NCBI GenBank assembly: GCA_035389045.1
Contig: DAOORA010000009.1
Location: 1-64,000 of the forward strand
DNA length: 64,000 nt
Source of the DNA: Bacteroidales bacterium
GTDB taxonomy: Bacteria > Bacteroidota > Bacteroidia > Bacteroidales > CAIWKO01
Reading direction: 5' to 3'
The notes under the pieces are model-generated. The model was given only the letters and a program-made list of their open reading frames with translations. It was not told where the DNA came from and searched no databases. The stretch's first letter is position 1. Every line of letters starts with the position of its first letter. Shown one piece after another: positions 1-64,000 of this stretch. The position numbers and the translations under genes were made by a program.

Positions 1-307
1 CAGCAAAAAAGACGCATAAAGATATGAAAAGATAAAATCAAAACAATTTCTTAAATTCCATTTCAGAATAAAATCAGATGTCTTGAAAGACAATACTAAA
101 ATAATTACTATTGACATTGTTCCTAACGTACTCACAATAAATTATTTGTGGTTATATATAAGTATTCGAAAAATCAATGATAATTATTCTGACAAAGAAA
201 AAAACTGCAAATAAATAGTATCGGAAACGTGAACCAAAATTCTTTTACAGTTTGAAATATCATTTTTTTTCCTTTAATTTGTGATATAATTTACCTATTA
301 AATCCGG

Positions 308-1897
308 ATGAAACCCAGGTTATTTTTACTGTACCTTATTTTTTTCCACGCAGCAACACTCCTGTTCTCACAGATCACGCTCAACAGCAATAATTTTCCG
401 GTAGGCGGTTTACAGGCAGGACGCGGTTATGTACTCTCTTATGCCAATGCTTTGGGTAACCCGGGCGCAAACCAGTTTTACGATTTCACCAATATTACCC
501 CTGTTTTGCACGACAGCATAAAGTATTATATCGCCGCACAGACACTATGGACATCTTACCATCCGGGAGCGACAGTGGCCGGTATGGAGGCTTCAAACAA
601 TATAAAGTATGTTTATTATTACACTCCCGGTCCCGGAGCGTTTTGCAGGACAGGACTCACTCTCATCGGAGATTTCGGACAAGGCATCGATACCGTTCAT
701 GGTAATTACTCATCACCGGACACTTTATTGACAAACCAGTATACGTATGGATATTCCAAAACAGTATATTCATCCGTGACCATTCCGAACATTCTTACCC
801 TGGTCAATTATCAGATAAAAACCAGAAGAAATATTTTGGTAGACGGATGGGGGCAGTTAGAAACACCTCTGAACTACTATTCTGATGTGCTTAGGGTGAA
901 ATATGCCGAATACCGCTACGATACGGCATTTATTATCACAACGCCCTCCTACTATGTGGCAGATACCCAATATTACTATGATTACTATGCTAAAGATGTC
1001 CGCCAACCTGTCGTCAGAGCACATACTGACAAAAATTACAATCTCCAGTACTTTGAGTACCTCTATACACCACCGGTAATAACAGGCTGTATGGATAGCA
1101 TGGCACTAAATTACAACCCGCTGGCCAATCAGGCTGATGGCAACTGTATCTATTGTTCTGTCAATTATTCGATAACTCCCGACACTACCATTTGCCAGGG
1201 AACGGCCATAACATTGAATATCAGCGGAGGAAGCAGTTATCTTTGGTCCGACGGCAGCACAGGATCATCCCTTGCTGTAACACCCACAGAAACAACAGTA
1301 TATACCGCATATGTCAGCAACAGCCCTGTATGTCATGCCCTGGCCTCTGTTGAGGTGACCGTGGATAAACCGGTAACGGCCATGTTCTGGACAACACTCG
1401 ACCATTATAATACCGGTGATTTGATACAGTTTATCAACCTTTCGTCCAATGCCTCCATTTACCAGTGGAGTTTTGATGATGTGCCGGATGGTTTCAGCAG
1501 CCTGCCATATCCTTCACATACCTATGCTGTGCCGGGAATGAAGCACATCATACTGATCGCATCAAATACGTGTTATTCCGATACCATCACAGACTCGATA
1601 ATGATCCATGACGGGACTTTTATCGGCAGCCAGGCGTTTTCTGATGTTTATGCCATTTATCCCAACCCCGGTGCAGATCATCTTTTCATTGAAGGCCACT
1701 TTGATAAATCCGCCAGTCTTGAAATAAATACGATAGACATGCTGGGCCGCAAAAGAAATGTTGCATTTTATAAAAATATATCCGGAGATTTCAGATTACA
1801 AAATGATTTCAGCCAACTGGAACAGGGTGTTTATATGATCGAACTCATTAAAAACGGAGAACAAATCACGCTGCACAAATGGATCAAAACGAAATAA
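308..1897 (+). CDS. Secreted protein with PKD domain and T9SS type-A C-terminal sorting domain
   Basis: Signal peptide; DGWGQLETP motif; Cys repeat GCMDSMALNYNPLANQADGNCIY; PKD-like QFINLSSNASIYQWSFDD; CTD IYPNP...DMLGR...QGVYMIEL...HKWIKTK. Confidence 0.8.
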   Translation: MKPRLFLLYLIFFHAATLLFSQITLNSNNFPVGGLQAGRGYVLSYANALGNPGANQFYDFTNITPVLHDSIKYYIAAQTLWTSYHPGATVAGMEASNNIKYVYYYTPGPGAFCRTGLTLIGDFGQGIDTVHGNYSSPDTLLTNQYTYGYSKTVYSSVTIPNILTLVNYQIKTRRNILVDGWGQLETPLNYYSDVLRVKYAEYRYDTAFIITTPSYYVADTQYYYDYYAKDVRQPVVRAHTDKNYNLQYFEYLYTPPVITGCMDSMALNYNPLANQADGNCIYCSVNYSITPDTTICQGTAITLNISGGSSYLWSDGSTGSSLAVTPTETTVYTAYVSNSPVCHALASVEVTVDKPVTAMFWTTLDHYNTGDLIQFINLSSNASIYQWSFDDVPDGFSSLPYPSHTYAVPGMKHIILIASNTCYSDTITDSIMIHDGTFIGSQAFSDVYAIYPNPGADHLFIEGHFDKSASLEINTIDMLGRKRNVAFYKNISGDFRLQNDFSQLEQGVYMIELIKNGEQITLHKWIKTK

Positions 1898-1901
1898 AAA
1901 A

Positions 1902-4900
1902 ATGATAAAAAAAATATCTTTTTTTGCGCTGATCATAATGATCTTTTTGGAAACATCTGCACAGGTGGTCATTAATGAGTTGTCGCCATCGAATAATTCT
2001 GTCCGGGTGGATGAAGACGGAGATTACCCCGATTGGATTGAATTGTATAACACGGGCTCATCTGTGGTTTATTTAGGAGGTTACAAGCTAAGTGATAACA
2101 GTTCACAGCCGGATAAATGGATTTTTCCATCGGGAATTAGCTTACAGCCCCATGGGTTTCTGACGGTGTTCGCTTCGGATAAAAACCGTAAAGCGTTTTT
2201 CAATCACTGGGAAACCGTCGTATATGCCAATGATAACTGGCGTTACATAAAGCCGTTATCCGAGCCCGATTCGAACTGGAGAAAACTTCCTTCGTTCAAC
2301 GACGGTGCCTGGTCGCAAGGCCCTGGCGGAATAGGATACGGCGACGGGGACGACAATACACTGATTACAGCACCGGCCACATCGGTTTATATGCGGCGCG
2401 TATTTACTATCGCAGATACCTCGGTGATTGCTTCCGCAGTGTTACATATGGATTATGATGATGCTTTTGTTGCCTATATCAACGGGGTTGAAATTGCCCG
2501 GGCCAACATAGGTGTCAACGGAACACCGGTAGGCTTTTCAGTTACAGCCTTTGCCGAACACGAAGCCCGGATGTACGCCGGAGGAAAGCCGGAAGCCTTT
2601 GTCATCAGCGAGAGTGTTCTGAAATCATTTCTTGTGAATGGTAATAATGTACTGGCCATACAGGTACATAACCTAAGCCCTTTGTCGTCCGACATGAGCG
2701 CTCTGCCATGGCTTTCGGCAGGAATAAAAAACACTTCAGCAAATTACGGTGCAGTACCTTCGTGGTTTAACCTCAGCGCTTCCGCCCTGCACACCAATTT
2801 TAAATTATCTCAGAACGGTGAAACACTGATTTTATCAAATCCTGCCGGTTCTGTTATCAGCCAGGTGACCTTTGGTCTTGTACTTTCCGATCATTCATAC
2901 GGATTCCAGCCCGATGGAACGACACAGCCCAAATACTTCAAAACCCCTACTCCCGATGCCTCCAATAACCTTGTGACCGCTTACGTCGGATATACTTCGG
3001 AGCCCCAGTTTTCACTTCAGGGAGGATTTTATCCCGGTACACAGTCATTAGCCCTGTATACCTCTACGCCGGGGGGTATCATTCATTTCACTGCCGACGG
3101 GAGTATTCCTGAAATCTCATCCCCCGTATACACCATGCCGGTGCAGATTGATTCCACGGTGGTTATCAGGGCACGCACTTTTCATCCAGGCCTGCTTGAG
3201 GGGAATACCCTTTCCAACTCATATTTCATCAAAGATTCTTCTTCAGCCAGACTGCCCGTCATCTCGCTTACGGTTCCCCCGTCGCTTATGTTCGACCCCA
3301 ATACCGGCATTTATGTGAAAGGCCCGAATGCCGATGCTTCGGCGCCGTTCTTCGGCGCTAATTTCTGGCAGGAAAAAGAAATCCCTGCTCATATTGAATA
3401 TTTTGACACCTTGCGCCATCTTGGTTTTAAACAAAACATCGGAATTGAAATATACGGGAATTATTCCAGGTCATATCCTCAGAAAAGCTTGAAGATCATT
3501 GCACGGGAAAGCTATGGAAATGGTTCTTTTGACTATCATCTGTTCCCCGATAAGGATATTCACTCTTTTAAACAATTCATCATCCGGAATTCAGGCACAG
3601 ACTGGAACCAGACACATATGCGTGACGCACTCATACAAAGCCTTTCATTAAAACCTACGGATTGTGATGTTATGGCGTATCAGCCCGCGGTGGTATACAT
3701 AAATGGAAAATACTGGGGTGTTTATAACATGCGCGAAAAAATCAATAAGGATTATCTGGCTGAAAACCATAATGTTGACCCTGATTCTGTTGACCTTTTG
3801 GAATACAACGGATTTGTGATGTCGGGCTCTAATGATGCTTTTTTACAAATGGGCATGTATGTACTTTTACATGATATGTCCATCCCGTCAAACTTTGAGT
3901 TTGCAGATTCTCTTATTGACCTTAAAAACTTTGCGGATTATTTTGCTGTGGAAACATGGACCGATAACTGGGACTGGCTGACCAACAATGTACGTTACTG
4001 GAGGGAGAACAAAGCCGGAAAAAAGTGGCGTTATATTTTATGGGACCTGGATAACGGAATGGGCGGCCCCTGGTCGTATGTTTTCAATTCGCTGGATACC
4101 AACCTGCATAAAACCACTGATTATACATCCATACTTTTCAGCAGGCTGCTGGCCAACCAGGCTTACCGTAACTATTTTATCAATCGCTACGCTGACCTGA
4201 TCAACACACTATTTACGCCTCAGCATTTTAATGCAACCCTGAACAAATTCAGAAACCGGCTGGACCATGAAATGGTCAGGCATTTCAAACGATGGGGAAG
4301 CGGCTTTAGTAATCCCGACTGGGGTATCAACGGACATGGCAGTTATGACAACTGGAAAAATTATCAGTTACCCGAGTTGACGGCATTCTGCAACAACAGG
4401 CAGATCACTGCACGCAACCATATTCAGGAAACTTTCGGGCTAAAAAAACAGGTTCCCGTCACTCTGAATGTGTATCCTCCACAGGCAGGTAAAATTCTGA
4501 TCAACACCATAAGCCTTGAAGATATGCCCTGGTCGGGGATTTATTTCGACAGTGTCCCGGTCACCATCACTGTTATTCCCAATCCCGGGTATCATTTCAG
4601 TTTCTGGCAGTCTGTGATAAAGTTCCCTGCACCACAATATGATTCAACGCTGACATTTGTTCCCGATACTTCCGATGTAATCACTGCATACTTTATGGGG
4701 CAAGCAGATACAGCAAAAATCACCTTCAGCGAGATCAATTATAATTCATGGCAGGGAATGAACTCCGGTGATTGGATAGAATTGCACAATTACAGCAACT
4801 GGCCGATGGATATATCAGGATGGAAGTTCAAGGACAGCCAGGATAATAACATTTTTCTTTTACCGGAAAATACCATTATACCCCCTGATGAATACCTGGT

Positions 4901-5474
4901 GCTTTGCCAGGACACCACAGAATTCCGGTCTGTTTATCCCGGAATTAATAATATCCTTGGCTCTTTTGATTTCGGACTGAATTCTGCTGCAGAAAGCCTG
5001 CGTTTGTTCGACAGGGATATGAACATTTACCTTTCGATGACTTTTTCAGGTAACAGTCCCTGGCCGGCAGGCGCCAACGGTACCGGACGAACACTCGAGT
5101 TGCTTTCGGTGAGCGTGAATATTGACAATCCGTTGAACTGGTTTGCCGGCTGCCCCGGAGGCTCTCCGTGCGGTCCTTTTATCCCGTGCGATAACTCGGG
5201 AGAAGATACCATCAATGGTAATTCAGATGGGATTATTGCTGTTTACCCCAACCCTGTTACGGAAAGCTTGATCATCAACATCAACCCCGGCAGCCTGGCT
5301 AAGGCAGATTTTTCGTTTACCCTGTATGACATGATGGGAAAGACAGTTTATAAAATAAATGACATACCCTCAGATGAATTTACTGTGCTTAACAATTACC
5401 TACCCGGAATATACTTCTATAGGATTTTTTCTTCAGACGGCTATTTAAAAAGCGGAAAACTTGTTTTCAGATAA
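1902..5474 (+). CDS. CotH-family kinase with lamin-tail domains, chitobiase/FN3-like domain and T9SS CTD
   Basis: LTD motifs VINE...DWIELYN (N-terminal) and SEINYN...DWIELHN; CotH motifs GNYSRSYPQKSLKI, GVYNMREK, DNWDWLTNN, WRYILWDLDNG; CTD VYPNP...GIYFYRI...SGKLVFR. Confidence 0.88.
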   Translation: MIKKISFFALIIMIFLETSAQVVINELSPSNNSVRVDEDGDYPDWIELYNTGSSVVYLGGYKLSDNSSQPDKWIFPSGISLQPHGFLTVFASDKNRKAFFNHWETVVYANDNWRYIKPLSEPDSNWRKLPSFNDGAWSQGPGGIGYGDGDDNTLITAPATSVYMRRVFTIADTSVIASAVLHMDYDDAFVAYINGVEIARANIGVNGTPVGFSVTAFAEHEARMYAGGKPEAFVISESVLKSFLVNGNNVLAIQVHNLSPLSSDMSALPWLSAGIKNTSANYGAVPSWFNLSASALHTNFKLSQNGETLILSNPAGSVISQVTFGLVLSDHSYGFQPDGTTQPKYFKTPTPDASNNLVTAYVGYTSEPQFSLQGGFYPGTQSLALYTSTPGGIIHFTADGSIPEISSPVYTMPVQIDSTVVIRARTFHPGLLEGNTLSNSYFIKDSSSARLPVISLTVPPSLMFDPNTGIYVKGPNADASAPFFGANFWQEKEIPAHIEYFDTLRHLGFKQNIGIEIYGNYSRSYPQKSLKIIARESYGNGSFDYHLFPDKDIHSFKQFIIRNSGTDWNQTHMRDALIQSLSLKPTDCDVMAYQPAVVYINGKYWGVYNMREKINKDYLAENHNVDPDSVDLLEYNGFVMSGSNDAFLQMGMYVLLHDMSIPSNFEFADSLIDLKNFADYFAVETWTDNWDWLTNNVRYWRENKAGKKWRYILWDLDNGMGGPWSYVFNSLDTNLHKTTDYTSILFSRLLANQAYRNYFINRYADLINTLFTPQHFNATLNKFRNRLDHEMVRHFKRWGSGFSNPDWGINGHGSYDNWKNYQLPELTAFCNNRQITARNHIQETFGLKKQVPVTLNVYPPQAGKILINTISLEDMPWSGIYFDSVPVTITVIPNPGYHFSFWQSVIKFPAPQYDSTLTFVPDTSDVITAYFMGQADTAKITFSEINYNSWQGMNSGDWIELHNYSNWPMDISGWKFKDSQDNNIFLLPENTIIPPDEYLVLCQDTTEFRSVYPGINNILGSFDFGLNSAAESLRLFDRDMNIYLSMTFSGNSPWPAGANGTGRTLELLSVSVNIDNPLNWFAGCPGGSPCGPFIPCDNSGEDTINGNSDGIIAVYPNPVTESLIININPGSLAKADFSFTLYDMMGKTVYKINDIPSDEFTVLNNYLPGIYFYRIFSSDGYLKSGKLVFR

Positions 5475-5482
5475 AGCAGCCG

Positions 5483-6163
5483 CTATAAACTGATATTGTA
5501 TCCAATACCGATAATATGGTCGGTTCCGGGGTTTACGACATGGTATTCCTTCTGGAACATATAAAACAAATCTATGGTATTCATCCGGTTTATTTCATAC
5601 TCCAATCCGGCACAATAGCGGGTGTTGTCAAGGAAAATATCATACGGTCGTTTAAGCGGCGAATAAATCTCGGCATAAAAATAGGGTTTAATGCTTCTGC
5701 CGTCGTCATATTTAATCATCAGCTTATTACGTATATGATTTGCCGGTATTTCACCATCAGCACTTGACAACACATCGGTATACTGGCTTTGGAAACGCGT
5801 CCGTAAGGTAATTACCACCGGGTTGAATTTTTTTCGCAGCGTCAGGTCAAAATAATAACGATGCCGCATACTGTAAGAATCGTTCGACCTGCGTTTGTTG
5901 ATAAAACGGTAATTGGCAGAAATTTTCAAATATTTATTAATTTTATATGTAACACCTGCATCGGTGAAAAAAGTCCCCAGTTCAGTAAAATTTTCATTCA
6001 TTCTGAATTCCTGGTTCAGGTTGACAGATAAACCAGGAATGATTTTCTTCTCGATGCCCGCATAGATCCATAAATTGGCATCCTGCACCTGGGAAAAGCA
6101 AGTTGTTGCAGTTAACAAACCTGCAAAAAACAGTACTATCCTTTTTATTAAACCGTTCCTCAT
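5483..6163 (-). CDS. DUF2490-like outer-membrane beta-barrel protein
   Basis: Signal peptide, alternating beta-strand pattern, Arg-rich strands, C-terminal HIIGIGYNISL; ATGA overlap with upstream DUF4956 gene. Confidence 0.75.
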   Translation of the reverse strand: MRNGLIKRIVLFFAGLLTATTCFSQVQDANLWIYAGIEKKIIPGLSVNLNQEFRMNENFTELGTFFTDAGVTYKINKYLKISANYRFINKRRSNDSYSMRHRYYFDLTLRKKFNPVVITLRTRFQSQYTDVLSSADGEIPANHIRNKLMIKYDDGRSIKPYFYAEIYSPLKRPYDIFLDNTRYCAGLEYEINRMNTIDLFYMFQKEYHVVNPGTDHIIGIGYNISL

Positions 6164-6882
6164 TTTTTGTTATAGTAATATACGATGATTTTCGCTGCAT
6201 CTTTAAGAAAATCAATCTTCTGAATCTCAAAACGGTGAACATTCAATCCGGTTCTTTTTTTCAAATCGTTCAGTAATTCAGCATGGTTCTCCTGTTTAAT
6301 CATCTCGATATTTTCGTACCTGATCTCCTTCGAGCTCTCATGCCGGAAAAGCCATCTGCAGTCCAGCAAAAATGTAAATACCAGAATAATTCCGTTAATA
6401 ATTATAAGTTCATAATAGTCAAGCCTGATAGCGCTTATCAGTCCTATGCCGACAAAAAGGAACAGGTAGGTCATATCTTTCATGGATATACCCTGTGTCC
6501 GGTACCGGAGCATAGAGAATACGGCAAACAACCCAAAGGCAGCCCCCATGGACAATTTGATTTTGTTCAGCACAAAGGTCAGCATGAAAATCATCAGATT
6601 AAACATGAAGAAAGTAAAGATATTTTCGTATCTTTTATTATTGGGATAATAAATAAGGATTATAAGCATAAGCATGGTTACCACATCAATGAGCAGGCCA
6701 TACCAGAATTTCTCATTGATCTCAACATCATTCTTCTTCTTTTTTTCAACAGTGGTTCCGGAGTCATCATCAACCATAATAGATGTTTCCTGGCTGACAT
6801 TGGTCTGGGCGATGGCCGGTTGTGCGGGTGCAAGATAGCATAACAACAATAGCGCTGCTAAAAGAAATTTTAATTGTATCAT
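6160..6882 (-). CDS. DUF4956-family membrane protein
   Basis: SMGAAFGLFAVFSMLRYRT...KDMTYLF motif, several TM helices, C-terminal DLKKRTGL..IDFLKD; ATG at 6882 preferred over TTG at 6900. Confidence 0.85.
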   Translation of the reverse strand: MIQLKFLLAALLLLCYLAPAQPAIAQTNVSQETSIMVDDDSGTTVEKKKKNDVEINEKFWYGLLIDVVTMLMLIILIYYPNNKRYENIFTFFMFNLMIFMLTFVLNKIKLSMGAAFGLFAVFSMLRYRTQGISMKDMTYLFLFVGIGLISAIRLDYYELIIINGIILVFTFLLDCRWLFRHESSKEIRYENIEMIKQENHAELLNDLKKRTGLNVHRFEIQKIDFLKDAAKIIVYYYNKK

Positions 6883-7624
6883 GATGCGATTTTTTAACAA
6901 TTCGGAACTTGGGTTTAAAATTATTTATTCTGATATTATCATATACACTATAAATGCCAAAACAATATTTGCTTATGGAAACACGCGGAATATGTATGTC
7001 GCGCATCAGCAGGGCAAAAAAGGATTTTGTACTTTTATCCTGTTTTAATTCAGCAATTACAAGATTGGGATAAGATACGGTCTTTCCATTGCTTTCGTAA
7101 GTGAGGTTAAGATCAATGGTCAGGCGTTCGCGGGAACTTTTATTGACCAGGGTGATCCTTTTGTATTTAACCCATAGTCTTGCAAGCAAAGTGTCAGGAT
7201 TGATCGTGGATTTTTTTAAAACAAAACGTTTTGTTTCTTCCGATAGTTGTTCTTCAATACCATACATGCGGAAACGTTGTTTCAGGGTACGGCTTTTATT
7301 GCTCTTGAATTTAACTTCAAAAAAGGTCACATCGGTATCCTTATAGCAACGATACCGTACTTTATAGCGGTTTAATTTACCGCATTGATGCTGGCGGAAA
7401 AGATTAAAATCTTTTGTATCATAATAAAGTGTTTCATAATGGTTGGTACGGATATCGCCGAAACTCAGTATACGGTAATCCGAAACCAGCGCTTTTAATA
7501 TTCCGGGTAAATAACTGATATTAAACGTAAATTTTGTATCTACCCTGTTCAGTAATTTCACCTCATTCATTTCTTCTAATGAGATGGGGTCAAAAGAATC
7601 TAATATTTTCAGTATTTCATCCAT
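6770..7624 (-). CDS. VTC-domain (polyphosphate polymerase-like, CYTH/TTM tunnel fold) protein
   Basis: LLNRVDTKF, YETLYYDT, RYKVRYRCY, FFEVKFK, YKRITLVN..ERLTID, IAELKQ, SKYC motifs; last ~37 codons probably arise from a frameshift. Confidence 0.88.
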   Translation of the reverse strand: MDEILKILDSFDPISLEEMNEVKLLNRVDTKFTFNISYLPGILKALVSDYRILSFGDIRTNHYETLYYDTKDFNLFRQHQCGKLNRYKVRYRCYKDTDVTFFEVKFKSNKSRTLKQRFRMYGIEEQLSEETKRFVLKKSTINPDTLLARLWVKYKRITLVNKSSRERLTIDLNLTYESNGKTVSYPNLVIAELKQDKSTKSFFALLMRDIHIPRVSISKYCFGIYSVYDNIRINNFKPKFRIVKKSHHDTIKISFSSAIVVMLSCTRTTGHRPDQCQPGNIYYG

Positions 7625-7643
7625 GTATCAATCATTGCAATGA

Positions 7644-8207
7644 TCAATAATACTCATATATATAATGCCTGCCCGACTCCAGATCGCCTGCTTTATTAAA
7701 TGTCTGCCTGGTTTCCTTCATTTTCCTGGAATTATAGGTGTAGACAAATTTCTTATCCAGATTCCCTGCGCCATCATAAACCATCTCTGTGGCCTTATCA
7801 CCGTTGGCATTATAGGTATATGTTGTCTTTTTTATCAGGGCTCCATCCTTATATTCTGCTTCTTCAGTACAATCACCATTGGCATTGAATTTATATATTT
7901 TTTTTTCATTGATATTTTTTTTCTGGTCAAAGAGAGTTTCCTCGGTCTTATTACCAAAGGCATCAAATTTTTGGGTTTCCTTGATCTTTATGCTTCCGTC
8001 TTTGTTATATTCGGATTTTTCTAACTCTTCACCATCTTTGTTATACAATGTATAGGCAACTTTATAGCCATCGGTTTTACTGTCCTTTTTATCGGCCTGC
8101 CAGGTGGTAATACTCTTGATTTTATTGGCCCTGATCTCTTTCTTCTTTTGGCCGTATACAGCGGACAACAAAGAAATACATAGGATCAGCAGTGTTATTT
8201 TCTTCAT
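7644..8207 (-). CDS. Secreted Lys-rich protein with YD/RHS-like beta-hairpin repeats
   Basis: Signal peptide; repeated Y-x-Y-N-x-x-G...E-x-x-Y units; about 30 Lys in 187 aa. Confidence 0.65.
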   Translation of the reverse strand: MKKITLLILCISLLSAVYGQKKKEIRANKIKSITTWQADKKDSKTDGYKVAYTLYNKDGEELEKSEYNKDGSIKIKETQKFDAFGNKTEETLFDQKKNINEKKIYKFNANGDCTEEAEYKDGALIKKTTYTYNANGDKATEMVYDGAGNLDKKFVYTYNSRKMKETRQTFNKAGDLESGRHYIYEYY

Positions 8208-8213
8208 GATCCT

Positions 8214-8615
8214 TTATTTAAATATCACAATATCTTCAGTTTCGACTTCCTGATTATTTTTGGTGATCTCAACATCCCGTATTACCGGGATCATAGCATT
8301 GGTCTGCAATGTGGAGTCTTCAGAATAAGCATACACATGATACATACCCTTTCTGAGGTACTTAAACTCAAAGGTTCCGTCGTAATTCGACCTTATGCGT
8401 TCACTGTATGTTTTATCATCACCGTAAATAATATAAACATCTATATCCTGCCCAAAGTACTGTTCGAGAAAAACGGAATATGTTGAATTATAATCCCTTA
8501 CAATTATTTTTCCATAAATACTCGATGTACCTCCTTCGCCGGCCTCTTTTTTACAGGAATTAAAAAACATAGCCGGCAGTGCAGCTAACAAAAAGATTAT
8601 GACTTTGGTTCTCAT
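8214..8615 (-). CDS. Lipoprotein with transthyretin/carboxypeptidase-regulatory-like beta fold
   Basis: Start re-placed at MRTKV; lipobox FFNS-C-KKE; YDGTFEFKYLRKGMYHVYAYS. Confidence 0.7.
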   Translation of the reverse strand: MRTKVIIFLLAALPAMFFNSCKKEAGEGGTSSIYGKIIVRDYNSTYSVFLEQYFGQDIDVYIIYGDDKTYSERIRSNYDGTFEFKYLRKGMYHVYAYSEDSTLQTNAMIPVIRDVEITKNNQEVETEDIVIFK

Positions 8616-8686
8616 ATAATTTAATTTAATACTTCCTTTTATATTCGACTTAAAAATAGTATAATAAATTCTAATAAAATTAAAAA

Positions 8687-10987
8687 TCATTGTCCTATAA
8701 CAAATTTATTACAGATCAATCCATTTGAAGTTTCAATAACCATAAGATATAAACCGATATGTAAACCGGAAATATCAATTTTCACAATTTCAGATCCCAT
8801 GGATGATTTATGGCAAGGATAACCCGAAATGACATGCTGTCCCTTAGAATTATATATCTTATAAGAAACAATATCACCGGAGTTGCTCAGCTCGCAATAA
8901 ATATTGCCGGTGGCCGGGTTGGGAAACAGGACAAAACTGCCGGCAGGAAGCGTTTCGATGTAATTATTTTCCGCGAAAGAAGGCTGCATAAAAATAAAAG
9001 GCCCATAACCATTAGGATAACGGCCATACGTTCTGTCGGCAGATTGTAATCCATACCGAACCGAATCCAGCACATTCGTATTGGCGTCCAGTAAATAAAG
9101 CCTGCCCCCTTCATGGTTCGTTGAAAACCCTGCATGAAGTTTTCCCTGGCTGGTATCAGCATCAGCCCAGACAACAATAAAAGATTGACCAGCCACAACG
9201 GTATCCGGAAAAGCCCATTTTAAAGGTTCCTCCGGATCATCCGACAAAAATAATTGCCCGATATCCTGGCTTTCCCCGGTAGTGTTGAAAATCTCGATCC
9301 AGCCACCCAGCCCGCAACCCTGAGAATTTCCCATACCGTAACCAGACATTAATTCATTAATAACCATATCGCCGGAATTAAACAAAGGCTGTATATGATA
9401 AAATTCATACGCGGCCCGTTCGGGTGAGAACATCCCTGCGCTGTCGTTCTGGGCATAAATATAATACTGTACCACAGGTCCCTTAGTCATAATGCCTGCA
9501 CCGAATATCCCGTCACCGGAAACGCTGTCGTTATGAGCACCGTCATCATACATACATATGCTTTTAAAAACAGCATCCGTTTTGTAACGATAGTGAAGAA
9601 AAACCTCTCCGGCTCCGGAAACTGCTGCATTGATCCATACTTGTGCTCCCTGTGCCGGAAAATCCGGATCATGACTTATTTCGGAAATTACAGGAGCGCC
9701 CTGAAAACCCGGAAAAGTATCCAGATACGCGATCCGGGCTTCCATAAGGTCCCTGAGTCCCGGAAAAACATTATTCCCCGAACCTACCGTGGTATCTAGG
9801 TTCTGATGAAACTGTGCATAGGGATAAAACTTATTGGTGTCGTTTTGCACATACTGATCGATCCTGTTTTGCAACTCCAGTCCTCTTGTGAGGTAAAAGT
9901 TGTTTCGGAAATTCTCATTGATAATGGTCTTCATATGCGCCAGGAACATCTTTTTCCTCGTCGGATTCTGCAGAAGATTCACAATAAGAGGTCGCGGTGA
10001 CAAAGGCGTGGATGCCAGCATTTTCAGCGGATCCAATGATTTTCTCTTGAGAATGGTAAGTCCGTTGGGCGGGGCAGTAATACCATCGGTTTCCTTGAAA
10101 CTGCCGAACGACATATTAAAATCCCACATAACCGGGTTGAAACGCCCATAATTATCCATATAAAGATAATAATTCTGCGAATATCCTATATAGCTATCCA
10201 GGTTGACCAGTGCATAGTTGATGGCATGCATCCAGAGCGTCCTGTCAATATATAAAATAGTATCGATATGAGAAGTATCATTATTCAAAATGTCAATGAG
10301 TCTTAAAAGATCAGGCCAGGCCTTTTCAGGGTCATCCGATTCAAGTTTATAATAGGGCTTATAACTTGATGTGTCATCATCAAAATAGGTAAGATTAGAG
10401 TTTTGTCCACCCGGAATGATCAGGTGTTCGGGTGCGCCCTTGAAAAAAGTGTTATCTCTTTCGCCGAAACGGGAACCGGCAAAATTCTTGTCCACAGCTT
10501 CCACATTAGTATATAATCCCAGCAAAGTATCATTGACATACACATTGGCAAAATTTGCCTTTGAAGCAGGGAGATATTTTCTTGCAATTTCATACGACAA
10601 CACCTCTCTCACAAAAGAGGGGTCCTGTATGACATTACTAAGTTTCAGTTTTGTATAACCCTGGTAATTCTGATTATTGTAATTATATTCAAGGTCTATA
10701 TTAAAAGGGCTTTTCACAACATCGGGATCGAAAGAACTATACCCTTTATATCGCACTCCAATGTTACGGAACATCTTTCCTTCGACCATCACATCGCCCA
10801 GCAACCGCCCATCTTCTCCAACATATTGATGCAGACTGTCGAGTATATAATCCCAGTTACCCTCTTTAAAATAAATACGAACCTCCCGGATACTGTCAGC
10901 ATCATAGAAATCACTCTGTGAACGCACAGTGAATGCACATAAAACAGATAGTATAAGAAACAATATGATGCTTTTTACCTTAGCCAC
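8687..10987 (-). CDS. Second CotH-family kinase with LTD and T9SS CTD
   Basis: VRYKGYSS, KSPFNIDL, GLYTNVEAVD, NLDSYIGYSQNYYLY, WDFNMSFG; MYDDGAHNDSVSGDG motif; LTD VINE..WIEIFN; CTD LFPNP...GLYLMVI...NKFVIGQ. Confidence 0.88.
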   Translation of the reverse strand: MAKVKSIILFLILSVLCAFTVRSQSDFYDADSIREVRIYFKEGNWDYILDSLHQYVGEDGRLLGDVMVEGKMFRNIGVRYKGYSSFDPDVVKSPFNIDLEYNYNNQNYQGYTKLKLSNVIQDPSFVREVLSYEIARKYLPASKANFANVYVNDTLLGLYTNVEAVDKNFAGSRFGERDNTFFKGAPEHLIIPGGQNSNLTYFDDDTSSYKPYYKLESDDPEKAWPDLLRLIDILNNDTSHIDTILYIDRTLWMHAINYALVNLDSYIGYSQNYYLYMDNYGRFNPVMWDFNMSFGSFKETDGITAPPNGLTILKRKSLDPLKMLASTPLSPRPLIVNLLQNPTRKKMFLAHMKTIINENFRNNFYLTRGLELQNRIDQYVQNDTNKFYPYAQFHQNLDTTVGSGNNVFPGLRDLMEARIAYLDTFPGFQGAPVISEISHDPDFPAQGAQVWINAAVSGAGEVFLHYRYKTDAVFKSICMYDDGAHNDSVSGDGIFGAGIMTKGPVVQYYIYAQNDSAGMFSPERAAYEFYHIQPLFNSGDMVINELMSGYGMGNSQGCGLGGWIEIFNTTGESQDIGQLFLSDDPEEPLKWAFPDTVVAGQSFIVVWADADTSQGKLHAGFSTNHEGGRLYLLDANTNVLDSVRYGLQSADRTYGRYPNGYGPFIFMQPSFAENNYIETLPAGSFVLFPNPATGNIYCELSNSGDIVSYKIYNSKGQHVISGYPCHKSSMGSEIVKIDISGLHIGLYLMVIETSNGLICNKFVIGQ

Positions 10988-11034
10988 TTTCCCTCAGGAT
11001 TTCTTATCAGATATATGAAATTTTTGATTATTCC

Positions 11035-12285
11035 TTATTCCTTAATGAATTTCCCATAAAACACTTTTTCGCCATCCGTAATTTTCATAAAATATACACC
11101 ACTATCCAATTTTTCAGTATCAATGGTGGCAGGCACAGAAATAACTTCATTTAAAAACACCCTGCCGGTAACATCTGATAGAACAACACTGCCTGAACGT
11201 ACGTAGCCGTTAATGTTAAGCACCTGCTGAACGGGGTTCGGGTATATATTAATATTCAAATCTTTTATATTTTCACTGATACCTGATTGGTCAACATATT
11301 TTGAAAGTCCTGCTCCTGTAGCGATCCATAATACATTATTCTGGTCTGCGGCAATACTGAATACCTGATCATCAACAAGGCCATCCGGTTCCGAAAATGA
11401 TACGCCGGTGCCGGTGGCAGCATTGAATTTAGTGATACCTCCTTCGATCAATGAGCCGTATTTGGTAAATTCCCCTAACCAGATATTGCCTTCAGCATCA
11501 ATTTCAATGTCCTGCACTCCGGGGTCACAAATTCCATTCGTTGTGTCATAATTGGCAACCCAGGCATCCGAACTGTTCAGTTTGGCAATACCATTTGCCG
11601 AAACGCCCAGCCACCTGTTGTTGCCGGCATCCACAGCAATGGAGGTAATGATATTGCTTTTGAGCTGGGTTATGGTAGTCTGATTGTATGTGGAAAATGT
11701 AGAATTATATTTCACCAGTCCCAGATCCGTACCGAACCATTTATTATTCATTCCATCAATATAAATATAATAAATCGAAGCTATCGCACCGGCATCCGAT
11801 GGGAGCCCGTCAGCATCAGTGTAAGTGGTCCATGTGGAACCGCTCAGCTTCGACAAGCCTGCGCCCCATGAGCCGAACCAGATATCTCCGGTATTTTCAC
11901 TTGCGATTGCATGAATACCATTATCACATAAGCCATCCGCATTGGTATAAGTCGTCCATGAAACGCCGTCGTATCTGGCCACACCGTCACCCTCGGTTCC
12001 GATCCAGATATTATTATTGGTTTTATCAACGGCTATACACGATATGATATCCACAGGCAGCCCATCGGCAGTGGTATATACAGTCCAGTTCGTACCGTCA
12101 AATTTTGCAACCCCTGCATCCGTCCCCACCCATACATTATTGCTGGTATCAATAACAACCCCTCCGACCACATAATCACTGGGGAGGATGCTGTTCCCGG
12201 TTGTGTAATTGGTGAACTGAGCATTCACACTACAGATCATGCCAAACATGAAAATGCAAATGGTGACTAAATGTAACTTTTTCAT
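11035..12285 (-). CDS. Two-component-regulator-type beta-propeller protein (PorZ-like repeats) with T9SS CTD
   Basis: Seven repeats of type IAVD..NNIWIGT..GVARYDG..WT.YT..DGL; CTD IYPNP...GVYFMKI...GKFIKE. Confidence 0.8.
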   Translation of the reverse strand: MKKLHLVTICIFMFGMICSVNAQFTNYTTGNSILPSDYVVGGVVIDTSNNVWVGTDAGVAKFDGTNWTVYTTADGLPVDIISCIAVDKTNNNIWIGTEGDGVARYDGVSWTTYTNADGLCDNGIHAIASENTGDIWFGSWGAGLSKLSGSTWTTYTDADGLPSDAGAIASIYYIYIDGMNNKWFGTDLGLVKYNSTFSTYNQTTITQLKSNIITSIAVDAGNNRWLGVSANGIAKLNSSDAWVANYDTTNGICDPGVQDIEIDAEGNIWLGEFTKYGSLIEGGITKFNAATGTGVSFSEPDGLVDDQVFSIAADQNNVLWIATGAGLSKYVDQSGISENIKDLNINIYPNPVQQVLNINGYVRSGSVVLSDVTGRVFLNEVISVPATIDTEKLDSGVYFMKITDGEKVFYGKFIKE

Positions 12286-12389
12286 AATGTTTGATTTACG
12301 TTAGTTTTATAACTTATTACTATATACTTTTTATAATACATCTTTTAGAAAAGAAAAAATCGGATAAAAACTGTGGTTTTACATGATTT

Positions 12390-14162
12390 CTATTTTATTA
12401 AAATTATTTTTTTATTGATAAGGTTATTGTCTGAAGTTTTTACACTCAGATAATATATACCATTTGCAAAATCTGACAAATTGATCATTTTGCTGTTTTT
12501 CCCGCAAAAAACCACATCTCCGAATGAACTGCATATCTTTACTTCATAGTCATTATTCAGTGCGAATTCTTCATTGATATTGATGATGCCGGATGTCGGA
12601 TTGGGGTAGATAGTTAATGATGCCTTTTCGGTACTGTTTTCATTCATGCCAGTACAGGCTTCAACAACCACGGTAGCAAACGCCGTAGTTGTGGTGGTAA
12701 TGGTATTTGAATTGAAAGTACCTGACATGGAAACGGTTACCAGATAGGTATATGTTCCTGCAACGGACGGCACTGCTGTCGGGTTTTGATCAGAAGCAGA
12801 AGAAAAAGATGATGTGGCAGGAACGGATACCCAGGAATAAGTATAGACAGGATTGGAAATCACGGGCGCTGATTTTATGTTACAATTGAGTGTTATCATA
12901 CTGCCGGCACATAGGGTGTCGGACGTGGCTGTTGCAGTTATCCAGGGTCCGAAAACATCAGTTTTTTTAAGCCGGTCCGATTGTGTTGTACTTACGGTAA
13001 TACTTTGCAGAGCAGTTGTACTGTTTCTGGATTCCACAAATTTCGAATTCGGTACCGTCATAAGAATATTTCCATTATCCAGCGCCTGGCAACCACCCTG
13101 TCCCTGAATAGAAAGGTTGGGTATGGTTGGTTTTACACAGGTAGAAGGGCCGACCACCGAACCGGGGGCATAGGTATAATTATAAGGATTGGAAGTTGAG
13201 TAAGGCGGAAGATGCAAAACCGCCTGGGCATTACCTCCGGAATTGTTATGCAACACACTCAGATAATTTGGCCATACCAAATTGGTCGCCGGAACCCACC
13301 GGCAGTCATGAATGGTATTTAGTGATATGCCGTTGCCATCGGTAGTGCAGCCATAATTCTCAGGGCTTCCCCACCGGTAAAGAAAATCACCCCCCTTACC
13401 TGATTTACCTCCGGCATGTGTCGCAGCTTCAGCTGTTGTGGTACTATGGTCTATAACATAAATCTCTTCTTTAACGTGCGAACATATAGCAATCTGGTCA
13501 AGTGTCGGGTTATAATCTATACCGTTCATATGAAACCAGTCGGATGTTATGCCTCCGTTAGTAGTGCAGTTTACATTGAACCGTTCGGGATGCTGTGCAA
13601 TATTGGTCACATAGGTGGCCGGATAAGCTGAATTTGTGCTCTGGCAGAGATGATCCCATAAATGCCATTCCCAGACAACGGTTCCTGTTGTTGAACCGGT
13701 AGGTTTTATTTCCCTGATAACCGGCGACTTAACAGTGGAGCTTGATGTACCGCCCACACTGCTTGGCACCTTTGACTCGTCGACTATCACCAGTACATTG
13801 CCGTTGGGCATGGGACAAATATCATGATGGGCGCCGGATAAAGTATAGGTCCAGACGTTGTTAACAGTATTATTTCCGGTCCATGCCCATTTTCTCACGG
13901 ATCCATAACCTCCCGCAGTACCGCCATTCCCATAAGTCTGATAAATTGTATCGTGATAAAAATGAGCCGAATAGGTGGTACTTCCGATATTAAACCTTTG
14001 AAAATAACCTGAAGATGTAGTTGCCGCAGTATCAATTAAATAAGCATAACTACTGCCGGTACAGAAGGTATACATCTCCTGTTGCTGAGCATTTACATGA
14101 TTTAAAACGAAAAAACTAATGATTATTAGCGAAAATCTAATCAGGTGATTGCTTGTGTTCAT
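12390..14162 (-). CDS. Arylsulfate sulfotransferase (ASST)-like beta-propeller with T9SS CTD
   Basis: HHDICPMPNGNVL, VVWEWHLWDHL, DWFHMNGIDYN, IDHSTTTAEAA...GGDFLYRWG, IHDCRW; CTD IYPNP...GIYYL...KKIILIK. Confidence 0.78.
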   Translation of the reverse strand: MNTSNHLIRFSLIIISFFVLNHVNAQQQEMYTFCTGSSYAYLIDTAATTSSGYFQRFNIGSTTYSAHFYHDTIYQTYGNGGTAGGYGSVRKWAWTGNNTVNNVWTYTLSGAHHDICPMPNGNVLVIVDESKVPSSVGGTSSSTVKSPVIREIKPTGSTTGTVVWEWHLWDHLCQSTNSAYPATYVTNIAQHPERFNVNCTTNGGITSDWFHMNGIDYNPTLDQIAICSHVKEEIYVIDHSTTTAEAATHAGGKSGKGGDFLYRWGSPENYGCTTDGNGISLNTIHDCRWVPATNLVWPNYLSVLHNNSGGNAQAVLHLPPYSTSNPYNYTYAPGSVVGPSTCVKPTIPNLSIQGQGGCQALDNGNILMTVPNSKFVESRNSTTALQSITVSTTQSDRLKKTDVFGPWITATATSDTLCAGSMITLNCNIKSAPVISNPVYTYSWVSVPATSSFSSASDQNPTAVPSVAGTYTYLVTVSMSGTFNSNTITTTTTAFATVVVEACTGMNENSTEKASLTIYPNPTSGIININEEFALNNDYEVKICSSFGDVVFCGKNSKMINLSDFANGIYYLSVKTSDNNLINKKIILIK

Positions 14163-14217
14163 ATAAAATATTTTATTATAAATTAATACACATTAGTTCA
14201 CTTATACCCTGATATTT

Positions 14218-15942
14218 TTACTTAATTAAAACAACTTTTTTTCTAATTAGCTCTTTATCACTAGTTTTAACAATGATGTAGTAAATGCCAATTGCATAAG
14301 GTGAAAGATCAATATGTGTCACATTATTTTTCTGTATGATAAGTTCTCCGAAAGAATTATAAATGCTGACTTCAAAATCATTATCAAGTGTAAATGCTTC
14401 ATTTAGATTGATCATTCCGGTGGTTGGGTTGGGAAAAAATTGTAATCCGGCATTTTTCATTTCGCTTTCTTCAGTTCCTGTACATGCATTCACTGTAATA
14501 CTAACCGATGCAGTGGCCGTGCAGCCTGCATTGTTGGTAACCGTAACCGTATAGGTGTAATTGCCGGCTGTTGTTGGTGTGACTGTTGGATTTTGTGATG
14601 ATGAAGAAAAACCCCCTATATCAGACGTCCATGAATATGAATGTGTCGGGTTGGTTTCCATAATTGATGTGGCTGATGACCCTAAAGAAAACGGAGTATT
14701 AACACATATGGAATTATCTGAAGTGGTAGCTGTCACAACAGGATATCTCACCTCACATTTTTTGAGTCTGTCGGCCTGAACCGACATGACTTGAACATTC
14801 TGGTAGGTTGTTCCGGCTCCGTTACACTCATAAAACCGGGCATTGGGGTTCATAACCAGGATATTACCATTTTCAAGCGCCTGGCAGCCACCCATATTCT
14901 GCACTGTAAATGCAGGCGTGGTGGGTGTAACACCAGATGTAGGACCGATTACTGACCCTGCCGTATACGTATAGTTATACCCGTTATAGGGGGGCAAACA
15001 AAGAACTGCAGCATGTCCTGAACTGCATCCGCCGTTATGGAAAAAGCTGATATAACCGGGATATAATGTATTTGTCGTGAGTACCCAGCGCACGTCATGA
15101 ATAACATTTAATGTTACGCCGTTGCCATTCGCAGTACAATTATAATTTTGGGGTTTGCCCCAACGGTATAAAAAATCTCCGCCTTTTCCGGAATTTCCTC
15201 CCGCACTGGTAGCCGCCTCTGCAGTTGTGGTGCTGTGATCTATCACAAATATTTCGTCATGATTGTGTGAACTGAATACAATCTGGTCTAAGGTGGGATT
15301 ATAGTCCAGGCCGTTTGGATGAAAACCATCCGTGGTCAGATTACAGTTAATATTCCAGCGCTGAGGACAATTGGCTACATTGGAATAATAATTCGGATAA
15401 GAAGACCCTTTGCTTTGACACAAATGATCCCACAACTTCCACTCCCAAACTACTGTACCGCTTGTTGCCCCAGTTGGCTTAATTTCACGAATGATATCAA
15501 AAGAATAAGTAGTGCCGCTTGAGACATTACCACCTATAGCCTGCACCTGAGAAAGAGTTTTGGTTTCACGTACCAGAACCAACACATTGCCATTGGGCAT
15601 CGGGCATAAATCATGATGCATTTTGGAGGCAGTGTAAGTCCAAACACAGGTCGCAGTTGTGGGGCTGGTTATCGCCCATTTTTTCACCGAACCATAACCT
15701 CCGGTACCCGAACCCTGACCGTAGCCCTGATAGATAGTATCATTTTGGAAATGTGCTGTATATGGTGTTTGACCAATATTCCACCGGGCAAAATAACTTG
15801 ATGATGTCGTGGATGTTGTATCGAACAAATAAGCATAACTGCTTCCCGTACAGAACGTATACATCTCCTGTTGCTGAGCATCAGTCTTTTCTGCACCAAA
15901 AGACAAGTACATAATTATAAAAACAAACAACGTTTTTTTCAT
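14218..15942 (-). CDS. Second ASST-like beta-propeller with T9SS CTD (paralogue of 12390..14162)
   Basis: Same motifs (HHDLCPMPNGN, FHPNGLDYN, GGDFLYRWG, IHDVRW); start MKKTLF preferred. Confidence 0.78.
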   Translation of the reverse strand: MKKTLFVFIIMYLSFGAEKTDAQQQEMYTFCTGSSYAYLFDTTSTTSSSYFARWNIGQTPYTAHFQNDTIYQGYGQGSGTGGYGSVKKWAITSPTTATCVWTYTASKMHHDLCPMPNGNVLVLVRETKTLSQVQAIGGNVSSGTTYSFDIIREIKPTGATSGTVVWEWKLWDHLCQSKGSSYPNYYSNVANCPQRWNINCNLTTDGFHPNGLDYNPTLDQIVFSSHNHDEIFVIDHSTTTAEAATSAGGNSGKGGDFLYRWGKPQNYNCTANGNGVTLNVIHDVRWVLTTNTLYPGYISFFHNGGCSSGHAAVLCLPPYNGYNYTYTAGSVIGPTSGVTPTTPAFTVQNMGGCQALENGNILVMNPNARFYECNGAGTTYQNVQVMSVQADRLKKCEVRYPVVTATTSDNSICVNTPFSLGSSATSIMETNPTHSYSWTSDIGGFSSSSQNPTVTPTTAGNYTYTVTVTNNAGCTATASVSITVNACTGTEESEMKNAGLQFFPNPTTGMINLNEAFTLDNDFEVSIYNSFGELIIQKNNVTHIDLSPYAIGIYYIIVKTSDKELIRKKVVLIK

Positions 15943-16014
15943 ATTTGACCAAAATTTCAATAAAGATGTTTTTAGAATGATTATTTAAACTAATGAATAG
16001 CAAATTTTTATAAA

Positions 16015-16107
16015 CAAAAATATAAATTTTTTTTAAAAAAAATCAGTAATTCTTAAATAATCTACGTTTATTACAAAATAATCGACAAAAGAACTTTGTT
16101 TGTCGAT
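16015..16107 (-). promoter_or_regulatory. Putative promoter (-7 TATTTTTG) of the ASST/CotH/VTC operon with upstream 21-bp-periodic candidate LytTR boxes
   Basis: CAAAAATA at 16015-16022 on +; TCTAC/TCGAC/TCGAT at 16061, 16082 and 16103. Confidence 0.5.
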
Positions 16108-16397
16108 AATAAATATTTATCCAGCTTGCATTAATACGATTTTAAAGCAATAAGTACAGCAAAAATCACACAACTTCTATCAAATATGTATTATTTATAT
16201 TTTCCTCTTAATAAAAACTCAGACCACAACAAAAATCGGAGAATCAATCCTGATACAGAATTAATCATAATTAATTCGTTGCCCGTATGAAAGGATCAAA
16301 GACAAAAAAAAACTTTTTCTCTATAAAATTCAACATTATATCTATTTTATTTTTTTATTAATCTTCTTTTTAGGAAATTTGTTATTATTTTAAAATA

Positions 16398-17471
16398 ATG
16401 AAATTAACCACTTCATATAACAAAAGTCCTTTGGTGTTCAATATCCTGATGCATCTTGCTGTCTGGGTAATATTATTCAGCCTTCCGGTATTGTTTTATC
16501 CCGGAGAGTTAAGTTCGTTCAGGGTTGTATTCCGGATGAACTGGATTTTTTTATTTTTTGCAGGTATATTATTCTATCTGAACTATTTTTTTCTTGTTGA
16601 TTTTTTTGTTTTTGGAAAAAAAACAATTTGGTTTGTCATTATAAATCTGCTCCTTATTGCAGCCTTTACATGGCTAAACGATCAGTTAATAATGAACTTA
16701 CACAGGCCATTACTTGGCGATCCCGGGCCGCCACATCCTCCGGGACATGGACAAATGCCCATGTTTAAACCCGACAGGAATATGTTTTTCATAAGAAATG
16801 CAGGCACCTATTTAGTCCCGGTGATCATTAGTCTGGTATTACGGGTTTTGAAAAGAATAAAAAAAGTTGAAGCAGAAAAAAAAGACATCGAACGTGAAAG
16901 GCTCCAGGCTGAATTAATGCACCTGAAAAACCAGCTTCACCCCCATTTCTTTTTTAATTCGCTGAATAACATCTACGCTTTGGTAGATATCTCTCCCGAA
17001 AAATCAAAAGTTGCAATTCATGGGCTTGCAAAACTTATACGTTATTTACTATATGAAACCGACACTAATTTTGTCAAACTTTCTCAGGAAATTGATTTCC
17101 TGAAAAAATATACCCAGCTCATGCAACTCAGGCTGAATGATAAAATCAAACTGACTACTTCTTTTCCTGAAAGCACCGGAGATCTGATTATTGCCCCCCT
17201 GCTCTTCCTGCCTTTGATAGAAAATGTTTTCAAGCATGGCATTACAAGTACCGCATCAAAATTAGTCATCGAGATAACAACGGATAAAGATGTTGTGATT
17301 TTCAGGTCGATGAATGAATATAGTCCGGTTGAAAGTATGGCCGCTGAGAAAGGTATTGGCATTTATAATCTTAAAAAAAGACTTGAACTTCTCTACCCCG
17401 GGAAACATGAATTCAAAACAGAGATAAATGATAGAACTTATTTTACCTGGTTATCTGTAAAAACCAATTAA
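16398..17471 (+). CDS. LytS/YehU-type sensor histidine kinase
   Basis: N-terminal TM helices; LKNQLHPHFFFNSLNNIY H-box; PLIENVFKHG; GIGIYNLKKRLELLYP. Confidence 0.92.
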   Translation: MKLTTSYNKSPLVFNILMHLAVWVILFSLPVLFYPGELSSFRVVFRMNWIFLFFAGILFYLNYFFLVDFFVFGKKTIWFVIINLLLIAAFTWLNDQLIMNLHRPLLGDPGPPHPPGHGQMPMFKPDRNMFFIRNAGTYLVPVIISLVLRVLKRIKKVEAEKKDIERERLQAELMHLKNQLHPHFFFNSLNNIYALVDISPEKSKVAIHGLAKLIRYLLYETDTNFVKLSQEIDFLKKYTQLMQLRLNDKIKLTTSFPESTGDLIIAPLLFLPLIENVFKHGITSTASKLVIEITTDKDVVIFRSMNEYSPVESMAAEKGIGIYNLKKRLELLYPGKHEFKTEINDRTYFTWLSVKTN

Positions 17472-17510
17472 CCAAAATGAAGATATACTACCTTTGATTT
17501 TCGATAAACC

Positions 17511-18233
17511 ATGAGAATAATAAATTGTATTATTGTTGACGATGAGCCTCTTGCGCTCGACCTTCTGGAAAGTTATGTTCGAAAAACATCTTTTCTGCAC
17601 CTGGCAGCACGCTGCAGCAATGCTTTTGAAGCTATTGAAGTGATCAATAATGAAAGAGTGGATTTGATTTTCCTGGATATCAGCATGCCGGAATTAAACG
17701 GTCTCGAATTTTCGCGCACGCTGTCAAAAGAACAAAAAGTGGTGTTCACCACAGCCTATGAAAAATATGCGCTGGAGGGTTATAAAGTGGATGCCCTTGA
17801 CTATTTGCTCAAGCCATATAATTATGAAGAATTTTTAAAAGCAGCCAACAAAGTCAGGGCATGGTTCCAAATGTCCGACACCATCCCGTCCGCTCCGGAA
17901 CCCACAAAAGCAATTTTTGTGAAATCGGAGTACAAACTTATTAAAATTGATCTTGGCCAGATATTATTCATTGAAGGACTGAAGGATTATGTCAAAATTG
18001 TCCTTCTCGATAAAGAAAAATCCGTTTTATCCCTTATGAGCCTGAAATCACTGGAATTGCAACTGCCTCCTGAACAATTCATGAGGATTCACCGTTCCTA
18101 TATCATCAACCTGAACAAGATCGAACAGATTGAACGTAATCAGGTGATTATTGGCAAAACACGTATCACCATTGCTGATATTTACAAAGAAAAATTCATG
18201 AAATACATTGATTCCAAATCAATGAGTCCATAA
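17511..18233 (+). CDS. LytTR-family response regulator
   Basis: IVDDEPLA, FLDISMP, FTTAY, DYLLKP; LytTR domain FMRIHRSYIINL. Confidence 0.95.
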   Translation: MRIINCIIVDDEPLALDLLESYVRKTSFLHLAARCSNAFEAIEVINNERVDLIFLDISMPELNGLEFSRTLSKEQKVVFTTAYEKYALEGYKVDALDYLLKPYNYEEFLKAANKVRAWFQMSDTIPSAPEPTKAIFVKSEYKLIKIDLGQILFIEGLKDYVKIVLLDKEKSVLSLMSLKSLELQLPPEQFMRIHRSYIINLNKIEQIERNQVIIGKTRITIADIYKEKFMKYIDSKSMSP

Positions 18234-18238
18234 GGATT

Positions 18239-19198
18239 TTAAAGAAAATTCAGCCGTTCCTCGATCTGATATTTATTTCTGTCGTAAGAACTCCGGGCGA
18301 CCATTTCGGCCAGAAATCCTGTCAAAAAAAGCTGAGTTCCCAGTACCATTGCTACCAGCGCTATGTAAAAATATGGGCTGTTAGTTACCAGTGGCGCCTT
18401 TATACCTATATTTAAATAGTATAATTTCTGTATGCCAATACCAAGTGCTGCAATAAAACCTAAAATAAATATGATAGTACCTATTGTGCCAAAAAGGTGC
18501 ATGGGCTTCTTGCCAAATTTTGAAACAAACATTATTGACATCAGATCAAGCGGGCCGTTCATAAAGCGGTTCATCCCGAATTTTGATGTTCCGTATTTAC
18601 GCTTGCGGTGTTCCACAACTTTTTCACCTATCCTCTTAAAACCAGCCCATTTGGCAATTACCGGAATGTACCTGTGCATTTCACCATAAACTTCAATACT
18701 TTTTACTACCGTCTTCCGGTATGCTTTAATTCCGCAGTTATGATCGTGAAGCTTCACACCGGACATCTTACTGGTCATCCAATTATAAAGTTTTGACGGC
18801 AGATTTTTAGTAAGTGAAGGATCGTGACGTACTTTCTTCCATCCCGAAACAAGGTCGTATTTTTCATCCTTAATCATTCTGTACAATTCCGGAATTTCAT
18901 CCGGGCTGTCCTGCAGATCAGCATCCATGGTAATTACCACATCGCCCCGCACCTCCTGAAAACCCACATTCAAAGCTGCTGATTTGCCGTAATTTCTGCG
19001 AAACCTCACTCCTTTTACGTTATCGTTTTCTTTACCAAGTTTCTCAATAACATTCCATGAATTATCACTGCTCCCATCGTCAACAAGAATAATCTCATAG
19101 GTATATTTCTGCAATTCAGCAACTTTGCTGATCCAGGCGCACAATTCCGGCAGTGACTCCTCTTCGTTATATAGCGGTATAACAATTGATAAATCCAT
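18239..19198 (-). CDS. GT2 glycosyltransferase (DPM/ArnC-like polyprenol-phosphate GT)
   Basis: SIVIPLYNEE, VDDGSSD, RNYGKSAA, MDADLQD, EMHRYIP, two C-terminal TMs. Confidence 0.9.
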   Translation of the reverse strand: MDLSIVIPLYNEEESLPELCAWISKVAELQKYTYEIILVDDGSSDNSWNVIEKLGKENDNVKGVRFRRNYGKSAALNVGFQEVRGDVVITMDADLQDSPDEIPELYRMIKDEKYDLVSGWKKVRHDPSLTKNLPSKLYNWMTSKMSGVKLHDHNCGIKAYRKTVVKSIEVYGEMHRYIPVIAKWAGFKRIGEKVVEHRKRKYGTSKFGMNRFMNGPLDLMSIMFVSKFGKKPMHLFGTIGTIIFILGFIAALGIGIQKLYYLNIGIKAPLVTNSPYFYIALVAMVLGTQLFLTGFLAEMVARSSYDRNKYQIEERLNFL

Positions 19199-19208
19199 TG
19201 ATAATTAA

Positions 19209-19754
19209 TTATAAAAGACCATCGGTGATTTTCTCTTTTTTACGGACAAACAAAGCTGCAATCACAGCAATAATAACAGATACTGTTAAACTATTAAAAA
19301 AATGACTGAGAACAAGTTTACCGGGTGTTGAACCTTCTATCATACCCTGAATGATTTCTTCTTTCTTCTCATCGGGTATATAGTCATTTTCAGAGATTAT
19401 ATTTATTGCAAGCTGTACCTCGTTGGCTGCACGCTGCGGATCAAAGAAATTATAAAACAAATAATTGTATAAAACCAAAACTACAGATGAAACAACTGCG
19501 GCCGCTACACAGAACATAATTGCCTTACCATAACTGAGATAACCACCATGTAACTCATTTCTGTATTTTCTTCCGCCCCATATATAAAAACCAAAGTAAA
19601 CAGCCAGCGTAACAATAAGTATTAATAAATTAGCAATCATGCCCATACCTGTTAAGTCAAAAACATATAAAAGCATATCTACAAGTATCATGGCACCGGC
19701 AATCATCAACCCAACCATTAAAGCTTTTTTAAACAATTCAGTAGTTGTATTCAT
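19209..19754 (-). CDS. DUF4199-like membrane protein
   Basis: Four TMs; YRNELHGGYLSYGKA and FFDP motifs; usual position next to this GT2. Confidence 0.7.
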   Translation of the reverse strand: MNTTTELFKKALMVGLMIAGAMILVDMLLYVFDLTGMGMIANLLILIVTLAVYFGFYIWGGRKYRNELHGGYLSYGKAIMFCVAAAVVSSVVLVLYNYLFYNFFDPQRAANEVQLAINIISENDYIPDEKKEEIIQGMIEGSTPGKLVLSHFFNSLTVSVIIAVIAALFVRKKEKITDGLL

Positions 19755-19816
19755 TGATATAAATTTTTTTATTGAAACAAAAATAACACAAATTACGAAG
19801 TTAATAGATTTTTTTT

Positions 19817-19824
19817 TAATTTTG
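19817..19824 (+). promoter_or_regulatory. Bacteroidota sigma-70 -7 box for ffs
   Basis: TAATTTTG immediately before the RNA 5' end. Confidence 0.7.
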
Positions 19825-19828
19825 CAGC

Positions 19829-19924
19829 GGGTAAGTCTTGTACGACCAGCTCCTGTGAACTCCCCCAGGTCCGGAAGGCAGCAAGGGTAAGCGGTTGTAG
19901 CGGTGCGATATAAGGAGCTTACCC
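19829..19924 (+). ncRNA. ffs: Signal recognition particle RNA (small bacterial SRP, 4.5S)
   Basis: Helix-8 signature CCAGGTCCGGAAGGCAGCAAGG; terminal stem GGGTAAG...CTTACCC followed by T-run. Confidence 0.92.
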
Positions 19925-19943
19925 TTTTTTATTGTTTTAGGTT

Positions 19944-20564
19944 ATGTTATTAAAAATCCATCCTCAAAACCCTTCCGAACGCCAGATGAAAATGGCCGTT
20001 GATTGCCTTGCCGACGGAGGTATTATAGTTTATCCAACGGATACTGTTTACGGTATCGCCTGCGATATTTACAAACCTAAGGCGCTTGAGCGGATAGCCC
20101 GCCTAAAAAACATCAATCCGGAAAAAGCTAACTTTTCTTTAATATGCTATGATCTGAGCACACTTTCTGAATATACTAAACCGATACCCAATCAGATTTA
20201 CAAATTGATGCGGAAAACACTTCCGGGGCCTTTTACATATATTCTTGAAGCCAATAACAATGTTCCGAAAATTTTTCACAGTAAAAAAAGAACCGTAGGA
20301 ATCCGTGTACCCGACAATAATATTGCCCGGGAACTGGTCCTGATGCTTGGAAACCCCATGGCTTCAACCTCTATTCATGATGAAGATGAAATAATTGAAT
20401 ATACCACCGATCCCGAACTCATTCATGATAAGTTCCAGAAACTTGTTGATATCGTTATTGACGGAGGCTATGGTGACAACGAAGCCTCCACGGTAATAAA
20501 CTGCACTTCAGGAGACCCATTACTGGTCCGTCAGGGAAAAGGTATTATAGAAGATTTATTATAA
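19944..20564 (+). CDS. Sua5/YciO/YrdC family protein (threonylcarbamoyl-AMP synthase-like)
   Basis: YPTDTVYG, LPGPFTYIL, RTVGIRVP, STS, STVI..RQGKG. Confidence 0.9.
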   Translation: MLLKIHPQNPSERQMKMAVDCLADGGIIVYPTDTVYGIACDIYKPKALERIARLKNINPEKANFSLICYDLSTLSEYTKPIPNQIYKLMRKTLPGPFTYILEANNNVPKIFHSKKRTVGIRVPDNNIARELVLMLGNPMASTSIHDEDEIIEYTTDPELIHDKFQKLVDIVIDGGYGDNEASTVINCTSGDPLLVRQGKGIIEDLL

Positions 20565-20567
20565 GTT

Positions 20568-20894
20568 ATGTTAATTTCGGAAGGAAACATATATAACAGT
20601 CATGCTAGTACTTCCAGGGAAGAAGTTATTAACACTCTTTTATCCGGAAAAAATATTAAAATTGAACAAATCATTTCTTCAGGTCAGACTTCTCCTGCTG
20701 AAGGATGGTTCGACCAAATGCAGCATGAATGGGTACTGTTGCTTCAGGGAGAAGCCCAACTTGAATTTGAAAAAAAACTAATAAAACATTTACATAGAGG
20801 AGACTTTTTGCTGATCCCACCACATTGTAAGCATAAGGTGGTTTATACTTCGACCGACCCGTCATGTATTTGGCTTGCCGTATTTTTTGATTAG
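20568..20894 (+). CDS. Cupin-domain protein
   Basis: IEQIISSGQTSP..WFDQ..EWVLLLQG...HCKHKV..T...IWLAVF. Confidence 0.8.
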   Translation: MLISEGNIYNSHASTSREEVINTLLSGKNIKIEQIISSGQTSPAEGWFDQMQHEWVLLLQGEAQLEFEKKLIKHLHRGDFLLIPPHCKHKVVYTSTDPSCIWLAVFFD

Positions 20895-20954
20895 ACCGGC
20901 AGATACAAACAAATATTCCACTAAATCGGATGACAATTTAACACTATTATATCC

Positions 20955-21290
20955 ATGAGTCAAGATTACTTTAGAATACCACCTGAACAAATAAAAGACC
21001 TTATAAAACCTATGGGATTTTGCCTGGTTTCAAACAAAATTACAGTAGATGGCGAAAAAGTAGGGTTTATGTATCGTGAAAAACCTGAAGACGGCAATGA
21101 CAGTGGCTGGCGATTTCTTTCAGGAACAGAAACCCAGGAATTCATTGATGACCCCCATAACAGTAAAATTTTTGATGTCAATACGGTCGCGAATTACGAT
21201 GCGGCAATAATACCCTACTTAAAACTACATTACGGCACGGAATTAGAAAGGCTTCAAGACACCGATACATTCATTGAATTAGAAAAATAA
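20955..21290 (+). CDS. DUF2185 / Imm33-like protein
   Basis: VGFMYREKP...DSGWRFLSGTE...DVNTVANYD..IIPYL. Confidence 0.8.
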   Translation: MSQDYFRIPPEQIKDLIKPMGFCLVSNKITVDGEKVGFMYREKPEDGNDSGWRFLSGTETQEFIDDPHNSKIFDVNTVANYDAAIIPYLKLHYGTELERLQDTDTFIELEK

Positions 21291-21366
21291 AATAATTCAA
21301 TATGCTATTATCATCCTGATTATTGGAAATCTAAGTGCTTTTTCATATGCTAATAATTATCCTGCT

Positions 21367-21852
21367 TCAAACACTATGGATATCATAAAAAGATTCAATA
21401 CCCGGATAGAAAAATTTTTCTACGGCTTCTTTTTCGTTCATAATGAAATAAGTAACAACTGAACTTGTGCATAAATCATTTTTACTATTGTATAAATGCA
21501 CTTCTATCTCTGCAAATTGTTTCTTTTGTGCAATTAGACGGGCTTTCAGAAATATGGGAGTTGATTCTATTAAAACTGGTTTCGTAAATCTTGTGTTCAT
21601 TCGAGATGTAACTCCAGCTGTCTTAAGTTTTAATTGAACGGCCCAACTGGCTATTTCATCCATAAGTGTCTGCTGGATGCCTCCATGAAGAACGCCCTTG
21701 TATCCCTGAAAAGATTCAGTCGGTTCCCATTGACAACAAACATATTCTCTGTCTTCATAAAATTCCATCTTCAGTCCATTCTTATTGTTGGGTGCACAAC
21801 CAAAACAATTATACCCGGAAATATTTATGTATGGATTTATTATCTTTTTCAT
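21367..21852 (-). CDS. PaaI-family hot-dog thioesterase
   Basis: CFGCAPNN..GL, QGYKGVLHGGIQ.TLMDE; start at MKKIINPY. Confidence 0.85.
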   Translation of the reverse strand: MKKIINPYINISGYNCFGCAPNNKNGLKMEFYEDREYVCCQWEPTESFQGYKGVLHGGIQQTLMDEIASWAVQLKLKTAGVTSRMNTRFTKPVLIESTPIFLKARLIAQKKQFAEIEVHLYNSKNDLCTSSVVTYFIMNEKEAVEKFFYPGIESFYDIHSV

Positions 21853-21908
21853 ATAAACTTTTTTATACAAAAATATCAATTACTTTTATGGCTCAATATT
21901 AAAAGCTG

Positions 21909-22391
21909 ATGAAAAAAACGATTTTTCTTTTTTTTTCTATGATTATTTTTTCTTCATGCCATACCGCCACTCAACTGGCAAAACATAAAATCAGTACCTA
22001 TAAAAAAATGGAATGGTTGCAAGGTCGGTGGGATATCAGAACCAATAACTTCTATTACAGTGAAAACTGGCATAAAGAAAATGACACGTTATTTACTGGT
22101 AAAAGCATTATGCTTGTAACAGGCGACACCGTGCTGTATGACCTGATGAATATAGAAATAAACAAAAAATATATTTATCTGACAAGTAAAAGTAAAATAA
22201 ATACTGAAGGAAATACAAATTTTTATAAGCTCATAAGTATAAAAAAGAACCGAATCATCTTTGAGAACCCATCAAATACTGAAGAAAACAGGATTACCTA
22301 CCTTTTTACCGATCCTGATAAACTAAAAATTCTGATAGAAAACAAAGAGAATTCTGTAGAAAGTTATAGTCTTAGAAGGATACTAAAATAA
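21909..22391 (+). CDS. Lipoprotein, DUF6265-like
   Basis: Lipobox FSS-C; WLQGRW...ENW...IIFENP...RITY. Confidence 0.6.
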   Translation: MKKTIFLFFSMIIFSSCHTATQLAKHKISTYKKMEWLQGRWDIRTNNFYYSENWHKENDTLFTGKSIMLVTGDTVLYDLMNIEINKKYIYLTSKSKINTEGNTNFYKLISIKKNRIIFENPSNTEENRITYLFTDPDKLKILIENKENSVESYSLRRILK

Positions 22392-22442
22392 GCAGTTGTT
22401 AGTAAAAATTAAGTAAATTTCGCACAAATACTAAAAAAAAAC

Positions 22443-22450
22443 TATCTTTG
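22443..22450 (+). promoter_or_regulatory. -7 promoter box
   Basis: TATCTTTG 20 nt upstream of TPR-ribH-fmt. Confidence 0.65.
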
Positions 22451-22469
22451 CACCCTTAAAAATATATTT

Positions 22470-23162
22470 ATGGCAAAAAAGACAGATAAAACAGAAGATA
22501 AAATATTAGCCGTTGAAAGTGCTTTAGGTAAAGGTGAACAATTTCTTGAAAAAAATAAAAATCTGTTGTTTTATATTCTGCTTGGAATTATTGCAATAGT
22601 AGGAGGCATATTTGCATATAATAAGTTTATACGGATGCCAAAAGAAATTGAAGCACAATCGGTAATGTTTACCGCTGAGCAATATTTTGAAAAAGATTCA
22701 CTTCAACTCGCCATAAATGGCGATGGAACAAATCCTGGATTTCTCCAGATTGTTGATGACTATGGCTCTACCAAACAGGGTAACCTTGCCCGATATTATT
22801 TGGGTATTTGTTATTTAAAAACAGGTGAATACCAAACTGCAATTGAATATCTTGAAGATTTTGACTCTGATGATCACATCATTGCTCCTCTGGCAATAGG
22901 TGCCATTGGTGATGCCTACATGGAACTTGGTGAAACCGAAAAAGCAATTGAAAATTATCAAAAAGCTTTTGAAAAAGACAATAATGATTTCACAGCTCCC
23001 ATTTTTCTTTTAAAAGCAGGCTGGGCTTATGAAAGTCTAAACCAATGGGATAAAGCTATTGAAATATATACAAAAATACAGAAAGAGCATTATAAAAGCT
23101 ACGAAGCTCGTGATATAGAAAAGTATATTGCCTATGCAAAAGGTATGCAGGAAAGCAAATAA
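22470..23162 (+). CDS. Membrane-anchored TPR protein (YfgM-like) upstream of ribH
   Basis: Single TM then TPR helices; ALNGDG-type motif (AINGDGTNPGFL). Confidence 0.8.
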   Translation: MAKKTDKTEDKILAVESALGKGEQFLEKNKNLLFYILLGIIAIVGGIFAYNKFIRMPKEIEAQSVMFTAEQYFEKDSLQLAINGDGTNPGFLQIVDDYGSTKQGNLARYYLGICYLKTGEYQTAIEYLEDFDSDDHIIAPLAIGAIGDAYMELGETEKAIENYQKAFEKDNNDFTAPIFLLKAGWAYESLNQWDKAIEIYTKIQKEHYKSYEARDIEKYIAYAKGMQESK

Positions 23163-23168
23163 TACCTG

Positions 23169-23657
23169 ATGAGCCTGAAGAAGACAAATCTTTCTGAATA
23201 CAAAAAATTTTCTGAAAAATTATCTGATGATATTTCAATAGGAATAGTAGTTTCCGAATGGAATGCGGAAATTACTGATTCGTTGTGTAATGCGGCAGTT
23301 GAAACCCTGATTGAAAACGGAATAATACTGCCAAATATTTTCATGCAACGTGTTCCCGGGAGTTTTGAGCTTCCCCTGGGTGCGCAATACCTTATTAGAT
23401 ATAAAAATGTTGATGCTGTTATCTGTTTAGGTTGTGTAATTCAGGGTGAAACCCGGCATTTTGAATTCATCTGTCAGGCCGTTAGTCACCAAATTGCACG
23501 TCTTAATATTGATTATGGTATTCCTGTCATCTTTGGTGTTTTGACCACAGACAATATGCAGCAAGCCAAAGATCGCGCAGGAGGAAAACATGGAAACAAG
23601 GGCGTTGAAGCTGCTGTAGCAGCCATAAAAATGCTCTTTCTTCGCAAAAAGATATAA
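23169..23657 (+). CDS. ribH: 6,7-dimethyl-8-ribityllumazine synthase
   Basis: IVVSEWN, VPGSFELP, LGCVIQGETRHF, FGVLT, NKGVEAA. Confidence 0.96.
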   Translation: MSLKKTNLSEYKKFSEKLSDDISIGIVVSEWNAEITDSLCNAAVETLIENGIILPNIFMQRVPGSFELPLGAQYLIRYKNVDAVICLGCVIQGETRHFEFICQAVSHQIARLNIDYGIPVIFGVLTTDNMQQAKDRAGGKHGNKGVEAAVAAIKMLFLRKKI

Positions 23658-23679
23658 AATAAGTTCAAATTTAGCATCC

Positions 23680-24645
23680 ATGAAAGAAGTACGCATTATA
23701 TTTATGGGTACACCAGATTTTGCTGTAGAGTCCCTGAAAAGACTTTTATCAGAAAGATATAATATTGTTCTGGTAGTCACCACTCCGGATAAACCTGCCG
23801 GAAGAGGTCTTAAAATTCAAGAATCGGAAGTGAAGAAGTTTTCAATTGCCAAGGGTCTACCTATTTATCAACCTGACAACCTGGAAGATGAATTTTTTAT
23901 TAATACATTAAAAAGTTTATCTCCTGATCTCATCATTGTAGTAGCTTTTCGTAAAATTCCAGATATTATTATTAAAATACCCAGAATTGCGGCATTTAAC
24001 CTTCATGCGTCATTGCTGCCGAATTATCGTGGAGCTGCGCCAATCAACTGGGCAATAATAAATGGTGAAACAGAAACTGGCCTTACAACATTTTTACTCA
24101 ATAATAAAATTGATACAGGTAAAATAATCTTACAGCAAAGAGTAGCCATTCTACCTGAATACAATGCTTCCAGGCTTTATGATATTATGAAAATTTCAGG
24201 AGCTGAGTTAGTAGGTAATACTGTTAATGCCATCATACATGGCAATTATCAGACAATAGAGCAGGAATCAATAATTAAAAATGAAAATTATTTAAAAAAA
24301 GCTCCTAAAATTTTAAAAGAAAATTGCAAAATAAATTGGCAAGATTCAGCTATTTCAATTCACAACCAAATAAGAGGATTGAGCTATCTACCAGGGGCTT
24401 ATTGTGAGTTTATAGCCCCAGATGGTAAAAATTTTCAATTTAAAATATTTCGTTCTGAATATGCCGTCATTGCTCATAAAATGTTGCCTGGTTTAATTGA
24501 AACCGATAGCAGCAAATATCTCCGGATATATACCTGTGATGGGTATATTGATATTAAAGAGATACAACTTTCCGGGAAAAAAATTATGAATATTAACGAG
24601 CTACTCAGAGGATTCAAGCTAACTGATCTATGGAAAACAGGCTGA
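23680..24645 (+). CDS. fmt: Methionyl-tRNA formyltransferase
   Basis: IFMGTPDFA, PDKPAGRG, NLHASLLPNYRGAAPINWA. Confidence 0.96.
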   Translation: MKEVRIIFMGTPDFAVESLKRLLSERYNIVLVVTTPDKPAGRGLKIQESEVKKFSIAKGLPIYQPDNLEDEFFINTLKSLSPDLIIVVAFRKIPDIIIKIPRIAAFNLHASLLPNYRGAAPINWAIINGETETGLTTFLLNNKIDTGKIILQQRVAILPEYNASRLYDIMKISGAELVGNTVNAIIHGNYQTIEQESIIKNENYLKKAPKILKENCKINWQDSAISIHNQIRGLSYLPGAYCEFIAPDGKNFQFKIFRSEYAVIAHKMLPGLIETDSSKYLRIYTCDGYIDIKEIQLSGKKIMNINELLRGFKLTDLWKTG

Positions 24646-24765
24646 TTTGTAAAAAAAAACTTCTCAAATGCTTGTATTTCGGGCAAAGTTTTTAACAAAA
24701 ACCCCATTTTATTAACAAAACAAGGGTTTTTCATGATTTATGCTTGTTTTATTTGAATTTTTTAT

Positions 24766-24773
24766 TACTTTTG
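24766..24773 (+). promoter_or_regulatory. -7 promoter box for HU
   Basis: TACTTTTG upstream of HU. Confidence 0.55.
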
Positions 24774-24826
24774 TTTTATTATTAACTTAATTAAATCAAT
24801 TAACATTTAATTAAAATTTTTTAAAC

Positions 24827-25099
24827 ATGAACAAAGCAGAATTAATTGATGCAATGGCTGGTGAAGCTAAATTGACCAAAGCTGATGCAAAAAAAGCATT
24901 GGACGCTTTCATTAAGGCTACTTCTTTGGCACTTAAAAAAGGTGACCGGGTGGCATTAGTAGGTTTCGGATCGTTCGCAGTAGCAAAAAGGGCTGCAAGA
25001 AAAGGCCGTAATCCACAAACTGGAAAAGAAATCAAAATTGCCGCCAAGAAAGTGGTAAAATTCAAAGCCGGTAACGATTTATCTTCAAAAGTTAAGTAA
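24827..25099 (+). CDS. hup: HU DNA-binding protein
   Basis: MNKAELID...GFGSF...[23 protein letters not shown]. Confidence 0.96.
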
Positions 25100-25117
25100 C
25101 ATTGTTTCAAGCTGTTG

Positions 25118-25149
25118 AAAGTCCCGAATGAAATTTCGGGACTTTTTTT
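25118..25149 (+). terminator. Intrinsic terminator after HU
   Basis: AAAGTCCCGAA-loop-TTCGGGACTTT followed by T-run. Confidence 0.85.
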
Positions 25150-25839
25150 ATGAAAAAAAAAATAGTATATACAAACGCACTGATAGATTATCTCAGTGGT
25201 TTTATCACAGAAAACCGGCTTGATAAATTTAATAAAATCATCAACCTTCGCACTCGTTTTATTACCATTGTACTTGAAGATATCTACCAACCTCATAATG
25301 CAAGTGCTGTCCTTCGCTCATGCGAGTGCATTGGCGTTCAGGATGTTCATATAATTGAAAACAAAAACAAATATGAAATTAATCCAAACATTACACTTGG
25401 TTCTTCAAAATGGCTGACGCTTATAAGATACAATCAAATTGAATACAATACATCAAATTGTATCAAGAATTTAAAAAAAACTGGCTACCAAATCGTTGCC
25501 ACTTCCTCCAATCTTAATGGTCAAAGTATTGAACAAATCTCTGTAGATAAAAAAATAGCGCTGTTTTTTGGTACTGAAAAGGATGGAGTAAGCAATGATG
25601 TTATTGATAATGCTGATTGCTTTGTCAAAATTCCAATGTTTGGCTTTACTGAAAGTTTCAATATCTCTGTTTCAGTTGCAATATGTCTTTATAGTCTTAC
25701 AAATAGATTAAGAAAATCAGATATTATTTGGCAACTTACCGAAGAAGAAAAGTCAGCAATAAAATTACAATGGCTGAAAAATTCAATTAAAAATGCAAAT
25801 GCTATCGAGTCAGATTTCAAAAAAAAATTTATAATTTGA
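25150..25839 (+). CDS. SpoU/TrmH-family RNA 2'-O-methyltransferase
   Basis: LEDIYQPHNASAVLRS, FGTEKDG, IPMFGFTESFNISV. Confidence 0.9.
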   Translation: MKKKIVYTNALIDYLSGFITENRLDKFNKIINLRTRFITIVLEDIYQPHNASAVLRSCECIGVQDVHIIENKNKYEINPNITLGSSKWLTLIRYNQIEYNTSNCIKNLKKTGYQIVATSSNLNGQSIEQISVDKKIALFFGTEKDGVSNDVIDNADCFVKIPMFGFTESFNISVSVAICLYSLTNRLRKSDIIWQLTEEEKSAIKLQWLKNSIKNANAIESDFKKKFII

Positions 25840-25899
25840 AATAATTTTTAAAGGAATTCGTATTTTTTATATTTTTGTAAAATATTAAAAAAAAAAACA

Positions 25900-26241
25900 A
25901 TGGGAAAAGGAGATAAAAAATCAAGAAAAGGTAAAATCTGGATCGGTAGTTATGGCGTGAGACGACTTAAGAAAAAAACAAAACTCAATAAAGCTGAGCC
26001 AGATGTCAAAAAAGAGAAAAAAAATGATATAATAGAACAGATTGCTGAACCAGTTGTTGCAATTGAAGAAAAACCCCAAAAAACAAAAAAAGAACTTGCG
26101 TCAAAAAATACTGAAGAGGAAATTTCTGTACCAAAAGTAAAAAAAACCTCTCCCAAAAAGAAAGAACCTAAAATAGAAACAGATGTAGTTGAAGGTGTTG
26201 CTGAAAAACCAAAATCAAAAAAAACAACTAAAAAAGATTAA
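25900..26241 (+). CDS. 30S ribosomal protein bTHX (THX/S31) with long Lys/Glu-rich tail
   Basis: MGKGDKKSRKGKIWIGSYGVRR matches the THX core; -7 box TATTTTTG at 25870-25877. Confidence 0.8.
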   Translation: MGKGDKKSRKGKIWIGSYGVRRLKKKTKLNKAEPDVKKEKKNDIIEQIAEPVVAIEEKPQKTKKELASKNTEEEISVPKVKKTSPKKKEPKIETDVVEGVAEKPKSKKTTKKD

Positions 26242-26269
26242 TACTTTTTAATAAATAACCCGCTACCCT

Positions 26270-27640
26270 TCACTCACTTACCAGTTTCTTAAATCTGTTT
26301 CCTCTTTCTATAAAGTTCTTAAACATATCGTAACTTGCTGCTGCAGGAGATAAAAGACAAATCATGTCTTTTTGGGTATGTTGTATTGCGTAACTCACCG
26401 CTTCTTCAAAATCTGAAGTCCAAAAAATATTCTTTCCATTACCTTCTTCTGATTGGTATAATTTTACCATACGATTACCCGCCACTCCTATGAAAATTAA
26501 ATTTCTGATATTGCTTTTTATAAGAAATTTAATTAAAGAATTATATGAAATTCCCCTGTCAAAACCGCCCAAAATGAGCGAATCAACATTTTTTAAGGAT
26601 GTCACAGCAGCTATTGTCGCTTCAGGAATTGTAGAAATTGAATCGTTATAATATAAAATGTCTTTGAATTTTCCCACAAATTCAATCCGATGTTCTAATG
26701 GCTTAAATGATTCTACACTCGTTCTTATATGTTCCACAGGAATTCCGGAAACAAGCAAAACAGAAACAGCAGCCAATAGATTTCTTAGGTTATGTTCACC
26801 AATTAAATTATTAAATTCTGTTTCATTCAGGACAACCTTGTTATAATTTCCATTGTAATAAATCTTATTATCACTGATATAACAACCTTTAACATCCTTA
26901 TGTGATAATGTGAATTTCAACAATTTGCTTTTCAATATTTTCTCACTTATCAGGGCATTAATTATCGGATCATCTGCATTGAAAATAAAAAAATCGTTTC
27001 GTTTCTGAAATAAAGCAATATTTAATTTTGCATTTTGGTATTTCTCAAACGTTTTGTAATGATCAAGATGTTCCTCAAATAAATTTAGCAATACCGCAAT
27101 ACGTGGGGAGTAATGGATCATTTCGAGCTGGTGTGAAGATAATTCAAAAACAATTTTCGTTTCATTATTAATTTCATCGATCAGGTCAAAAGGCGGAATG
27201 CCAATGTTTCCAACAAGAATACAATTATTATTATATGTTTTTATTATATGATGAATCAGACTTGCCGTTGTACTTTTTCCTTTTGTGCCTGTAATTCCAA
27301 TAATTTGCCTTCTGAATATTTTAATGAACAATTCGGTATGTGAAGAAAATTTTGAAAAATCGCCTTGTGAAATATTTTTTAGCGGGATACCAGGGGATTT
27401 TATGATGAGGTCATAATCATTAATATTTTTCAGATAATTTGTGCCAGATTGAAAATTGACCTTCAAACGGTCATTAGTGAGAATTAAATTCTCCGATAGA
27501 TTCTCATTAATATCAGCTACGTTCAGGATCTCGTCAGGAAATAGCTTTCGCAGTAATCTAAATGTGGACTGCCCCTCAATTCCAAAACCTAAAATGAGAA
27601 TCCTTTTATCCTTAAAATATTCTTTAAGAGAATTCAGCAT
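26270..27640 (-). CDS. murD: UDP-MurNAc-L-Ala:glutamate ligase, MurD2 (L-Glu) type
   Basis: GITGTKGKSTT, ELSSHQL, EHLDH, EHRIE, LLSPAAASYD; NDSISTI and GGFDRG instead of canonical NDSKATN/GGxxK; overlaps murL. Confidence 0.88.
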   Translation of the reverse strand: MLNSLKEYFKDKRILILGFGIEGQSTFRLLRKLFPDEILNVADINENLSENLILTNDRLKVNFQSGTNYLKNINDYDLIIKSPGIPLKNISQGDFSKFSSHTELFIKIFRRQIIGITGTKGKSTTASLIHHIIKTYNNNCILVGNIGIPPFDLIDEINNETKIVFELSSHQLEMIHYSPRIAVLLNLFEEHLDHYKTFEKYQNAKLNIALFQKRNDFFIFNADDPIINALISEKILKSKLLKFTLSHKDVKGCYISDNKIYYNGNYNKVVLNETEFNNLIGEHNLRNLLAAVSVLLVSGIPVEHIRTSVESFKPLEHRIEFVGKFKDILYYNDSISTIPEATIAAVTSLKNVDSLILGGFDRGISYNSLIKFLIKSNIRNLIFIGVAGNRMVKLYQSEEGNGKNIFWTSDFEEAVSYAIQHTQKDMICLLSPAAASYDMFKNFIERGNRFKKLVSE

Positions 27641-29043
27641 GATAGCGCATGTTTGATTATATTAATATTTTCTTCAGTAAGGAAGTTTTCATTATTGAAA
27701 GAATTCTTCCAATCAATACAGTATATTTCGTTTAAATTATTACTTGCCTGTTTTTCTGAATATGCTTTCAATAGAAATGGCAATTCACCCTCATATTTTT
27801 TAATTGAAATCGATAATGCCATATTAATTTCACTAATCGTACCAATACATTCGAAGGGTTTAACTTTATCCTCCCCTGTAAGTTTTTTAAAATATGACAA
27901 TAATGACGGCTTATCAAGCAAATTCTCCCCAAATATCTCCGTGAGTTTTTCCAACTTTATAAAGGGCGAAAGTATTATAAATGCAAAAAGGCATTTAGGA
28001 CAGGTACAGCACCAAATATCAGTTTTACTTCCTGCATTGCAACTTTTAAAGACATCAAAATATTGTGGATACTTTGAAAAAATATAAGCTATCTGAATTT
28101 CGTGCAAAGGCCTAAGAAAGCTATAGTAATTTATATCTTCGCTGATGAATGTTCCTACATAATCTCTGAAGTCTCTTTCAAACTCATAACTTTTAGAATA
28201 TTGATGATTAACTTTTTGTCCCAATACTGTAGCTTCATTTGCACTGGCTTCGTTGGACAGAGCGATGTTTCTCTTATTAGACAGCACACTGGCTAATAGA
28301 CTTAAAAAGGCCAGCAATGCAGAAAATGGAGTATGCCCATTCAGATAACCCTGATCATTTAGTTCAAGCAATAAGGGATCTATTGTGCGGAAAATTTCAA
28401 TACTGTCTTTTGTCAAAATACCTGCAGTCTGAATACATTGCGAAGTTGCTTGACGAGGATTAATAACGAGTGGAGTCACCGCATATTTTTCTTTCAACAG
28501 TTCAAGTGTTACTACCGAATCTTTTCCACCTCCGACAGGCACAATAACTGACTCCTCAAGAGATAAATCGGCTTTTGAAAGCATTGAGTCACTTTCGCTT
28601 ATGATATTCAAAAAAGTATCAGAGTCTGTATCAATTCCATTCAGATAAAAAAACTCGCCCAAGCCCAAAAAATAAAGCTTTTTCCACCATTTTACCTGAG
28701 CTTCTTCCAATTTATAAGGTTTTATAATCACTGTTGGCGGGCATGTGGCTTTCCAGTAACTAATTAATTCAATCAAACCAATATGAAATACAATATTTTC
28801 TATAGCCGCTTTCGGAACATTTTTAAAATCAAACAAATCCGTCCGTGGAATATGGATCATTGGTGTAAAAATGAATTTGCCGGCCATATTGAAATAATAT
28901 TTCAAATCTAAGGAATCACTTAAAAAAGAATATTCATATCTCTCATAAATAAAATATGAAAACTCCTGGCGAAATTCATTGAATTTTCTATTATTGTCAG
29001 CAAGACACATAGTATTGGTACTATTTTTGAGTAATAATGACAA
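27634..29043 (-). CDS. murL: UDP-MurNAc-L-Ala-L-Glu epimerase MurL
   Basis: PP-loop VGGGKDS, YLNGHTPFSA, SNEASANE, VNHQYSKS, WCCTCPKC, KPFECIG; directly upstream of murD; start codon uncertain. Confidence 0.82.
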   Translation of the reverse strand: MSLLLKNSTNTMCLADNNRKFNEFRQEFSYFIYERYEYSFLSDSLDLKYYFNMAGKFIFTPMIHIPRTDLFDFKNVPKAAIENIVFHIGLIELISYWKATCPPTVIIKPYKLEEAQVKWWKKLYFLGLGEFFYLNGIDTDSDTFLNIISESDSMLSKADLSLEESVIVPVGGGKDSVVTLELLKEKYAVTPLVINPRQATSQCIQTAGILTKDSIEIFRTIDPLLLELNDQGYLNGHTPFSALLAFLSLLASVLSNKRNIALSNEASANEATVLGQKVNHQYSKSYEFERDFRDYVGTFISEDINYYSFLRPLHEIQIAYIFSKYPQYFDVFKSCNAGSKTDIWCCTCPKCLFAFIILSPFIKLEKLTEIFGENLLDKPSLLSYFKKLTGEDKVKPFECIGTISEINMALSISIKKYEGELPFLLKAYSEKQASNNLNEIYCIDWKNSFNNENFLTEENINIIKHALSC

Positions 29044-29119
29044 ATTTTATTTACAAAAATAACGTTAATAAATTAAGTATCGTCAGTATTGAATTTAAAA
29101 AATATAAAACACCCGGCAA

Positions 29120-29695
29120 ATGTCACCTTTAGTTAATCCGGCACAAGGCAAGATACTCGTTTCGGAGCCATTCCTCAAAGATTTTTATTTTAAAAGGTCA
29201 ATTGTCCTTCTTGCAGAACATAATGATGATGGAACTTTTGGACTTGTTCTGAATAAACCGACCGAAATAAGGCTCTCTGAAATTATTAATGAAAAATCTT
29301 TCCATATGCCGGAAGATTTTGATAATTATGTATATCTGGGTGGTCCTGTTAAGACTGACAGCCTGTTTTTTATTCACACAAGAAATGATTTGATTAAAGA
29401 CTGTGTTAAAATCATTGATGGACTATTCTGGGGCGGAGATATAAAACATGTGAACAGACTGATTGAATCCAAAGTTCTTTCGAAAAATGATATCCGCTTT
29501 TATTTGGGATATTCAGGCTGGGAGCCCAAACAGCTTGACCGGGAACTTAATGAACATTCATGGGTTGTGGCTAATACAAATGCTGATTTTTTGCTCAAAA
29601 ATCCGCCTGAAACATTATGGAAAAACGCGGTGAAGTTATTAGGAAGGGAATATGCTGACTGGATTAACTACCCTATTGACCCCCAACTCAATTAA
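29120..29695 (+). CDS. YqgE/AlgH (DUF179) family protein
   Basis: FKRSIVLL..H...GTFGLVLNKP, GGPV, RFYLGYSGW..QL..EL...SW. Confidence 0.92.
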   Translation: MSPLVNPAQGKILVSEPFLKDFYFKRSIVLLAEHNDDGTFGLVLNKPTEIRLSEIINEKSFHMPEDFDNYVYLGGPVKTDSLFFIHTRNDLIKDCVKIIDGLFWGGDIKHVNRLIESKVLSKNDIRFYLGYSGWEPKQLDRELNEHSWVVANTNADFLLKNPPETLWKNAVKLLGREYADWINYPIDPQLN

Positions 29696-29740
29696 GGTAC
29701 AAAAAACTATTCCACAATAATACTATCAAAAATTTTATCA

Positions 29741-30169
29741 TTATTTAACATATAATTTCACGGTATGCCATGGATCAATATAAGCATCGCTGTGTTTGGA
29801 CGGCATAAGGTATAACCTGCTGTCTTCTTTCACAACTTTAAATTCCAGCTCATGTATCCAATTTTTGTTTTCACCCCATATTTTGGCCACAACCAACCCA
29901 TCAGAAGCAACATAATATTCAATGCTTGATCCCCACAACGTATAATTGTTCACTTTATATTTCTCGATATTTAGCCCGTTCTTTTTCAAGTATGAAGGAG
30001 AAATGCATTTTTTCATTCCACTTTGATTGGGGATGTTTTGATGATCCATGTACGAAAGAAAAGTAGATACAAATTGCTTTTCAGCGTCGCCGCTTTTAGA
30101 TGTTTTCGAAGTTGTGCAGTTGACAGCAGAGAACAGTATGACAAGACTTATAAGCGAAATTAATCTCAT
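29741..30169 (-). CDS. Hypothetical lipoprotein (possibly NTF2-like)
   Basis: Start re-placed at MRLISL; hydrophobic stretch then AVN-C. Confidence 0.6.
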   Translation of the reverse strand: MRLISLISLVILFSAVNCTTSKTSKSGDAEKQFVSTFLSYMDHQNIPNQSGMKKCISPSYLKKNGLNIEKYKVNNYTLWGSSIEYYVASDGLVVAKIWGENKNWIHELEFKVVKEDSRLYLMPSKHSDAYIDPWHTVKLYVK

Positions 30170-30254
30170 GTTTTTTTTTACGAAATTAAACAGATTTTGA
30201 AAAACAATAAAAAAATCCCATTTTTTTTCATAATTTTGAGATATAAACATCCAA

Positions 30255-32621
30255 ATGTTTTCTGTGAATATCCGGGGAATTCTGCTTATGATCTTTCTTT
30301 TACCTTCCATTTCGGGATTTTCACAGAATTTGTTTCAGACTATCCGTGGAACGGTAATGGACAAAGAAACAAAATTTCCTTTACCCGGAGCGTATGTGAT
30401 ACTAATAGATTCTGATCCGGTGAAAGGAACCTCAACAGATAACAATGGAAAATTCCGATTAGAAAATATTGCCGTAGGCAGACAAAACTTAAAAATTTCA
30501 TTTCTCGGTTATGATGATTTTATTTTTAAAAATATTGAAGTAAGTTCGGCACATGAACTGGTACTAACTATTGAACTCAGCGAAAAAATCTATACCAGCC
30601 GTGAAGTTGTCATTTCTGCAAAAAATGAAAAGCAAAACAACATTAATGAGATGTCTGTTATCAGTACCCGGCAATTTACAGTTGAGGAATCTAACCAATA
30701 TGCCGGTGCCTGGGGTGATATTTCGAGAATGGCATCAAATTTTGCCGGAGTATCGGTGGCGTCAGATGAACGCAATGACATTGTGGTCAGGGGAAATTCA
30801 CCAATGGGGATATTATGGCGGATTGACGGTATCGAAATGCCAAATCCGAATCATTTTGCTGAAGTTGGCAGTTCTGGCGGAGGCATCAGCATGATAAACA
30901 ATAATCTGCTAGATAATTCGGATTTCCTTTCAGGGGCCTTTGCACCGGAATATGGGAATGCCACTTCGGCAGTATTTGATCTGAAATTGCGCAATGGCAA
31001 TAATGAAAAACACGAATACCTGGGACAGATCGGTGCAAGAGGAGTGCAGATAGGAGCTGAAGGGCCTTTTATTAAAGGGAAACAGTCTTCGTATCTGGTT
31101 TTCTACAATTACTCTACAGTAGCATTGTTAAACCTGATAGGAATTAAAATAATCGACGCCGTTCCAAATTTTCAGGATCTCTCCTTCAAATTGAATTTCC
31201 CTTTGAAAAAAGGATATATTTCAGTTCTTGGTGTTGGAGGGTTAAGCAAATCTGTCTACAGGCCTCCTAAAGATTCTACGAAATGGGAAAATGACGGAAG
31301 CCGTCTTGGCGATATTTCCGGTTCCCGTTCTGCATTAGGTTCCTTAACATGGTTTTATCCGGTGGGTAAAAGTTCATATTTTAAAACAATAGTTTCATCC
31401 TCTTATTTTAATCCGGATTATACTGAAGATTCTACAGGAAGTGATTACAACATTTATTTACTTAACAGAAAGTCCACAGTACAGCAAAACAATATTATTT
31501 CTCTCTTGTTCAATAGTAAAATTAATGTAAAACACATCATCAGAACCGGGATTATATTCAAAAATCAGAACTTCACAGACAACACCTATTTTTACACATA
31601 TAATAGCGGGCAAAATAAGCACATCGTGAATGACAACAAAGGCATTCTCAATCTCTTTCAGGCCTATTTTCAATATAAATACATTATTAGCGAAAAATTT
31701 TCATTGACACCCGGATTTCATTCGCTATACCTGTTCAACAACGCGCGATTTAGCTTTGAACCCAGAATTGCCTTTCGATGGGCTATTAGCAGCAATCATT
31801 CATTAACCCTGGGTTTTGGTATTCATGGGCAAACACAACCCTCTCAGATTTATTATTCCGAAGTTCTCATCGGCAATGAAGTCACGTTTCCGAATATCGA
31901 TCTCAATTATACAAAAAGTTATCATGCAGTAATAAGTTACGACTGGCTTATCTCAGAATTCTGGCGATCAAAAATTGAATTATATTTTCAACACCTGAAA
32001 CAAATACCAGTATGTACAGATGAACCCATATTATCACTGGTCAATTTCAGCAATTCTGACAATGTGTTTGCAAACAAGATACTTATAAACAAAGGTAAAG
32101 GTCAAAATTACGGGGTAGAACTTACTTTAGAAAAATTCCTGAGTCATGGTTATTACATTTTACTCACTACTTCTGTTTATAACTCTGAATATTATGATGC
32201 AAACGGGATCAAGAGAAATACAAGGTACAACAGTAATTATGCTTTTAATTTACTGGGCGGAAAAGAATTCAAGATCGGAAAGAAAAAAAACAGCACCATC
32301 GGATTTAGCATGAAGATGGTGGAAATCGGCGGGCAGCGTTACACCCCGCTTGATCTGGAACAATCGATCATACAACAAAGAGCTGTGTATATTGATTCGC
32401 TCGCATATACAAAAAAAACCAAAGATTTTATCAAAATAGATTTCCGCTTACGTTACCGGTTGAATGCCAGGAGATGTTCCCACGAATTTGCATTTGAACT
32501 TGGTAATATATTAAACAGGAAGAATGTTGCTGGCTTACGTTATAATCCGTATACCAATGAGATAGAGAATATTTATGACCTGCCGCTTATACCGCTGGCT
32601 TCGTACAGGATTGAATTTTAA
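30255..32621 (+). CDS. TonB-dependent receptor with N-terminal carboxypeptidase-regulatory-like domain
   Basis: QTIRGTVMDKET..PLPGA; plug NDIVVRGNSP...PNPNHF...GAFAPEYGNA; C-terminal YRIEF. Confidence 0.9.
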   Translation: MFSVNIRGILLMIFLLPSISGFSQNLFQTIRGTVMDKETKFPLPGAYVILIDSDPVKGTSTDNNGKFRLENIAVGRQNLKISFLGYDDFIFKNIEVSSAHELVLTIELSEKIYTSREVVISAKNEKQNNINEMSVISTRQFTVEESNQYAGAWGDISRMASNFAGVSVASDERNDIVVRGNSPMGILWRIDGIEMPNPNHFAEVGSSGGGISMINNNLLDNSDFLSGAFAPEYGNATSAVFDLKLRNGNNEKHEYLGQIGARGVQIGAEGPFIKGKQSSYLVFYNYSTVALLNLIGIKIIDAVPNFQDLSFKLNFPLKKGYISVLGVGGLSKSVYRPPKDSTKWENDGSRLGDISGSRSALGSLTWFYPVGKSSYFKTIVSSSYFNPDYTEDSTGSDYNIYLLNRKSTVQQNNIISLLFNSKINVKHIIRTGIIFKNQNFTDNTYFYTYNSGQNKHIVNDNKGILNLFQAYFQYKYIISEKFSLTPGFHSLYLFNNARFSFEPRIAFRWAISSNHSLTLGFGIHGQTQPSQIYYSEVLIGNEVTFPNIDLNYTKSYHAVISYDWLISEFWRSKIELYFQHLKQIPVCTDEPILSLVNFSNSDNVFANKILINKGKGQNYGVELTLEKFLSHGYYILLTTSVYNSEYYDANGIKRNTRYNSNYAFNLLGGKEFKIGKKKNSTIGFSMKMVEIGGQRYTPLDLEQSIIQQRAVYIDSLAYTKKTKDFIKIDFRLRYRLNARRCSHEFAFELGNILNRKNVAGLRYNPYTNEIENIYDLPLIPLASYRIEF

Positions 32622-32622
32622 G

Positions 32623-32681
32623 GGAAGTAGTCGGAAGTCGGAAGTCGGAAGCCGGAAGCCGGAAATTGGAAGTCAGAAGTC
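32623..32681. repeat. Heptamer tandem repeat (GGAAGTC/GGAAGCC) x7-8
   Basis: ggaagtc ggaagtc ggaagcc ggaagcc ggaaatt ggaagtc agaagtc between convergent genes. Confidence 0.9.
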
Positions 32682-32691
32682 GGGACCCCTT

Positions 32692-33993
32692 TTAGTAATT
32701 AACAACATTATCAAATATAGCGGCCAGCTTTTTGGTTAGATTTCTACGGGTATATTCCGCAATTTTGCTTTTATCTGCAGATGAACTGGTTTTATTGTTT
32801 TTCCAGTTTTCAAAACATTCAAGTATAAAACCTGCTGCATTTATACTGTCGGCATAATCAAACATCTGCCCTGCCCCTGCCCCCAGCATGATGCTGGCAG
32901 CATCGCCATTCACCGGGCCAAAAGCAACAAGCGGACGTGCAGCACCCATATAGTCGAACAGTTTGCTGGTTATTATACATTTGTTATCATCAGTTTTAGG
33001 TACAATCAGCAGCAAAAGCTCGGAAGCGGCAATACCATTAAGAGATTCGACATAATACGTATAGGGCGAAAATTTCGTATGAGCTTTATATGAAGAGGAA
33101 TTAACAAGTTCTGTAAGATATGATGGAAAATTACCAAGGAAAAGCAACTCAGAATTCTCATAAAATTCTTTATTATGTTTCAGCAGTTCAATGGCATTAA
33201 AAAAGCAGACAGGATCCTGCTCTTTACTCAGACTGCCGGCATAGGTAATTCTGAATTTAGGATTCGGTTTATATTCCAAATGGCTAAAATACTTATCATC
33301 GTATCCATTAGTAATCAAATGAATTTTTTTGCTTGTTTTGCGCTGTAATATCTCAACCAGCGAGGGGCCTACAGTAATTACCGTATCCATGTCGGCTATC
33401 GTTTTGTGTTCAATCCGTTTATCAATATTGTGAATACACTTCCAGCGTATCGAATTATTCAACAGCCAGAAAACATCGGTCCAGGGATCTCGAAAGTCAG
33501 CAACCCAGGGCAGTCCGGTTTTTTGAGCTGCCTTACGTGCAATAATATGGTTGGTTTGAGGTGGCGACGAACTAAAGATCAGGTCGATTTTTTCTTCTTT
33601 AATTATCTTGACAGCTTTGCCGACAGTAGAGAAATACCAGGGGAACCGCGTATCGGGAATGAAGTTGTATTTTACCCATCGTGATAATTTGTCCATAAAA
33701 GAACTCTTTGATGCATCAGTAAAGCCATACGGCACAAAATTCTTTTTTGATTTTGGCGATACCTTGCTGAATATCTTGTGAAGACTGAGTCCCTTTGAAC
33801 GATAGATTTTTGTTTCAGACCTTACTTCGTGTAGCAAACTGGCATCCTCAAAAGGAAAGTCCCCCCCCTCTGTGGTTAGAATTACAGGCTCCCAGCCAAA
33901 TTCAGGAAGATACTGATAGAACTTCAATATCCTGTTGATAGGCGCTCCGCCGGCAGGCGGCCAATAATATGTAATAAAGAGGACTTTTTTCAT
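32692..33993 (-). CDS. GT4 (GT-B) glycosyltransferase
   Basis: KVLFITYYWPPAGG, SSPP, VADFRDPW, ITNGYD, YAGSL, SKLFDYM. Confidence 0.88.
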   Translation of the reverse strand: MKKVLFITYYWPPAGGAPINRILKFYQYLPEFGWEPVILTTEGGDFPFEDASLLHEVRSETKIYRSKGLSLHKIFSKVSPKSKKNFVPYGFTDASKSSFMDKLSRWVKYNFIPDTRFPWYFSTVGKAVKIIKEEKIDLIFSSSPPQTNHIIARKAAQKTGLPWVADFRDPWTDVFWLLNNSIRWKCIHNIDKRIEHKTIADMDTVITVGPSLVEILQRKTSKKIHLITNGYDDKYFSHLEYKPNPKFRITYAGSLSKEQDPVCFFNAIELLKHNKEFYENSELLFLGNFPSYLTELVNSSSYKAHTKFSPYTYYVESLNGIAASELLLLIVPKTDDNKCIITSKLFDYMGAARPLVAFGPVNGDAASIMLGAGAGQMFDYADSINAAGFILECFENWKNNKTSSSADKSKIAEYTRRNLTKKLAAIFDNVVNY

Positions 33994-34154
33994 ATGAATT
34001 CAGATTTATGAAGCAGAATTATGAAGTCAGAATTAGATTATAAGCTTATATAAATTATACAAAGTCAATATTTTAGCATCCTAACTATTTTTTTGTACTT
34101 TTATGTTAAAATAGAATTTGCCATAAAAGATAAAATTTAAATTTACTTCCGAAT

Positions 34155-35375
34155 TTATTTTGACTTCTTACTTCTGAATTCTGACTTTAACATTGGTTCA
34201 GATATTAATAACATACTCAATCCCCGGCTCATCCATCCGCACGACCAACGCATCAGTGTGAAGGGCTTGCGGAATAAAGAGGTTTTCTGATAATAAAAAA
34301 ATCCTTTTTTCTGGTTCTGCATATTATCAATTGCCCAATTCGCAATCTTTTCGGCAAGATCAAGATATGTTTTATCAAAACGGGAAGCCTTAACAAAAGA
34401 GATAATACCCTGAGCCGAACCATGCACATCAAATGGATATGTCTTATCATTAGCCCATTTTGGAGCACCGTCAGGTAAAAACAAATTCTCCTTATAATAC
34501 TCCACACCTTTCAGGTATTGGCTCATAAATGACTGATCGCCGGTGTGATCCATATAATCGAGGATCGCATCCACAATATATCCCGTGTGGTAATTATCGT
34601 GCTTGCGCGGATGATCAACGGCGGGATGTGTATAATACCATGCCCCGTAATCTGTTTGCTTGTCAACCACAAAGTTTACCAGTTTTCGGGCTTCTTTTGC
34701 CAGTTGTTCATCTTTTACATATTTATTTACACGCGCCACGACAGAACCGGTAAGAATGCTTACATCCATGACGATCCAGTTGATCTTTTCAGAAGGCACA
34801 TAGCTCATGCATTTCATGGAATCATCCTCAAACAATACTTTTGGAGCTTTCAACAGAAAAGTAAGCGCACTTTTTGAAGCTTCCAGATACTTTTCGTTTT
34901 TGGTGATTTCATAGGCATCCATCATCGCTGTCGTAACAAAATATGTAACCACACGGTTAGGCAGATATGCAGGAGCAAAAAAGCCCACATCCTGCCAGGG
35001 ATGCTGGTACCCCCAACACATTCCCCACTCAGTTTTTGAGGGATTTTGCAGAAGCCAGTCGAGCAAGGTTTCAGCCTGAGCAAGATCTTTGACTTCTCCA
35101 TGCGCCTGATAACGATTCATGTAAGCCATGGCAAACAAAGCTATCCCTTTGGGATTACGGGTTTGGGGAACAAAAAACAATGGCCGGATATTTACAGGAA
35201 AACGCATCACTATCTGGCTGTACAGCAAACGCAGAAACTTATTACCAAACGAAAAAAACCACAAAAACCTGCTGTCTAACGCGTCATATTTATTATAGCC
35301 TTTGTAGTCATTTTTTTCAGCATAAGAAAGGACTTTATGCAGTGATTGTTCAATCTTTCCGATATTTTGTACCAT
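34155..35375 (-). CDS. (alpha/alpha)6 toroid-type protein of polysaccharide loci, function unknown
   Basis: GYNKYDAL, NPKGIALF, WGY.HPWQ, DNYHTGY, FYYQK, MRW motifs; start MVQNI preferred because the -7 box overlaps the upstream TTG. Confidence 0.6.
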   Translation of the reverse strand: MVQNIGKIEQSLHKVLSYAEKNDYKGYNKYDALDSRFLWFFSFGNKFLRLLYSQIVMRFPVNIRPLFFVPQTRNPKGIALFAMAYMNRYQAHGEVKDLAQAETLLDWLLQNPSKTEWGMCWGYQHPWQDVGFFAPAYLPNRVVTYFVTTAMMDAYEITKNEKYLEASKSALTFLLKAPKVLFEDDSMKCMSYVPSEKINWIVMDVSILTGSVVARVNKYVKDEQLAKEARKLVNFVVDKQTDYGAWYYTHPAVDHPRKHDNYHTGYIVDAILDYMDHTGDQSFMSQYLKGVEYYKENLFLPDGAPKWANDKTYPFDVHGSAQGIISFVKASRFDKTYLDLAEKIANWAIDNMQNQKKGFFYYQKTSLFRKPFTLMRWSCGWMSRGLSMLLISEPMLKSEFRSKKSK

Positions 35376-35686
35376 CTGATAAAATTTGGACAAAAATAAT
35401 AATAATGTTTTTAGCAGTCATGTATTTTGGCCATGGGATACATGAATTCAGGAATTAAAAATCATTACTTCGTAAGTTATCACACAATTTACCAGCTACC
35501 CATTTCCAAAAGAAAACTACAACACCAATAATTACGCATAATACATTTATAATCAAATCATTGATTATTTTAATTATTTTTTTATGGAAAATTGAAATAT
35601 AAACATCAATAAACACGACTGAAAAAAATCAAAAAAAATAAAACTTAAAACATCATTATGTATTCACAAAATCAAAAAACAGAATC

Positions 35687-38092
35687 ATGAAAACATTAAA
35701 ATTATCCGGCCACAGTGTATTAGCAGGAACCCTCCTGCTTATGCTCGTCTTTGCAAGTCTGCTGACCATGACCATCCAAAAGAGTTACAGCACAAAAAAC
35801 TATGCTGCTTTAGTGAACCAGCAATCCTTGATTGTTAAACAAATAACTGATGGTGATGATGAAGACAAAACCCTGTCTCCTTACTTTTTTATTAAAAGTG
35901 AAAACAGCGAAACCGAACAATTACCACTTAAGGGGACATCTGCCGACGTGAATATTGCCGGAGTAATCGCTGATGTAAGCGTAAAGCAGATTTATGTAAA
36001 TACCGGAAAAAGTGTTATTGAAGCTATTTACATTTTTCCGGCATCCACACGTGCTGCGGTTTACAGCATGAAAATGAAAGTTGGTGATCGTCTGATTACT
36101 GCAAAAATACAGGAAAAAGAAAAAGCCAGGCAGGATTACCAACAGGCTATAAATGAGGGCAGAAGCGCTTCTCTGCTGGAACAGCAACGTCCTAATGTTT
36201 TTCAGATGAATGTCGGCAACATCCTGCCCGGTGACACTATCAGCATAGAAATGTGTTATACCGAACTATTAATTCCAGAACAGGGTGTTTATGAATTTGT
36301 ATATCCCACAGTTGTTGGGCCACGTTATTCAAACAAATCTGATGAACTGGCCTCTGCCAATGACAAATGGGTGTCAAATCCATATTCACATTCGGGTGAA
36401 AAGCCGGTATATACTTTTAATATCGGTATAAACCTTGCTGCAGGTATGCCGATCAAAGATGTGCGTTGCCCATCGCATGAGATGACGATAAATTATGAAA
36501 ACCCCGCAAGTGCCAGCCTCAGACTCAAAAACACCGAGATGTTTGAAGGAAATCGTGATGTTATCATCCAATACCGTCTTGCAGACCAGAAAATAGAATC
36601 GGGATTGCTTCTCTACAAAGGAGAAAGCCCTTCTGAAAATTTTTTCCTTGCCATGGTTCAGCCACCACCCAAGCCCACGGTTGACCAGGTGCCTCCAAGA
36701 GAATATATTTTTATCATGGACGTTTCGGGTTCTATGAACGGCTATCCTATTGAAACCTCAAAAAAAGTGCTGAAAAACCTTATAAAAAACATCCGCACAA
36801 CAGATAAATTCAATGTTTTGCTGTTTGCCGGATGTGCCAATATGTTCATGCCTCAGTCGGTGTACGCTACGGATGAAAACCTTAATAAAGCCCTTCAGAT
36901 GATTGATCAGCAGCAGGGTTCCGGTGGAACTGAACTATTGACGGCATTGAAAAAAGCATTGTCGGTTGAAAAACAATCCGGATTTTCGCGAACCTTTGTA
37001 ATCGCAACAGATGGTTACGTCGACGTTGAAAAAGAATCATTTGAACTGATACAAAACAATCTGAACAAAGCAAATTTCTTTGCCTTTGGCATTGGCTCCT
37101 CGGTAAACCGTTTTCTCATCGAAGGTATTGCTCATGCCGGTATGGGAGAATCATTCATTGTAACCAAACAGGAAGAAGCCGATGAAAAAGCAGAACGTTT
37201 CAGGAATTATATACAAAGTCCTGTTCTCACTGATATTAAAGTAAGCTATGAAGGATTTGAGGTTTATGATATCGAGCCATCCAATGTACCTGATGTACTG
37301 GCCGAACGTCCTGTTATCATTTTCGGCAAATGGAAAGGTAATCCTGATGGGACAATAAAAATATCTGGTAAAAGCGGAAAGGATAATTTTGTCTGCACGC
37401 TCGATGTAAGTAAATCGGATGCCAGCAAAGCCAATGTTGCGCTGAAATATTTATGGGCACGGCAGAAGATCAGGATGCTTGACGATTTTAACAATGCAGC
37501 CGGCGACTCCAAACTTACAGAACAGATTACCGGATTAGGATTAAAATATAACTTGTTGACAAATTACACCTCTTTCGTTGCCATCGACTCCGTGGTCCGG
37601 AATAATGGCGGAAAACAGGTCAGTATAAAACAACCATTACCCCTGCCCGAAAACGTGAGTGATTATGCTGTCGGGGGTGGTTATGGAGGCCCCGCCGGAT
37701 CTAGTGCTTGTAAAACGAGATCATTTCATAGCCCTACCAAAACTTTAGAAAAAGAAAACAAAATAGATAAGGCATCAGATTCGGGTGTTTTAAATGCAAG
37801 TGAAGAGATGCCGGAATATATTGGTGGTCAGAAAGCCCTGGATGCCTTTATTAAAATGAATCTTATATACCCTGCTTCAGCCAAAGTGAAAGGCATTTCG
37901 GGTACTGTCTATGTTGAATTTACCGTGAAAATGGATGGAAGTATAGAAAATATTAATCTGATCCGTGGGATCGGAGGAGGCTGTGACGAAGAAGCAGTAA
38001 GGATTGTGAAACTGATGAATAAAAAATGGAAACCAGGCAAGAAAAACGGAAAAGTTACTGCAATGAAAATAACACTGCCTATTAATTTTTAA
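35687..38092 (+). CDS. VIT + vWA domain protein fused to a TonB C-terminal domain
   Basis: VIT (IEAIYIFP..AAV..M...ASLLEQQRPNVFQMNVGNI); vWA MIDAS DVSGSM/GGTEL/TDG; TonB-C MPEYIGG..YPA.A...GISGTVYVEFTV..DG...DEEAVR...WKPG. Confidence 0.85.
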   Translation: MKTLKLSGHSVLAGTLLLMLVFASLLTMTIQKSYSTKNYAALVNQQSLIVKQITDGDDEDKTLSPYFFIKSENSETEQLPLKGTSADVNIAGVIADVSVKQIYVNTGKSVIEAIYIFPASTRAAVYSMKMKVGDRLITAKIQEKEKARQDYQQAINEGRSASLLEQQRPNVFQMNVGNILPGDTISIEMCYTELLIPEQGVYEFVYPTVVGPRYSNKSDELASANDKWVSNPYSHSGEKPVYTFNIGINLAAGMPIKDVRCPSHEMTINYENPASASLRLKNTEMFEGNRDVIIQYRLADQKIESGLLLYKGESPSENFFLAMVQPPPKPTVDQVPPREYIFIMDVSGSMNGYPIETSKKVLKNLIKNIRTTDKFNVLLFAGCANMFMPQSVYATDENLNKALQMIDQQQGSGGTELLTALKKALSVEKQSGFSRTFVIATDGYVDVEKESFELIQNNLNKANFFAFGIGSSVNRFLIEGIAHAGMGESFIVTKQEEADEKAERFRNYIQSPVLTDIKVSYEGFEVYDIEPSNVPDVLAERPVIIFGKWKGNPDGTIKISGKSGKDNFVCTLDVSKSDASKANVALKYLWARQKIRMLDDFNNAAGDSKLTEQITGLGLKYNLLTNYTSFVAIDSVVRNNGGKQVSIKQPLPLPENVSDYAVGGGYGGPAGSSACKTRSFHSPTKTLEKENKIDKASDSGVLNASEEMPEYIGGQKALDAFIKMNLIYPASAKVKGISGTVYVEFTVKMDGSIENINLIRGIGGGCDEEAVRIVKLMNKKWKPGKKNGKVTAMKITLPINF

Positions 38093-38128
38093 ACAAAAAG
38101 GAATTATCAACTTTGTATCATCTTAAAG

Positions 38129-38153
38129 AAAGCCGGTATTTGCCGGCTTTTTT
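38129..38153 (+). terminator. Intrinsic terminator
   Basis: AAAGCCGG-loop-CCGGCTTTTTT. Confidence 0.8.
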
Positions 38154-38262
38154 CAATTTATTTCAAATACATGGAATTGAAAATATCTAATAAAACATCT
38201 GTAATTTCCAACATAAACCATAGTATTTGGCAATAACAAACTTAGTTTTCTTATAATAGTTT

Positions 38263-38270
38263 TATCTTTG
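38263..38270 (+). promoter_or_regulatory. -7 promoter box for asnB-GT2
   Basis: TATCTTTG. Confidence 0.65.
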
Positions 38271-38286
38271 CCATTAAATTATTATT

Positions 38287-40230
38287 ATGTGCGGTATCTG
38301 CGGCATCGTTGAAAAAAACAAGGACAACAGTTCACTCATGGTAGATATGCTCAAGATCATTGAGCACCGCGGGCCTGATGATTTTGCTGTTCATTCTTAC
38401 AAGGATTTTTGCCTGGGACACCGCCGACTCTCCATCATTGACCTGAGCACCGGCAACCAGCCCATCTTCAACGAAGACAAAAGTATTTGCATAATATTTA
38501 ACGGCGAGATATACAATTATAATGAATTAAAAGCGGAACTTTTACAAAAAGGCCACACCTTTTACACGACCAGCGATACAGAAGTTATTGTGCATTTGTA
38601 TGAGGAAGAAGGCAACAATTTTTTTCATAAACTGAATGGTATTTTTGCGTTTGCACTTTTAGATAAAAATAAAGACAGGTTATTACTCGTACGTGATCAT
38701 TTTGGTGTAAAACCTTTGCATTATTACTTTAACAGTGGTTTGCTGATCTTCGGCTCGGAACAAAAAAGTATTTTACTGCATCCATCCGTCAGCCGAAGTA
38801 TCAATTATAATGCGCTTCACTCCCATCTAAACCTTCGGTACACTCAAAGAAATGAAACCCTTTTTGAAGGGATTAAACGTTTGCCGCCAGCTCATTTCCT
38901 CATATATGAAAATGATAATATAAACGTCCAGCGATACTGGGAACTCACGCCCAGACCAGACCCTGAAATGAATGAGGATGAATCCATCGAAATGATGCAC
39001 TTTTTTATCAAACAGGCTATTGACAGGCAACTGATGAGCGATGTACCGCTGGGTGTTTATCTTTCGGGCGGGATGGATTCATCGACCATTGTCCAGAAAA
39101 TGCACGAGTTGGGTGTTTCGCAGATCAATACATTTACCATGGGATTCAACGAGCCAACGGATGAATTTCCCGATGCAGAACAGATAGCAAAACATTTCGG
39201 CACCAATCACCATACCCTCTCACTGACATTGAACCCTATGCAGCAATTTCCAAAAGTTATCTGGCATGCCGAAGAGCCTAAAATAAACCTCCTGCAGGGT
39301 TACAATATGTCGAAATTTGTCAGAAAAGACATCACGGTAGTTCTTGGCGGGTTAGGTGGCGACGAACTGTTTGCAGGTTATGATATTCATAAATTCATTT
39401 ATCCGTTCAACAGATACCACAAACAAACCCCCTCATGGCTGCAAAACCTGTTGAAATGGAAATCGGCTCTGTTGTTCAAAATGCAAAATCCTACTCATAC
39501 CGTGACCCTCGATGAATACCGACGTGGGTTACAGATGCTGCTGGCCATTGGCGATATCGAAAGGTTTTACCTGATTTTGCGCAACGTCTGGGATTACGAC
39601 AAGGGCTTTTACAAGGAGATTTATCATCCTTCTTTTTATAAAATGATGTTGGAAAATTGTCAGAAGACTCACATTGAATTTGACGGATTTTTTGCCCGGT
39701 CGAAACAGATGAGTGGGCTGGACCAGGTGTTGTTCACAGAGTTTCAAAGTAAAATGGTGAATGATTACCTGCTGACCGAAGACCGTATGTCGATGGCCAA
39801 TTCTGTAGAGGAACGGGTACCATTTCTGGATCTGGACCTTGTTAATTTTGGATTTTCTATTCCGGTTCATTTGAAAATAAAGAACAACCAGACGAAGTAC
39901 CTTTTCCGGAAAGCCATGGCACAAAAACTCCCCCCGAAGATCATCAGCAAGAAAAAATGGGGATTTGCTGTGAATCCATATATACAGTTTCAGAAAGACC
40001 TGAAAACTACCGCCGAGGCGATACTCACACCTGAATTCATTGAAAAACAGGGTATTTTCAACTATCGTTACATAAAAAGGATACTTGATCATTCGCCGCA
40101 TCCTAAGATGCGCTGGCACTACAATTATTTGTGGATCGTGACAGGATTGGCTATCTGGCAAAAGATGTATATCGATTCAGATATGTTTAAAAACAAAGAA
40201 ATTGACATCAAAGATTATTATTCCAATTAG
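38287..40230 (+). CDS. asnB: Asparagine synthase (glutamine-hydrolysing)-family amidotransferase, probably acting on a polysaccharide
   Basis: MCGICG, HRGPD, LGHRRLSIID, FNGEIYN, LSGGMDSS, GGDELFAGY, DRMSMA.SVE.RVPFLD. Confidence 0.9.
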   Translation: MCGICGIVEKNKDNSSLMVDMLKIIEHRGPDDFAVHSYKDFCLGHRRLSIIDLSTGNQPIFNEDKSICIIFNGEIYNYNELKAELLQKGHTFYTTSDTEVIVHLYEEEGNNFFHKLNGIFAFALLDKNKDRLLLVRDHFGVKPLHYYFNSGLLIFGSEQKSILLHPSVSRSINYNALHSHLNLRYTQRNETLFEGIKRLPPAHFLIYENDNINVQRYWELTPRPDPEMNEDESIEMMHFFIKQAIDRQLMSDVPLGVYLSGGMDSSTIVQKMHELGVSQINTFTMGFNEPTDEFPDAEQIAKHFGTNHHTLSLTLNPMQQFPKVIWHAEEPKINLLQGYNMSKFVRKDITVVLGGLGGDELFAGYDIHKFIYPFNRYHKQTPSWLQNLLKWKSALLFKMQNPTHTVTLDEYRRGLQMLLAIGDIERFYLILRNVWDYDKGFYKEIYHPSFYKMMLENCQKTHIEFDGFFARSKQMSGLDQVLFTEFQSKMVNDYLLTEDRMSMANSVEERVPFLDLDLVNFGFSIPVHLKIKNNQTKYLFRKAMAQKLPPKIISKKKWGFAVNPYIQFQKDLKTTAEAILTPEFIEKQGIFNYRYIKRILDHSPHPKMRWHYNYLWIVTGLAIWQKMYIDSDMFKNKEIDIKDYYSN

Positions 40231-40274
40231 TTTCTCGCTGAGACGCAAAGACGCAGAATAAATAAGAAAAAGAA

Positions 40275-41297
40275 ATGAAATACTCAATAATAATCGCCAC
40301 ATACAACCGGTTGGAGGAGGTGAAAGAATTGCTTGCTTCAGCTGAGAACCTGGAGTTTCCTAGAGAAAAATTCGAGTTTGTTTTTTCTGACGACGGTTCC
40401 ACCGACGATACAGAGAAGTTTCTGAAAAGCTATCCGTCGGCCAGCGGCCTGAATATCCGCTATTTATACCAGCAGAACAAAGGCCCCGGCGAAGCACGCA
40501 ACCACGGCATGCGCGAATCACAAGGCGAATATTTCATTTTTGTGGATTCCGACTGTATGTTTCCGCCGGAATGGCTCCGCAGAATTGACGACCATCTGGC
40601 ACAAGAGCCTTTAGATGCATGGGGAGGACCCGACACCTGCCACGAAAGTTTTTCGCCGCTGCTCAAAGCCATTAACTATTCGATGACCTCGTTTATCGGG
40701 ACAGGCGGCACAAGAGGCGGCAAAAAATCAGTACAAAAAAAATTCTATCCCCGCAGTTTCAACATGGGCGTTTCCAAAAAAGTATTCGAAACCATCGGTG
40801 GTATGGGAAAACTCAGACACGGGCAGGATATGGAATTCTCAGGCCGTATTTATAATAATGAATTCAAAGTCGGGCTTATTGCCGATGCCTTTGTTTATCA
40901 TAAACGCCGTACTTCACTAAAACGTTTTTACAAACAGGTGTTCAACTGGGGCATTGCCCGTGTGAATTTAGGCCGGATAGACAAACAGATGTTTAAAGCG
41001 GTACATTTTCTGCCGGCCTTGCTCATTGCAGGGTTTGTTTTGCTCGTAGCGCTTACGCCTTTTCCGTTTTTTCCAAAATGGTTATGGCTGATTGTGCTTG
41101 CCGGTATGCTGGGTATTGCCGCCATTGCTTTTTTGCAATCTTATGCTCAATATAAAAATCTGAAAACCTCCTTGCTTTCCATCATCACCTTGTATATTCA
41201 GATTATTGCCTACGGACTGGGCATGTGGAAAGGACTGTTCCAGGTATGGACAGGTAAAAAAACCGCCTCGGGATTTTCGAAAAACTATTACAAATAA
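40275..41297 (+). CDS. GT2 glycosyltransferase
   Basis: SIIIATYNR, DDGS, GPGEARN, FVDSD, FYPRSFNMG, VYHKRR. Confidence 0.9.
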   Translation: MKYSIIIATYNRLEEVKELLASAENLEFPREKFEFVFSDDGSTDDTEKFLKSYPSASGLNIRYLYQQNKGPGEARNHGMRESQGEYFIFVDSDCMFPPEWLRRIDDHLAQEPLDAWGGPDTCHESFSPLLKAINYSMTSFIGTGGTRGGKKSVQKKFYPRSFNMGVSKKVFETIGGMGKLRHGQDMEFSGRIYNNEFKVGLIADAFVYHKRRTSLKRFYKQVFNWGIARVNLGRIDKQMFKAVHFLPALLIAGFVLLVALTPFPFFPKWLWLIVLAGMLGIAAIAFLQSYAQYKNLKTSLLSIITLYIQIIAYGLGMWKGLFQVWTGKKTASGFSKNYYK

Positions 41298-41959
41298 TTC
41301 CTTTCACCAAAAATTGCAGTACCCACCCTCACCATGGTTGAGCCTTCCTCAATGGCAAGCGGGTAATCGATGCTCATACCCATAGATATCTCAGAAAAAT
41401 ACTCCTTACCGGCGAAAAATTCCGATTTTAGCTGATGAAATATGTTTGCCAGAAACCTGAACTCTGCTCTCACAACGGCCTCGTCATCGACAAAACTGGC
41501 CATTCCCATCACACCGCATATCCTGACATTCCTCATCGCGAAATAATTATCCGAAAGCAAGATTTCACGGGCATTATCGATGATTAACCCGAATTTACTT
41601 TCTTCGGAGGCAATGTGAAACTCGAGCAAACAATCAATGATACGACCATTTTTTATAGCCTCCTTATTAATTTCGGCCAGCAATTTAAGACTGTCCACAC
41701 TTTGTATCAGTGAAACAAAAGGAGCTATGTATTTTACTTTGTTGGTCTGCAGATGCCCGATCATGTGCCATTGGATGTCGTCGGGCAGCAATGCTTTTTT
41801 TTCTGCCAATTCCTGTACCTTGTTTTCTCCGAATATCCTTTGACCGGCATCATAAGCTGCTACTATTTCTTTTACCGGCTGGGTTTTAGATACTACAACC
41901 AGTTGAACACCAGCAGGAAGTTGTTCTTGCAGACTTTTTATCTTATCAGATATTGTCAT
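41288..41959 (-). CDS. yggS: PLP homeostasis protein YggS/PROSC
   Basis: VVSKTQP, FGENKVQE, WHMIGHLQTNKVK, ISMGMS.DY..AIEEGSTMVRVGTAIFG. Confidence 0.95.
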   Translation of the reverse strand: MTISDKIKSLQEQLPAGVQLVVVSKTQPVKEIVAAYDAGQRIFGENKVQELAEKKALLPDDIQWHMIGHLQTNKVKYIAPFVSLIQSVDSLKLLAEINKEAIKNGRIIDCLLEFHIASEESKFGLIIDNAREILLSDNYFAMRNVRICGVMGMASFVDDEAVVRAEFRFLANIFHQLKSEFFAGKEYFSEISMGMSIDYPLAIEEGSTMVRVGTAIFGERNYL

Positions 41960-42253
41960 ATAATCTGAGGGTAAAAATACAAATTTTAGATTTCATAACA
42001 CTTTCACTTTCGGGAAATATAATCCCCCAAAATTATAATATTCAGGGAACACACTCCCCGAATATTATGTTTTTGGGTTATCCATAGCATATATCTGTAT
42101 GAAATGCCTTCAGAAAACTGCCTTTTTATGCCCTCTTTCATATCCCTGACATGAGGAGTCATCTTTTCATTTTAAGGAAACAGAAATAGCTGATCATCTT
42201 GGCTGGTGCTTGATATCAGTATATACTATGAGCCTTGTTCTTTAAATATCATC

Positions 42254-44722
42254 CTATTTATTATCTTCAAGTTTCTTAATACGTTTTTCATAACTCTCAT
42301 TGATAGCTTTCAACTCACTGATTGCAGATTTTAATAGGGTAACCTCTTCCAGTAGCTGGTTAATCATATTTTGCTGCGAAGTTTTGTCGCGGGCCAACTG
42401 CTGGACACCTGCCAGGGCAATACCATCGGGGTCCAGGGAATTTATGTGTTCATTGTCTTCGCCAAGGCCGAATGCTGCATAAAAATCCTGCGCCATTGGG
42501 CCAATATGTTCAATGGAAGGATCCTGTGCTTTATAACTCCAGCGGCTTATAGGCACCTGGACAAGTTTGTCAAGGATTTCTTTTCCATCGACCGGGCGTA
42601 TGTTACGTTTGAGTGTGCTGTCGGATACAGACGACCAGGAACTGCCACCGGGAGCAAGTAGAACACCTGCTGACAGCGTTCCATTTGAAAAGATCCTTGT
42701 ACCGCCTGCTGCACGTATTGTAAACTGATTATCTACAGTTGATGACACATCAGCGTTTGTTGCATCGCCAAATACCACCGAACCATGATGAATTGCTTTG
42801 GCCCTGTAACCAGTAGCAAAGGAATAACTACCTCCGGCAACCACCAGGTATCCTCCGGGGATAGTGGCAGCATAACCGGAATCTAAATTCATATAACCAC
42901 CGCCAACGCTCCCATAATAATTGTAAACCTTATTTGAATAACCTCCTGCTATGGTTCCACGATATCCGGAGTTTATATTAAAACGCCCTCCGCCTACGGC
43001 AGAGGCAGCGCCGCTTGCTTCATTACTGTCGCCTCCGCCAATGGTTGCCAGAGTTCCAACAGCCTTGTTCCCATAACCTCCACTTATTGTTGTATATGAA
43101 TCTTTAGCTTTGTTTTTATAGCCCCCGCTAACCGTTGAATACATAAATCCAGCACTATTGCTTCTTCCACCTCCGATAACAGCATATTTTCCGGAAGCGA
43201 CCTGATGGGTTGAATCCCTCCATGTTTGCAGGTCAACAGCACCGGAATCTCTGACGTTGGCGGTAACGTGCCCATTTCCCATTCCTATTGTTTGTATTTC
43301 ACCTGTATATTTAAATATCAGGCCGCGATCGCCAAGCTGAAGAAGAGCGGCAGGTGTTGCTACGCCAATACCTGTATTACCGTTTTTAAGCACGGTAACA
43401 GCATTTGCTGTTGCGGTGGGACTGGTACCATTGCCGATCACAAAAAGACGGTCGCTGATATCCCAGCCCGTTGCACTTGCAGGGGTGTAGAGGGTATTGT
43501 ATCTTCCGATAACTGTTTCATATCCGGAAGGAGCATCGGTTTTAAACCCAATAGCCATCGAGCAGGAACCTGATGCTGTAGTGTGGGCACCCATAGCAGT
43601 GGCATATGCTCCCGTAGCATTGGTCCAGTAGCCCATAGCATTGGAACCATAACCCAAGGCATTGGTAAAACTACCCAAAGTCACAGCATAATCACCTGTG
43701 GCATGAGCATTATAACCCAAGCCCATCGTAAAGGTCCCGATAGCCGTGGCATAACATCCCAGGGCAACCGAATTAAACCCTTTTGCCTTTGGGCTGTTTC
43801 CCAGAGCGATGGAATAACTGCCGATACTATCGGTATCCCAGTGGGTATCTGCTGCGCCTCCTGCCCTGAATGCGCCTTTATCAGGATACCACATCATACG
43901 GGTACCGCCTCCTATTGCCGGCGCGGGGCCGGGATTTGAGGATTTAAACGTTCCGGTAAACAAGACATTTCCGTTGCCTGTGGCAGTGTCGTGTATATGT
44001 AAAAGAGCAGCAGGGCTTGTTGTACCAATGCCCACATTGCCGGCGTTTGTATTATAAATATTATTTCCGCTCATCTTCCATAAGGTATCATGGTATGAGG
44101 CAATATTAACATAACCGCCGTTACTCAGGTAGATGGTGTCATGACCTATACTTAATACCTGTAGTTCATTGGTCACGGAACCATCAATTTCACTATCCAG
44201 TTTGCTATTCCACCATGCCGTATCTATTGCCGTGATACCACTTGCCACCGAAATACCAAAAATCGGGTCGGTTTCAGGATAAGTTCCTGTAATACTGCCT
44301 GCTGTTTTGGAATGTAATGCATAAGGCACGCTGATAAGCTGGGTAATTCCCATAGTCGTATATGTTGTTCCGCCGCTTTGATCAAGCTCCACTTTAATAT
44401 AATAAGGACCATTTGTCCAGTTTATTCCTGTCATGCTTCCATATTGCGGATTGCCAGCGCCGATCTTAAGCACAGAAATTCCATATGAATTTGTTGTATC
44501 TTTCTGTGTTTCAACATATACAGATGCACCATACATTGAGCCCTGAAGGATACTGAGCCGGAATGATACAGCCTGGTTTGTCAGGATATTACCTGCATTA
44601 TCCCTTACTACTGCCTGATAGTTGAACATTTCCGGCGCTTGTGCAAAAACTGATGTGCTGATTAGCTGATGTGCTAATGTGATGATAAAAATTGCTACTA
44701 ATTTTAGGATGTGTGTTTTCAT
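42254..44722 (-). CDS. Fibre-like protein A: shared N-domain, YadA/Hep-Hag repeats, GG repeats, C-terminal peptidase S74 intramolecular chaperone
   Basis: Signal + [14 protein letters not shown] domain; one [10 protein letters not shown] module; 14-15 aa repeats; SDSTLKRNI...HIGPMAQDF then coiled coil. Confidence 0.75.
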   Translation of the reverse strand: MKTHILKLVAIFIITLAHQLISTSVFAQAPEMFNYQAVVRDNAGNILTNQAVSFRLSILQGSMYGASVYVETQKDTTNSYGISVLKIGAGNPQYGSMTGINWTNGPYYIKVELDQSGGTTYTTMGITQLISVPYALHSKTAGSITGTYPETDPIFGISVASGITAIDTAWWNSKLDSEIDGSVTNELQVLSIGHDTIYLSNGGYVNIASYHDTLWKMSGNNIYNTNAGNVGIGTTSPAALLHIHDTATGNGNVLFTGTFKSSNPGPAPAIGGGTRMMWYPDKGAFRAGGAADTHWDTDSIGSYSIALGNSPKAKGFNSVALGCYATAIGTFTMGLGYNAHATGDYAVTLGSFTNALGYGSNAMGYWTNATGAYATAMGAHTTASGSCSMAIGFKTDAPSGYETVIGRYNTLYTPASATGWDISDRLFVIGNGTSPTATANAVTVLKNGNTGIGVATPAALLQLGDRGLIFKYTGEIQTIGMGNGHVTANVRDSGAVDLQTWRDSTHQVASGKYAVIGGGRSNSAGFMYSTVSGGYKNKAKDSYTTISGGYGNKAVGTLATIGGGDSNEASGAASAVGGGRFNINSGYRGTIAGGYSNKVYNYYGSVGGGYMNLDSGYAATIPGGYLVVAGGSYSFATGYRAKAIHHGSVVFGDATNADVSSTVDNQFTIRAAGGTRIFSNGTLSAGVLLAPGGSSWSSVSDSTLKRNIRPVDGKEILDKLVQVPISRWSYKAQDPSIEHIGPMAQDFYAAFGLGEDNEHINSLDPDGIALAGVQQLARDKTSQQNMINQLLEEVTLLKSAISELKAINESYEKRIKKLEDNK

Positions 44723-44736
44723 TTTTTTTGATTTTA

Positions 44737-45088
44737 TATAATGTTATGTTTTCTTTTCATGGTTGAAATAATGTTTCAGCAGTTTTTTTATGCTAAGTAG
44801 TTAAATAGTGAGTTTTTCCGGTTTGGGATAATGCTTTGACCGTGTGCATAATTCCGGCAAGTATCCGGTTTCATCAGCTTGCTTCGCAGCAATTTTGAGC
44901 TTATAAATAAAATCGGCATCACTTTCTGCATTTTGGGCTTCGTTTACATTTGCTCCTATTGAGGTACCTGAACTTATTAATTGACGTGCAATAACATATT
45001 TTCTCTTTTCTTCAAGCAATTCACAGTAATCAATGATGTTCAATGCGAACTCCAAACTCAGCTCAAGAATTTCATTTCTTTTTTCCAT
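44737..45088 (-). pseudogene. Degenerate four-helix-bundle (23S-IVS / bAvd-like) gene
   Basis: QLISSGTSIGANVNEAQNAES..DFIYKLKIA motif; in-frame TAA at 44801-44803 followed by LLSIKKLL and, after a frameshift, NIISTMKRK. Confidence 0.7.
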
Positions 45089-45493
45089 TATCCTTTTTAA
45101 TTAATATTAATAACATCGAATTATATAACATTAATCTGCTTCATCGAATAATCATCTAATAAGATAATCAACTCATCATTTCATCGGCTCATCATTATCA
45201 TCAATTCTAATTTCCAACCGGGACTATATTTATGCCCGACCCGGGTCGAATCCTTCCTTCCTTTATGAAAAAAACTAATATGCGCATGATTGATTACTAT
45301 TTCTGATTTTTTTATTTTCTTAAAAATAATAATATTCTTAAAAAAAACAGCCATAACCGCAATTCAACACTAATTTTCACGTATAACTTCAAACAACCTC
45401 ATAATTTTGTTCATGAATATTTATGTCAAAACTTGTCTGCACAACAATGCAACGATTTGATATTTAATAAATTCAGCAAAAAAGAAAATATTT

Positions 45494-48400
45494 TTAATCA
45501 CCTGAATATGAATCCCAGACTATCCCACTCATGTATTGTCCGTTCATATCATATATTTCAATTATCCCCATATTGAAATTATTAAGGGATGGCGTCAGTA
45601 TAATTTTAAGATCATCACCGGTTACAAGGTCCCATGTCACAGTATTTCCACTATTAAGTGTTCCCCAAGAACGCGTTCCGTTATGATAAGCAACATAACT
45701 CAACCTGTCAGTACTATTGCATCTGATAAGTATCCTCCCTGTGGCACCAACGGTTTCAAGTGTAGCATTATAGAAGGTGTGATATGTAGTAGCTGACGAA
45801 GAAACTATTGACAACCATTCTGTATGGAAATCCTGATGTTTACCATCAACCATATCGGCATTGAGATTTGTGTTAAGCGTTCCATTGGATAAGGGGATGT
45901 TTCCGCCGGAATTTCCGGTATTAAGTCCATCAAGCTGGTCGGCATTCAGGTTTGACACCAGAGTCGTAGAATTTACAGTCAGTGGAGACGTTCCTGTTGC
46001 AATGGTGGAGATCAGTTGATGGGTTGTTTTTATGGAACCACCTGCCACATCAAGTTTGGCTGCCGGGTTTGATGTTCCTATTCCGGTATTTCCATTTTTT
46101 AATATTACCAGGGCGTTACTTCTGTTTATACTGCTTGTTCCATTACCCACTACAAAAAGGCGGTCAGCGCCATTCCAGGTTGTTTTGCTCAAAGGAGTAT
46201 AATCTGTATTGAACAATCCAATTACGGTTTCATAGCCTGAAGGTGCGGTTAGATAATTTCCAATTGCTGCTGAACGATCTCCTGAAGCAGTTGTGTTATC
46301 CCCCATTGCTGCGGAAACATGTCCTGATGCCGTAGCTTGAACGCCCATGGCTGTTGAAAAATCTCCTGATGCTATTGTGGAATGTCCCATTGCTGTTGAA
46401 TAATTTCCCTTTGCTTTTGTGTTATATCCTGTTGCAACTGAGTAATTACCAATGCTGTCCTTGTCCCAGTGGGTTCCTGTCACATGTCCGACTCTGAAAG
46501 CTGCTTTATCAGGATACCACATCATGCGGGTGCCGGTACCGGAAACAGGCACATTTCCGGGACTTGTTGATTTATAAGAGCCAACGAATAACACATTACC
46601 TTCGCCCGTTCCTGTGCCGTTGGTGTGCAAAAGGGCGGTTGGTGTAATGGTGCCTATGCCAATATTGGTGCCATTGTTGTACAAACGGGAATTTGAAACC
46701 CATGAGCTGCCGTCGTGCCGGAGTGTTTGTCCTGATGCGCCCGATGGAAGCAGTCCTGTGTGGGTATGGTCTCCGGCAGCAACCTGCGTCGAAGCGGTTC
46801 CGATGGAAAGCTGTATCGTGGGATTTCCGGCCACGCCATCGCCATTGGTAACGGTACCCCCATTGCCGGACCATGTTATTGTGCGCCCTGCCACTGTTCC
46901 TGATCCCGTTCTTGCTATCAGTCCGTTAGTGGCAAGGTTATGCAATGCCAGCGCCTGCCCTGTGAGCCCAACAGTGGTAGCCGCACTGCCGTTATAGGTG
47001 AATATTGCCACCCCTGTTCCCTGAGTAAGATTCTGATGTGTGTGTCCTGCCATTGCAAATGAACTGGCATGCTGCCCGTCGAGCTGGTCGGCATTCAGGT
47101 TGGATACCAGGGTCGTTGAACTTACTGTCAGTGGAGGCATTCCTGTTGCGATAGAAGAGATCAGTTGATGGGTTGTTTGAATGGAACCACCTGCTACATC
47201 AAGTTTGGCTGTTGGTGTCGAAGTTCCGATACCAGCATTTCCATTTTTCAATATCACCAGGGCATCACTTTTGGCTATACTGCTTGTTCCATTACCCACT
47301 ATAAAAAGACGGTCTGAAGCATTCCATCCCGTATTACTTACAGGGGTATAATCCGTGTTAAATCTCCCTATTGCCATTTCATATCCTGAAGGTGCAGTTG
47401 TTTGATCTCCCATTGCTGTTGAAAGACTTCCTGAAGCTGTTGTATAATGCCCCATTGCTGTTGAGTAAGAACCTGAAGCAGTTGCACCAGTTCCCATTGC
47501 CATTGAATAACCTTCTGAAGCTGTTGTAAAATATCCCAATGCTGTTGAGTAATAACCTGAAGCAGTTGTTTGATCTCCCAGTGCTGTTGAATATATTCCT
47601 GAAGCAATTGTGTTACTTCCCATTGCTGTTGAATAATCTCCTGAAGCAGTTGAATAATGTCCCATTGCTATTGAAGAAATACCTGAAGCTGTCGTACTAT
47701 TTCCCATTGCTGCTGAATATATTCCTGAAGCTGTAGAAAAACGCCCCATTGCTGTTGAATAAGAACCCAAAGCCCTTGTAGAATGTCCAATTGATGTTGA
47801 AGCCATTCCTTTTGCTTTGGTGTTATAACCAGTAGCAACTGAGTAATAACCTATGCTGTCCTTGTCCCAGTAGTTTACTGTCAATCGTCCAGCTCTGAAA
47901 GCGGCCTTATCAGGATACCACATCATGCGTGTACCTGCCCCAGAGTCCGGAGCAGCACCTGGATTGGATGATTTATATTCCCCGGTAAACAACACATTGC
48001 CTTCACCTGTCCCTGTGCCGTAGGTATGTAGCAAGGCAGCAGGGCTTGTAGTTCCTATACCCACATTGCCGGAATTGGTATTAAAGATATCGTCTCCGAT
48101 CTTCTTCCATAAGGTATCGCTATAGGAAGCAATACTGACAAAACCTCCGTCGCTGAGATAGATGGTGTCGTGACTAAAACTTAATACCTGCAACTCATTG
48201 GTCACCGAACCATCAATTTCATTGTCCAGTTTGTTATTCCAGAATACTGTATCTGTTGCCGTGATACCGCCTGCCACCGAAACACCAAAAACAGGGTCCG
48301 TTTCCGGATAAGTTCCGGAAATACTGTCTGCCGTTTTGGAATGTATCGCATAAGGGACACTGATAAGTTGTGTCACCCCCATGGTGGTATAAGCTGTCCC

Positions 48401-48727
48401 GCCATTCTGGTCAAGCTCCACTTTTAAATAATAAGGACCATTTGTCCAGTTTATTCCTGTCATACTTCCATATTGTGGATTGCCGGCGCCGATCTTAAGC
48501 ACTGAAAGTCCATATGAATTTGTTGTATCTTTCTGCAATTCAATATACACAGATGTCCCATACATTGAACCCTGAATTATACTGATACGGAATGACACAG
48601 CCTGGTTTGACAGGATATTACCTGCATTATCCCTCACGACTGCCTGATAGTTGAATTGATCAGGAATCTGGGCAAATAAAGTGGTAACACATATTACACA
48701 GAAAATAACACTCAGAATTTTTTTCAT
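45494..48727 (-). CDS. Fibre-like protein B: shared N-domain, two YadA/Hep-Hag modules, phage tail-fibre-like segments
   Basis: [14 protein letters not shown]; two [10 protein letters not shown] modules; STAMG..TTASG repeats; duplicated [15 protein letters not shown]. Confidence 0.75.
47400..47830 (-). repeat. 42-nt tandem repeat (about 10 units) encoding 14-aa Hep-Hag repeats
   Basis: CCCATTGCTGTTGAA-like core recurring every 42 nt from about 47409 to 47787. Confidence 0.85.
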
Positions 48728-48762
48728 TTTATTTAGATTATGAACTCATATATGATTTTAAA

Positions 48763-51700
48763 CTACTTATTTGCAGAATAGTCAAAAAGTTTGAGAAGTT
48801 CTTCATACTTCCTGTTCAGATCATCAATTTGCTTTTGCTGATTTTGTATGACGGTTTGCAGTTCATTTTCTGACTTACCGGTGATCTCAGAATTATTTAT
48901 CTGAGCCCATCCCGGATCAACCAGCACTTTTATGTAACCTAAGGTACCATCGTTATATGCTTCCAATGCCCTCCCGATAACGTAACCTGATTTTACAGCC
49001 TTCATGGCGACGCCAGTCACTGATGATGTTGTAACATAATCACCGATGGCAATACTCCCTGTTTCATTACAGACTTTTGTGCTGATAACACCCATCATGC
49101 CGACGAGAATCTTGTTTCCATTATTGTCATTAATATTTGAGTTTCCAATAAATGCGGGGTTCGAAGAATAAACTCCAAGTATAAGATTCGAATACGGCTG
49201 GCTGGAACTTTCGACCGAGTAAGATGTTTTATCTGAAATAATGATAACATCGCCCGGTTCATATGCAATGCCCGGATCGGCTACGGGGAAGTACTCTGCG
49301 TAATCGGCACCTCCGCCACTCCAGCTTCCGTCGCAGAGCCCGTTACCATCAAGGGTGAATCTGAACCTGGGGTTCCAGGGGTTGCCCTGGTCGAAACGGA
49401 CAATATCACCTGATCCTCCCTGTTTAACCGCTAAAAGAGCAACATCAGAAGAGCTGGCGCTGGTATTTTCTATTAATGCTGAAATTCCATTTGAGGCGCT
49501 ATTCTGAATATGTACGGTTGCGCCATCTACTCCGCCTGTACTTCCATATGCCGCAAGTTTATGAGAATCTATTGAGGCAGACGCGCCAATTCTCATCATA
49601 TTTGTGATGTGCACGTTCCCGGTTTCAAAATATCCCGCCCAGTTTGATGTTGCCCCGGATGCACTTCCATAAACTCCAATATTCATGGATGCACTCCCTG
49701 TCGCATTGCCATAAACTCCAATGTTATTATAAAGGACACCGGTAGCCTCTCCCCATACACCAACACCGTTGTTTCCAGTCGAATGTCCCTTTATTGCGAC
49801 TACAGGATTACTTGTCACTACATGTAATTTATTTTCCGGAGTTGATGTACCTATGCCTACTTTACCGCTTTTAAATACGGTGACAGCGTTGCTTCTGTCA
49901 CCTGCACCTGTTCCATTACCGATCACAAAAAGCCGGTCACCGCTGTTCCATTCAAGGGAACTAGCAGGAGTGTATTGGGTATTATAACTTCCTATTACCG
50001 TTTCGCCATATGATGGGGCTGTGGTGTATAAGCCCATAGCTGTGGAATAAGTACCCGATGCGACAGAGTTTAATCCCATTGCTGTTGACCCACCACCTGT
50101 AGCCGTTGTAAGATCTCCCATTGCTGTTGAATAATTTCCTGAAGCAGTTGTATTAAATCCCATTGCTGTTGAATAATCTCCTGAAGCTTTTGAACCTCCC
50201 ATTGCAATAGATGCTGCTCCGGTAGCGCGAGCATCATACCCCATTGCCATAGAATAGCTGCCTTTTGCTTTTGTATTAATTCCGGCAGCAAATGAAAAAT
50301 AACCGATGCTGTCTTTGTCCCAGTTTGTTCCGTTCACCTTTCCTGCTCTGAATGCCGCTTTATCAGGATACCACATCATCCGCGTACCTGCTCCCGAAAC
50401 AGGAGGTTCAACAGGATTTAATGATTTCAATACACCATCAAAAAGCACATTACCGCCTCCGGTACCCGTGCCACTGGTATGAAGCAGGGCAACAGGGCTT
50501 GAAGTTCCAATGCCTACATTGCCGCTTTTTAATACGGTGACAGCGTTGCTTCTTGTATCATCATTGCTTCCATTGCCGATCACAAAAAGCCGGTCGTTGT
50601 TATTCCAACCGGTCATGCTCGCCGGGGTATATGGACTATTGTAAAGGCCAATCACTGTTTCACAGAAAGATGGGGCTGCGGTGCTTATTCCCATAGCTGC
50701 AGAATAATCCCCGGAAGCGATAGTACCATGTCCTATTGCAGTAGAAGTAAGCCCAGAGGCGTAGGTGTTATACCCCATCGCAGTGGAACGCTCTCCGTAT
50801 GCCACTGTGTGATCGCCAAGTGCGGTAGTTATATGTCCGGAGGCGATTGTCTGATAACCCATAGCAGTGGAATGATCTCCCCAGGCAAATGCATAACTTC
50901 CAAATGCCATGGAATAATCCCCATAAGCAGTTGTAGCAAATCCCATAGCAGTGGACACTACACCTGTAGCGGTTGTAGCATACCCCAGTGCAGTAGAATA
51001 GTCTTTTGCTCTTGTATCAAATCCGGCAGCGAAAGACAAATAACCGATGCTGTCTTTGTCCCAGTTTGGTCCGATCACAGTTCCTGCTCTGAATGCCCCT
51101 TTATCAGGATACCACATCATCCGCGTACCTGCTCCCGAAACAGGAGGCTCACCAGGATTTGATAATTTCAACACACCATCAAAAAGCACGTTACCTCCTC
51201 CGGTACCGGTGTCACTGGCATGAAGCAGGGCTGCAGGGTTTGAAGTCCCAATACCCACTTTACCGTTTTTTAATACGGTCATAGCGTTACTTCTGGCACT
51301 ATAATCAGTTCCATTGCCGATCACAAAAAGGCGGTCGGAATTAATCCAATATGCGGTGCTCGCCGGCGTATATAAAGTATTAAAATGTCCTATCACCATT
51401 TCACCCTCTGACAGGGCTGTGGTATATGCACCCATTGCTGTGGAAAAATCCCCCGAAGCGGTTGTAAGATGTCCCATTGCGGTGGAACGAGATCCGGATG
51501 CCCGTGTGTCATCCCCGAGTGCTGTAGATAAATATCCAGAGGCGATTGTAAAATTTCCCATGGCAGTAGAACTAAATCCGGAAGCAGTCGAATTATATCC
51601 CATAGCTATGGATGCCATGCCCGAAGCGCAGGTATTATTTCCAAAAGCTGAAGAAAAGTTTTTTGCTCTGGTATCTATTCCGACAGCAAACGAAAAATAA

Positions 51701-52602
51701 CCAATGCTGTCCTTGTCCCATTGTGCATTATCCACATACCCGGCTCTGAAGGCCGCTTTATCAGGATACCACATCATGCGCGTACCTTCTCCTGAAACAG
51801 GCGTTTCACCAGGATCTGACAGTTTAAATTCGCCTTCAAAAAGCACATTACCGCCTCCGGTACCTGCGCCGCTGGTATGAAGCAGGGCTGCAGGGCTTGT
51901 AGTTCCTATACCCACATTGCCGGAATTGGTATTAAAGATATTGTTTCCGCTCTTCTTCCATAAGGTATCGCTATAAGAAGCAATGCTGACAAAGCCTCCG
52001 TCGCTGAGATAGATGGTGTCATGACCCATACTCAATACCTGCAACTCATTGGTCACCGAGCCATCAATTTCATTGTCCAGTTTGTTATTCCAGAATGTTG
52101 TATCCGTTGCCGTGATACCGCCTGCCACCGAAACACCAAAAACGGGGTCCGTTTCCGGATAAGTTCCTGAAACACTGTCTGCCGTTCCGGAATGCAAGGC
52201 ATAGGGAACACTGATAAGCTGGGTAACGCCCATAGTGGTAAACAACGTCCCACCGTTTTGGTCAAGCTCCACTTTAAGATAATAAGGACCGTCGGCCCAG
52301 TTTATGCCGGCCATGCTGCCGGATAAAGGCGAACCACCGCCTATTTTCAATACGGACAATCCATAGGCATTTGTGGTATCATTATGTGTTTCCACATAGA
52401 CGGCACTCCCATAAACGGAATCCTGTAACAGGCTTATACGGAATGAAACCGGGTGGTTGGCCAGAATATTTCCTGAATTATCCCTGACCACGGTCTGGTA
52501 ATTAAACTTTTCCGGGGCCTGCGCAAAAGATGATGTGCTGATCAGCTGATTAGCCAATGCAAAAATTAAAATTGCACTAAATTTAAAAATGTGTGTTTTC
52601 AT
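48763..52602 (-). CDS. Fibre-like protein C: shared N-domain, three YadA/Hep-Hag modules, C-terminal peptidase G2-like intramolecular chaperone
   Basis: QAPEKFNYQTVVRD; three [10 protein letters not shown] modules; GVYG repeats; GADYAEYF...GVYSSNP...G.AMKA...IGRALE; coiled-coil end. Confidence 0.75.
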   Translation of the reverse strand: MKTHIFKFSAILIFALANQLISTSSFAQAPEKFNYQTVVRDNSGNILANHPVSFRISLLQDSVYGSAVYVETHNDTTNAYGLSVLKIGGGSPLSGSMAGINWADGPYYLKVELDQNGGTLFTTMGVTQLISVPYALHSGTADSVSGTYPETDPVFGVSVAGGITATDTTFWNNKLDNEIDGSVTNELQVLSMGHDTIYLSDGGFVSIASYSDTLWKKSGNNIFNTNSGNVGIGTTSPAALLHTSGAGTGGGNVLFEGEFKLSDPGETPVSGEGTRMMWYPDKAAFRAGYVDNAQWDKDSIGYFSFAVGIDTRAKNFSSAFGNNTCASGMASIAMGYNSTASGFSSTAMGNFTIASGYLSTALGDDTRASGSRSTAMGHLTTASGDFSTAMGAYTTALSEGEMVIGHFNTLYTPASTAYWINSDRLFVIGNGTDYSARSNAMTVLKNGKVGIGTSNPAALLHASDTGTGGGNVLFDGVLKLSNPGEPPVSGAGTRMMWYPDKGAFRAGTVIGPNWDKDSIGYLSFAAGFDTRAKDYSTALGYATTATGVVSTAMGFATTAYGDYSMAFGSYAFAWGDHSTAMGYQTIASGHITTALGDHTVAYGERSTAMGYNTYASGLTSTAIGHGTIASGDYSAAMGISTAAPSFCETVIGLYNSPYTPASMTGWNNNDRLFVIGNGSNDDTRSNAVTVLKSGNVGIGTSSPVALLHTSGTGTGGGNVLFDGVLKSLNPVEPPVSGAGTRMMWYPDKAAFRAGKVNGTNWDKDSIGYFSFAAGINTKAKGSYSMAMGYDARATGAASIAMGGSKASGDYSTAMGFNTTASGNYSTAMGDLTTATGGGSTAMGLNSVASGTYSTAMGLYTTAPSYGETVIGSYNTQYTPASSLEWNSGDRLFVIGNGTGAGDRSNAVTVFKSGKVGIGTSTPENKLHVVTSNPVVAIKGHSTGNNGVGVWGEATGVLYNNIGVYGNATGSASMNIGVYGSASGATSNWAGYFETGNVHITNMMRIGASASIDSHKLAAYGSTGGVDGATVHIQNSASNGISALIENTSASSSDVALLAVKQGGSGDIVRFDQGNPWNPRFRFTLDGNGLCDGSWSGGGADYAEYFPVADPGIAYEPGDVIIISDKTSYSVESSSQPYSNLILGVYSSNPAFIGNSNINDNNGNKILVGMMGVISTKVCNETGSIAIGDYVTTSSVTGVAMKAVKSGYVIGRALEAYNDGTLGYIKVLVDPGWAQINNSEITGKSENELQTVIQNQQKQIDDLNRKYEELLKLFDYSANK

Positions 52603-52643
52603 TTTTTTATTGATTTTAATTTGTTGTTTTCATATATGGTTCG

Positions 52644-54203
52644 TTATGGTTTGTTTATCATTTTTAAAATAGCCTGTTCGTTCTTTTGGGTTCCCGAAAA
52701 TTCAAGTTTGAACGTGTACATCCCTGCCGGCAGCGCATTCGCTGAAAATAACAAGGTGTGTTTGCCGGCAGCGCGGGTTTCATTCACCAAGACGGACACC
52801 AGCTCTCCGATAGCATTGTATGCATCGATCTTCACCATTCCTTCTTCAGGAAGGGTATATACTAAGGTAGCATCACCATCAAACGGGTTGGGATAGCCCA
52901 TAAACTCAAAGCCTGTCCCTGCCTGATCACCCTGTATAAAAACTTTCGGCATCAGCAGATATGCATCCTCATCTTCCTCCCCGTAACGATTGCCGATCAC
53001 ACCCGTACCGGAAAGTTCAAAATCTATGGCTCCCTTTCCCGGATCTCTTTTCGCACGGAAGCCTAGGCGGATAAGTTCTGCGCCCTCAGCGACATCATAA
53101 TAGCCGGTGGTGGCATACACCACCCGGATCACGCCTTCCTCGTCGGTGACCAGCAGATCGTCATCCGATGCTATGATCTCTTCCAGCGTCGGATTGATGG
53201 TTACGGCGCTGCTTTTATCGCCAGCCCCCGGCATATAAACACGCACCAGTTCGTAATCTTTATGAGGATAACTCAGTTCAAGCCCCAGCGCCGAGAATTC
53301 ATTCATGCCGGTACTGATACGCAGAGGCAGTTCAAAATACAAGGGATCTGTTGTCATCAGGTATTCGTCAGTAACACTTATGATGTTTTGGTCTACCGAC
53401 TTGGCCTGGCTCCAGTTGACCGTCGAGTCGCGGTATTTACTGCTGGATGCATTATAATCCCCGTAGCAGATCGTTTTCAACGTCACGTTCAGGTCGCTGC
53501 CACCCACGCTGACCACCGTATCGAGGGCTACCCAGTTGCCTTTGGGAAAATTCTTCGCCGTGCTGTAAGGAGATCCGATCTTGGCCTTGATCCGGGAAAT
53601 ATCTATCGCATTGATCGCCAAATTATTATCCACATTGGCAGCCTTCTTGTACCGGATCGTGAAATTACGGGAGGGATCTACCGTAGTGTCGATGCCTATG
53701 TAATATTTCAGCATGGTCACATCAATAGCATCTATGCCATTGCCCGACTGCATCGTGTCTGCCGTGTATTTGTCATAACACAGAAGGTAATTTCCGGGAG
53801 AAACATTGCTTAGCTGGTAATTTCCTGCATTGTCGCTGGTATCGCGGGCAATCTCCTCACCGTTGGACTGCAGCTTCAAAATCACGATCACATTGTCGAT
53901 GTTGTATATCGCCTGATTGTACGAGGGCGGATTGGGCGCCGGGCTTCCCGGAATGGCTTTGCCGGCATATTTCACCTTGCCATAGATCATAAACTTTAAA
54001 ACATCGTTCTGCTGAAAGCCCTGTGTGAGGTCGATATTGGCGGTTTCGAAGGTTTCGACCACCGTTTCACCTATAGTAAAACTTACCGACCCTGTGCTGT
54101 TTTGCTGGAAATCCCCGCCCGTGGATATCACTTCACGTGTGAGCGTCTGGGAACAGCAGATGGTAACAGCAAACCAAAAAACCAAAAATAATGCTTTTTT
54201 CAT
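52644..54203 (-). CDS. T9SS CTD protein with short N-terminal domain, CnaB-like domain and dockerin-like repeats
   Basis: QTLTREVISTGG...SFTIGE...LTQGFQQ; TSDNAGNYQLSNV.PGNY; GIDAIDV / NVDNNLAINAIDI; CTD YPNPF...AGMYTFKL...KMINKP. Confidence 0.75.
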   Translation of the reverse strand: MKKALFLVFWFAVTICCSQTLTREVISTGGDFQQNSTGSVSFTIGETVVETFETANIDLTQGFQQNDVLKFMIYGKVKYAGKAIPGSPAPNPPSYNQAIYNIDNVIVILKLQSNGEEIARDTSDNAGNYQLSNVSPGNYLLCYDKYTADTMQSGNGIDAIDVTMLKYYIGIDTTVDPSRNFTIRYKKAANVDNNLAINAIDISRIKAKIGSPYSTAKNFPKGNWVALDTVVSVGGSDLNVTLKTICYGDYNASSSKYRDSTVNWSQAKSVDQNIISVTDEYLMTTDPLYFELPLRISTGMNEFSALGLELSYPHKDYELVRVYMPGAGDKSSAVTINPTLEEIIASDDDLLVTDEEGVIRVVYATTGYYDVAEGAELIRLGFRAKRDPGKGAIDFELSGTGVIGNRYGEEDEDAYLLMPKVFIQGDQAGTGFEFMGYPNPFDGDATLVYTLPEEGMVKIDAYNAIGELVSVLVNETRAAGKHTLLFSANALPAGMYTFKLEFSGTQKNEQAILKMINKP

Positions 54204-54223
54204 GTTAATAAATTTTTAATTTT

Positions 54224-54231
54224 CAAAGTTA
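54224..54231 (-). promoter_or_regulatory. -7 promoter box for the fibre locus
   Basis: CAAAGTTA on + (TAACTTTG on -), 20 nt upstream of 54203. Confidence 0.65.
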
Positions 54232-54674
54232 TATTTAATTATTTAAAAATGCAAGAAAATTGTAATAATTTAATAAATAATGATATACACAAATTAAATA
54301 TATGAAAAATACTAACTACCAGATGATTATAATGCATCTTCAAAATCAGAAATCTGTTCTGCAAAATTCCAGCTTCCCAAATGGGGAAAATAAATATTAA
54401 ACACACTTCAATATCTTTTCCCTGACTGGAAAATGCCTGGTTTGGAAACTTATATGCCGAAATGGTGTCTTCCTATGCAGAAAAGGCAATACTTTACATT
54501 ATTAAAAAAACGATATGTGTTGTCTCGCCCGCGTAGGAGCCTGATATTGGTAAAAAACAGTCGGTTCAACACTATGAGTCCCGACAGGATAGAATTAACT
54601 GAAAGAGGTCTCTACCAACATTTTGTAAATTATTATGACAAGCATAAGGCTTGAAAAACCGGCATTGATGAATA

Positions 54675-55493
54675 CTATACCGCCATATTAAAATCCCTCA
54701 GGCATTCGTTCAGCGAGGTTTTGAGGTTGGTGGATTCTTTGCGTTTGCCAACGATCAGCGCACAAGCCACAGGATATTTTCCGGCCGGAAATTCTTTAAG
54801 GTAAGTTCCCGGAATAACAACAGAACGTTCAGGAATGACTCCATGATATTCAACAGGTTCGTTGCCACTGACGTCAATGATTCTGGTTGAGTTAGTAATA
54901 ACGGTATTTGCCCCGAGAACAGCTTCTGATTTTACCCGGACACCCTCAACAACGATAGATCGTGAACCTATGAAACAGTTATCTTCAATGACCACAGGCG
55001 CCGCCTGCACAGGTTCCAGAACGCCTCCTATGCCCACACCTCCGCTCAGGTGGACATTTTTACCAATCTGGGCACAAGAGCCCACGGTGGCCCATGTATC
55101 AACCATAGTACCACTGTCTACATAGGCACCAATATTCACATAGGAAGGCATCATCACGACGCCTGGCGCCAGAAAAGAGCCATATCGTGCGATAGCATGA
55201 GGTACCACACGCACTCCCAGCGATTCATAATTTCTTTTCAGTTTTATTTTATCGCGGAATTCCAGGGGGCCAACCTCAATGGTTTCCATCTGCTGTATAG
55301 GAAAATATAAAATAACTGCTTTTTTGACCCATTCGTTTAATTTCCAACCACCATCAACAGGCTCACATACCCGAATTGCCCCTTTATCAAGCATATCAAT
55401 GACGTTGCGAATGGCATTACAGATGTTGTCATCTTTCAGCAGTGTACGGTCATCCCAGGCGGCTTCTACCAATAACTTTATATCAGCATTCAT
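54675..55493 (-). CDS. dapD: 2,3,4,5-tetrahydropyridine-2,6-dicarboxylate N-succinyltransferase
   Basis: WVKKAVILYF, RVVP.AIAR.G, MPSYVNIGAYVD.GTMVDTWATVGSCAQIGKNVHLSGGVGIGGVLEP. Confidence 0.96.
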   Translation of the reverse strand: MNADIKLLVEAAWDDRTLLKDDNICNAIRNVIDMLDKGAIRVCEPVDGGWKLNEWVKKAVILYFPIQQMETIEVGPLEFRDKIKLKRNYESLGVRVVPHAIARYGSFLAPGVVMMPSYVNIGAYVDSGTMVDTWATVGSCAQIGKNVHLSGGVGIGGVLEPVQAAPVVIEDNCFIGSRSIVVEGVRVKSEAVLGANTVITNSTRIIDVSGNEPVEYHGVIPERSVVIPGTYLKEFPAGKYPVACALIVGKRKESTNLKTSLNECLRDFNMAV

Positions 55494-55599
55494 AAAAATA
55501 TATTTTAACAGTAATCGTTCAAAGTTAGAAAAAAATGTTTAACAGGTCGGTTTCTGATGAGAAATAGACAAATTAATCGTCAATTTGAGGCAATTTTAG

Positions 55600-55607
55600 T
55601 ACCTTTG
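55600..55607 (+). promoter_or_regulatory. -7 promoter box for ruvX-def
   Basis: TACCTTTG; divergent TAACTTTG for dapD at 55520-55527. Confidence 0.65.
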
Positions 55608-55621
55608 CCCCGCAAAATAAT

Positions 55622-56047
55622 ATGGGACGTATACTAGCTATCGACTACGGACAAAAAAGAACGGGCATCGCGGTTACCGATGAACTTAAAATTATTGCCA
55701 CCGGATTGACCACCGTCAATTCAAACGAGCTGATGCCTTTTCTGAAAAACTACTGTTCCAAAGAACCAGTTGAGCTTATTGTTGTTGGCAAACCGCTGCA
55801 GATGAACAACACAGCCTCGGAATCGGAAAAATTTATCACGCCATTCCTGAAATCCCTTCAAAAATCCTTACCCGGCATCCCGGTAAAAAGATTTGACGAG
55901 CGTTTTACCTCGAAGATGGCTTTTCAAACAATGATAGACTCGGGTATCAGCAAAAAGAAACGTCAGAACAAAGCCCTGGTAGATACAATAAGCGCCACCA
56001 TTATTTTGCAATCGTATCTTGAATCACTCACAAAAACAGGCTTATGA
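55622..56047 (+). CDS. ruvX: YqgF/RuvX pre-16S rRNA nuclease
   Basis: ILAIDYG.KRTGIAVTD, VVGKP, FDERFTS, VD.ISA.IILQSYL. Confidence 0.95.
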   Translation: MGRILAIDYGQKRTGIAVTDELKIIATGLTTVNSNELMPFLKNYCSKEPVELIVVGKPLQMNNTASESEKFITPFLKSLQKSLPGIPVKRFDERFTSKMAFQTMIDSGISKKKRQNKALVDTISATIILQSYLESLTKTGL

Positions 56048-56616
56048 AACTTCCTATCGTTGCATACGGGACTCCCCTGCTAAAGAAAAAATCAGTAGAT
56101 ATTGACAATACTTATCCAGACCTGAGAAAACTTATTGCCGATATGTATGAAACCATGTATGCCTCTATTGGCGTTGGATTGGCAGCTCCACAGGTGGGGC
56201 TTAACATCAGGCTGATAGTGATTGACACGAATCCCTATGCCGAAGATTATCCCGAAGGAAAAGATTTTAAGAAAGTTTTTATCAATCCTCAAATCACTGA
56301 ATACAGCGGCAAAGAATGGTCCTTCAACGAGGGTTGTCTCAGCGTTCCGGAAATAAGGGAAGATGTGGTGCGGCATGAAACCATTAAAATTGAGTATTAC
56401 GACGAAAATTTCAAATTTTATTCCGAAGAATATTCCGGTATCCTCTCACGGGTTATACAACACGAATACGACCACCTGGAAGGTGTTTTATTTGTTGACA
56501 GGCTGAGTTCGCTAAAAAAAATGGTCCTCAAACGCAAACTTACCGACATCTCAAAAGGCCTGATCAAAACAAAGTACAAAATGATATTTCCTTTAGAAAA
56601 AAAACATGTTAAATAA
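56044..56616 (+). CDS. def: Peptide deformylase
   Basis: GVGLAAPQVG, EGCLS, QHEYDHLEG. Confidence 0.97.
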   Translation: MKLPIVAYGTPLLKKKSVDIDNTYPDLRKLIADMYETMYASIGVGLAAPQVGLNIRLIVIDTNPYAEDYPEGKDFKKVFINPQITEYSGKEWSFNEGCLSVPEIREDVVRHETIKIEYYDENFKFYSEEYSGILSRVIQHEYDHLEGVLFVDRLSSLKKMVLKRKLTDISKGLIKTKYKMIFPLEKKHVK

Positions 56617-56629
56617 AATATTCAGAAAA

Positions 56630-57181
56630 ATGAAAAAAATCAATTTTATCATTCTTGTTTTAATCGTTTTTTTAGTTACCAGCTGCACTCAATCGAAAGA
56701 AAAAATGGTTAAAGAAATAACCGCAATGGAAAAGGCATTATTCTCGGGTAACAACACCATACCCGACAAAACGAAGGTAAATGAAATGGTTGCCCTGTAT
56801 AAGAAATTTGCAGATCAGCATCCAAAAGATTCCTTGTCGCCTGTTTATCTTTACAAAGCTGCCAATCTTCAGATGAACAATTCACAAAATGAAGATGCCG
56901 TTGCTCTGCTTGATATCCTCATAAAAAACTATAATGATTTTTCAAAACTGCCCGAAGTATATTTTTTGAAGGCGTTTATTTTTGAAAATAACATAAAAAA
57001 CATAAAAAAAGCCCGTGAAGCCTATACGGATTTTCTTCAAAAGTACCCCAAACACGACCTCGCGGATGATGCCATGATATCTATTGACAATCTGGGAAAA
57101 ACTCCCGAACAGATGGTCATGGAATTTGAAGCAAAAATGAAACAGCAAGCTGACTCTGCCGCTGTTGCCGCAAAAAAATAA
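56630..57181 (+). CDS. TPR lipoprotein (BamD/CpoB-like)
   Basis: Lipobox VTS-C; TPR helices; FLQKYPKH. Confidence 0.75.
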   Translation: MKKINFIILVLIVFLVTSCTQSKEKMVKEITAMEKALFSGNNTIPDKTKVNEMVALYKKFADQHPKDSLSPVYLYKAANLQMNNSQNEDAVALLDILIKNYNDFSKLPEVYFLKAFIFENNIKNIKKAREAYTDFLQKYPKHDLADDAMISIDNLGKTPEQMVMEFEAKMKQQADSAAVAAKK

Positions 57182-57194
57182 ATGATGCGTATCC

Positions 57195-57983
57195 TCAGGC
57201 AAATTCAATTTCCAGGAAAACCTTTAATGCCTCGGGCCTGATGTTAGCATAAAGTGTCCCGTTTTTTGTATAAGAAATGTTTCCCGTCTGTTCAGAGACA
57301 ACAAGAGTGATGGCATCGGTAAGTTCAGAAATGCCTACTGCTGCCCTGTGCCTTAATCCAAGCGTATTCGGAAATTTTTCATTACGTGTCAGCGGCAGCA
57401 CACAACGGGCTGCTACGATACGGTTTCCGTTAATGACAATGGCACCATCGTGCAAAGGACTGTTCTTATAAAAAATATTTTCAATAAGTTGTTCCGATAT
57501 GCGGGCATCAATTTTTTCACCGGTATTGACGTATTCTTCCAGGTTGCTTCTTTTCGATATTACAATCAGAGCACCGGTTTTAGCAGTCGACAATGTTTCA
57601 CTGACTTTTACGATCCGGTCGAGTTCAATTATCCCGCTCTGCTGCACGTTGAGATTCCAGAATGCTCTCCATTTTTGTTTCCTTGTCAAAAAACGCGGTG
57701 AGCCAAGCAAAAGCAGAAACTGACGTATCTCGCGCTGAAAAACCACAATTAAAGCTATAACACCAACACTAACAAACTGCCCGAGTATTTCAGACAACAA
57801 ATTAAGCTGAAGAAGGTTAACAATCTTCCAGACAAAGTAGATCGCAACAATTCCGATGAAAATATTTATAGCCGCCGTCCCTTTCATCAGTCTGTAAATC
57901 TGATACAGCAGTATAGCCACTAAAACGACATCAACAATATCAGTGATCTGGAATGAAAGAAAATCAGCTATAAACAGCAGCAT
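57195..57983 (-). CDS. dacA: Diadenylate cyclase CdaA/DacA
   Basis: Three TMs, VVFQREIR, SPLHDGA, LGLRHRAA, VVSEQTG. Confidence 0.93.
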   Translation of the reverse strand: MLLFIADFLSFQITDIVDVVLVAILLYQIYRLMKGTAAINIFIGIVAIYFVWKIVNLLQLNLLSEILGQFVSVGVIALIVVFQREIRQFLLLLGSPRFLTRKQKWRAFWNLNVQQSGIIELDRIVKVSETLSTAKTGALIVISKRSNLEEYVNTGEKIDARISEQLIENIFYKNSPLHDGAIVINGNRIVAARCVLPLTRNEKFPNTLGLRHRAAVGISELTDAITLVVSEQTGNISYTKNGTLYANIRPEALKVFLEIEFA

Positions 57984-58327
57984 AAAATTGAAAATCAAAC
58001 ATTTAATTGTAAGCACATCGTATTACCGCCTGTATAATATGATAATGCAAAAATATAAAAAAAACAGTTCCTGTAGTTTTTATCATTCATAACTTCAACC
58101 GTTTTTTAATCCATTCTCTTAATTAACAGGCATTTGCCAGAAAATAAACATTGGTTAGCCTTTAAACCAGGAGGGCCAATCGATTTTCAACGACCGCCAG
58201 ACTGTCGCAGCCGGGCAGGCCCCCTTTGAGGCGGGACAATGTCGAAAATAATGCTTCTATATCAATAAAAATCAAAACAGTTTCTAAATCATTTTTTTTC
58301 TTTAGCCATCATATCTTGTAAATTTCA

Positions 58328-58335
58328 TATCTTTG
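58328..58335 (+). promoter_or_regulatory. -7 promoter box
   Basis: TATCTTTG upstream of the PorP/SprF gene. Confidence 0.6.
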
Positions 58336-58375
58336 ATACTGAAATTAATTAAGTGATTTTTTACTTATAATAAAT

Positions 58376-59416
58376 ATGAAAAGATTTTTATTACTAACAG
58401 TGTTGATAGTAAGTTCTCTTTGGGCATCAGGACAGGACATACACTTTTCGCAGTTCAACAATGCTCCTTTATCACTTAATCCGGCCTTAGCCGGAGCTTT
58501 CAGCGCTGACCACAGGATCATCGCCAATTACAAGAGCCAGTGGCGCAGCATTTCAAAATCATATCTCACGTATGGTATTTCTTATGATTGCGGTATCCTG
58601 AAAGGAAAGCTTAAAGGCGGCATTCTTGGTATAGGGATACAATTATTTAACGATCAGGCAGGAGATAATAAGTTGAATCAGACGATGGTAAATATTTCTA
58701 TCGCATATCACCTGCCGCTTAACAAGCACAATATGCTCACCGCAGGGATACAGGGCGGCATGGCGCAAAAAAGAATAAAAATGGACAACATGCGCTGGGA
58801 CAGTCAGTATGACCCGGCCTTTACCGATGGATACAATCCTTCCCTGCCCACCGGGGAAACAATGGATTTCAATAAAATGTTGTATGGAGATATCGGTGCA
58901 GGATTAACATGGACTTATAACTCAAATTCCACCACCCTTTCGGCTAACGACGCAAAAAAAGTTTGTGTCGGGATATCCATGATGCATATGAACCGGCCGC
59001 GACAGACTTTTTCGGAGTTGAACTCCAACCGGATGAGCATGAAAATGACCTTACATGCCAATGCATTCATCGGTTTTTCCAATACCAATTTCTCATTATT
59101 ACCCACGGCCGCCTGGTTTATGCAAGGCCCTGCCAACGAAATCATTTTTGGTTCCCTGTTCCGTTATCGGCTGAACGACGCCTCCAAATATACCAACTTT
59201 GTTTCGGAGACCGCTATAGGCCTGGGAGTTTATTACCGCATGAAAGATGCCTGTGTGGTTTCAGCACAGATGGAATGGAGAAATTTCCTGTTCTCGCTCA
59301 GTTACGATATCAATACATCAAAACTTGCAGCAGCCAGCAAAAGTGCCGGAGGACTTGAAGTTGCTTTCAGGTATATCACCCCGCTGTTCACCAAAACAAG
59401 TAAAAGTCTGTTTTAG
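58376..59416 (+). CDS. PorP/SprF family T9SS outer-membrane protein
   Basis: QDIHFSQF..APL.LNPALAG...NYKSQW; SYDINTS...GGLEVAFRY. Confidence 0.9.
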   Translation: MKRFLLLTVLIVSSLWASGQDIHFSQFNNAPLSLNPALAGAFSADHRIIANYKSQWRSISKSYLTYGISYDCGILKGKLKGGILGIGIQLFNDQAGDNKLNQTMVNISIAYHLPLNKHNMLTAGIQGGMAQKRIKMDNMRWDSQYDPAFTDGYNPSLPTGETMDFNKMLYGDIGAGLTWTYNSNSTTLSANDAKKVCVGISMMHMNRPRQTFSELNSNRMSMKMTLHANAFIGFSNTNFSLLPTAAWFMQGPANEIIFGSLFRYRLNDASKYTNFVSETAIGLGVYYRMKDACVVSAQMEWRNFLFSLSYDINTSKLAAASKSAGGLEVAFRYITPLFTKTSKSLF

Positions 59417-59446
59417 TAGTATTTGGTAGTACAAATTTGCAAACTA

Positions 59447-59477
59447 CCCGCCACAAAGCCGGAATGTGGACTGCGGG
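59447..59477. terminator. GC-rich hairpin between convergent porP and fabG
   Basis: CCCGC-CACA...TGTG-GACT-GCGGG imperfect stem; no clear U-tract. Confidence 0.4.
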
Positions 59478-59499
59478 AACTTATATATACCACGTATTG

Positions 59500-60246
59500 T
59501 CAGGTATTCAGCCCACCACAGACATTGATCACCTGTCCGCTGACGTAGGCAGATAGATCTGAGGCCAGAAATACGGCGACACCGGCCACATCCTCCGGCG
59601 TACCCGGACGTTTCAACGGTATGTCATTGATCCATTTTAACCGGGCTTCTTCAGGAATTTTATGAGTCATCCCGGTTTCGATGAATCCCGGAGCTATCGC
59701 GTTACAGCGTATATTACGTGATCCAAGTTCCCGAGCTACAGATTTTGTAAATCCGATTATTCCCGCCTTGGAAGCTGCATAATTCGCCTGACCTGCATTT
59801 CCACTAACGCCCACCACCGAACTCATGTTAATGATAGACCCGTAACGCTGCTTTAGCATGATCTTCTGACATGCTTTAGTGAGATTAAAAACTGATTTCA
59901 GGTTAATAGTAATTACCATATCCCACTCCGTTTCGGTCATCCTCAGCAATAAATTATCACGGGTGATACCAGCATTATTAACAAGTATATTGATTACCGT
60001 GAAATCATTGATTATTTTATTAACCGTTTCTTCACTGTGTACAAAAGAACCGGCATCAGAAGCATACCCTTGGGCTTTCACTCCCATATCCATCAGTTCT
60101 TTTTCCAGTTGTATCATGTAATCATCATAAAACAGGTCTGTAAAAGCAATATTACAACCATTTTTTGCAAAGGCCAGCGCAATGGATCTCCCGATTCCCC
60201 TAGATGCACCTGTAATAAGTGCTGTTTTTCCCTCAAGTAGTTTCAT
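59500..60246 (-). CDS. fabG: 3-oxoacyl-ACP reductase
   Basis: ITGASRGIG, NNAGITRD, YAASKAG, NAIAPGFI; start at MKLLEGK. Confidence 0.93.
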   Translation of the reverse strand: MKLLEGKTALITGASRGIGRSIALAFAKNGCNIAFTDLFYDDYMIQLEKELMDMGVKAQGYASDAGSFVHSEETVNKIINDFTVINILVNNAGITRDNLLLRMTETEWDMVITINLKSVFNLTKACQKIMLKQRYGSIINMSSVVGVSGNAGQANYAASKAGIIGFTKSVARELGSRNIRCNAIAPGFIETGMTHKIPEEARLKWINDIPLKRPGTPEDVAGVAVFLASDLSAYVSGQVINVCGGLNT

Positions 60247-60333
60247 AGTCATTTTTTTTAACAAAAATAGCAATATAATTCATATTTTTGAGTTCTGAAA
60301 TTTCATAAGAAACCAGTATATTTCTTTTTCCCT

Positions 60334-61620
60334 ATGAAAATTGCTTTGTTTTGCAATATATTCTTTCTGTTATTATTTTCGTTCCGGATGGCTGATGCTC
60401 AGGAAAAAGATTCTACTGACCTTCAACTGATACTTGCAGCTTACAACGGCGATATAAACGGAGTAAACCAGCTGATCGCAGACAGCGCTGACGTCAATGC
60501 ATGTAACGACGAAGGTATTTCAGCGCTCATGTATGCATCTGAAAAAGGGTATACTGAAATTGTAAAAATATTATTATATCATAACGCAGATCCTGATTTA
60601 AAGCCCGCGAACGGTCGCACAGCGCTTATCTCCGCAACCATTCATAATTACCAGGAGATTGTATATCTTTTATTGATCTATGGCGCCGACATCAATGCGT
60701 CCGACGAATACGGAGTCACAGCCCTGATTTATGCGGCTTCGTACAACCTCGTTGATATGGTCGCATATCTGCTGAAAAATGGTGCACAGCATGTGATCAA
60801 AGCACAGGATGGAACTGATGCTTTGCTGGCGGCGGCATGTTTCGGCAACACGGATATTGCAGACCTGCTCTGCAGGCAAAATGCCGATATAAATACCCGG
60901 GATTACAATGGTTTTACACCGCTTACCATGGCTATCCAAAACAACGATTCAAGACTTGCTGATACCTTATTAATTAATAGTCCTGAACTCAAAACACATT
61001 TTAAAGAATATCCTTCATTAAACCTGATAGACTATGCCAGGATAAATAACCGCAAGCTTATTGTAAAAAAACTTAAAAACCAGGGACTTCGTGGCTCCAT
61101 ATGGCCTTTTTTCAACAAAATAACATTGAATTATCATGTAGCCTCTTTTAATACTCAGGACTGTTTTATGGGAGCAGGTATCGGCATATCCGATTCAAAA
61201 TACAACCTCAGCGTTGAACTGGGTTTTAGCGGAAGGGTGGCAAAAAAAAGAGTGCTTGAACAGCAGTCGGAACATATTTTTTATCAGTTGTGGGAAAAAA
61301 GGAAGTATATCTATCTGGATGCAGAAAAACTTATCGGTTTTAAAACAAAAAAAACAGAACACAGGCAGGGGATATATATCCGCGCCAAAGGATTATTCAC
61401 TTTTGGATCGTACGAAGGGCTTAGCCGTAAACCCGCCAGCCATTTCACTTTTGTGCCCGGGATCGGATACAGCTACCTGTTCAGGAATTTCTTTGTCAAA
61501 GCAGGCTATGAATACTGCGATCTTGGGGTTTACCAAGGTATGAAACACTGGATCACACTCTCTGCTGGCATTTCGATCAATTTAACCAAAAACCTTCACA
61601 AAACCATTTATTGGATCTAA
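60334..61620 (+). CDS. Ankyrin-repeat protein with C-terminal beta-strand-rich (barrel-like) domain
   Basis: Signal peptide; G.SALMYA / GRTALI.A / G.TALIYA / G.TPLTMA repeats; amphipathic strands at the end. Confidence 0.8.
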   Translation: MKIALFCNIFFLLLFSFRMADAQEKDSTDLQLILAAYNGDINGVNQLIADSADVNACNDEGISALMYASEKGYTEIVKILLYHNADPDLKPANGRTALISATIHNYQEIVYLLLIYGADINASDEYGVTALIYAASYNLVDMVAYLLKNGAQHVIKAQDGTDALLAAACFGNTDIADLLCRQNADINTRDYNGFTPLTMAIQNNDSRLADTLLINSPELKTHFKEYPSLNLIDYARINNRKLIVKKLKNQGLRGSIWPFFNKITLNYHVASFNTQDCFMGAGIGISDSKYNLSVELGFSGRVAKKRVLEQQSEHIFYQLWEKRKYIYLDAEKLIGFKTKKTEHRQGIYIRAKGLFTFGSYEGLSRKPASHFTFVPGIGYSYLFRNFFVKAGYEYCDLGVYQGMKHWITLSAGISINLTKNLHKTIYWI

Positions 61621-62075
61621 CCATGCATACAATTAAAGCTTTCAGGCCGTTTATATTACTGATGTCTATGGCAATTTTTCAATCCTGTGAGCAAAATAGT
61701 TATTTCAGCAATTCGCAGGATTGTCAGAATTATGATTATTCCGACTGCAATACGTCTGAGCCGGCTTTGGTCGCCTTACATATCAAACTGACCATAAATG
61801 ATGAAAATCCTAAGGTACCGGTGACTATATATGAAGGAAAACTTGATAATAACCTCATTGTGCTTACGGACACGGTTTCGGCATCTACTTACAGCGTATT
61901 ACTGCCACCTGACAAATACTATACAGTGTCAGCGCGATATGTTTCCGGAAATAAGATCATTTACGGTATCGGGAGCGATAATATAAAAAAGATCAGGAAT
62001 TACGTTTGTGATTCCGTTTGCTGGACTGAGCAGGAAGGCAATATAGATGTCCGGCTGAAAGGTCAGAAGGATTGA
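61611..62075 (+). CDS. Hypothetical Cys-containing lipoprotein
   Basis: Lipobox FQS-C; overlaps the ankyrin gene end. Confidence 0.6.
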   Translation: MDLTMHTIKAFRPFILLMSMAIFQSCEQNSYFSNSQDCQNYDYSDCNTSEPALVALHIKLTINDENPKVPVTIYEGKLDNNLIVLTDTVSASTYSVLLPPDKYYTVSARYVSGNKIIYGIGSDNIKKIRNYVCDSVCWTEQEGNIDVRLKGQKD

Positions 62076-62742
62076 CCTGAGAAGTCTGTGCTTTTTTTCT
62101 GAGGTGGTGGTTAATAATTATTTCAAATTTGGTGGTATCAAGAAAAGTGTCAAAACGCAGGTGGTCTTTACGCTCATTGTTTTTGCCCTTCATGATGTCA
62201 TCACCATATTCGTTAAGTATTACTTTCCATAACAGCTCGGTACAATAAAATTCCGAACTGTCGTCGATATTGAAAGCATTATCAAACGGCACCTGCTGTG
62301 CCAGGTAGTATTTTGCTTTGCGGCTGATAGCAGATAACGGTTTATTAATTCTGGATTTATACCTTATTACGATGACAGAATTATAATGACTGTCTCTAAT
62401 AAAAGCTTTAAGATTCTGTGACTGGACACCATCAACATTCGAAAGGGAACTTGATACGGAATGTACTACCATGCATCCGGTATCGTCTTTACAAACAATG
62501 GCGCAATGAGAAATATCATACTGTTCATCGAGCTGTTCAACGATCATATCGCTGACCAGCCCGTAACCATGCCTGAGTATAATATCCCCGTCCTGAATCA
62601 TATCAACTTCTTTATCGGAAAGGGTATACCTATAAAAAGATTGTTCCTGCATGCTATGATGTTCATAAGCATACAGGAACAATCGGAGTGATGCTGCTAT
62701 TGATAAGATGATAATAAAAAGTATTACAACTATTTTTTTCAT
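61993..62742 (-). CDS. YiiX/YebB-like permuted NlpC/P60 papain-like amidase
   Basis: QDGDIILRHG, SHCAIV (His), PFD..F, FYCTELLW (Cys). Confidence 0.82.
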   Translation of the reverse strand: MKKIVVILFIIILSIAASLRLFLYAYEHHSMQEQSFYRYTLSDKEVDMIQDGDIILRHGYGLVSDMIVEQLDEQYDISHCAIVCKDDTGCMVVHSVSSSLSNVDGVQSQNLKAFIRDSHYNSVIVIRYKSRINKPLSAISRKAKYYLAQQVPFDNAFNIDDSSEFYCTELLWKVILNEYGDDIMKGKNNERKDHLRFDTFLDTTKFEIIINHHLRKKAQTSQVNPSDLSAGHLYCLPAQSSKRNHKRNS

Positions 62743-62771
62743 CTATCGGATGAGCATGTCAAAGAAATTAA

Positions 62772-63197
62772 TTATTCAACAGCGGCGGTTGTGTCAACAG
62801 CAGTAGTATCTTCAATAGGATTAGTTTCTTCGCCGGTTCCTTCTTTTTTCTGGTCAACAAGCCATTTGCCATCTTTTTTTACTAAGTCAATTGATTCTTC
62901 TTTGCCATCAGCAGTATATTTACATACTGATTTGTCTTCCGTCGTTTCGCATTTCATGTTTTCAATTTTCTTTTCTTTCACTTCCTGAGTTCCGCCAACA
63001 CCTGAAAAACTTTTCATCATATCAAGCATCTGGCCGGTTTCTTCGGTAGCAATTTTTTTAGCGTCGTCAAATTCTTTTTTGTTTAAATGATTCAGATATT
63101 TTGTCGCTACTGCTTCAGGGGTGTTTGCTTTGTCTCCGCATGATGCAAATGCTATAACGACGATAGCTGCAATTACTAAACTAAATACTTTTTTCAT
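62772..63197 (-). CDS. DUF4878-like lipoprotein
   Basis: Lipobox FAS-C; TPEAVATKYL...LVKKDGKWLV; -7 box at 63234-63241 supports the MKKVF start. Confidence 0.75.
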   Translation of the reverse strand: MKKVFSLVIAAIVVIAFASCGDKANTPEAVATKYLNHLNKKEFDDAKKIATEETGQMLDMMKSFSGVGGTQEVKEKKIENMKCETTEDKSVCKYTADGKEESIDLVKKDGKWLVDQKKEGTGEETNPIEDTTAVDTTAAVE

Positions 63198-63361
63198 GTT
63201 TTCTTTTTTTTGGTTATTAATTTTTGAACGGGACAAAGATAATAAGATTTTTTTGATTTTAACATTTTTTAAGAAAATTTTACTAACAATCGTTTTTGTT
63301 AGTAACTAATATTTTCATTTTTTTTTGAAAAACTAAGTAACTTTGGCATGAAAAGACCAGA

Positions 63362-64000
63362 ATGAAACACGAGATTATAAAACAACATCCTGATATTATT
63401 GATTTTACGGATTTTTTGAAAGTAAGGCTTTCAAAAGAGCTTCCGGGCAAGCAGGCTCATTTCAGGATGATACCATCAGTCCGCCTGTCTGAATTTGACC
63501 CTATTCCTGAAAACGCCAGAAAAAGCAGCGTGCTGCTACTCCTTTTTGAAAAAAACGGACACCTATTTACAATTCTCATCCAACGTCCCGAATACAACGG
63601 CGTTCACAGCGCCCAGATATCATTCCCGGGCGGAAGTTTCGAAGAACGGGATATCAGCCTTGAAAATACGGCACTGCGTGAAACTGAAGAAGAAATAGGC
63701 ATAGACCGGAAACGGGTAAGCATCATCGGAAGCCTTACCGACCTGTATATCCCACCAAGCAATTACAGGATAAAACCTTTTGTTGCCTTCGGCAGTAGCA
63801 TAGAAAAATTCACTCCTGACCAGCGTGAAGTCCAGGAAATCCATACTGTTGACATCAATGAATTCGCCGGAAATAAAAATATAAAATCAAAAAAAATACG
63901 TATCCGGAACGGCATGGAATATGACACTTTTTATTACGATATCAACGGACTGACCATATGGGGAGCAACCGCCATGATACTGAGCGAATTTGCCGAACTG
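63362..64000 (+). CDS. Nudix CoA pyrophosphatase (3'-partial; not in the ORF track)
   Basis: Translated by hand from ATG 63362: ...HSAQISFPGGSFEERDISLENTALRETEEEIG...IWGATAMILSEF; -7 box TAACTTTG at 63338-63345. Confidence 0.9.
   Translation, partial: MKHEIIKQHPDIIDFTDFLKVRLSKELPGKQAHFRMIPSVRLSEFDPIPENARKSSVLLLLFEKNGHLFTILIQRPEYNGVHSAQISFPGGSFEERDISLENTALRETEEEIGIDRKRVSIIGSLTDLYIPPSNYRIKPFVAFGSSIEKFTPDQREVQEIHTVDINEFAGNKNIKSKKIRIRNGMEYDTFYYDINGLTIWGATAMILSEFAEL

Follow-up and report, generated by a model that had tools for sequence, protein, structure and literature searches.

Genes clustered around a VTC-domain protein and a DUF4956 membrane protein in a Bacteroidales genome probably make a phosphate polymer and pass it to the cell envelope. 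In our working model, a cytoplasmic Vtc4-type tunnel enzyme would polymerize polyphosphate from ATP at the membrane and hand the polymer to DUF4956, whose invariant RYRT motif is predicted at the cytoplasmic end of TM3, for delivery to the periplasm. In this lineage, a lipoprotein, a Lys-rich YD-repeat protein, and a DUF2490 barrel would join the two-gene machine, the polymer would reach the cell surface through or with the barrel and its partners, and co-inherited T9SS-secreted CotH kinases may act with or on it there. We propose this complete route tentatively and give it somewhat less than an even chance. The earlier note on this DNA allowed that the association of VTC and DUF4956 genes might be on record elsewhere, and the available parts of two reports do mention it for Gram-positive pel loci (10.1101/768473, 10.1101/2024.04.20.589940). 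The literature searched yielded no functional description of the association and no biochemical data on any bacterial VTC or DUF4956 protein.

A coupled gene pair and its neighborhood

The cluster lies in a 64,000-nucleotide stretch of DNA (the window) from a Bacteroidales genome from sludge. Open reading frame calls and Pfam matches between positions 1902 and 18233 bore out all of the genes, domains, overlaps, and orientations previously claimed (Table 1). The last three genes of the minus-strand run are indeed coupled by overlaps, as DUF4956 and DUF2490 share an ATGA at 6160-6163 and VTC and DUF4956 overlap by 8 to 131 nt depending on the start (113-131 nt from ATG 6882 or TTG 6900, only 8 nt from ATG 6777). 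CotH kinase B converges on this run with 9 nt between its end and DUF2490, and the LytS/LytTR pair diverges across a gap of 437 nt, both in the orientations described before. VTC was said to be signal-less, and no signal peptide is predicted for it; every other protein of the run has one. The conserved core consists of the lipoprotein, the Lys-rich YD-repeat protein, VTC, DUF4956, and DUF2490, with T9SS CotH kinases on its flanks.

Table 1. Features of the cluster, in window positions
Feature	Position	Strand	Supporting match or signal
CotH kinase B	1902-5474	+	Pfam CotH E 3.5e-42, two LTD, CHB_HEX_C, T9SS CTD
DUF2490	5483-6163	-	Pfam E 1.4e-25, 90.6 bits
DUF4956	ORF 6160-6900; 6160..6882 from ATG 6882	-	Pfam E 2.6e-51, 174 bits
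VTC	6770-7624	-	Pfam E 1.7e-25
Lys-rich repeat protein, 187 aa	7644-8207	-	no Pfam match
Lipoprotein	ORF 8214-8690; part listed 8214..8615	-	lipobox ...FFNSC
CotH kinase A	8687-10987	-	Pfam CotH 1.1e-38, LTD 1.9e-12, Por_Secre_tail 1.4e-10
Reg_prop/PorZ-like propeller with CTD	11035-12285	-	Pfam
ASST-like paralogues, PKD + CTD	12390-14162 and 14218-15960	-	partial Pfam ASST
LytS-type His_kinase	16398-17471	+	Pfam/NCBIfam
Response regulator with LytTR	17511-18233	+	Pfam/NCBIfam

We surveyed 251 Bacteroidota genomes, 38 with VTC (42 matches) and 213 without. DUF4956 follows 39 of the 42 VTC matches within 311 bp on the same strand and lies within 3 kb of two more. The two genes are translationally coupled in all nine homologous junctions measured, where the VTC stop and DUF4956 start overlap by 4-20 nt or are at most 12 nt apart. 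DUF4956 and CotH are each present in 38/38 VTC genomes; CotH also occurs in 63 of the 213 VTC-less genomes, and 74 of the 77 genomes with DUF4956 carry it. In a control set of 14 genomes, VTC and DUF4956 were both found only in B. thetaiotaomicron, C. glutamicum, and M. acetivorans, and CotH in the same three plus B. subtilis. These counts support a co-occurrence of VTC, DUF4956, and CotH far beyond chance, in keeping with the earlier note, which had treated them as one system.

Proposed passage through the envelope

Read from ATG 6882, DUF4956 has 240 aa, with a signal-peptide-like N terminus and then a disordered acidic/Lys-rich segment; the signal-like N terminus is also covered by its close homologues, which have 239-250 aa and are up to 75% identical. 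The AF2 model (pLDDT 80.5) places helices at 57-82, 86-107, 112-129, 134-151, and 156-174 and a C-terminal ACT-like alpha/beta domain at 182-237. It predicts a five-helix inner-membrane protein with the N terminus outside and both the C-terminal domain and the RYRT motif on the cytoplasmic side; the N-tail is acidic and the loop following TM1 basic. Residues G117, R126, R128, T129, and F141 are invariant across 87 sequences. DUF4956 was previously cast as an inner-membrane pore, a role that the comparisons did not bear out. No relative was found among solved structures by sequence profile or fold, yeast VTC channel subunits included, and four distant members match MgtC, a regulatory membrane protein, nearly full-length at sub-threshold E values of 4.2e-6 to 2.3e-3. 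We know of no channel function for MgtC. In our model, DUF4956 would be the component that translocates the polymer.

Partners of the pair in other lineages are independent signs of an envelope-crossing route. Three loci have HlyD-like adaptors upstream of VTC (L016, L021, L023; NF002939 E 1.7e-7 to 3.1e-11, below curated cut-offs). In L024, an OmpW-like barrel of 177 aa and an OEP gene of the TolC family precede the pair, and a Porin_O_P-like (OprO/P-like) barrel (22 bits vs a cut-off of 20.9) follows it. DUF4956, HlyD-like, and TolC-like genes stand in that order without VTC in L025, and in a monoderm locus from a Butyrivibrio MAG (L034) neither barrel nor adaptor accompanies the pair. Overall, these varied HlyD-like, TolC-like, and OprO/P-like partners fit an envelope-spanning route.

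It is unlikely that polyphosphate instead stays cytoplasmic and that an MgtC-like DUF4956 only anchors or regulates VTC, for example via its ACT-like domain, while the barrel, lipoprotein, and CotH are separate and merely travel along. The MgtC matches point this way, the family sharing a five-TM plus ACT-like architecture, and fold comparison of DUF4956 revealed no similarity to any channel. Moreover, in 5 of 17 sampled VTC loci (L010-L013, L015), housekeeping genes surround the pair and no envelope partner is close by, and the authors of the S. intermedius preprint suggest, in the part available, that polyP may remain cytoplasmic (10.1101/2024.04.20.589940). No PPK1, PPK2, or PPX was found in this genome (96.3% complete), which makes VTC its only candidate polyphosphate synthase, and VTC could simply serve as such. 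However, PPK1 is kept in 34 of the 38 VTC genomes, so VTC is not a general PPK stand-in, and with no PPX found here to use it, a cytoplasmic store fits poorly. Retention in the cytoplasm also leaves unexplained both the extracytoplasmic CotH of all 38 VTC genomes and the repeated recruitment of DUF2490, HlyD-like, TolC-like, and OprO/P-like proteins.

The DUF2490 protein (226 aa, with a signal peptide) is encoded by the sole DUF2490 gene of this genome. Its AF2 model (pLDDT 91.7, 11 DSSP strands) supports a confidently predicted small outer-membrane barrel. Foldseek matched it to NanC (2wjr, TM 0.52/0.56) and KdgM (4pr7, TM 0.49/0.61), as well as to autotransporter and PgaA barrels, and the DUF2490 profile matches the intimin barrel (E 7.2e-5). 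In size, the barrel belongs with NanC and KdgM, which are porins for acidic oligosaccharides. It had been called Arg-rich, which does not hold overall (14 R in the 202 mature residues) but does at conserved sites, where R86, R102, and R145 are the three invariant residues and Arg accounts for 5 of 17 nearly invariant ones. A crude count of lumen-facing residues gave 17 basic and 10 acidic. The polymer would pass through this barrel in our model, but many DUF2490 models are reported to hold a buried salt-bridge network (10.64898/2026.07.29.741452, as far as available), so the barrel could be plugged rather than open. DUF2490 adjoins VTC/DUF4956 in 8 of 20 sampled loci (7 of 17 with VTC, plus the VTC-less L020 of genome G135), by coordinates also in G220, and in 6 of 8 closer loci (L027-L031, L033). 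Whether or not VTC is present, it is common in this class, occurring in 69 of the 213 VTC-less genomes.

The Lys-rich protein, with an SPI signal peptide, is predicted to be periplasmic; nothing exceeded the Pfam cut-off, and its Atlas neighbours are small RHS/YD-repeat proteins. Its description as basic stands insofar as the mature protein holds 30 K, but with 4 R, 13 D, and 16 E the net charge is only +5. Five of 8 closer loci (L027-L030, L032) carry a homologue, 31-65% identical, immediately before VTC, as against 0 of 20 sampled loci, which makes the protein a lineage-restricted conserved partner. The small lipoprotein, with a prealbumin-like beta-sandwich domain and only weak Pfam matches (fn3_3, SpaA, CarboxypepD_reg), is a recurrent partner of the pair, with homologues adjoining VTC/DUF4956 in L009, L014, and L019 (29-41% identity) and in L027, L028, L030, and L032 (35-74%). 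Genes for secreted phosphoesterases also turn up repeatedly near the module: in L028, the closest relative, the operon itself includes a T9SS Metallophos gene, and further Metallophos genes lie nearby in L016 and L026.

These secreted or periplasmic metallophosphoesterases would suit a second arrangement, which we consider quite unlikely, in which polyphosphate enters only the periplasm as a phosphate/cation buffer, DUF2490 is a porin selective for phosphate or oligophosphate that allows exchange with the medium, and the link to CotH is only indirect. The analogy to yeast VTC and the vacuole (PMC9911596, in the part available), the OprO/P-like porin adjoining the pair in L024, and the small barrel, which falls in the 12-strand class and has conserved arginines, would all agree with it. 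On the other hand, the HlyD-like and TolC-like partners found elsewhere typically belong to machinery that expels material across the outer membrane rather than storing it, and periplasmic buffering leaves the strict genome-level tie to surface-secreted CotH unexplained.

Several observations count against our own model. DUF4956 lacks VTC in 39 of its 77 genomes (e.g., L025), and G135 has a DUF4956-DUF2490-CotH set with no VTC and no PPK1, PPK2 being present. To these are added the solitary pairs, DUF2490 in VTC-less genomes, the lack of a solved relative of DUF4956 and its MgtC likeness, the salt-bridged DUF2490 models, and the published suggestion of cytoplasmic polyP.

CotH kinases and flanking genes

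CotH A (766 aa) has a signal peptide, a CotH domain, an LTD, and a T9SS C-terminal sorting domain, and it aligns to B. cereus CotH (5jd9, E 1.7e-5). Two Asp residues are kept, that of 'NLDS' and the first one of 'WDFN', which we mapped to B. subtilis D228 and D251; mutation of these is reported to inactivate CotH (PMC7821199, in the part available). An orthologue, 71% identical, occupies the equivalent position in L028. CotH B (1190 aa, with a signal peptide) retains 'NWDW' and 'WDLD'. Its full-length orthologue (38% identity) directly follows VTC-DUF4956 in L023/G097, and a relative, 34% identical, occurs in L021/G229. Besides the window, loci L021-L024, L028, L030, and L032 have CotH next to the pair.

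The matches to ASST in the two paralogues, which are 55% identical to each other, cover profile positions 73-208 of 374, about a third. The propeller (64%) and an ASST fragment (60%) are syntenic only in L028, homologues of either were not found in the 20 sampled loci, and ASST-like genes are missing from 26 of 28 related loci. Membership of the ASST-like enzymes in the system, as formerly proposed, is not supported, and we treat them and the propeller as local neighbours outside the model. A tblastn search (E<=1e-5) detected LytS/LytTR homologues in none of the 28 related loci, with the nearest relative uninformative there because the L028 contig stops before this position; a link of this pair to the cluster is likewise not supported, and it too is left outside.

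The full proposal of the earlier note, that surface CotH and ASST-like enzymes take their phosphoryl groups from exported polyphosphate or one of its products, appears distinctly improbable. It draws on the tight co-occurrence of CotH with VTC and DUF4956, on the secretion of both window CotH proteins with both catalytic aspartates kept, and on their repeated adjacency to the pair. However, the characterized CotH takes ATP (PMC7821199, in the part available), the ASST-like genes are as sparse and partial as described, and the phyletic patterns conflict, since 63 of 101 CotH genomes lack VTC, 27 lack DUF4956, and VTC is missing from half of the DUF4956 genomes as given above. In our working model, CotH may still be linked chemically to the polymer.

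The VTC tunnel enzyme

The VTC protein (284 aa) scores 90.4 bits against a Pfam cut-off of 23, and neither a signal peptide nor an SPX or TM domain was found in it. A profile built from its homologues matches the Vtc4 structures 3g3q (E 3.3e-9) and 8i6v_E (E 4.9e-8); phmmer with the window sequence alone retrieved no solved structure. Identity to Vtc4 is low. The alignment pairs K31 with K200 of Vtc4, R90 with R264, R92 with R266, K105 with K281, Y154 with Y359, R156 with R361, E192 with E426, S218 with S457, and K219 with K458, all nine Vtc4 residues being reported to bind triphosphate or Mn (10.1101/2023.01.27.525886, in the part available). The aligned basic residues, including K219, and S218 are invariant in 76 sequences, E192 is kept in at least 90%, and Y154 was checked in the window sequence only. 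In the inactive Vtc2/3, K458 is replaced by I/L. Every checkable residue thus supports the earlier assignment to a catalytic, Vtc4-type cytoplasmic tunnel enzyme, and the protein is a candidate polyphosphate polymerase whose product would be polyphosphate.

The tunnel (TTM/CYTH) fold supports several chemistries, and the low identity and fruitless single-sequence search leave room for a triphosphatase/cyclase-like enzyme in a module handling another phosphorylated compound, but the nine retained residues, among them the K458 equivalent that separates active Vtc4 from Vtc2/3, and a Pfam VTC score far above cut-off with no CYTH-family match listed make this very improbable. The window protein also carries a C-terminal extension of about 34 aa that is missing from all close homologues, which are 248-257 aa long and cover 86% of the query.

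The gene run and its VTC enzyme

A Pfam scan of the open reading frames agreed in domains, order and orientation with the earlier note's description of the minus-strand run and its flanks (1902..18233), and the resulting features are collected in the table. The last three genes had been described as coupled by overlaps, which they are: the DUF4956 and DUF2490 genes share an ATGA, and the overlap between the VTC and DUF4956 genes is 113-131 nt or 8 nt long, according to which DUF4956 start codon is used. In the related locus L011, the VTC stop and the start of the long DUF4956 form overlap in an ATGA. The VTC protein was likewise correctly called signal-less, and every other protein of the run carries a signal peptide. 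Matches to the T9SS C-terminal domain (PF18962 / TIGR04183) lie above the cut-off in both CotH proteins, the propeller protein, both ASST-like proteins and the upstream protein at 308-1897. The ASST matches (PF05935) reach 63.3 and 47.9 bits against a cut-off of 24.2 and take in profile positions 73-208 and 91-207 of 374.

Features of the minus-strand run and its flanks in the window
Feature	Positions	Strand	Basis
CotH + LTD + T9SS-CTD protein (CotH B)	1902-5474	+	Pfam
DUF2490	5483-6163	-	Pfam
DUF4956	6160-6900	-	Pfam
VTC	6770-7624	-	Pfam
Lys-rich repeat protein, no family	7644-8207	-	
Lipoprotein	8214-8690	-	
CotH + LTD + T9SS-CTD protein (CotH A)	8687-10987	-	Pfam
Reg_prop/PorZ-like T9SS protein (propeller)	11035-12285	-	
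ASST-like T9SS proteins, two paralogues	12390-15960	-	
LytS/LytTR pair, divergent from the run	16398-18233	+	

A promoter and terminator scan found no terminator-like sites in the intergenic gaps of the run; its promoter consensus was that of sigma-70, which is ill-suited to Bacteroidota. Two activated-sludge metatranscriptome runs yielded near-identical contigs that map to portions of the cluster at a depth below 5, which indicates presence in RNA libraries rather than transcription or operon structure, and bins without coverage carry no meaning. One low-depth contig from these libraries has an extra T after window position 6739, in a homopolymer that belongs to the 5' portion of DUF4956, and this is probably an error.

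The VTC protein is 284 aa long, has no hydrophobic segment, and contains VTC (PF09359) as its sole Pfam domain at residues 26-228, with 90.4 bits against a cut-off of 23 and profile positions 1-235 of 235 covered. A single-sequence phmmer search with the window protein gave no match among solved structures. A profile built from 15 VTC homologues matched yeast Vtc4 (3g3q, E 3.3e-9; 8i6v_E, E 4.9e-8), and 5iiq was also aligned. In the profile alignment, with Vtc4 numbering taken from the full-length chain 8i6v_E, window residues K31, R90, R92 and K105 fall at Vtc4 K200, R264, R266 and K281, and Y154, R156, E192, S218 and K219 fall at Y359, R361, E426, S457 and K458. The basic residues of the Vtc4 site and S218 are invariant in 76 sequences, K219 is kept in 15/15 and 76/76 aligned sequences, and E192 is conserved in 90% or more; Y154 was looked at in the window sequence alone. 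According to the accessible part of a cryo-EM preprint, these Vtc4 site residues hold triphosphate and Mn2+ and are required for polyphosphate synthesis, E426 binds Mn, and K458 is the one difference between Vtc4 and the inactive Vtc2/Vtc3, which have Ile/Leu there (10.1101/2023.01.27.525886). Because the triphosphate- and Mn-binding residues and the K458 equivalent are all kept, the window protein is, judged from its sequence, a catalytic-type tunnel enzyme.

The eukaryotic VTC complex (yeast Vtc4/Vtc3/Vtc1; PDB 3g3q, 7ytj, 8i6v) combines a polyphosphate polymerase with a membrane channel. The window set shares with it a tunnel domain of the same Pfam family, in which all Vtc4 triphosphate/Mn residues are kept, and the linkage of the enzyme to a membrane protein, which here takes the form of translational coupling. 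Unlike the eukaryotic catalytic subunit, however, the window enzyme has neither an SPX domain nor a C-terminal three-helix TM domain, and it therefore stands outside the architecture of the eukaryotic complex. Its membrane partner also differs, since DUF4956 has five TM helices and an ACT-like domain and no detectable relation, in sequence or in fold, to the TM regions of Vtc1/3/4. Extra outer-membrane and periplasmic partners are present in the window set, and the destination of any product would be the periplasm or the cell surface rather than the vacuole.

Two irregular VTC frames were noted. At window 6770-6900 (-), the VTC frame runs about 34 codons beyond the stop of all close homologues (284 vs 248-257 aa), and it is this extension that makes the overlap with DUF4956 unusually long (113 nt). 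The frame has an A6 run at the place where the homologues end; a lost stop, a frameshift and an assembly error are candidate causes. In L022:8300-10633 (+), a sampled locus from genome G224, the VTC domain is C-terminal in an open frame of 778-787 aa whose N-terminal 500 residues have no Pfam match and which may be either a true fusion or an over-long frame; a GH114 gene lies upstream.

Membrane, periplasmic and outer-membrane partners

The DUF4956 match (PF16316) scores 174 bits against a cut-off of 30.6 over positions 1-169 of 169. The AF2 model (pLDDT 80.5) shows five TM helices, preceded by a signal-like helix and a disordered acidic/Lys-rich segment and followed by a C-terminal alpha/beta domain with weak likeness to ACT domains in a Foldseek search of the PDB. 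Close homologues of up to 75% identity extend over the long form, including its signal-like N-terminus. Since the N-tails of homologues are acidic and their loop after TM1 is basic, the N-terminus should lie outside and the C-terminal domain in the cytoplasm, together with the invariant motif G..F..F...RYRT, which the model also places on the cytoplasmic side.

Searches for a structural relative of DUF4956 returned little. Foldseek gave no match in the PDB at E<=1e-3, the best VIA-align wide result (Z 8.1) was to viral helical coat proteins and is at noise level for helical bundles, and an Atlas search gave no usable match. The DUF4956 profile matched no PDB sequence, and no VTC chain appeared at E<=10. 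The yeast VTC TM subunits were absent from the Foldseek and VIA-align lists, an absence that does not exclude a relation. Distant DUF4956 members in four sampled loci (L016, L021, L023 and L024) matched MgtC (PF02308) at E 4.2e-6 to 2.3e-3 over positions 1-119 (24-115 in L024) of 121, with scores of 18.7-27.5 bits that are all below the gathering score of 31.4; the window DUF4956 had no MgtC match at E<=10. DUF4956 resembles the MgtC/SapB family in that a small ACT-like domain in the cytoplasm comes after five TM helices, and we know of no link between MgtC and a VTC enzyme. The pore assigned to DUF4956 by the earlier note is a putative role that the protein may fill.

DUF2490 (PF10677; 90.6 bits against a cut-off of 29.8) has an N-terminal signal sequence and a confident beta-barrel model (AF2, pLDDT 91.7), and its profile matches the intimin barrel. 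Small porins such as KdgM and NanC (PDB 4pr7, 2wjr) pass acidic oligosaccharides. The window barrel is like them in size, and its highest TM-scores (0.49-0.61) come from NanC, KdgM, autotransporter barrels and PgaA, although values of about 0.5 are generic for small barrels. It is also like them in having conserved basic residues that are predicted to face the lumen. The three invariant residues of DUF2490 are arginines, and by a crude count on the model 17 basic and 10 acidic residues face the lumen. Sequence similarity to KdgM, in contrast, is negligible (E 0.15). The family has been listed as putative porins, TC 1.B.81 (PMC4827864), and the accessible part of a preprint describes many DUF2490 models as containing a network of buried charges (10.64898/2026.07.29.741452).

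Of the two small envelope partners, the lipoprotein is a small beta-sandwich and the Lys-rich protein a small YD/RHS-repeat-like sheet protein with 30 lysines and a net charge of just +5. Homologues of the Lys-rich protein were found in 0/20 sampled loci vs 5/8 closer loci.

Occurrence and neighborhoods of the VTC-DUF4956 pair

The earlier note had proposed a count of how often these families co-occur, and their presence was counted in 251 Bacteroidota genomes, with the genome rows cross-tabulated by hand. VTC was found in 38 genomes, DUF4956 in 77, DUF2490 in 88 and CotH in 101. DUF4956 and CotH were each present in 38/38 VTC genomes; CotH was also present in 74/77 DUF4956 genomes, and DUF2490 in 19/38 VTC genomes vs 69/213 without VTC. 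Because related genomes are not independent, these counts are descriptive and do not serve as tests. DUF4956 lies within 311 bp downstream for 39/42 VTC hits and within 3 kb for two further hits, the remaining one being a contig-end fragment. Among 14 named control genomes, VTC and DUF4956 occurred in the same three species (B. thetaiotaomicron, C. glutamicum and M. acetivorans), two of them outside Bacteroidota, and CotH in these three and B. subtilis. DUF2490 had been expected in diderms alone, and in the control genomes it matched in two diderms only, one of them B. thetaiotaomicron. In one Bacteroidota family, a divergent DUF4956 is present in 33/41 genomes and VTC in 2/41.

Neighborhoods of 20 kb were scanned with the window proteins and Pfam/NCBIfam around 17 VTC loci and 3 VTC-less DUF4956 loci (L007 to L026), and eight closer loci were taken from named MAG records (L027 to L034). 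In loci of the window's own class, the pair sits in varied housekeeping contexts with CotH never closer than 8 kb; DUF2490 adjoins the pair in L007-L009 and L014, and the lipoprotein does so in L009 and L014. In other classes, DUF2490 adjoins the pair in L017-L019 and the lipoprotein in L019, and CotH genes follow the pair in L021-L024. L024 has a TolC-family gene and a small OmpW-like barrel upstream of the pair and an OprO/P-like porin after it. The VTC-less loci read CotH, DUF2490, DUF4956 (L020); DUF4956, HlyD-like, TolC-like (L025); and DUF4956, a CotH-like protein without a Pfam match, metallophosphoesterase (L026). Among the closer loci, the block of lipoprotein, Lys-rich protein, VTC, DUF4956 and DUF2490 is kept from Bacteroidales to a Flavobacteriales MAG (L027-L030 and L032), and the nearest relative, L028, also has the propeller, CotH A and an ASST-like fragment. 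In L034, from a Butyrivibrio MAG, VTC and DUF4956 are accompanied by a Cthe_2159 protein; neither a barrel nor an adaptor is present.

For two parts of the system as first proposed, membership is unsupported. The LytS/LytTR pair has homologues in 0/28 related loci, and the ASST-like enzymes are syntenic in the nearest relative alone, as a fragment.

Some of these loci resemble tripartite efflux systems in that HlyD-like or TolC-like genes flank the pair or DUF4956 alone (L016, L021, L023 and L025), the HlyD-like adaptor preceding the pair in L016, L021 and L023 being sub-threshold. The adaptor and duct matches in the related loci are, however, all below curated cut-offs, and no ABC, RND or MFS pump is present. 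Window positions 1-24000 contain no HlyD adaptor or TolC duct and instead have the DUF2490 barrel, the lipoprotein and the YD-repeat protein.

Several neighboring genes are recorded here as separate observations. L025:10033-12935 (+) in G084, the sole locus examined of its family, is the tripartite-looking DUF4956/HlyD-like/TolC-like set, which lacks VTC and any known pump. The 334-aa barrel at L024:10424-11425 (+) in G149, between DUF4956 and CotH, matches the phosphate-selective porin O/P family with a score just above the gathering score (22 bits vs 20.9, E 1.1e-4). The operon of L028 includes an extra T9SS-secreted calcineurin-like metallophosphoesterase between CotH A and the lipoprotein (7860-8984, +; Metallophos 1.4e-14, Por_Secre_tail 3.1e-14), and L016 and L026 likewise have Metallophos genes close to the module. 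Cthe_2159 carbohydrate-binding beta-helix proteins adjoin VTC-DUF4956 at L007:12089-13699 and L008:7993-9522 in Bacteroidota and at L034:11390-13186 in the Butyrivibrio MAG.

CotH kinases and a possible export route for polyphosphate

Both window CotH proteins match PF08757 above the cut-off of 23.8 (145.5 and 134 bits). The first Asp of the WDxD/N motif is invariant in 9/9 aligned CotH domains, and both window proteins, like the third genomic copy, retain the Asp of the 'N.D' motif. By our own count on the 5jd9 alignment, with its 23-residue spacing, the two kept residues probably correspond to B. subtilis D228 and D251. The accessible part of the B. subtilis work reports that mutation of D228 / D251 inactivates the kinase and that ATP was the donor (PMC7821199). 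A phmmer search of the PDB with CotH B gave no match. The third CotH gene of the genome is on an off-cluster contig (G000:C3:104894-105808 (+), locus L004) in an open frame of 1099 aa. In G111, a 341-aa secreted protein encoded after DUF4956 (L026:10419-11441 (+)) has no Pfam match, aligns with CotH domains and by eye has CotH-like motifs (SNSDW ... YDFDMSG); since this genome had been scored as lacking CotH, the CotH counts may be too low.

In the current view, bacteria produce polyphosphate with PPK1/PPK2 and retain it in the cytoplasm. No PPK1, PPK2 or PPX (Ppx-GppA) was found in the window's own genome, which is 96.3% complete. Two further genomes of its order carry VTC (G075 and G119), and both are also without PPK1. 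Across the sample, PPK1 is kept in 34/38 VTC genomes, and VTC is therefore rejected as a general PPK1 substitute; in the window's genome and its order, replacement of PPK1 by VTC is possible. Of five VTC-less DUF4956 genomes, all have PPK2 and two also lack PPK1, and a purpose-built VTC profile found no VTC relative in any of the five.

The best-supported reading, which we put forward tentatively and at somewhat less than even confidence, is that a polyphosphate synthase is coupled to an envelope route and that CotH is a co-inherited surface partner. The strongest argument for export goes beyond the window's own locus: the core recruits four kinds of envelope-spanning partner across lineages and none in a monoderm. 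The strongest arguments against it are that no channel-like relative of DUF4956 was found, that DUF4956 often occurs without VTC, and that some VTC-DUF4956 pairs stand alone. A broader proposal holds that Bacteroidota and many other prokaryotes have a PPK-independent synthase of the yeast type, that its product is extruded through DUF4956 and an outer-membrane route, and that surface polyphosphate is the energy or phosphoryl source for secreted CotH. We consider this unlikely as a whole; if true, it would solve how kinases work where ATP is absent. Use of polyphosphate as the phosphoryl donor of CotH, taken by itself, we would place between unlikely and moderately likely.

The suspicion that the gene association might be noted elsewhere proved right. 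The accessible parts of two papers place adjoining cotH, polyphosphate-polymerase-domain and DUF4956 genes, with DUF4832 or DGC-PDE, at Gram-positive pel operons, and in those parts assign the set no function (10.1101/768473; 10.1101/2024.04.20.589940). As described there, these loci have the same three families per operon as the window and a CotH predicted to be secreted, but they are monoderm, lie beside Pel polysaccharide genes and are without outer-membrane parts. The window has no pel genes and adds DUF2490, the lipoprotein, the YD-repeat protein and T9SS-sorted CotH. No functional description of the set was found in the full-text literature, with subscription journals and bioRxiv supplements outside the search, and among the matches listed for bacterial VTC homologues in the polyphosphate-polymerase literature, all treat eukaryotes.

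A Vtc4-type enzyme with a membrane protein and outer-membrane parts would add a third synthetic route for polyphosphate and the first dedicated means of delivering it into the envelope or past it. This would matter for biofilm matrices (in the pel-linked version), phosphate cycling in activated sludge, metal binding, and how secreted kinases like CotH find an extracellular phosphoryl donor. Both families are very widespread, with more than 6,100 VTC relatives and more than 5,600 DUF4956 relatives at E<=1e-10, and a gut species that carries both is genetically tractable, which makes the idea directly testable. In B. thetaiotaomicron, BT3498-99 are DUF4956/DUF2490 neighbors that appear in an iron-limitation table in the accessible part of one report (PMC10434189).
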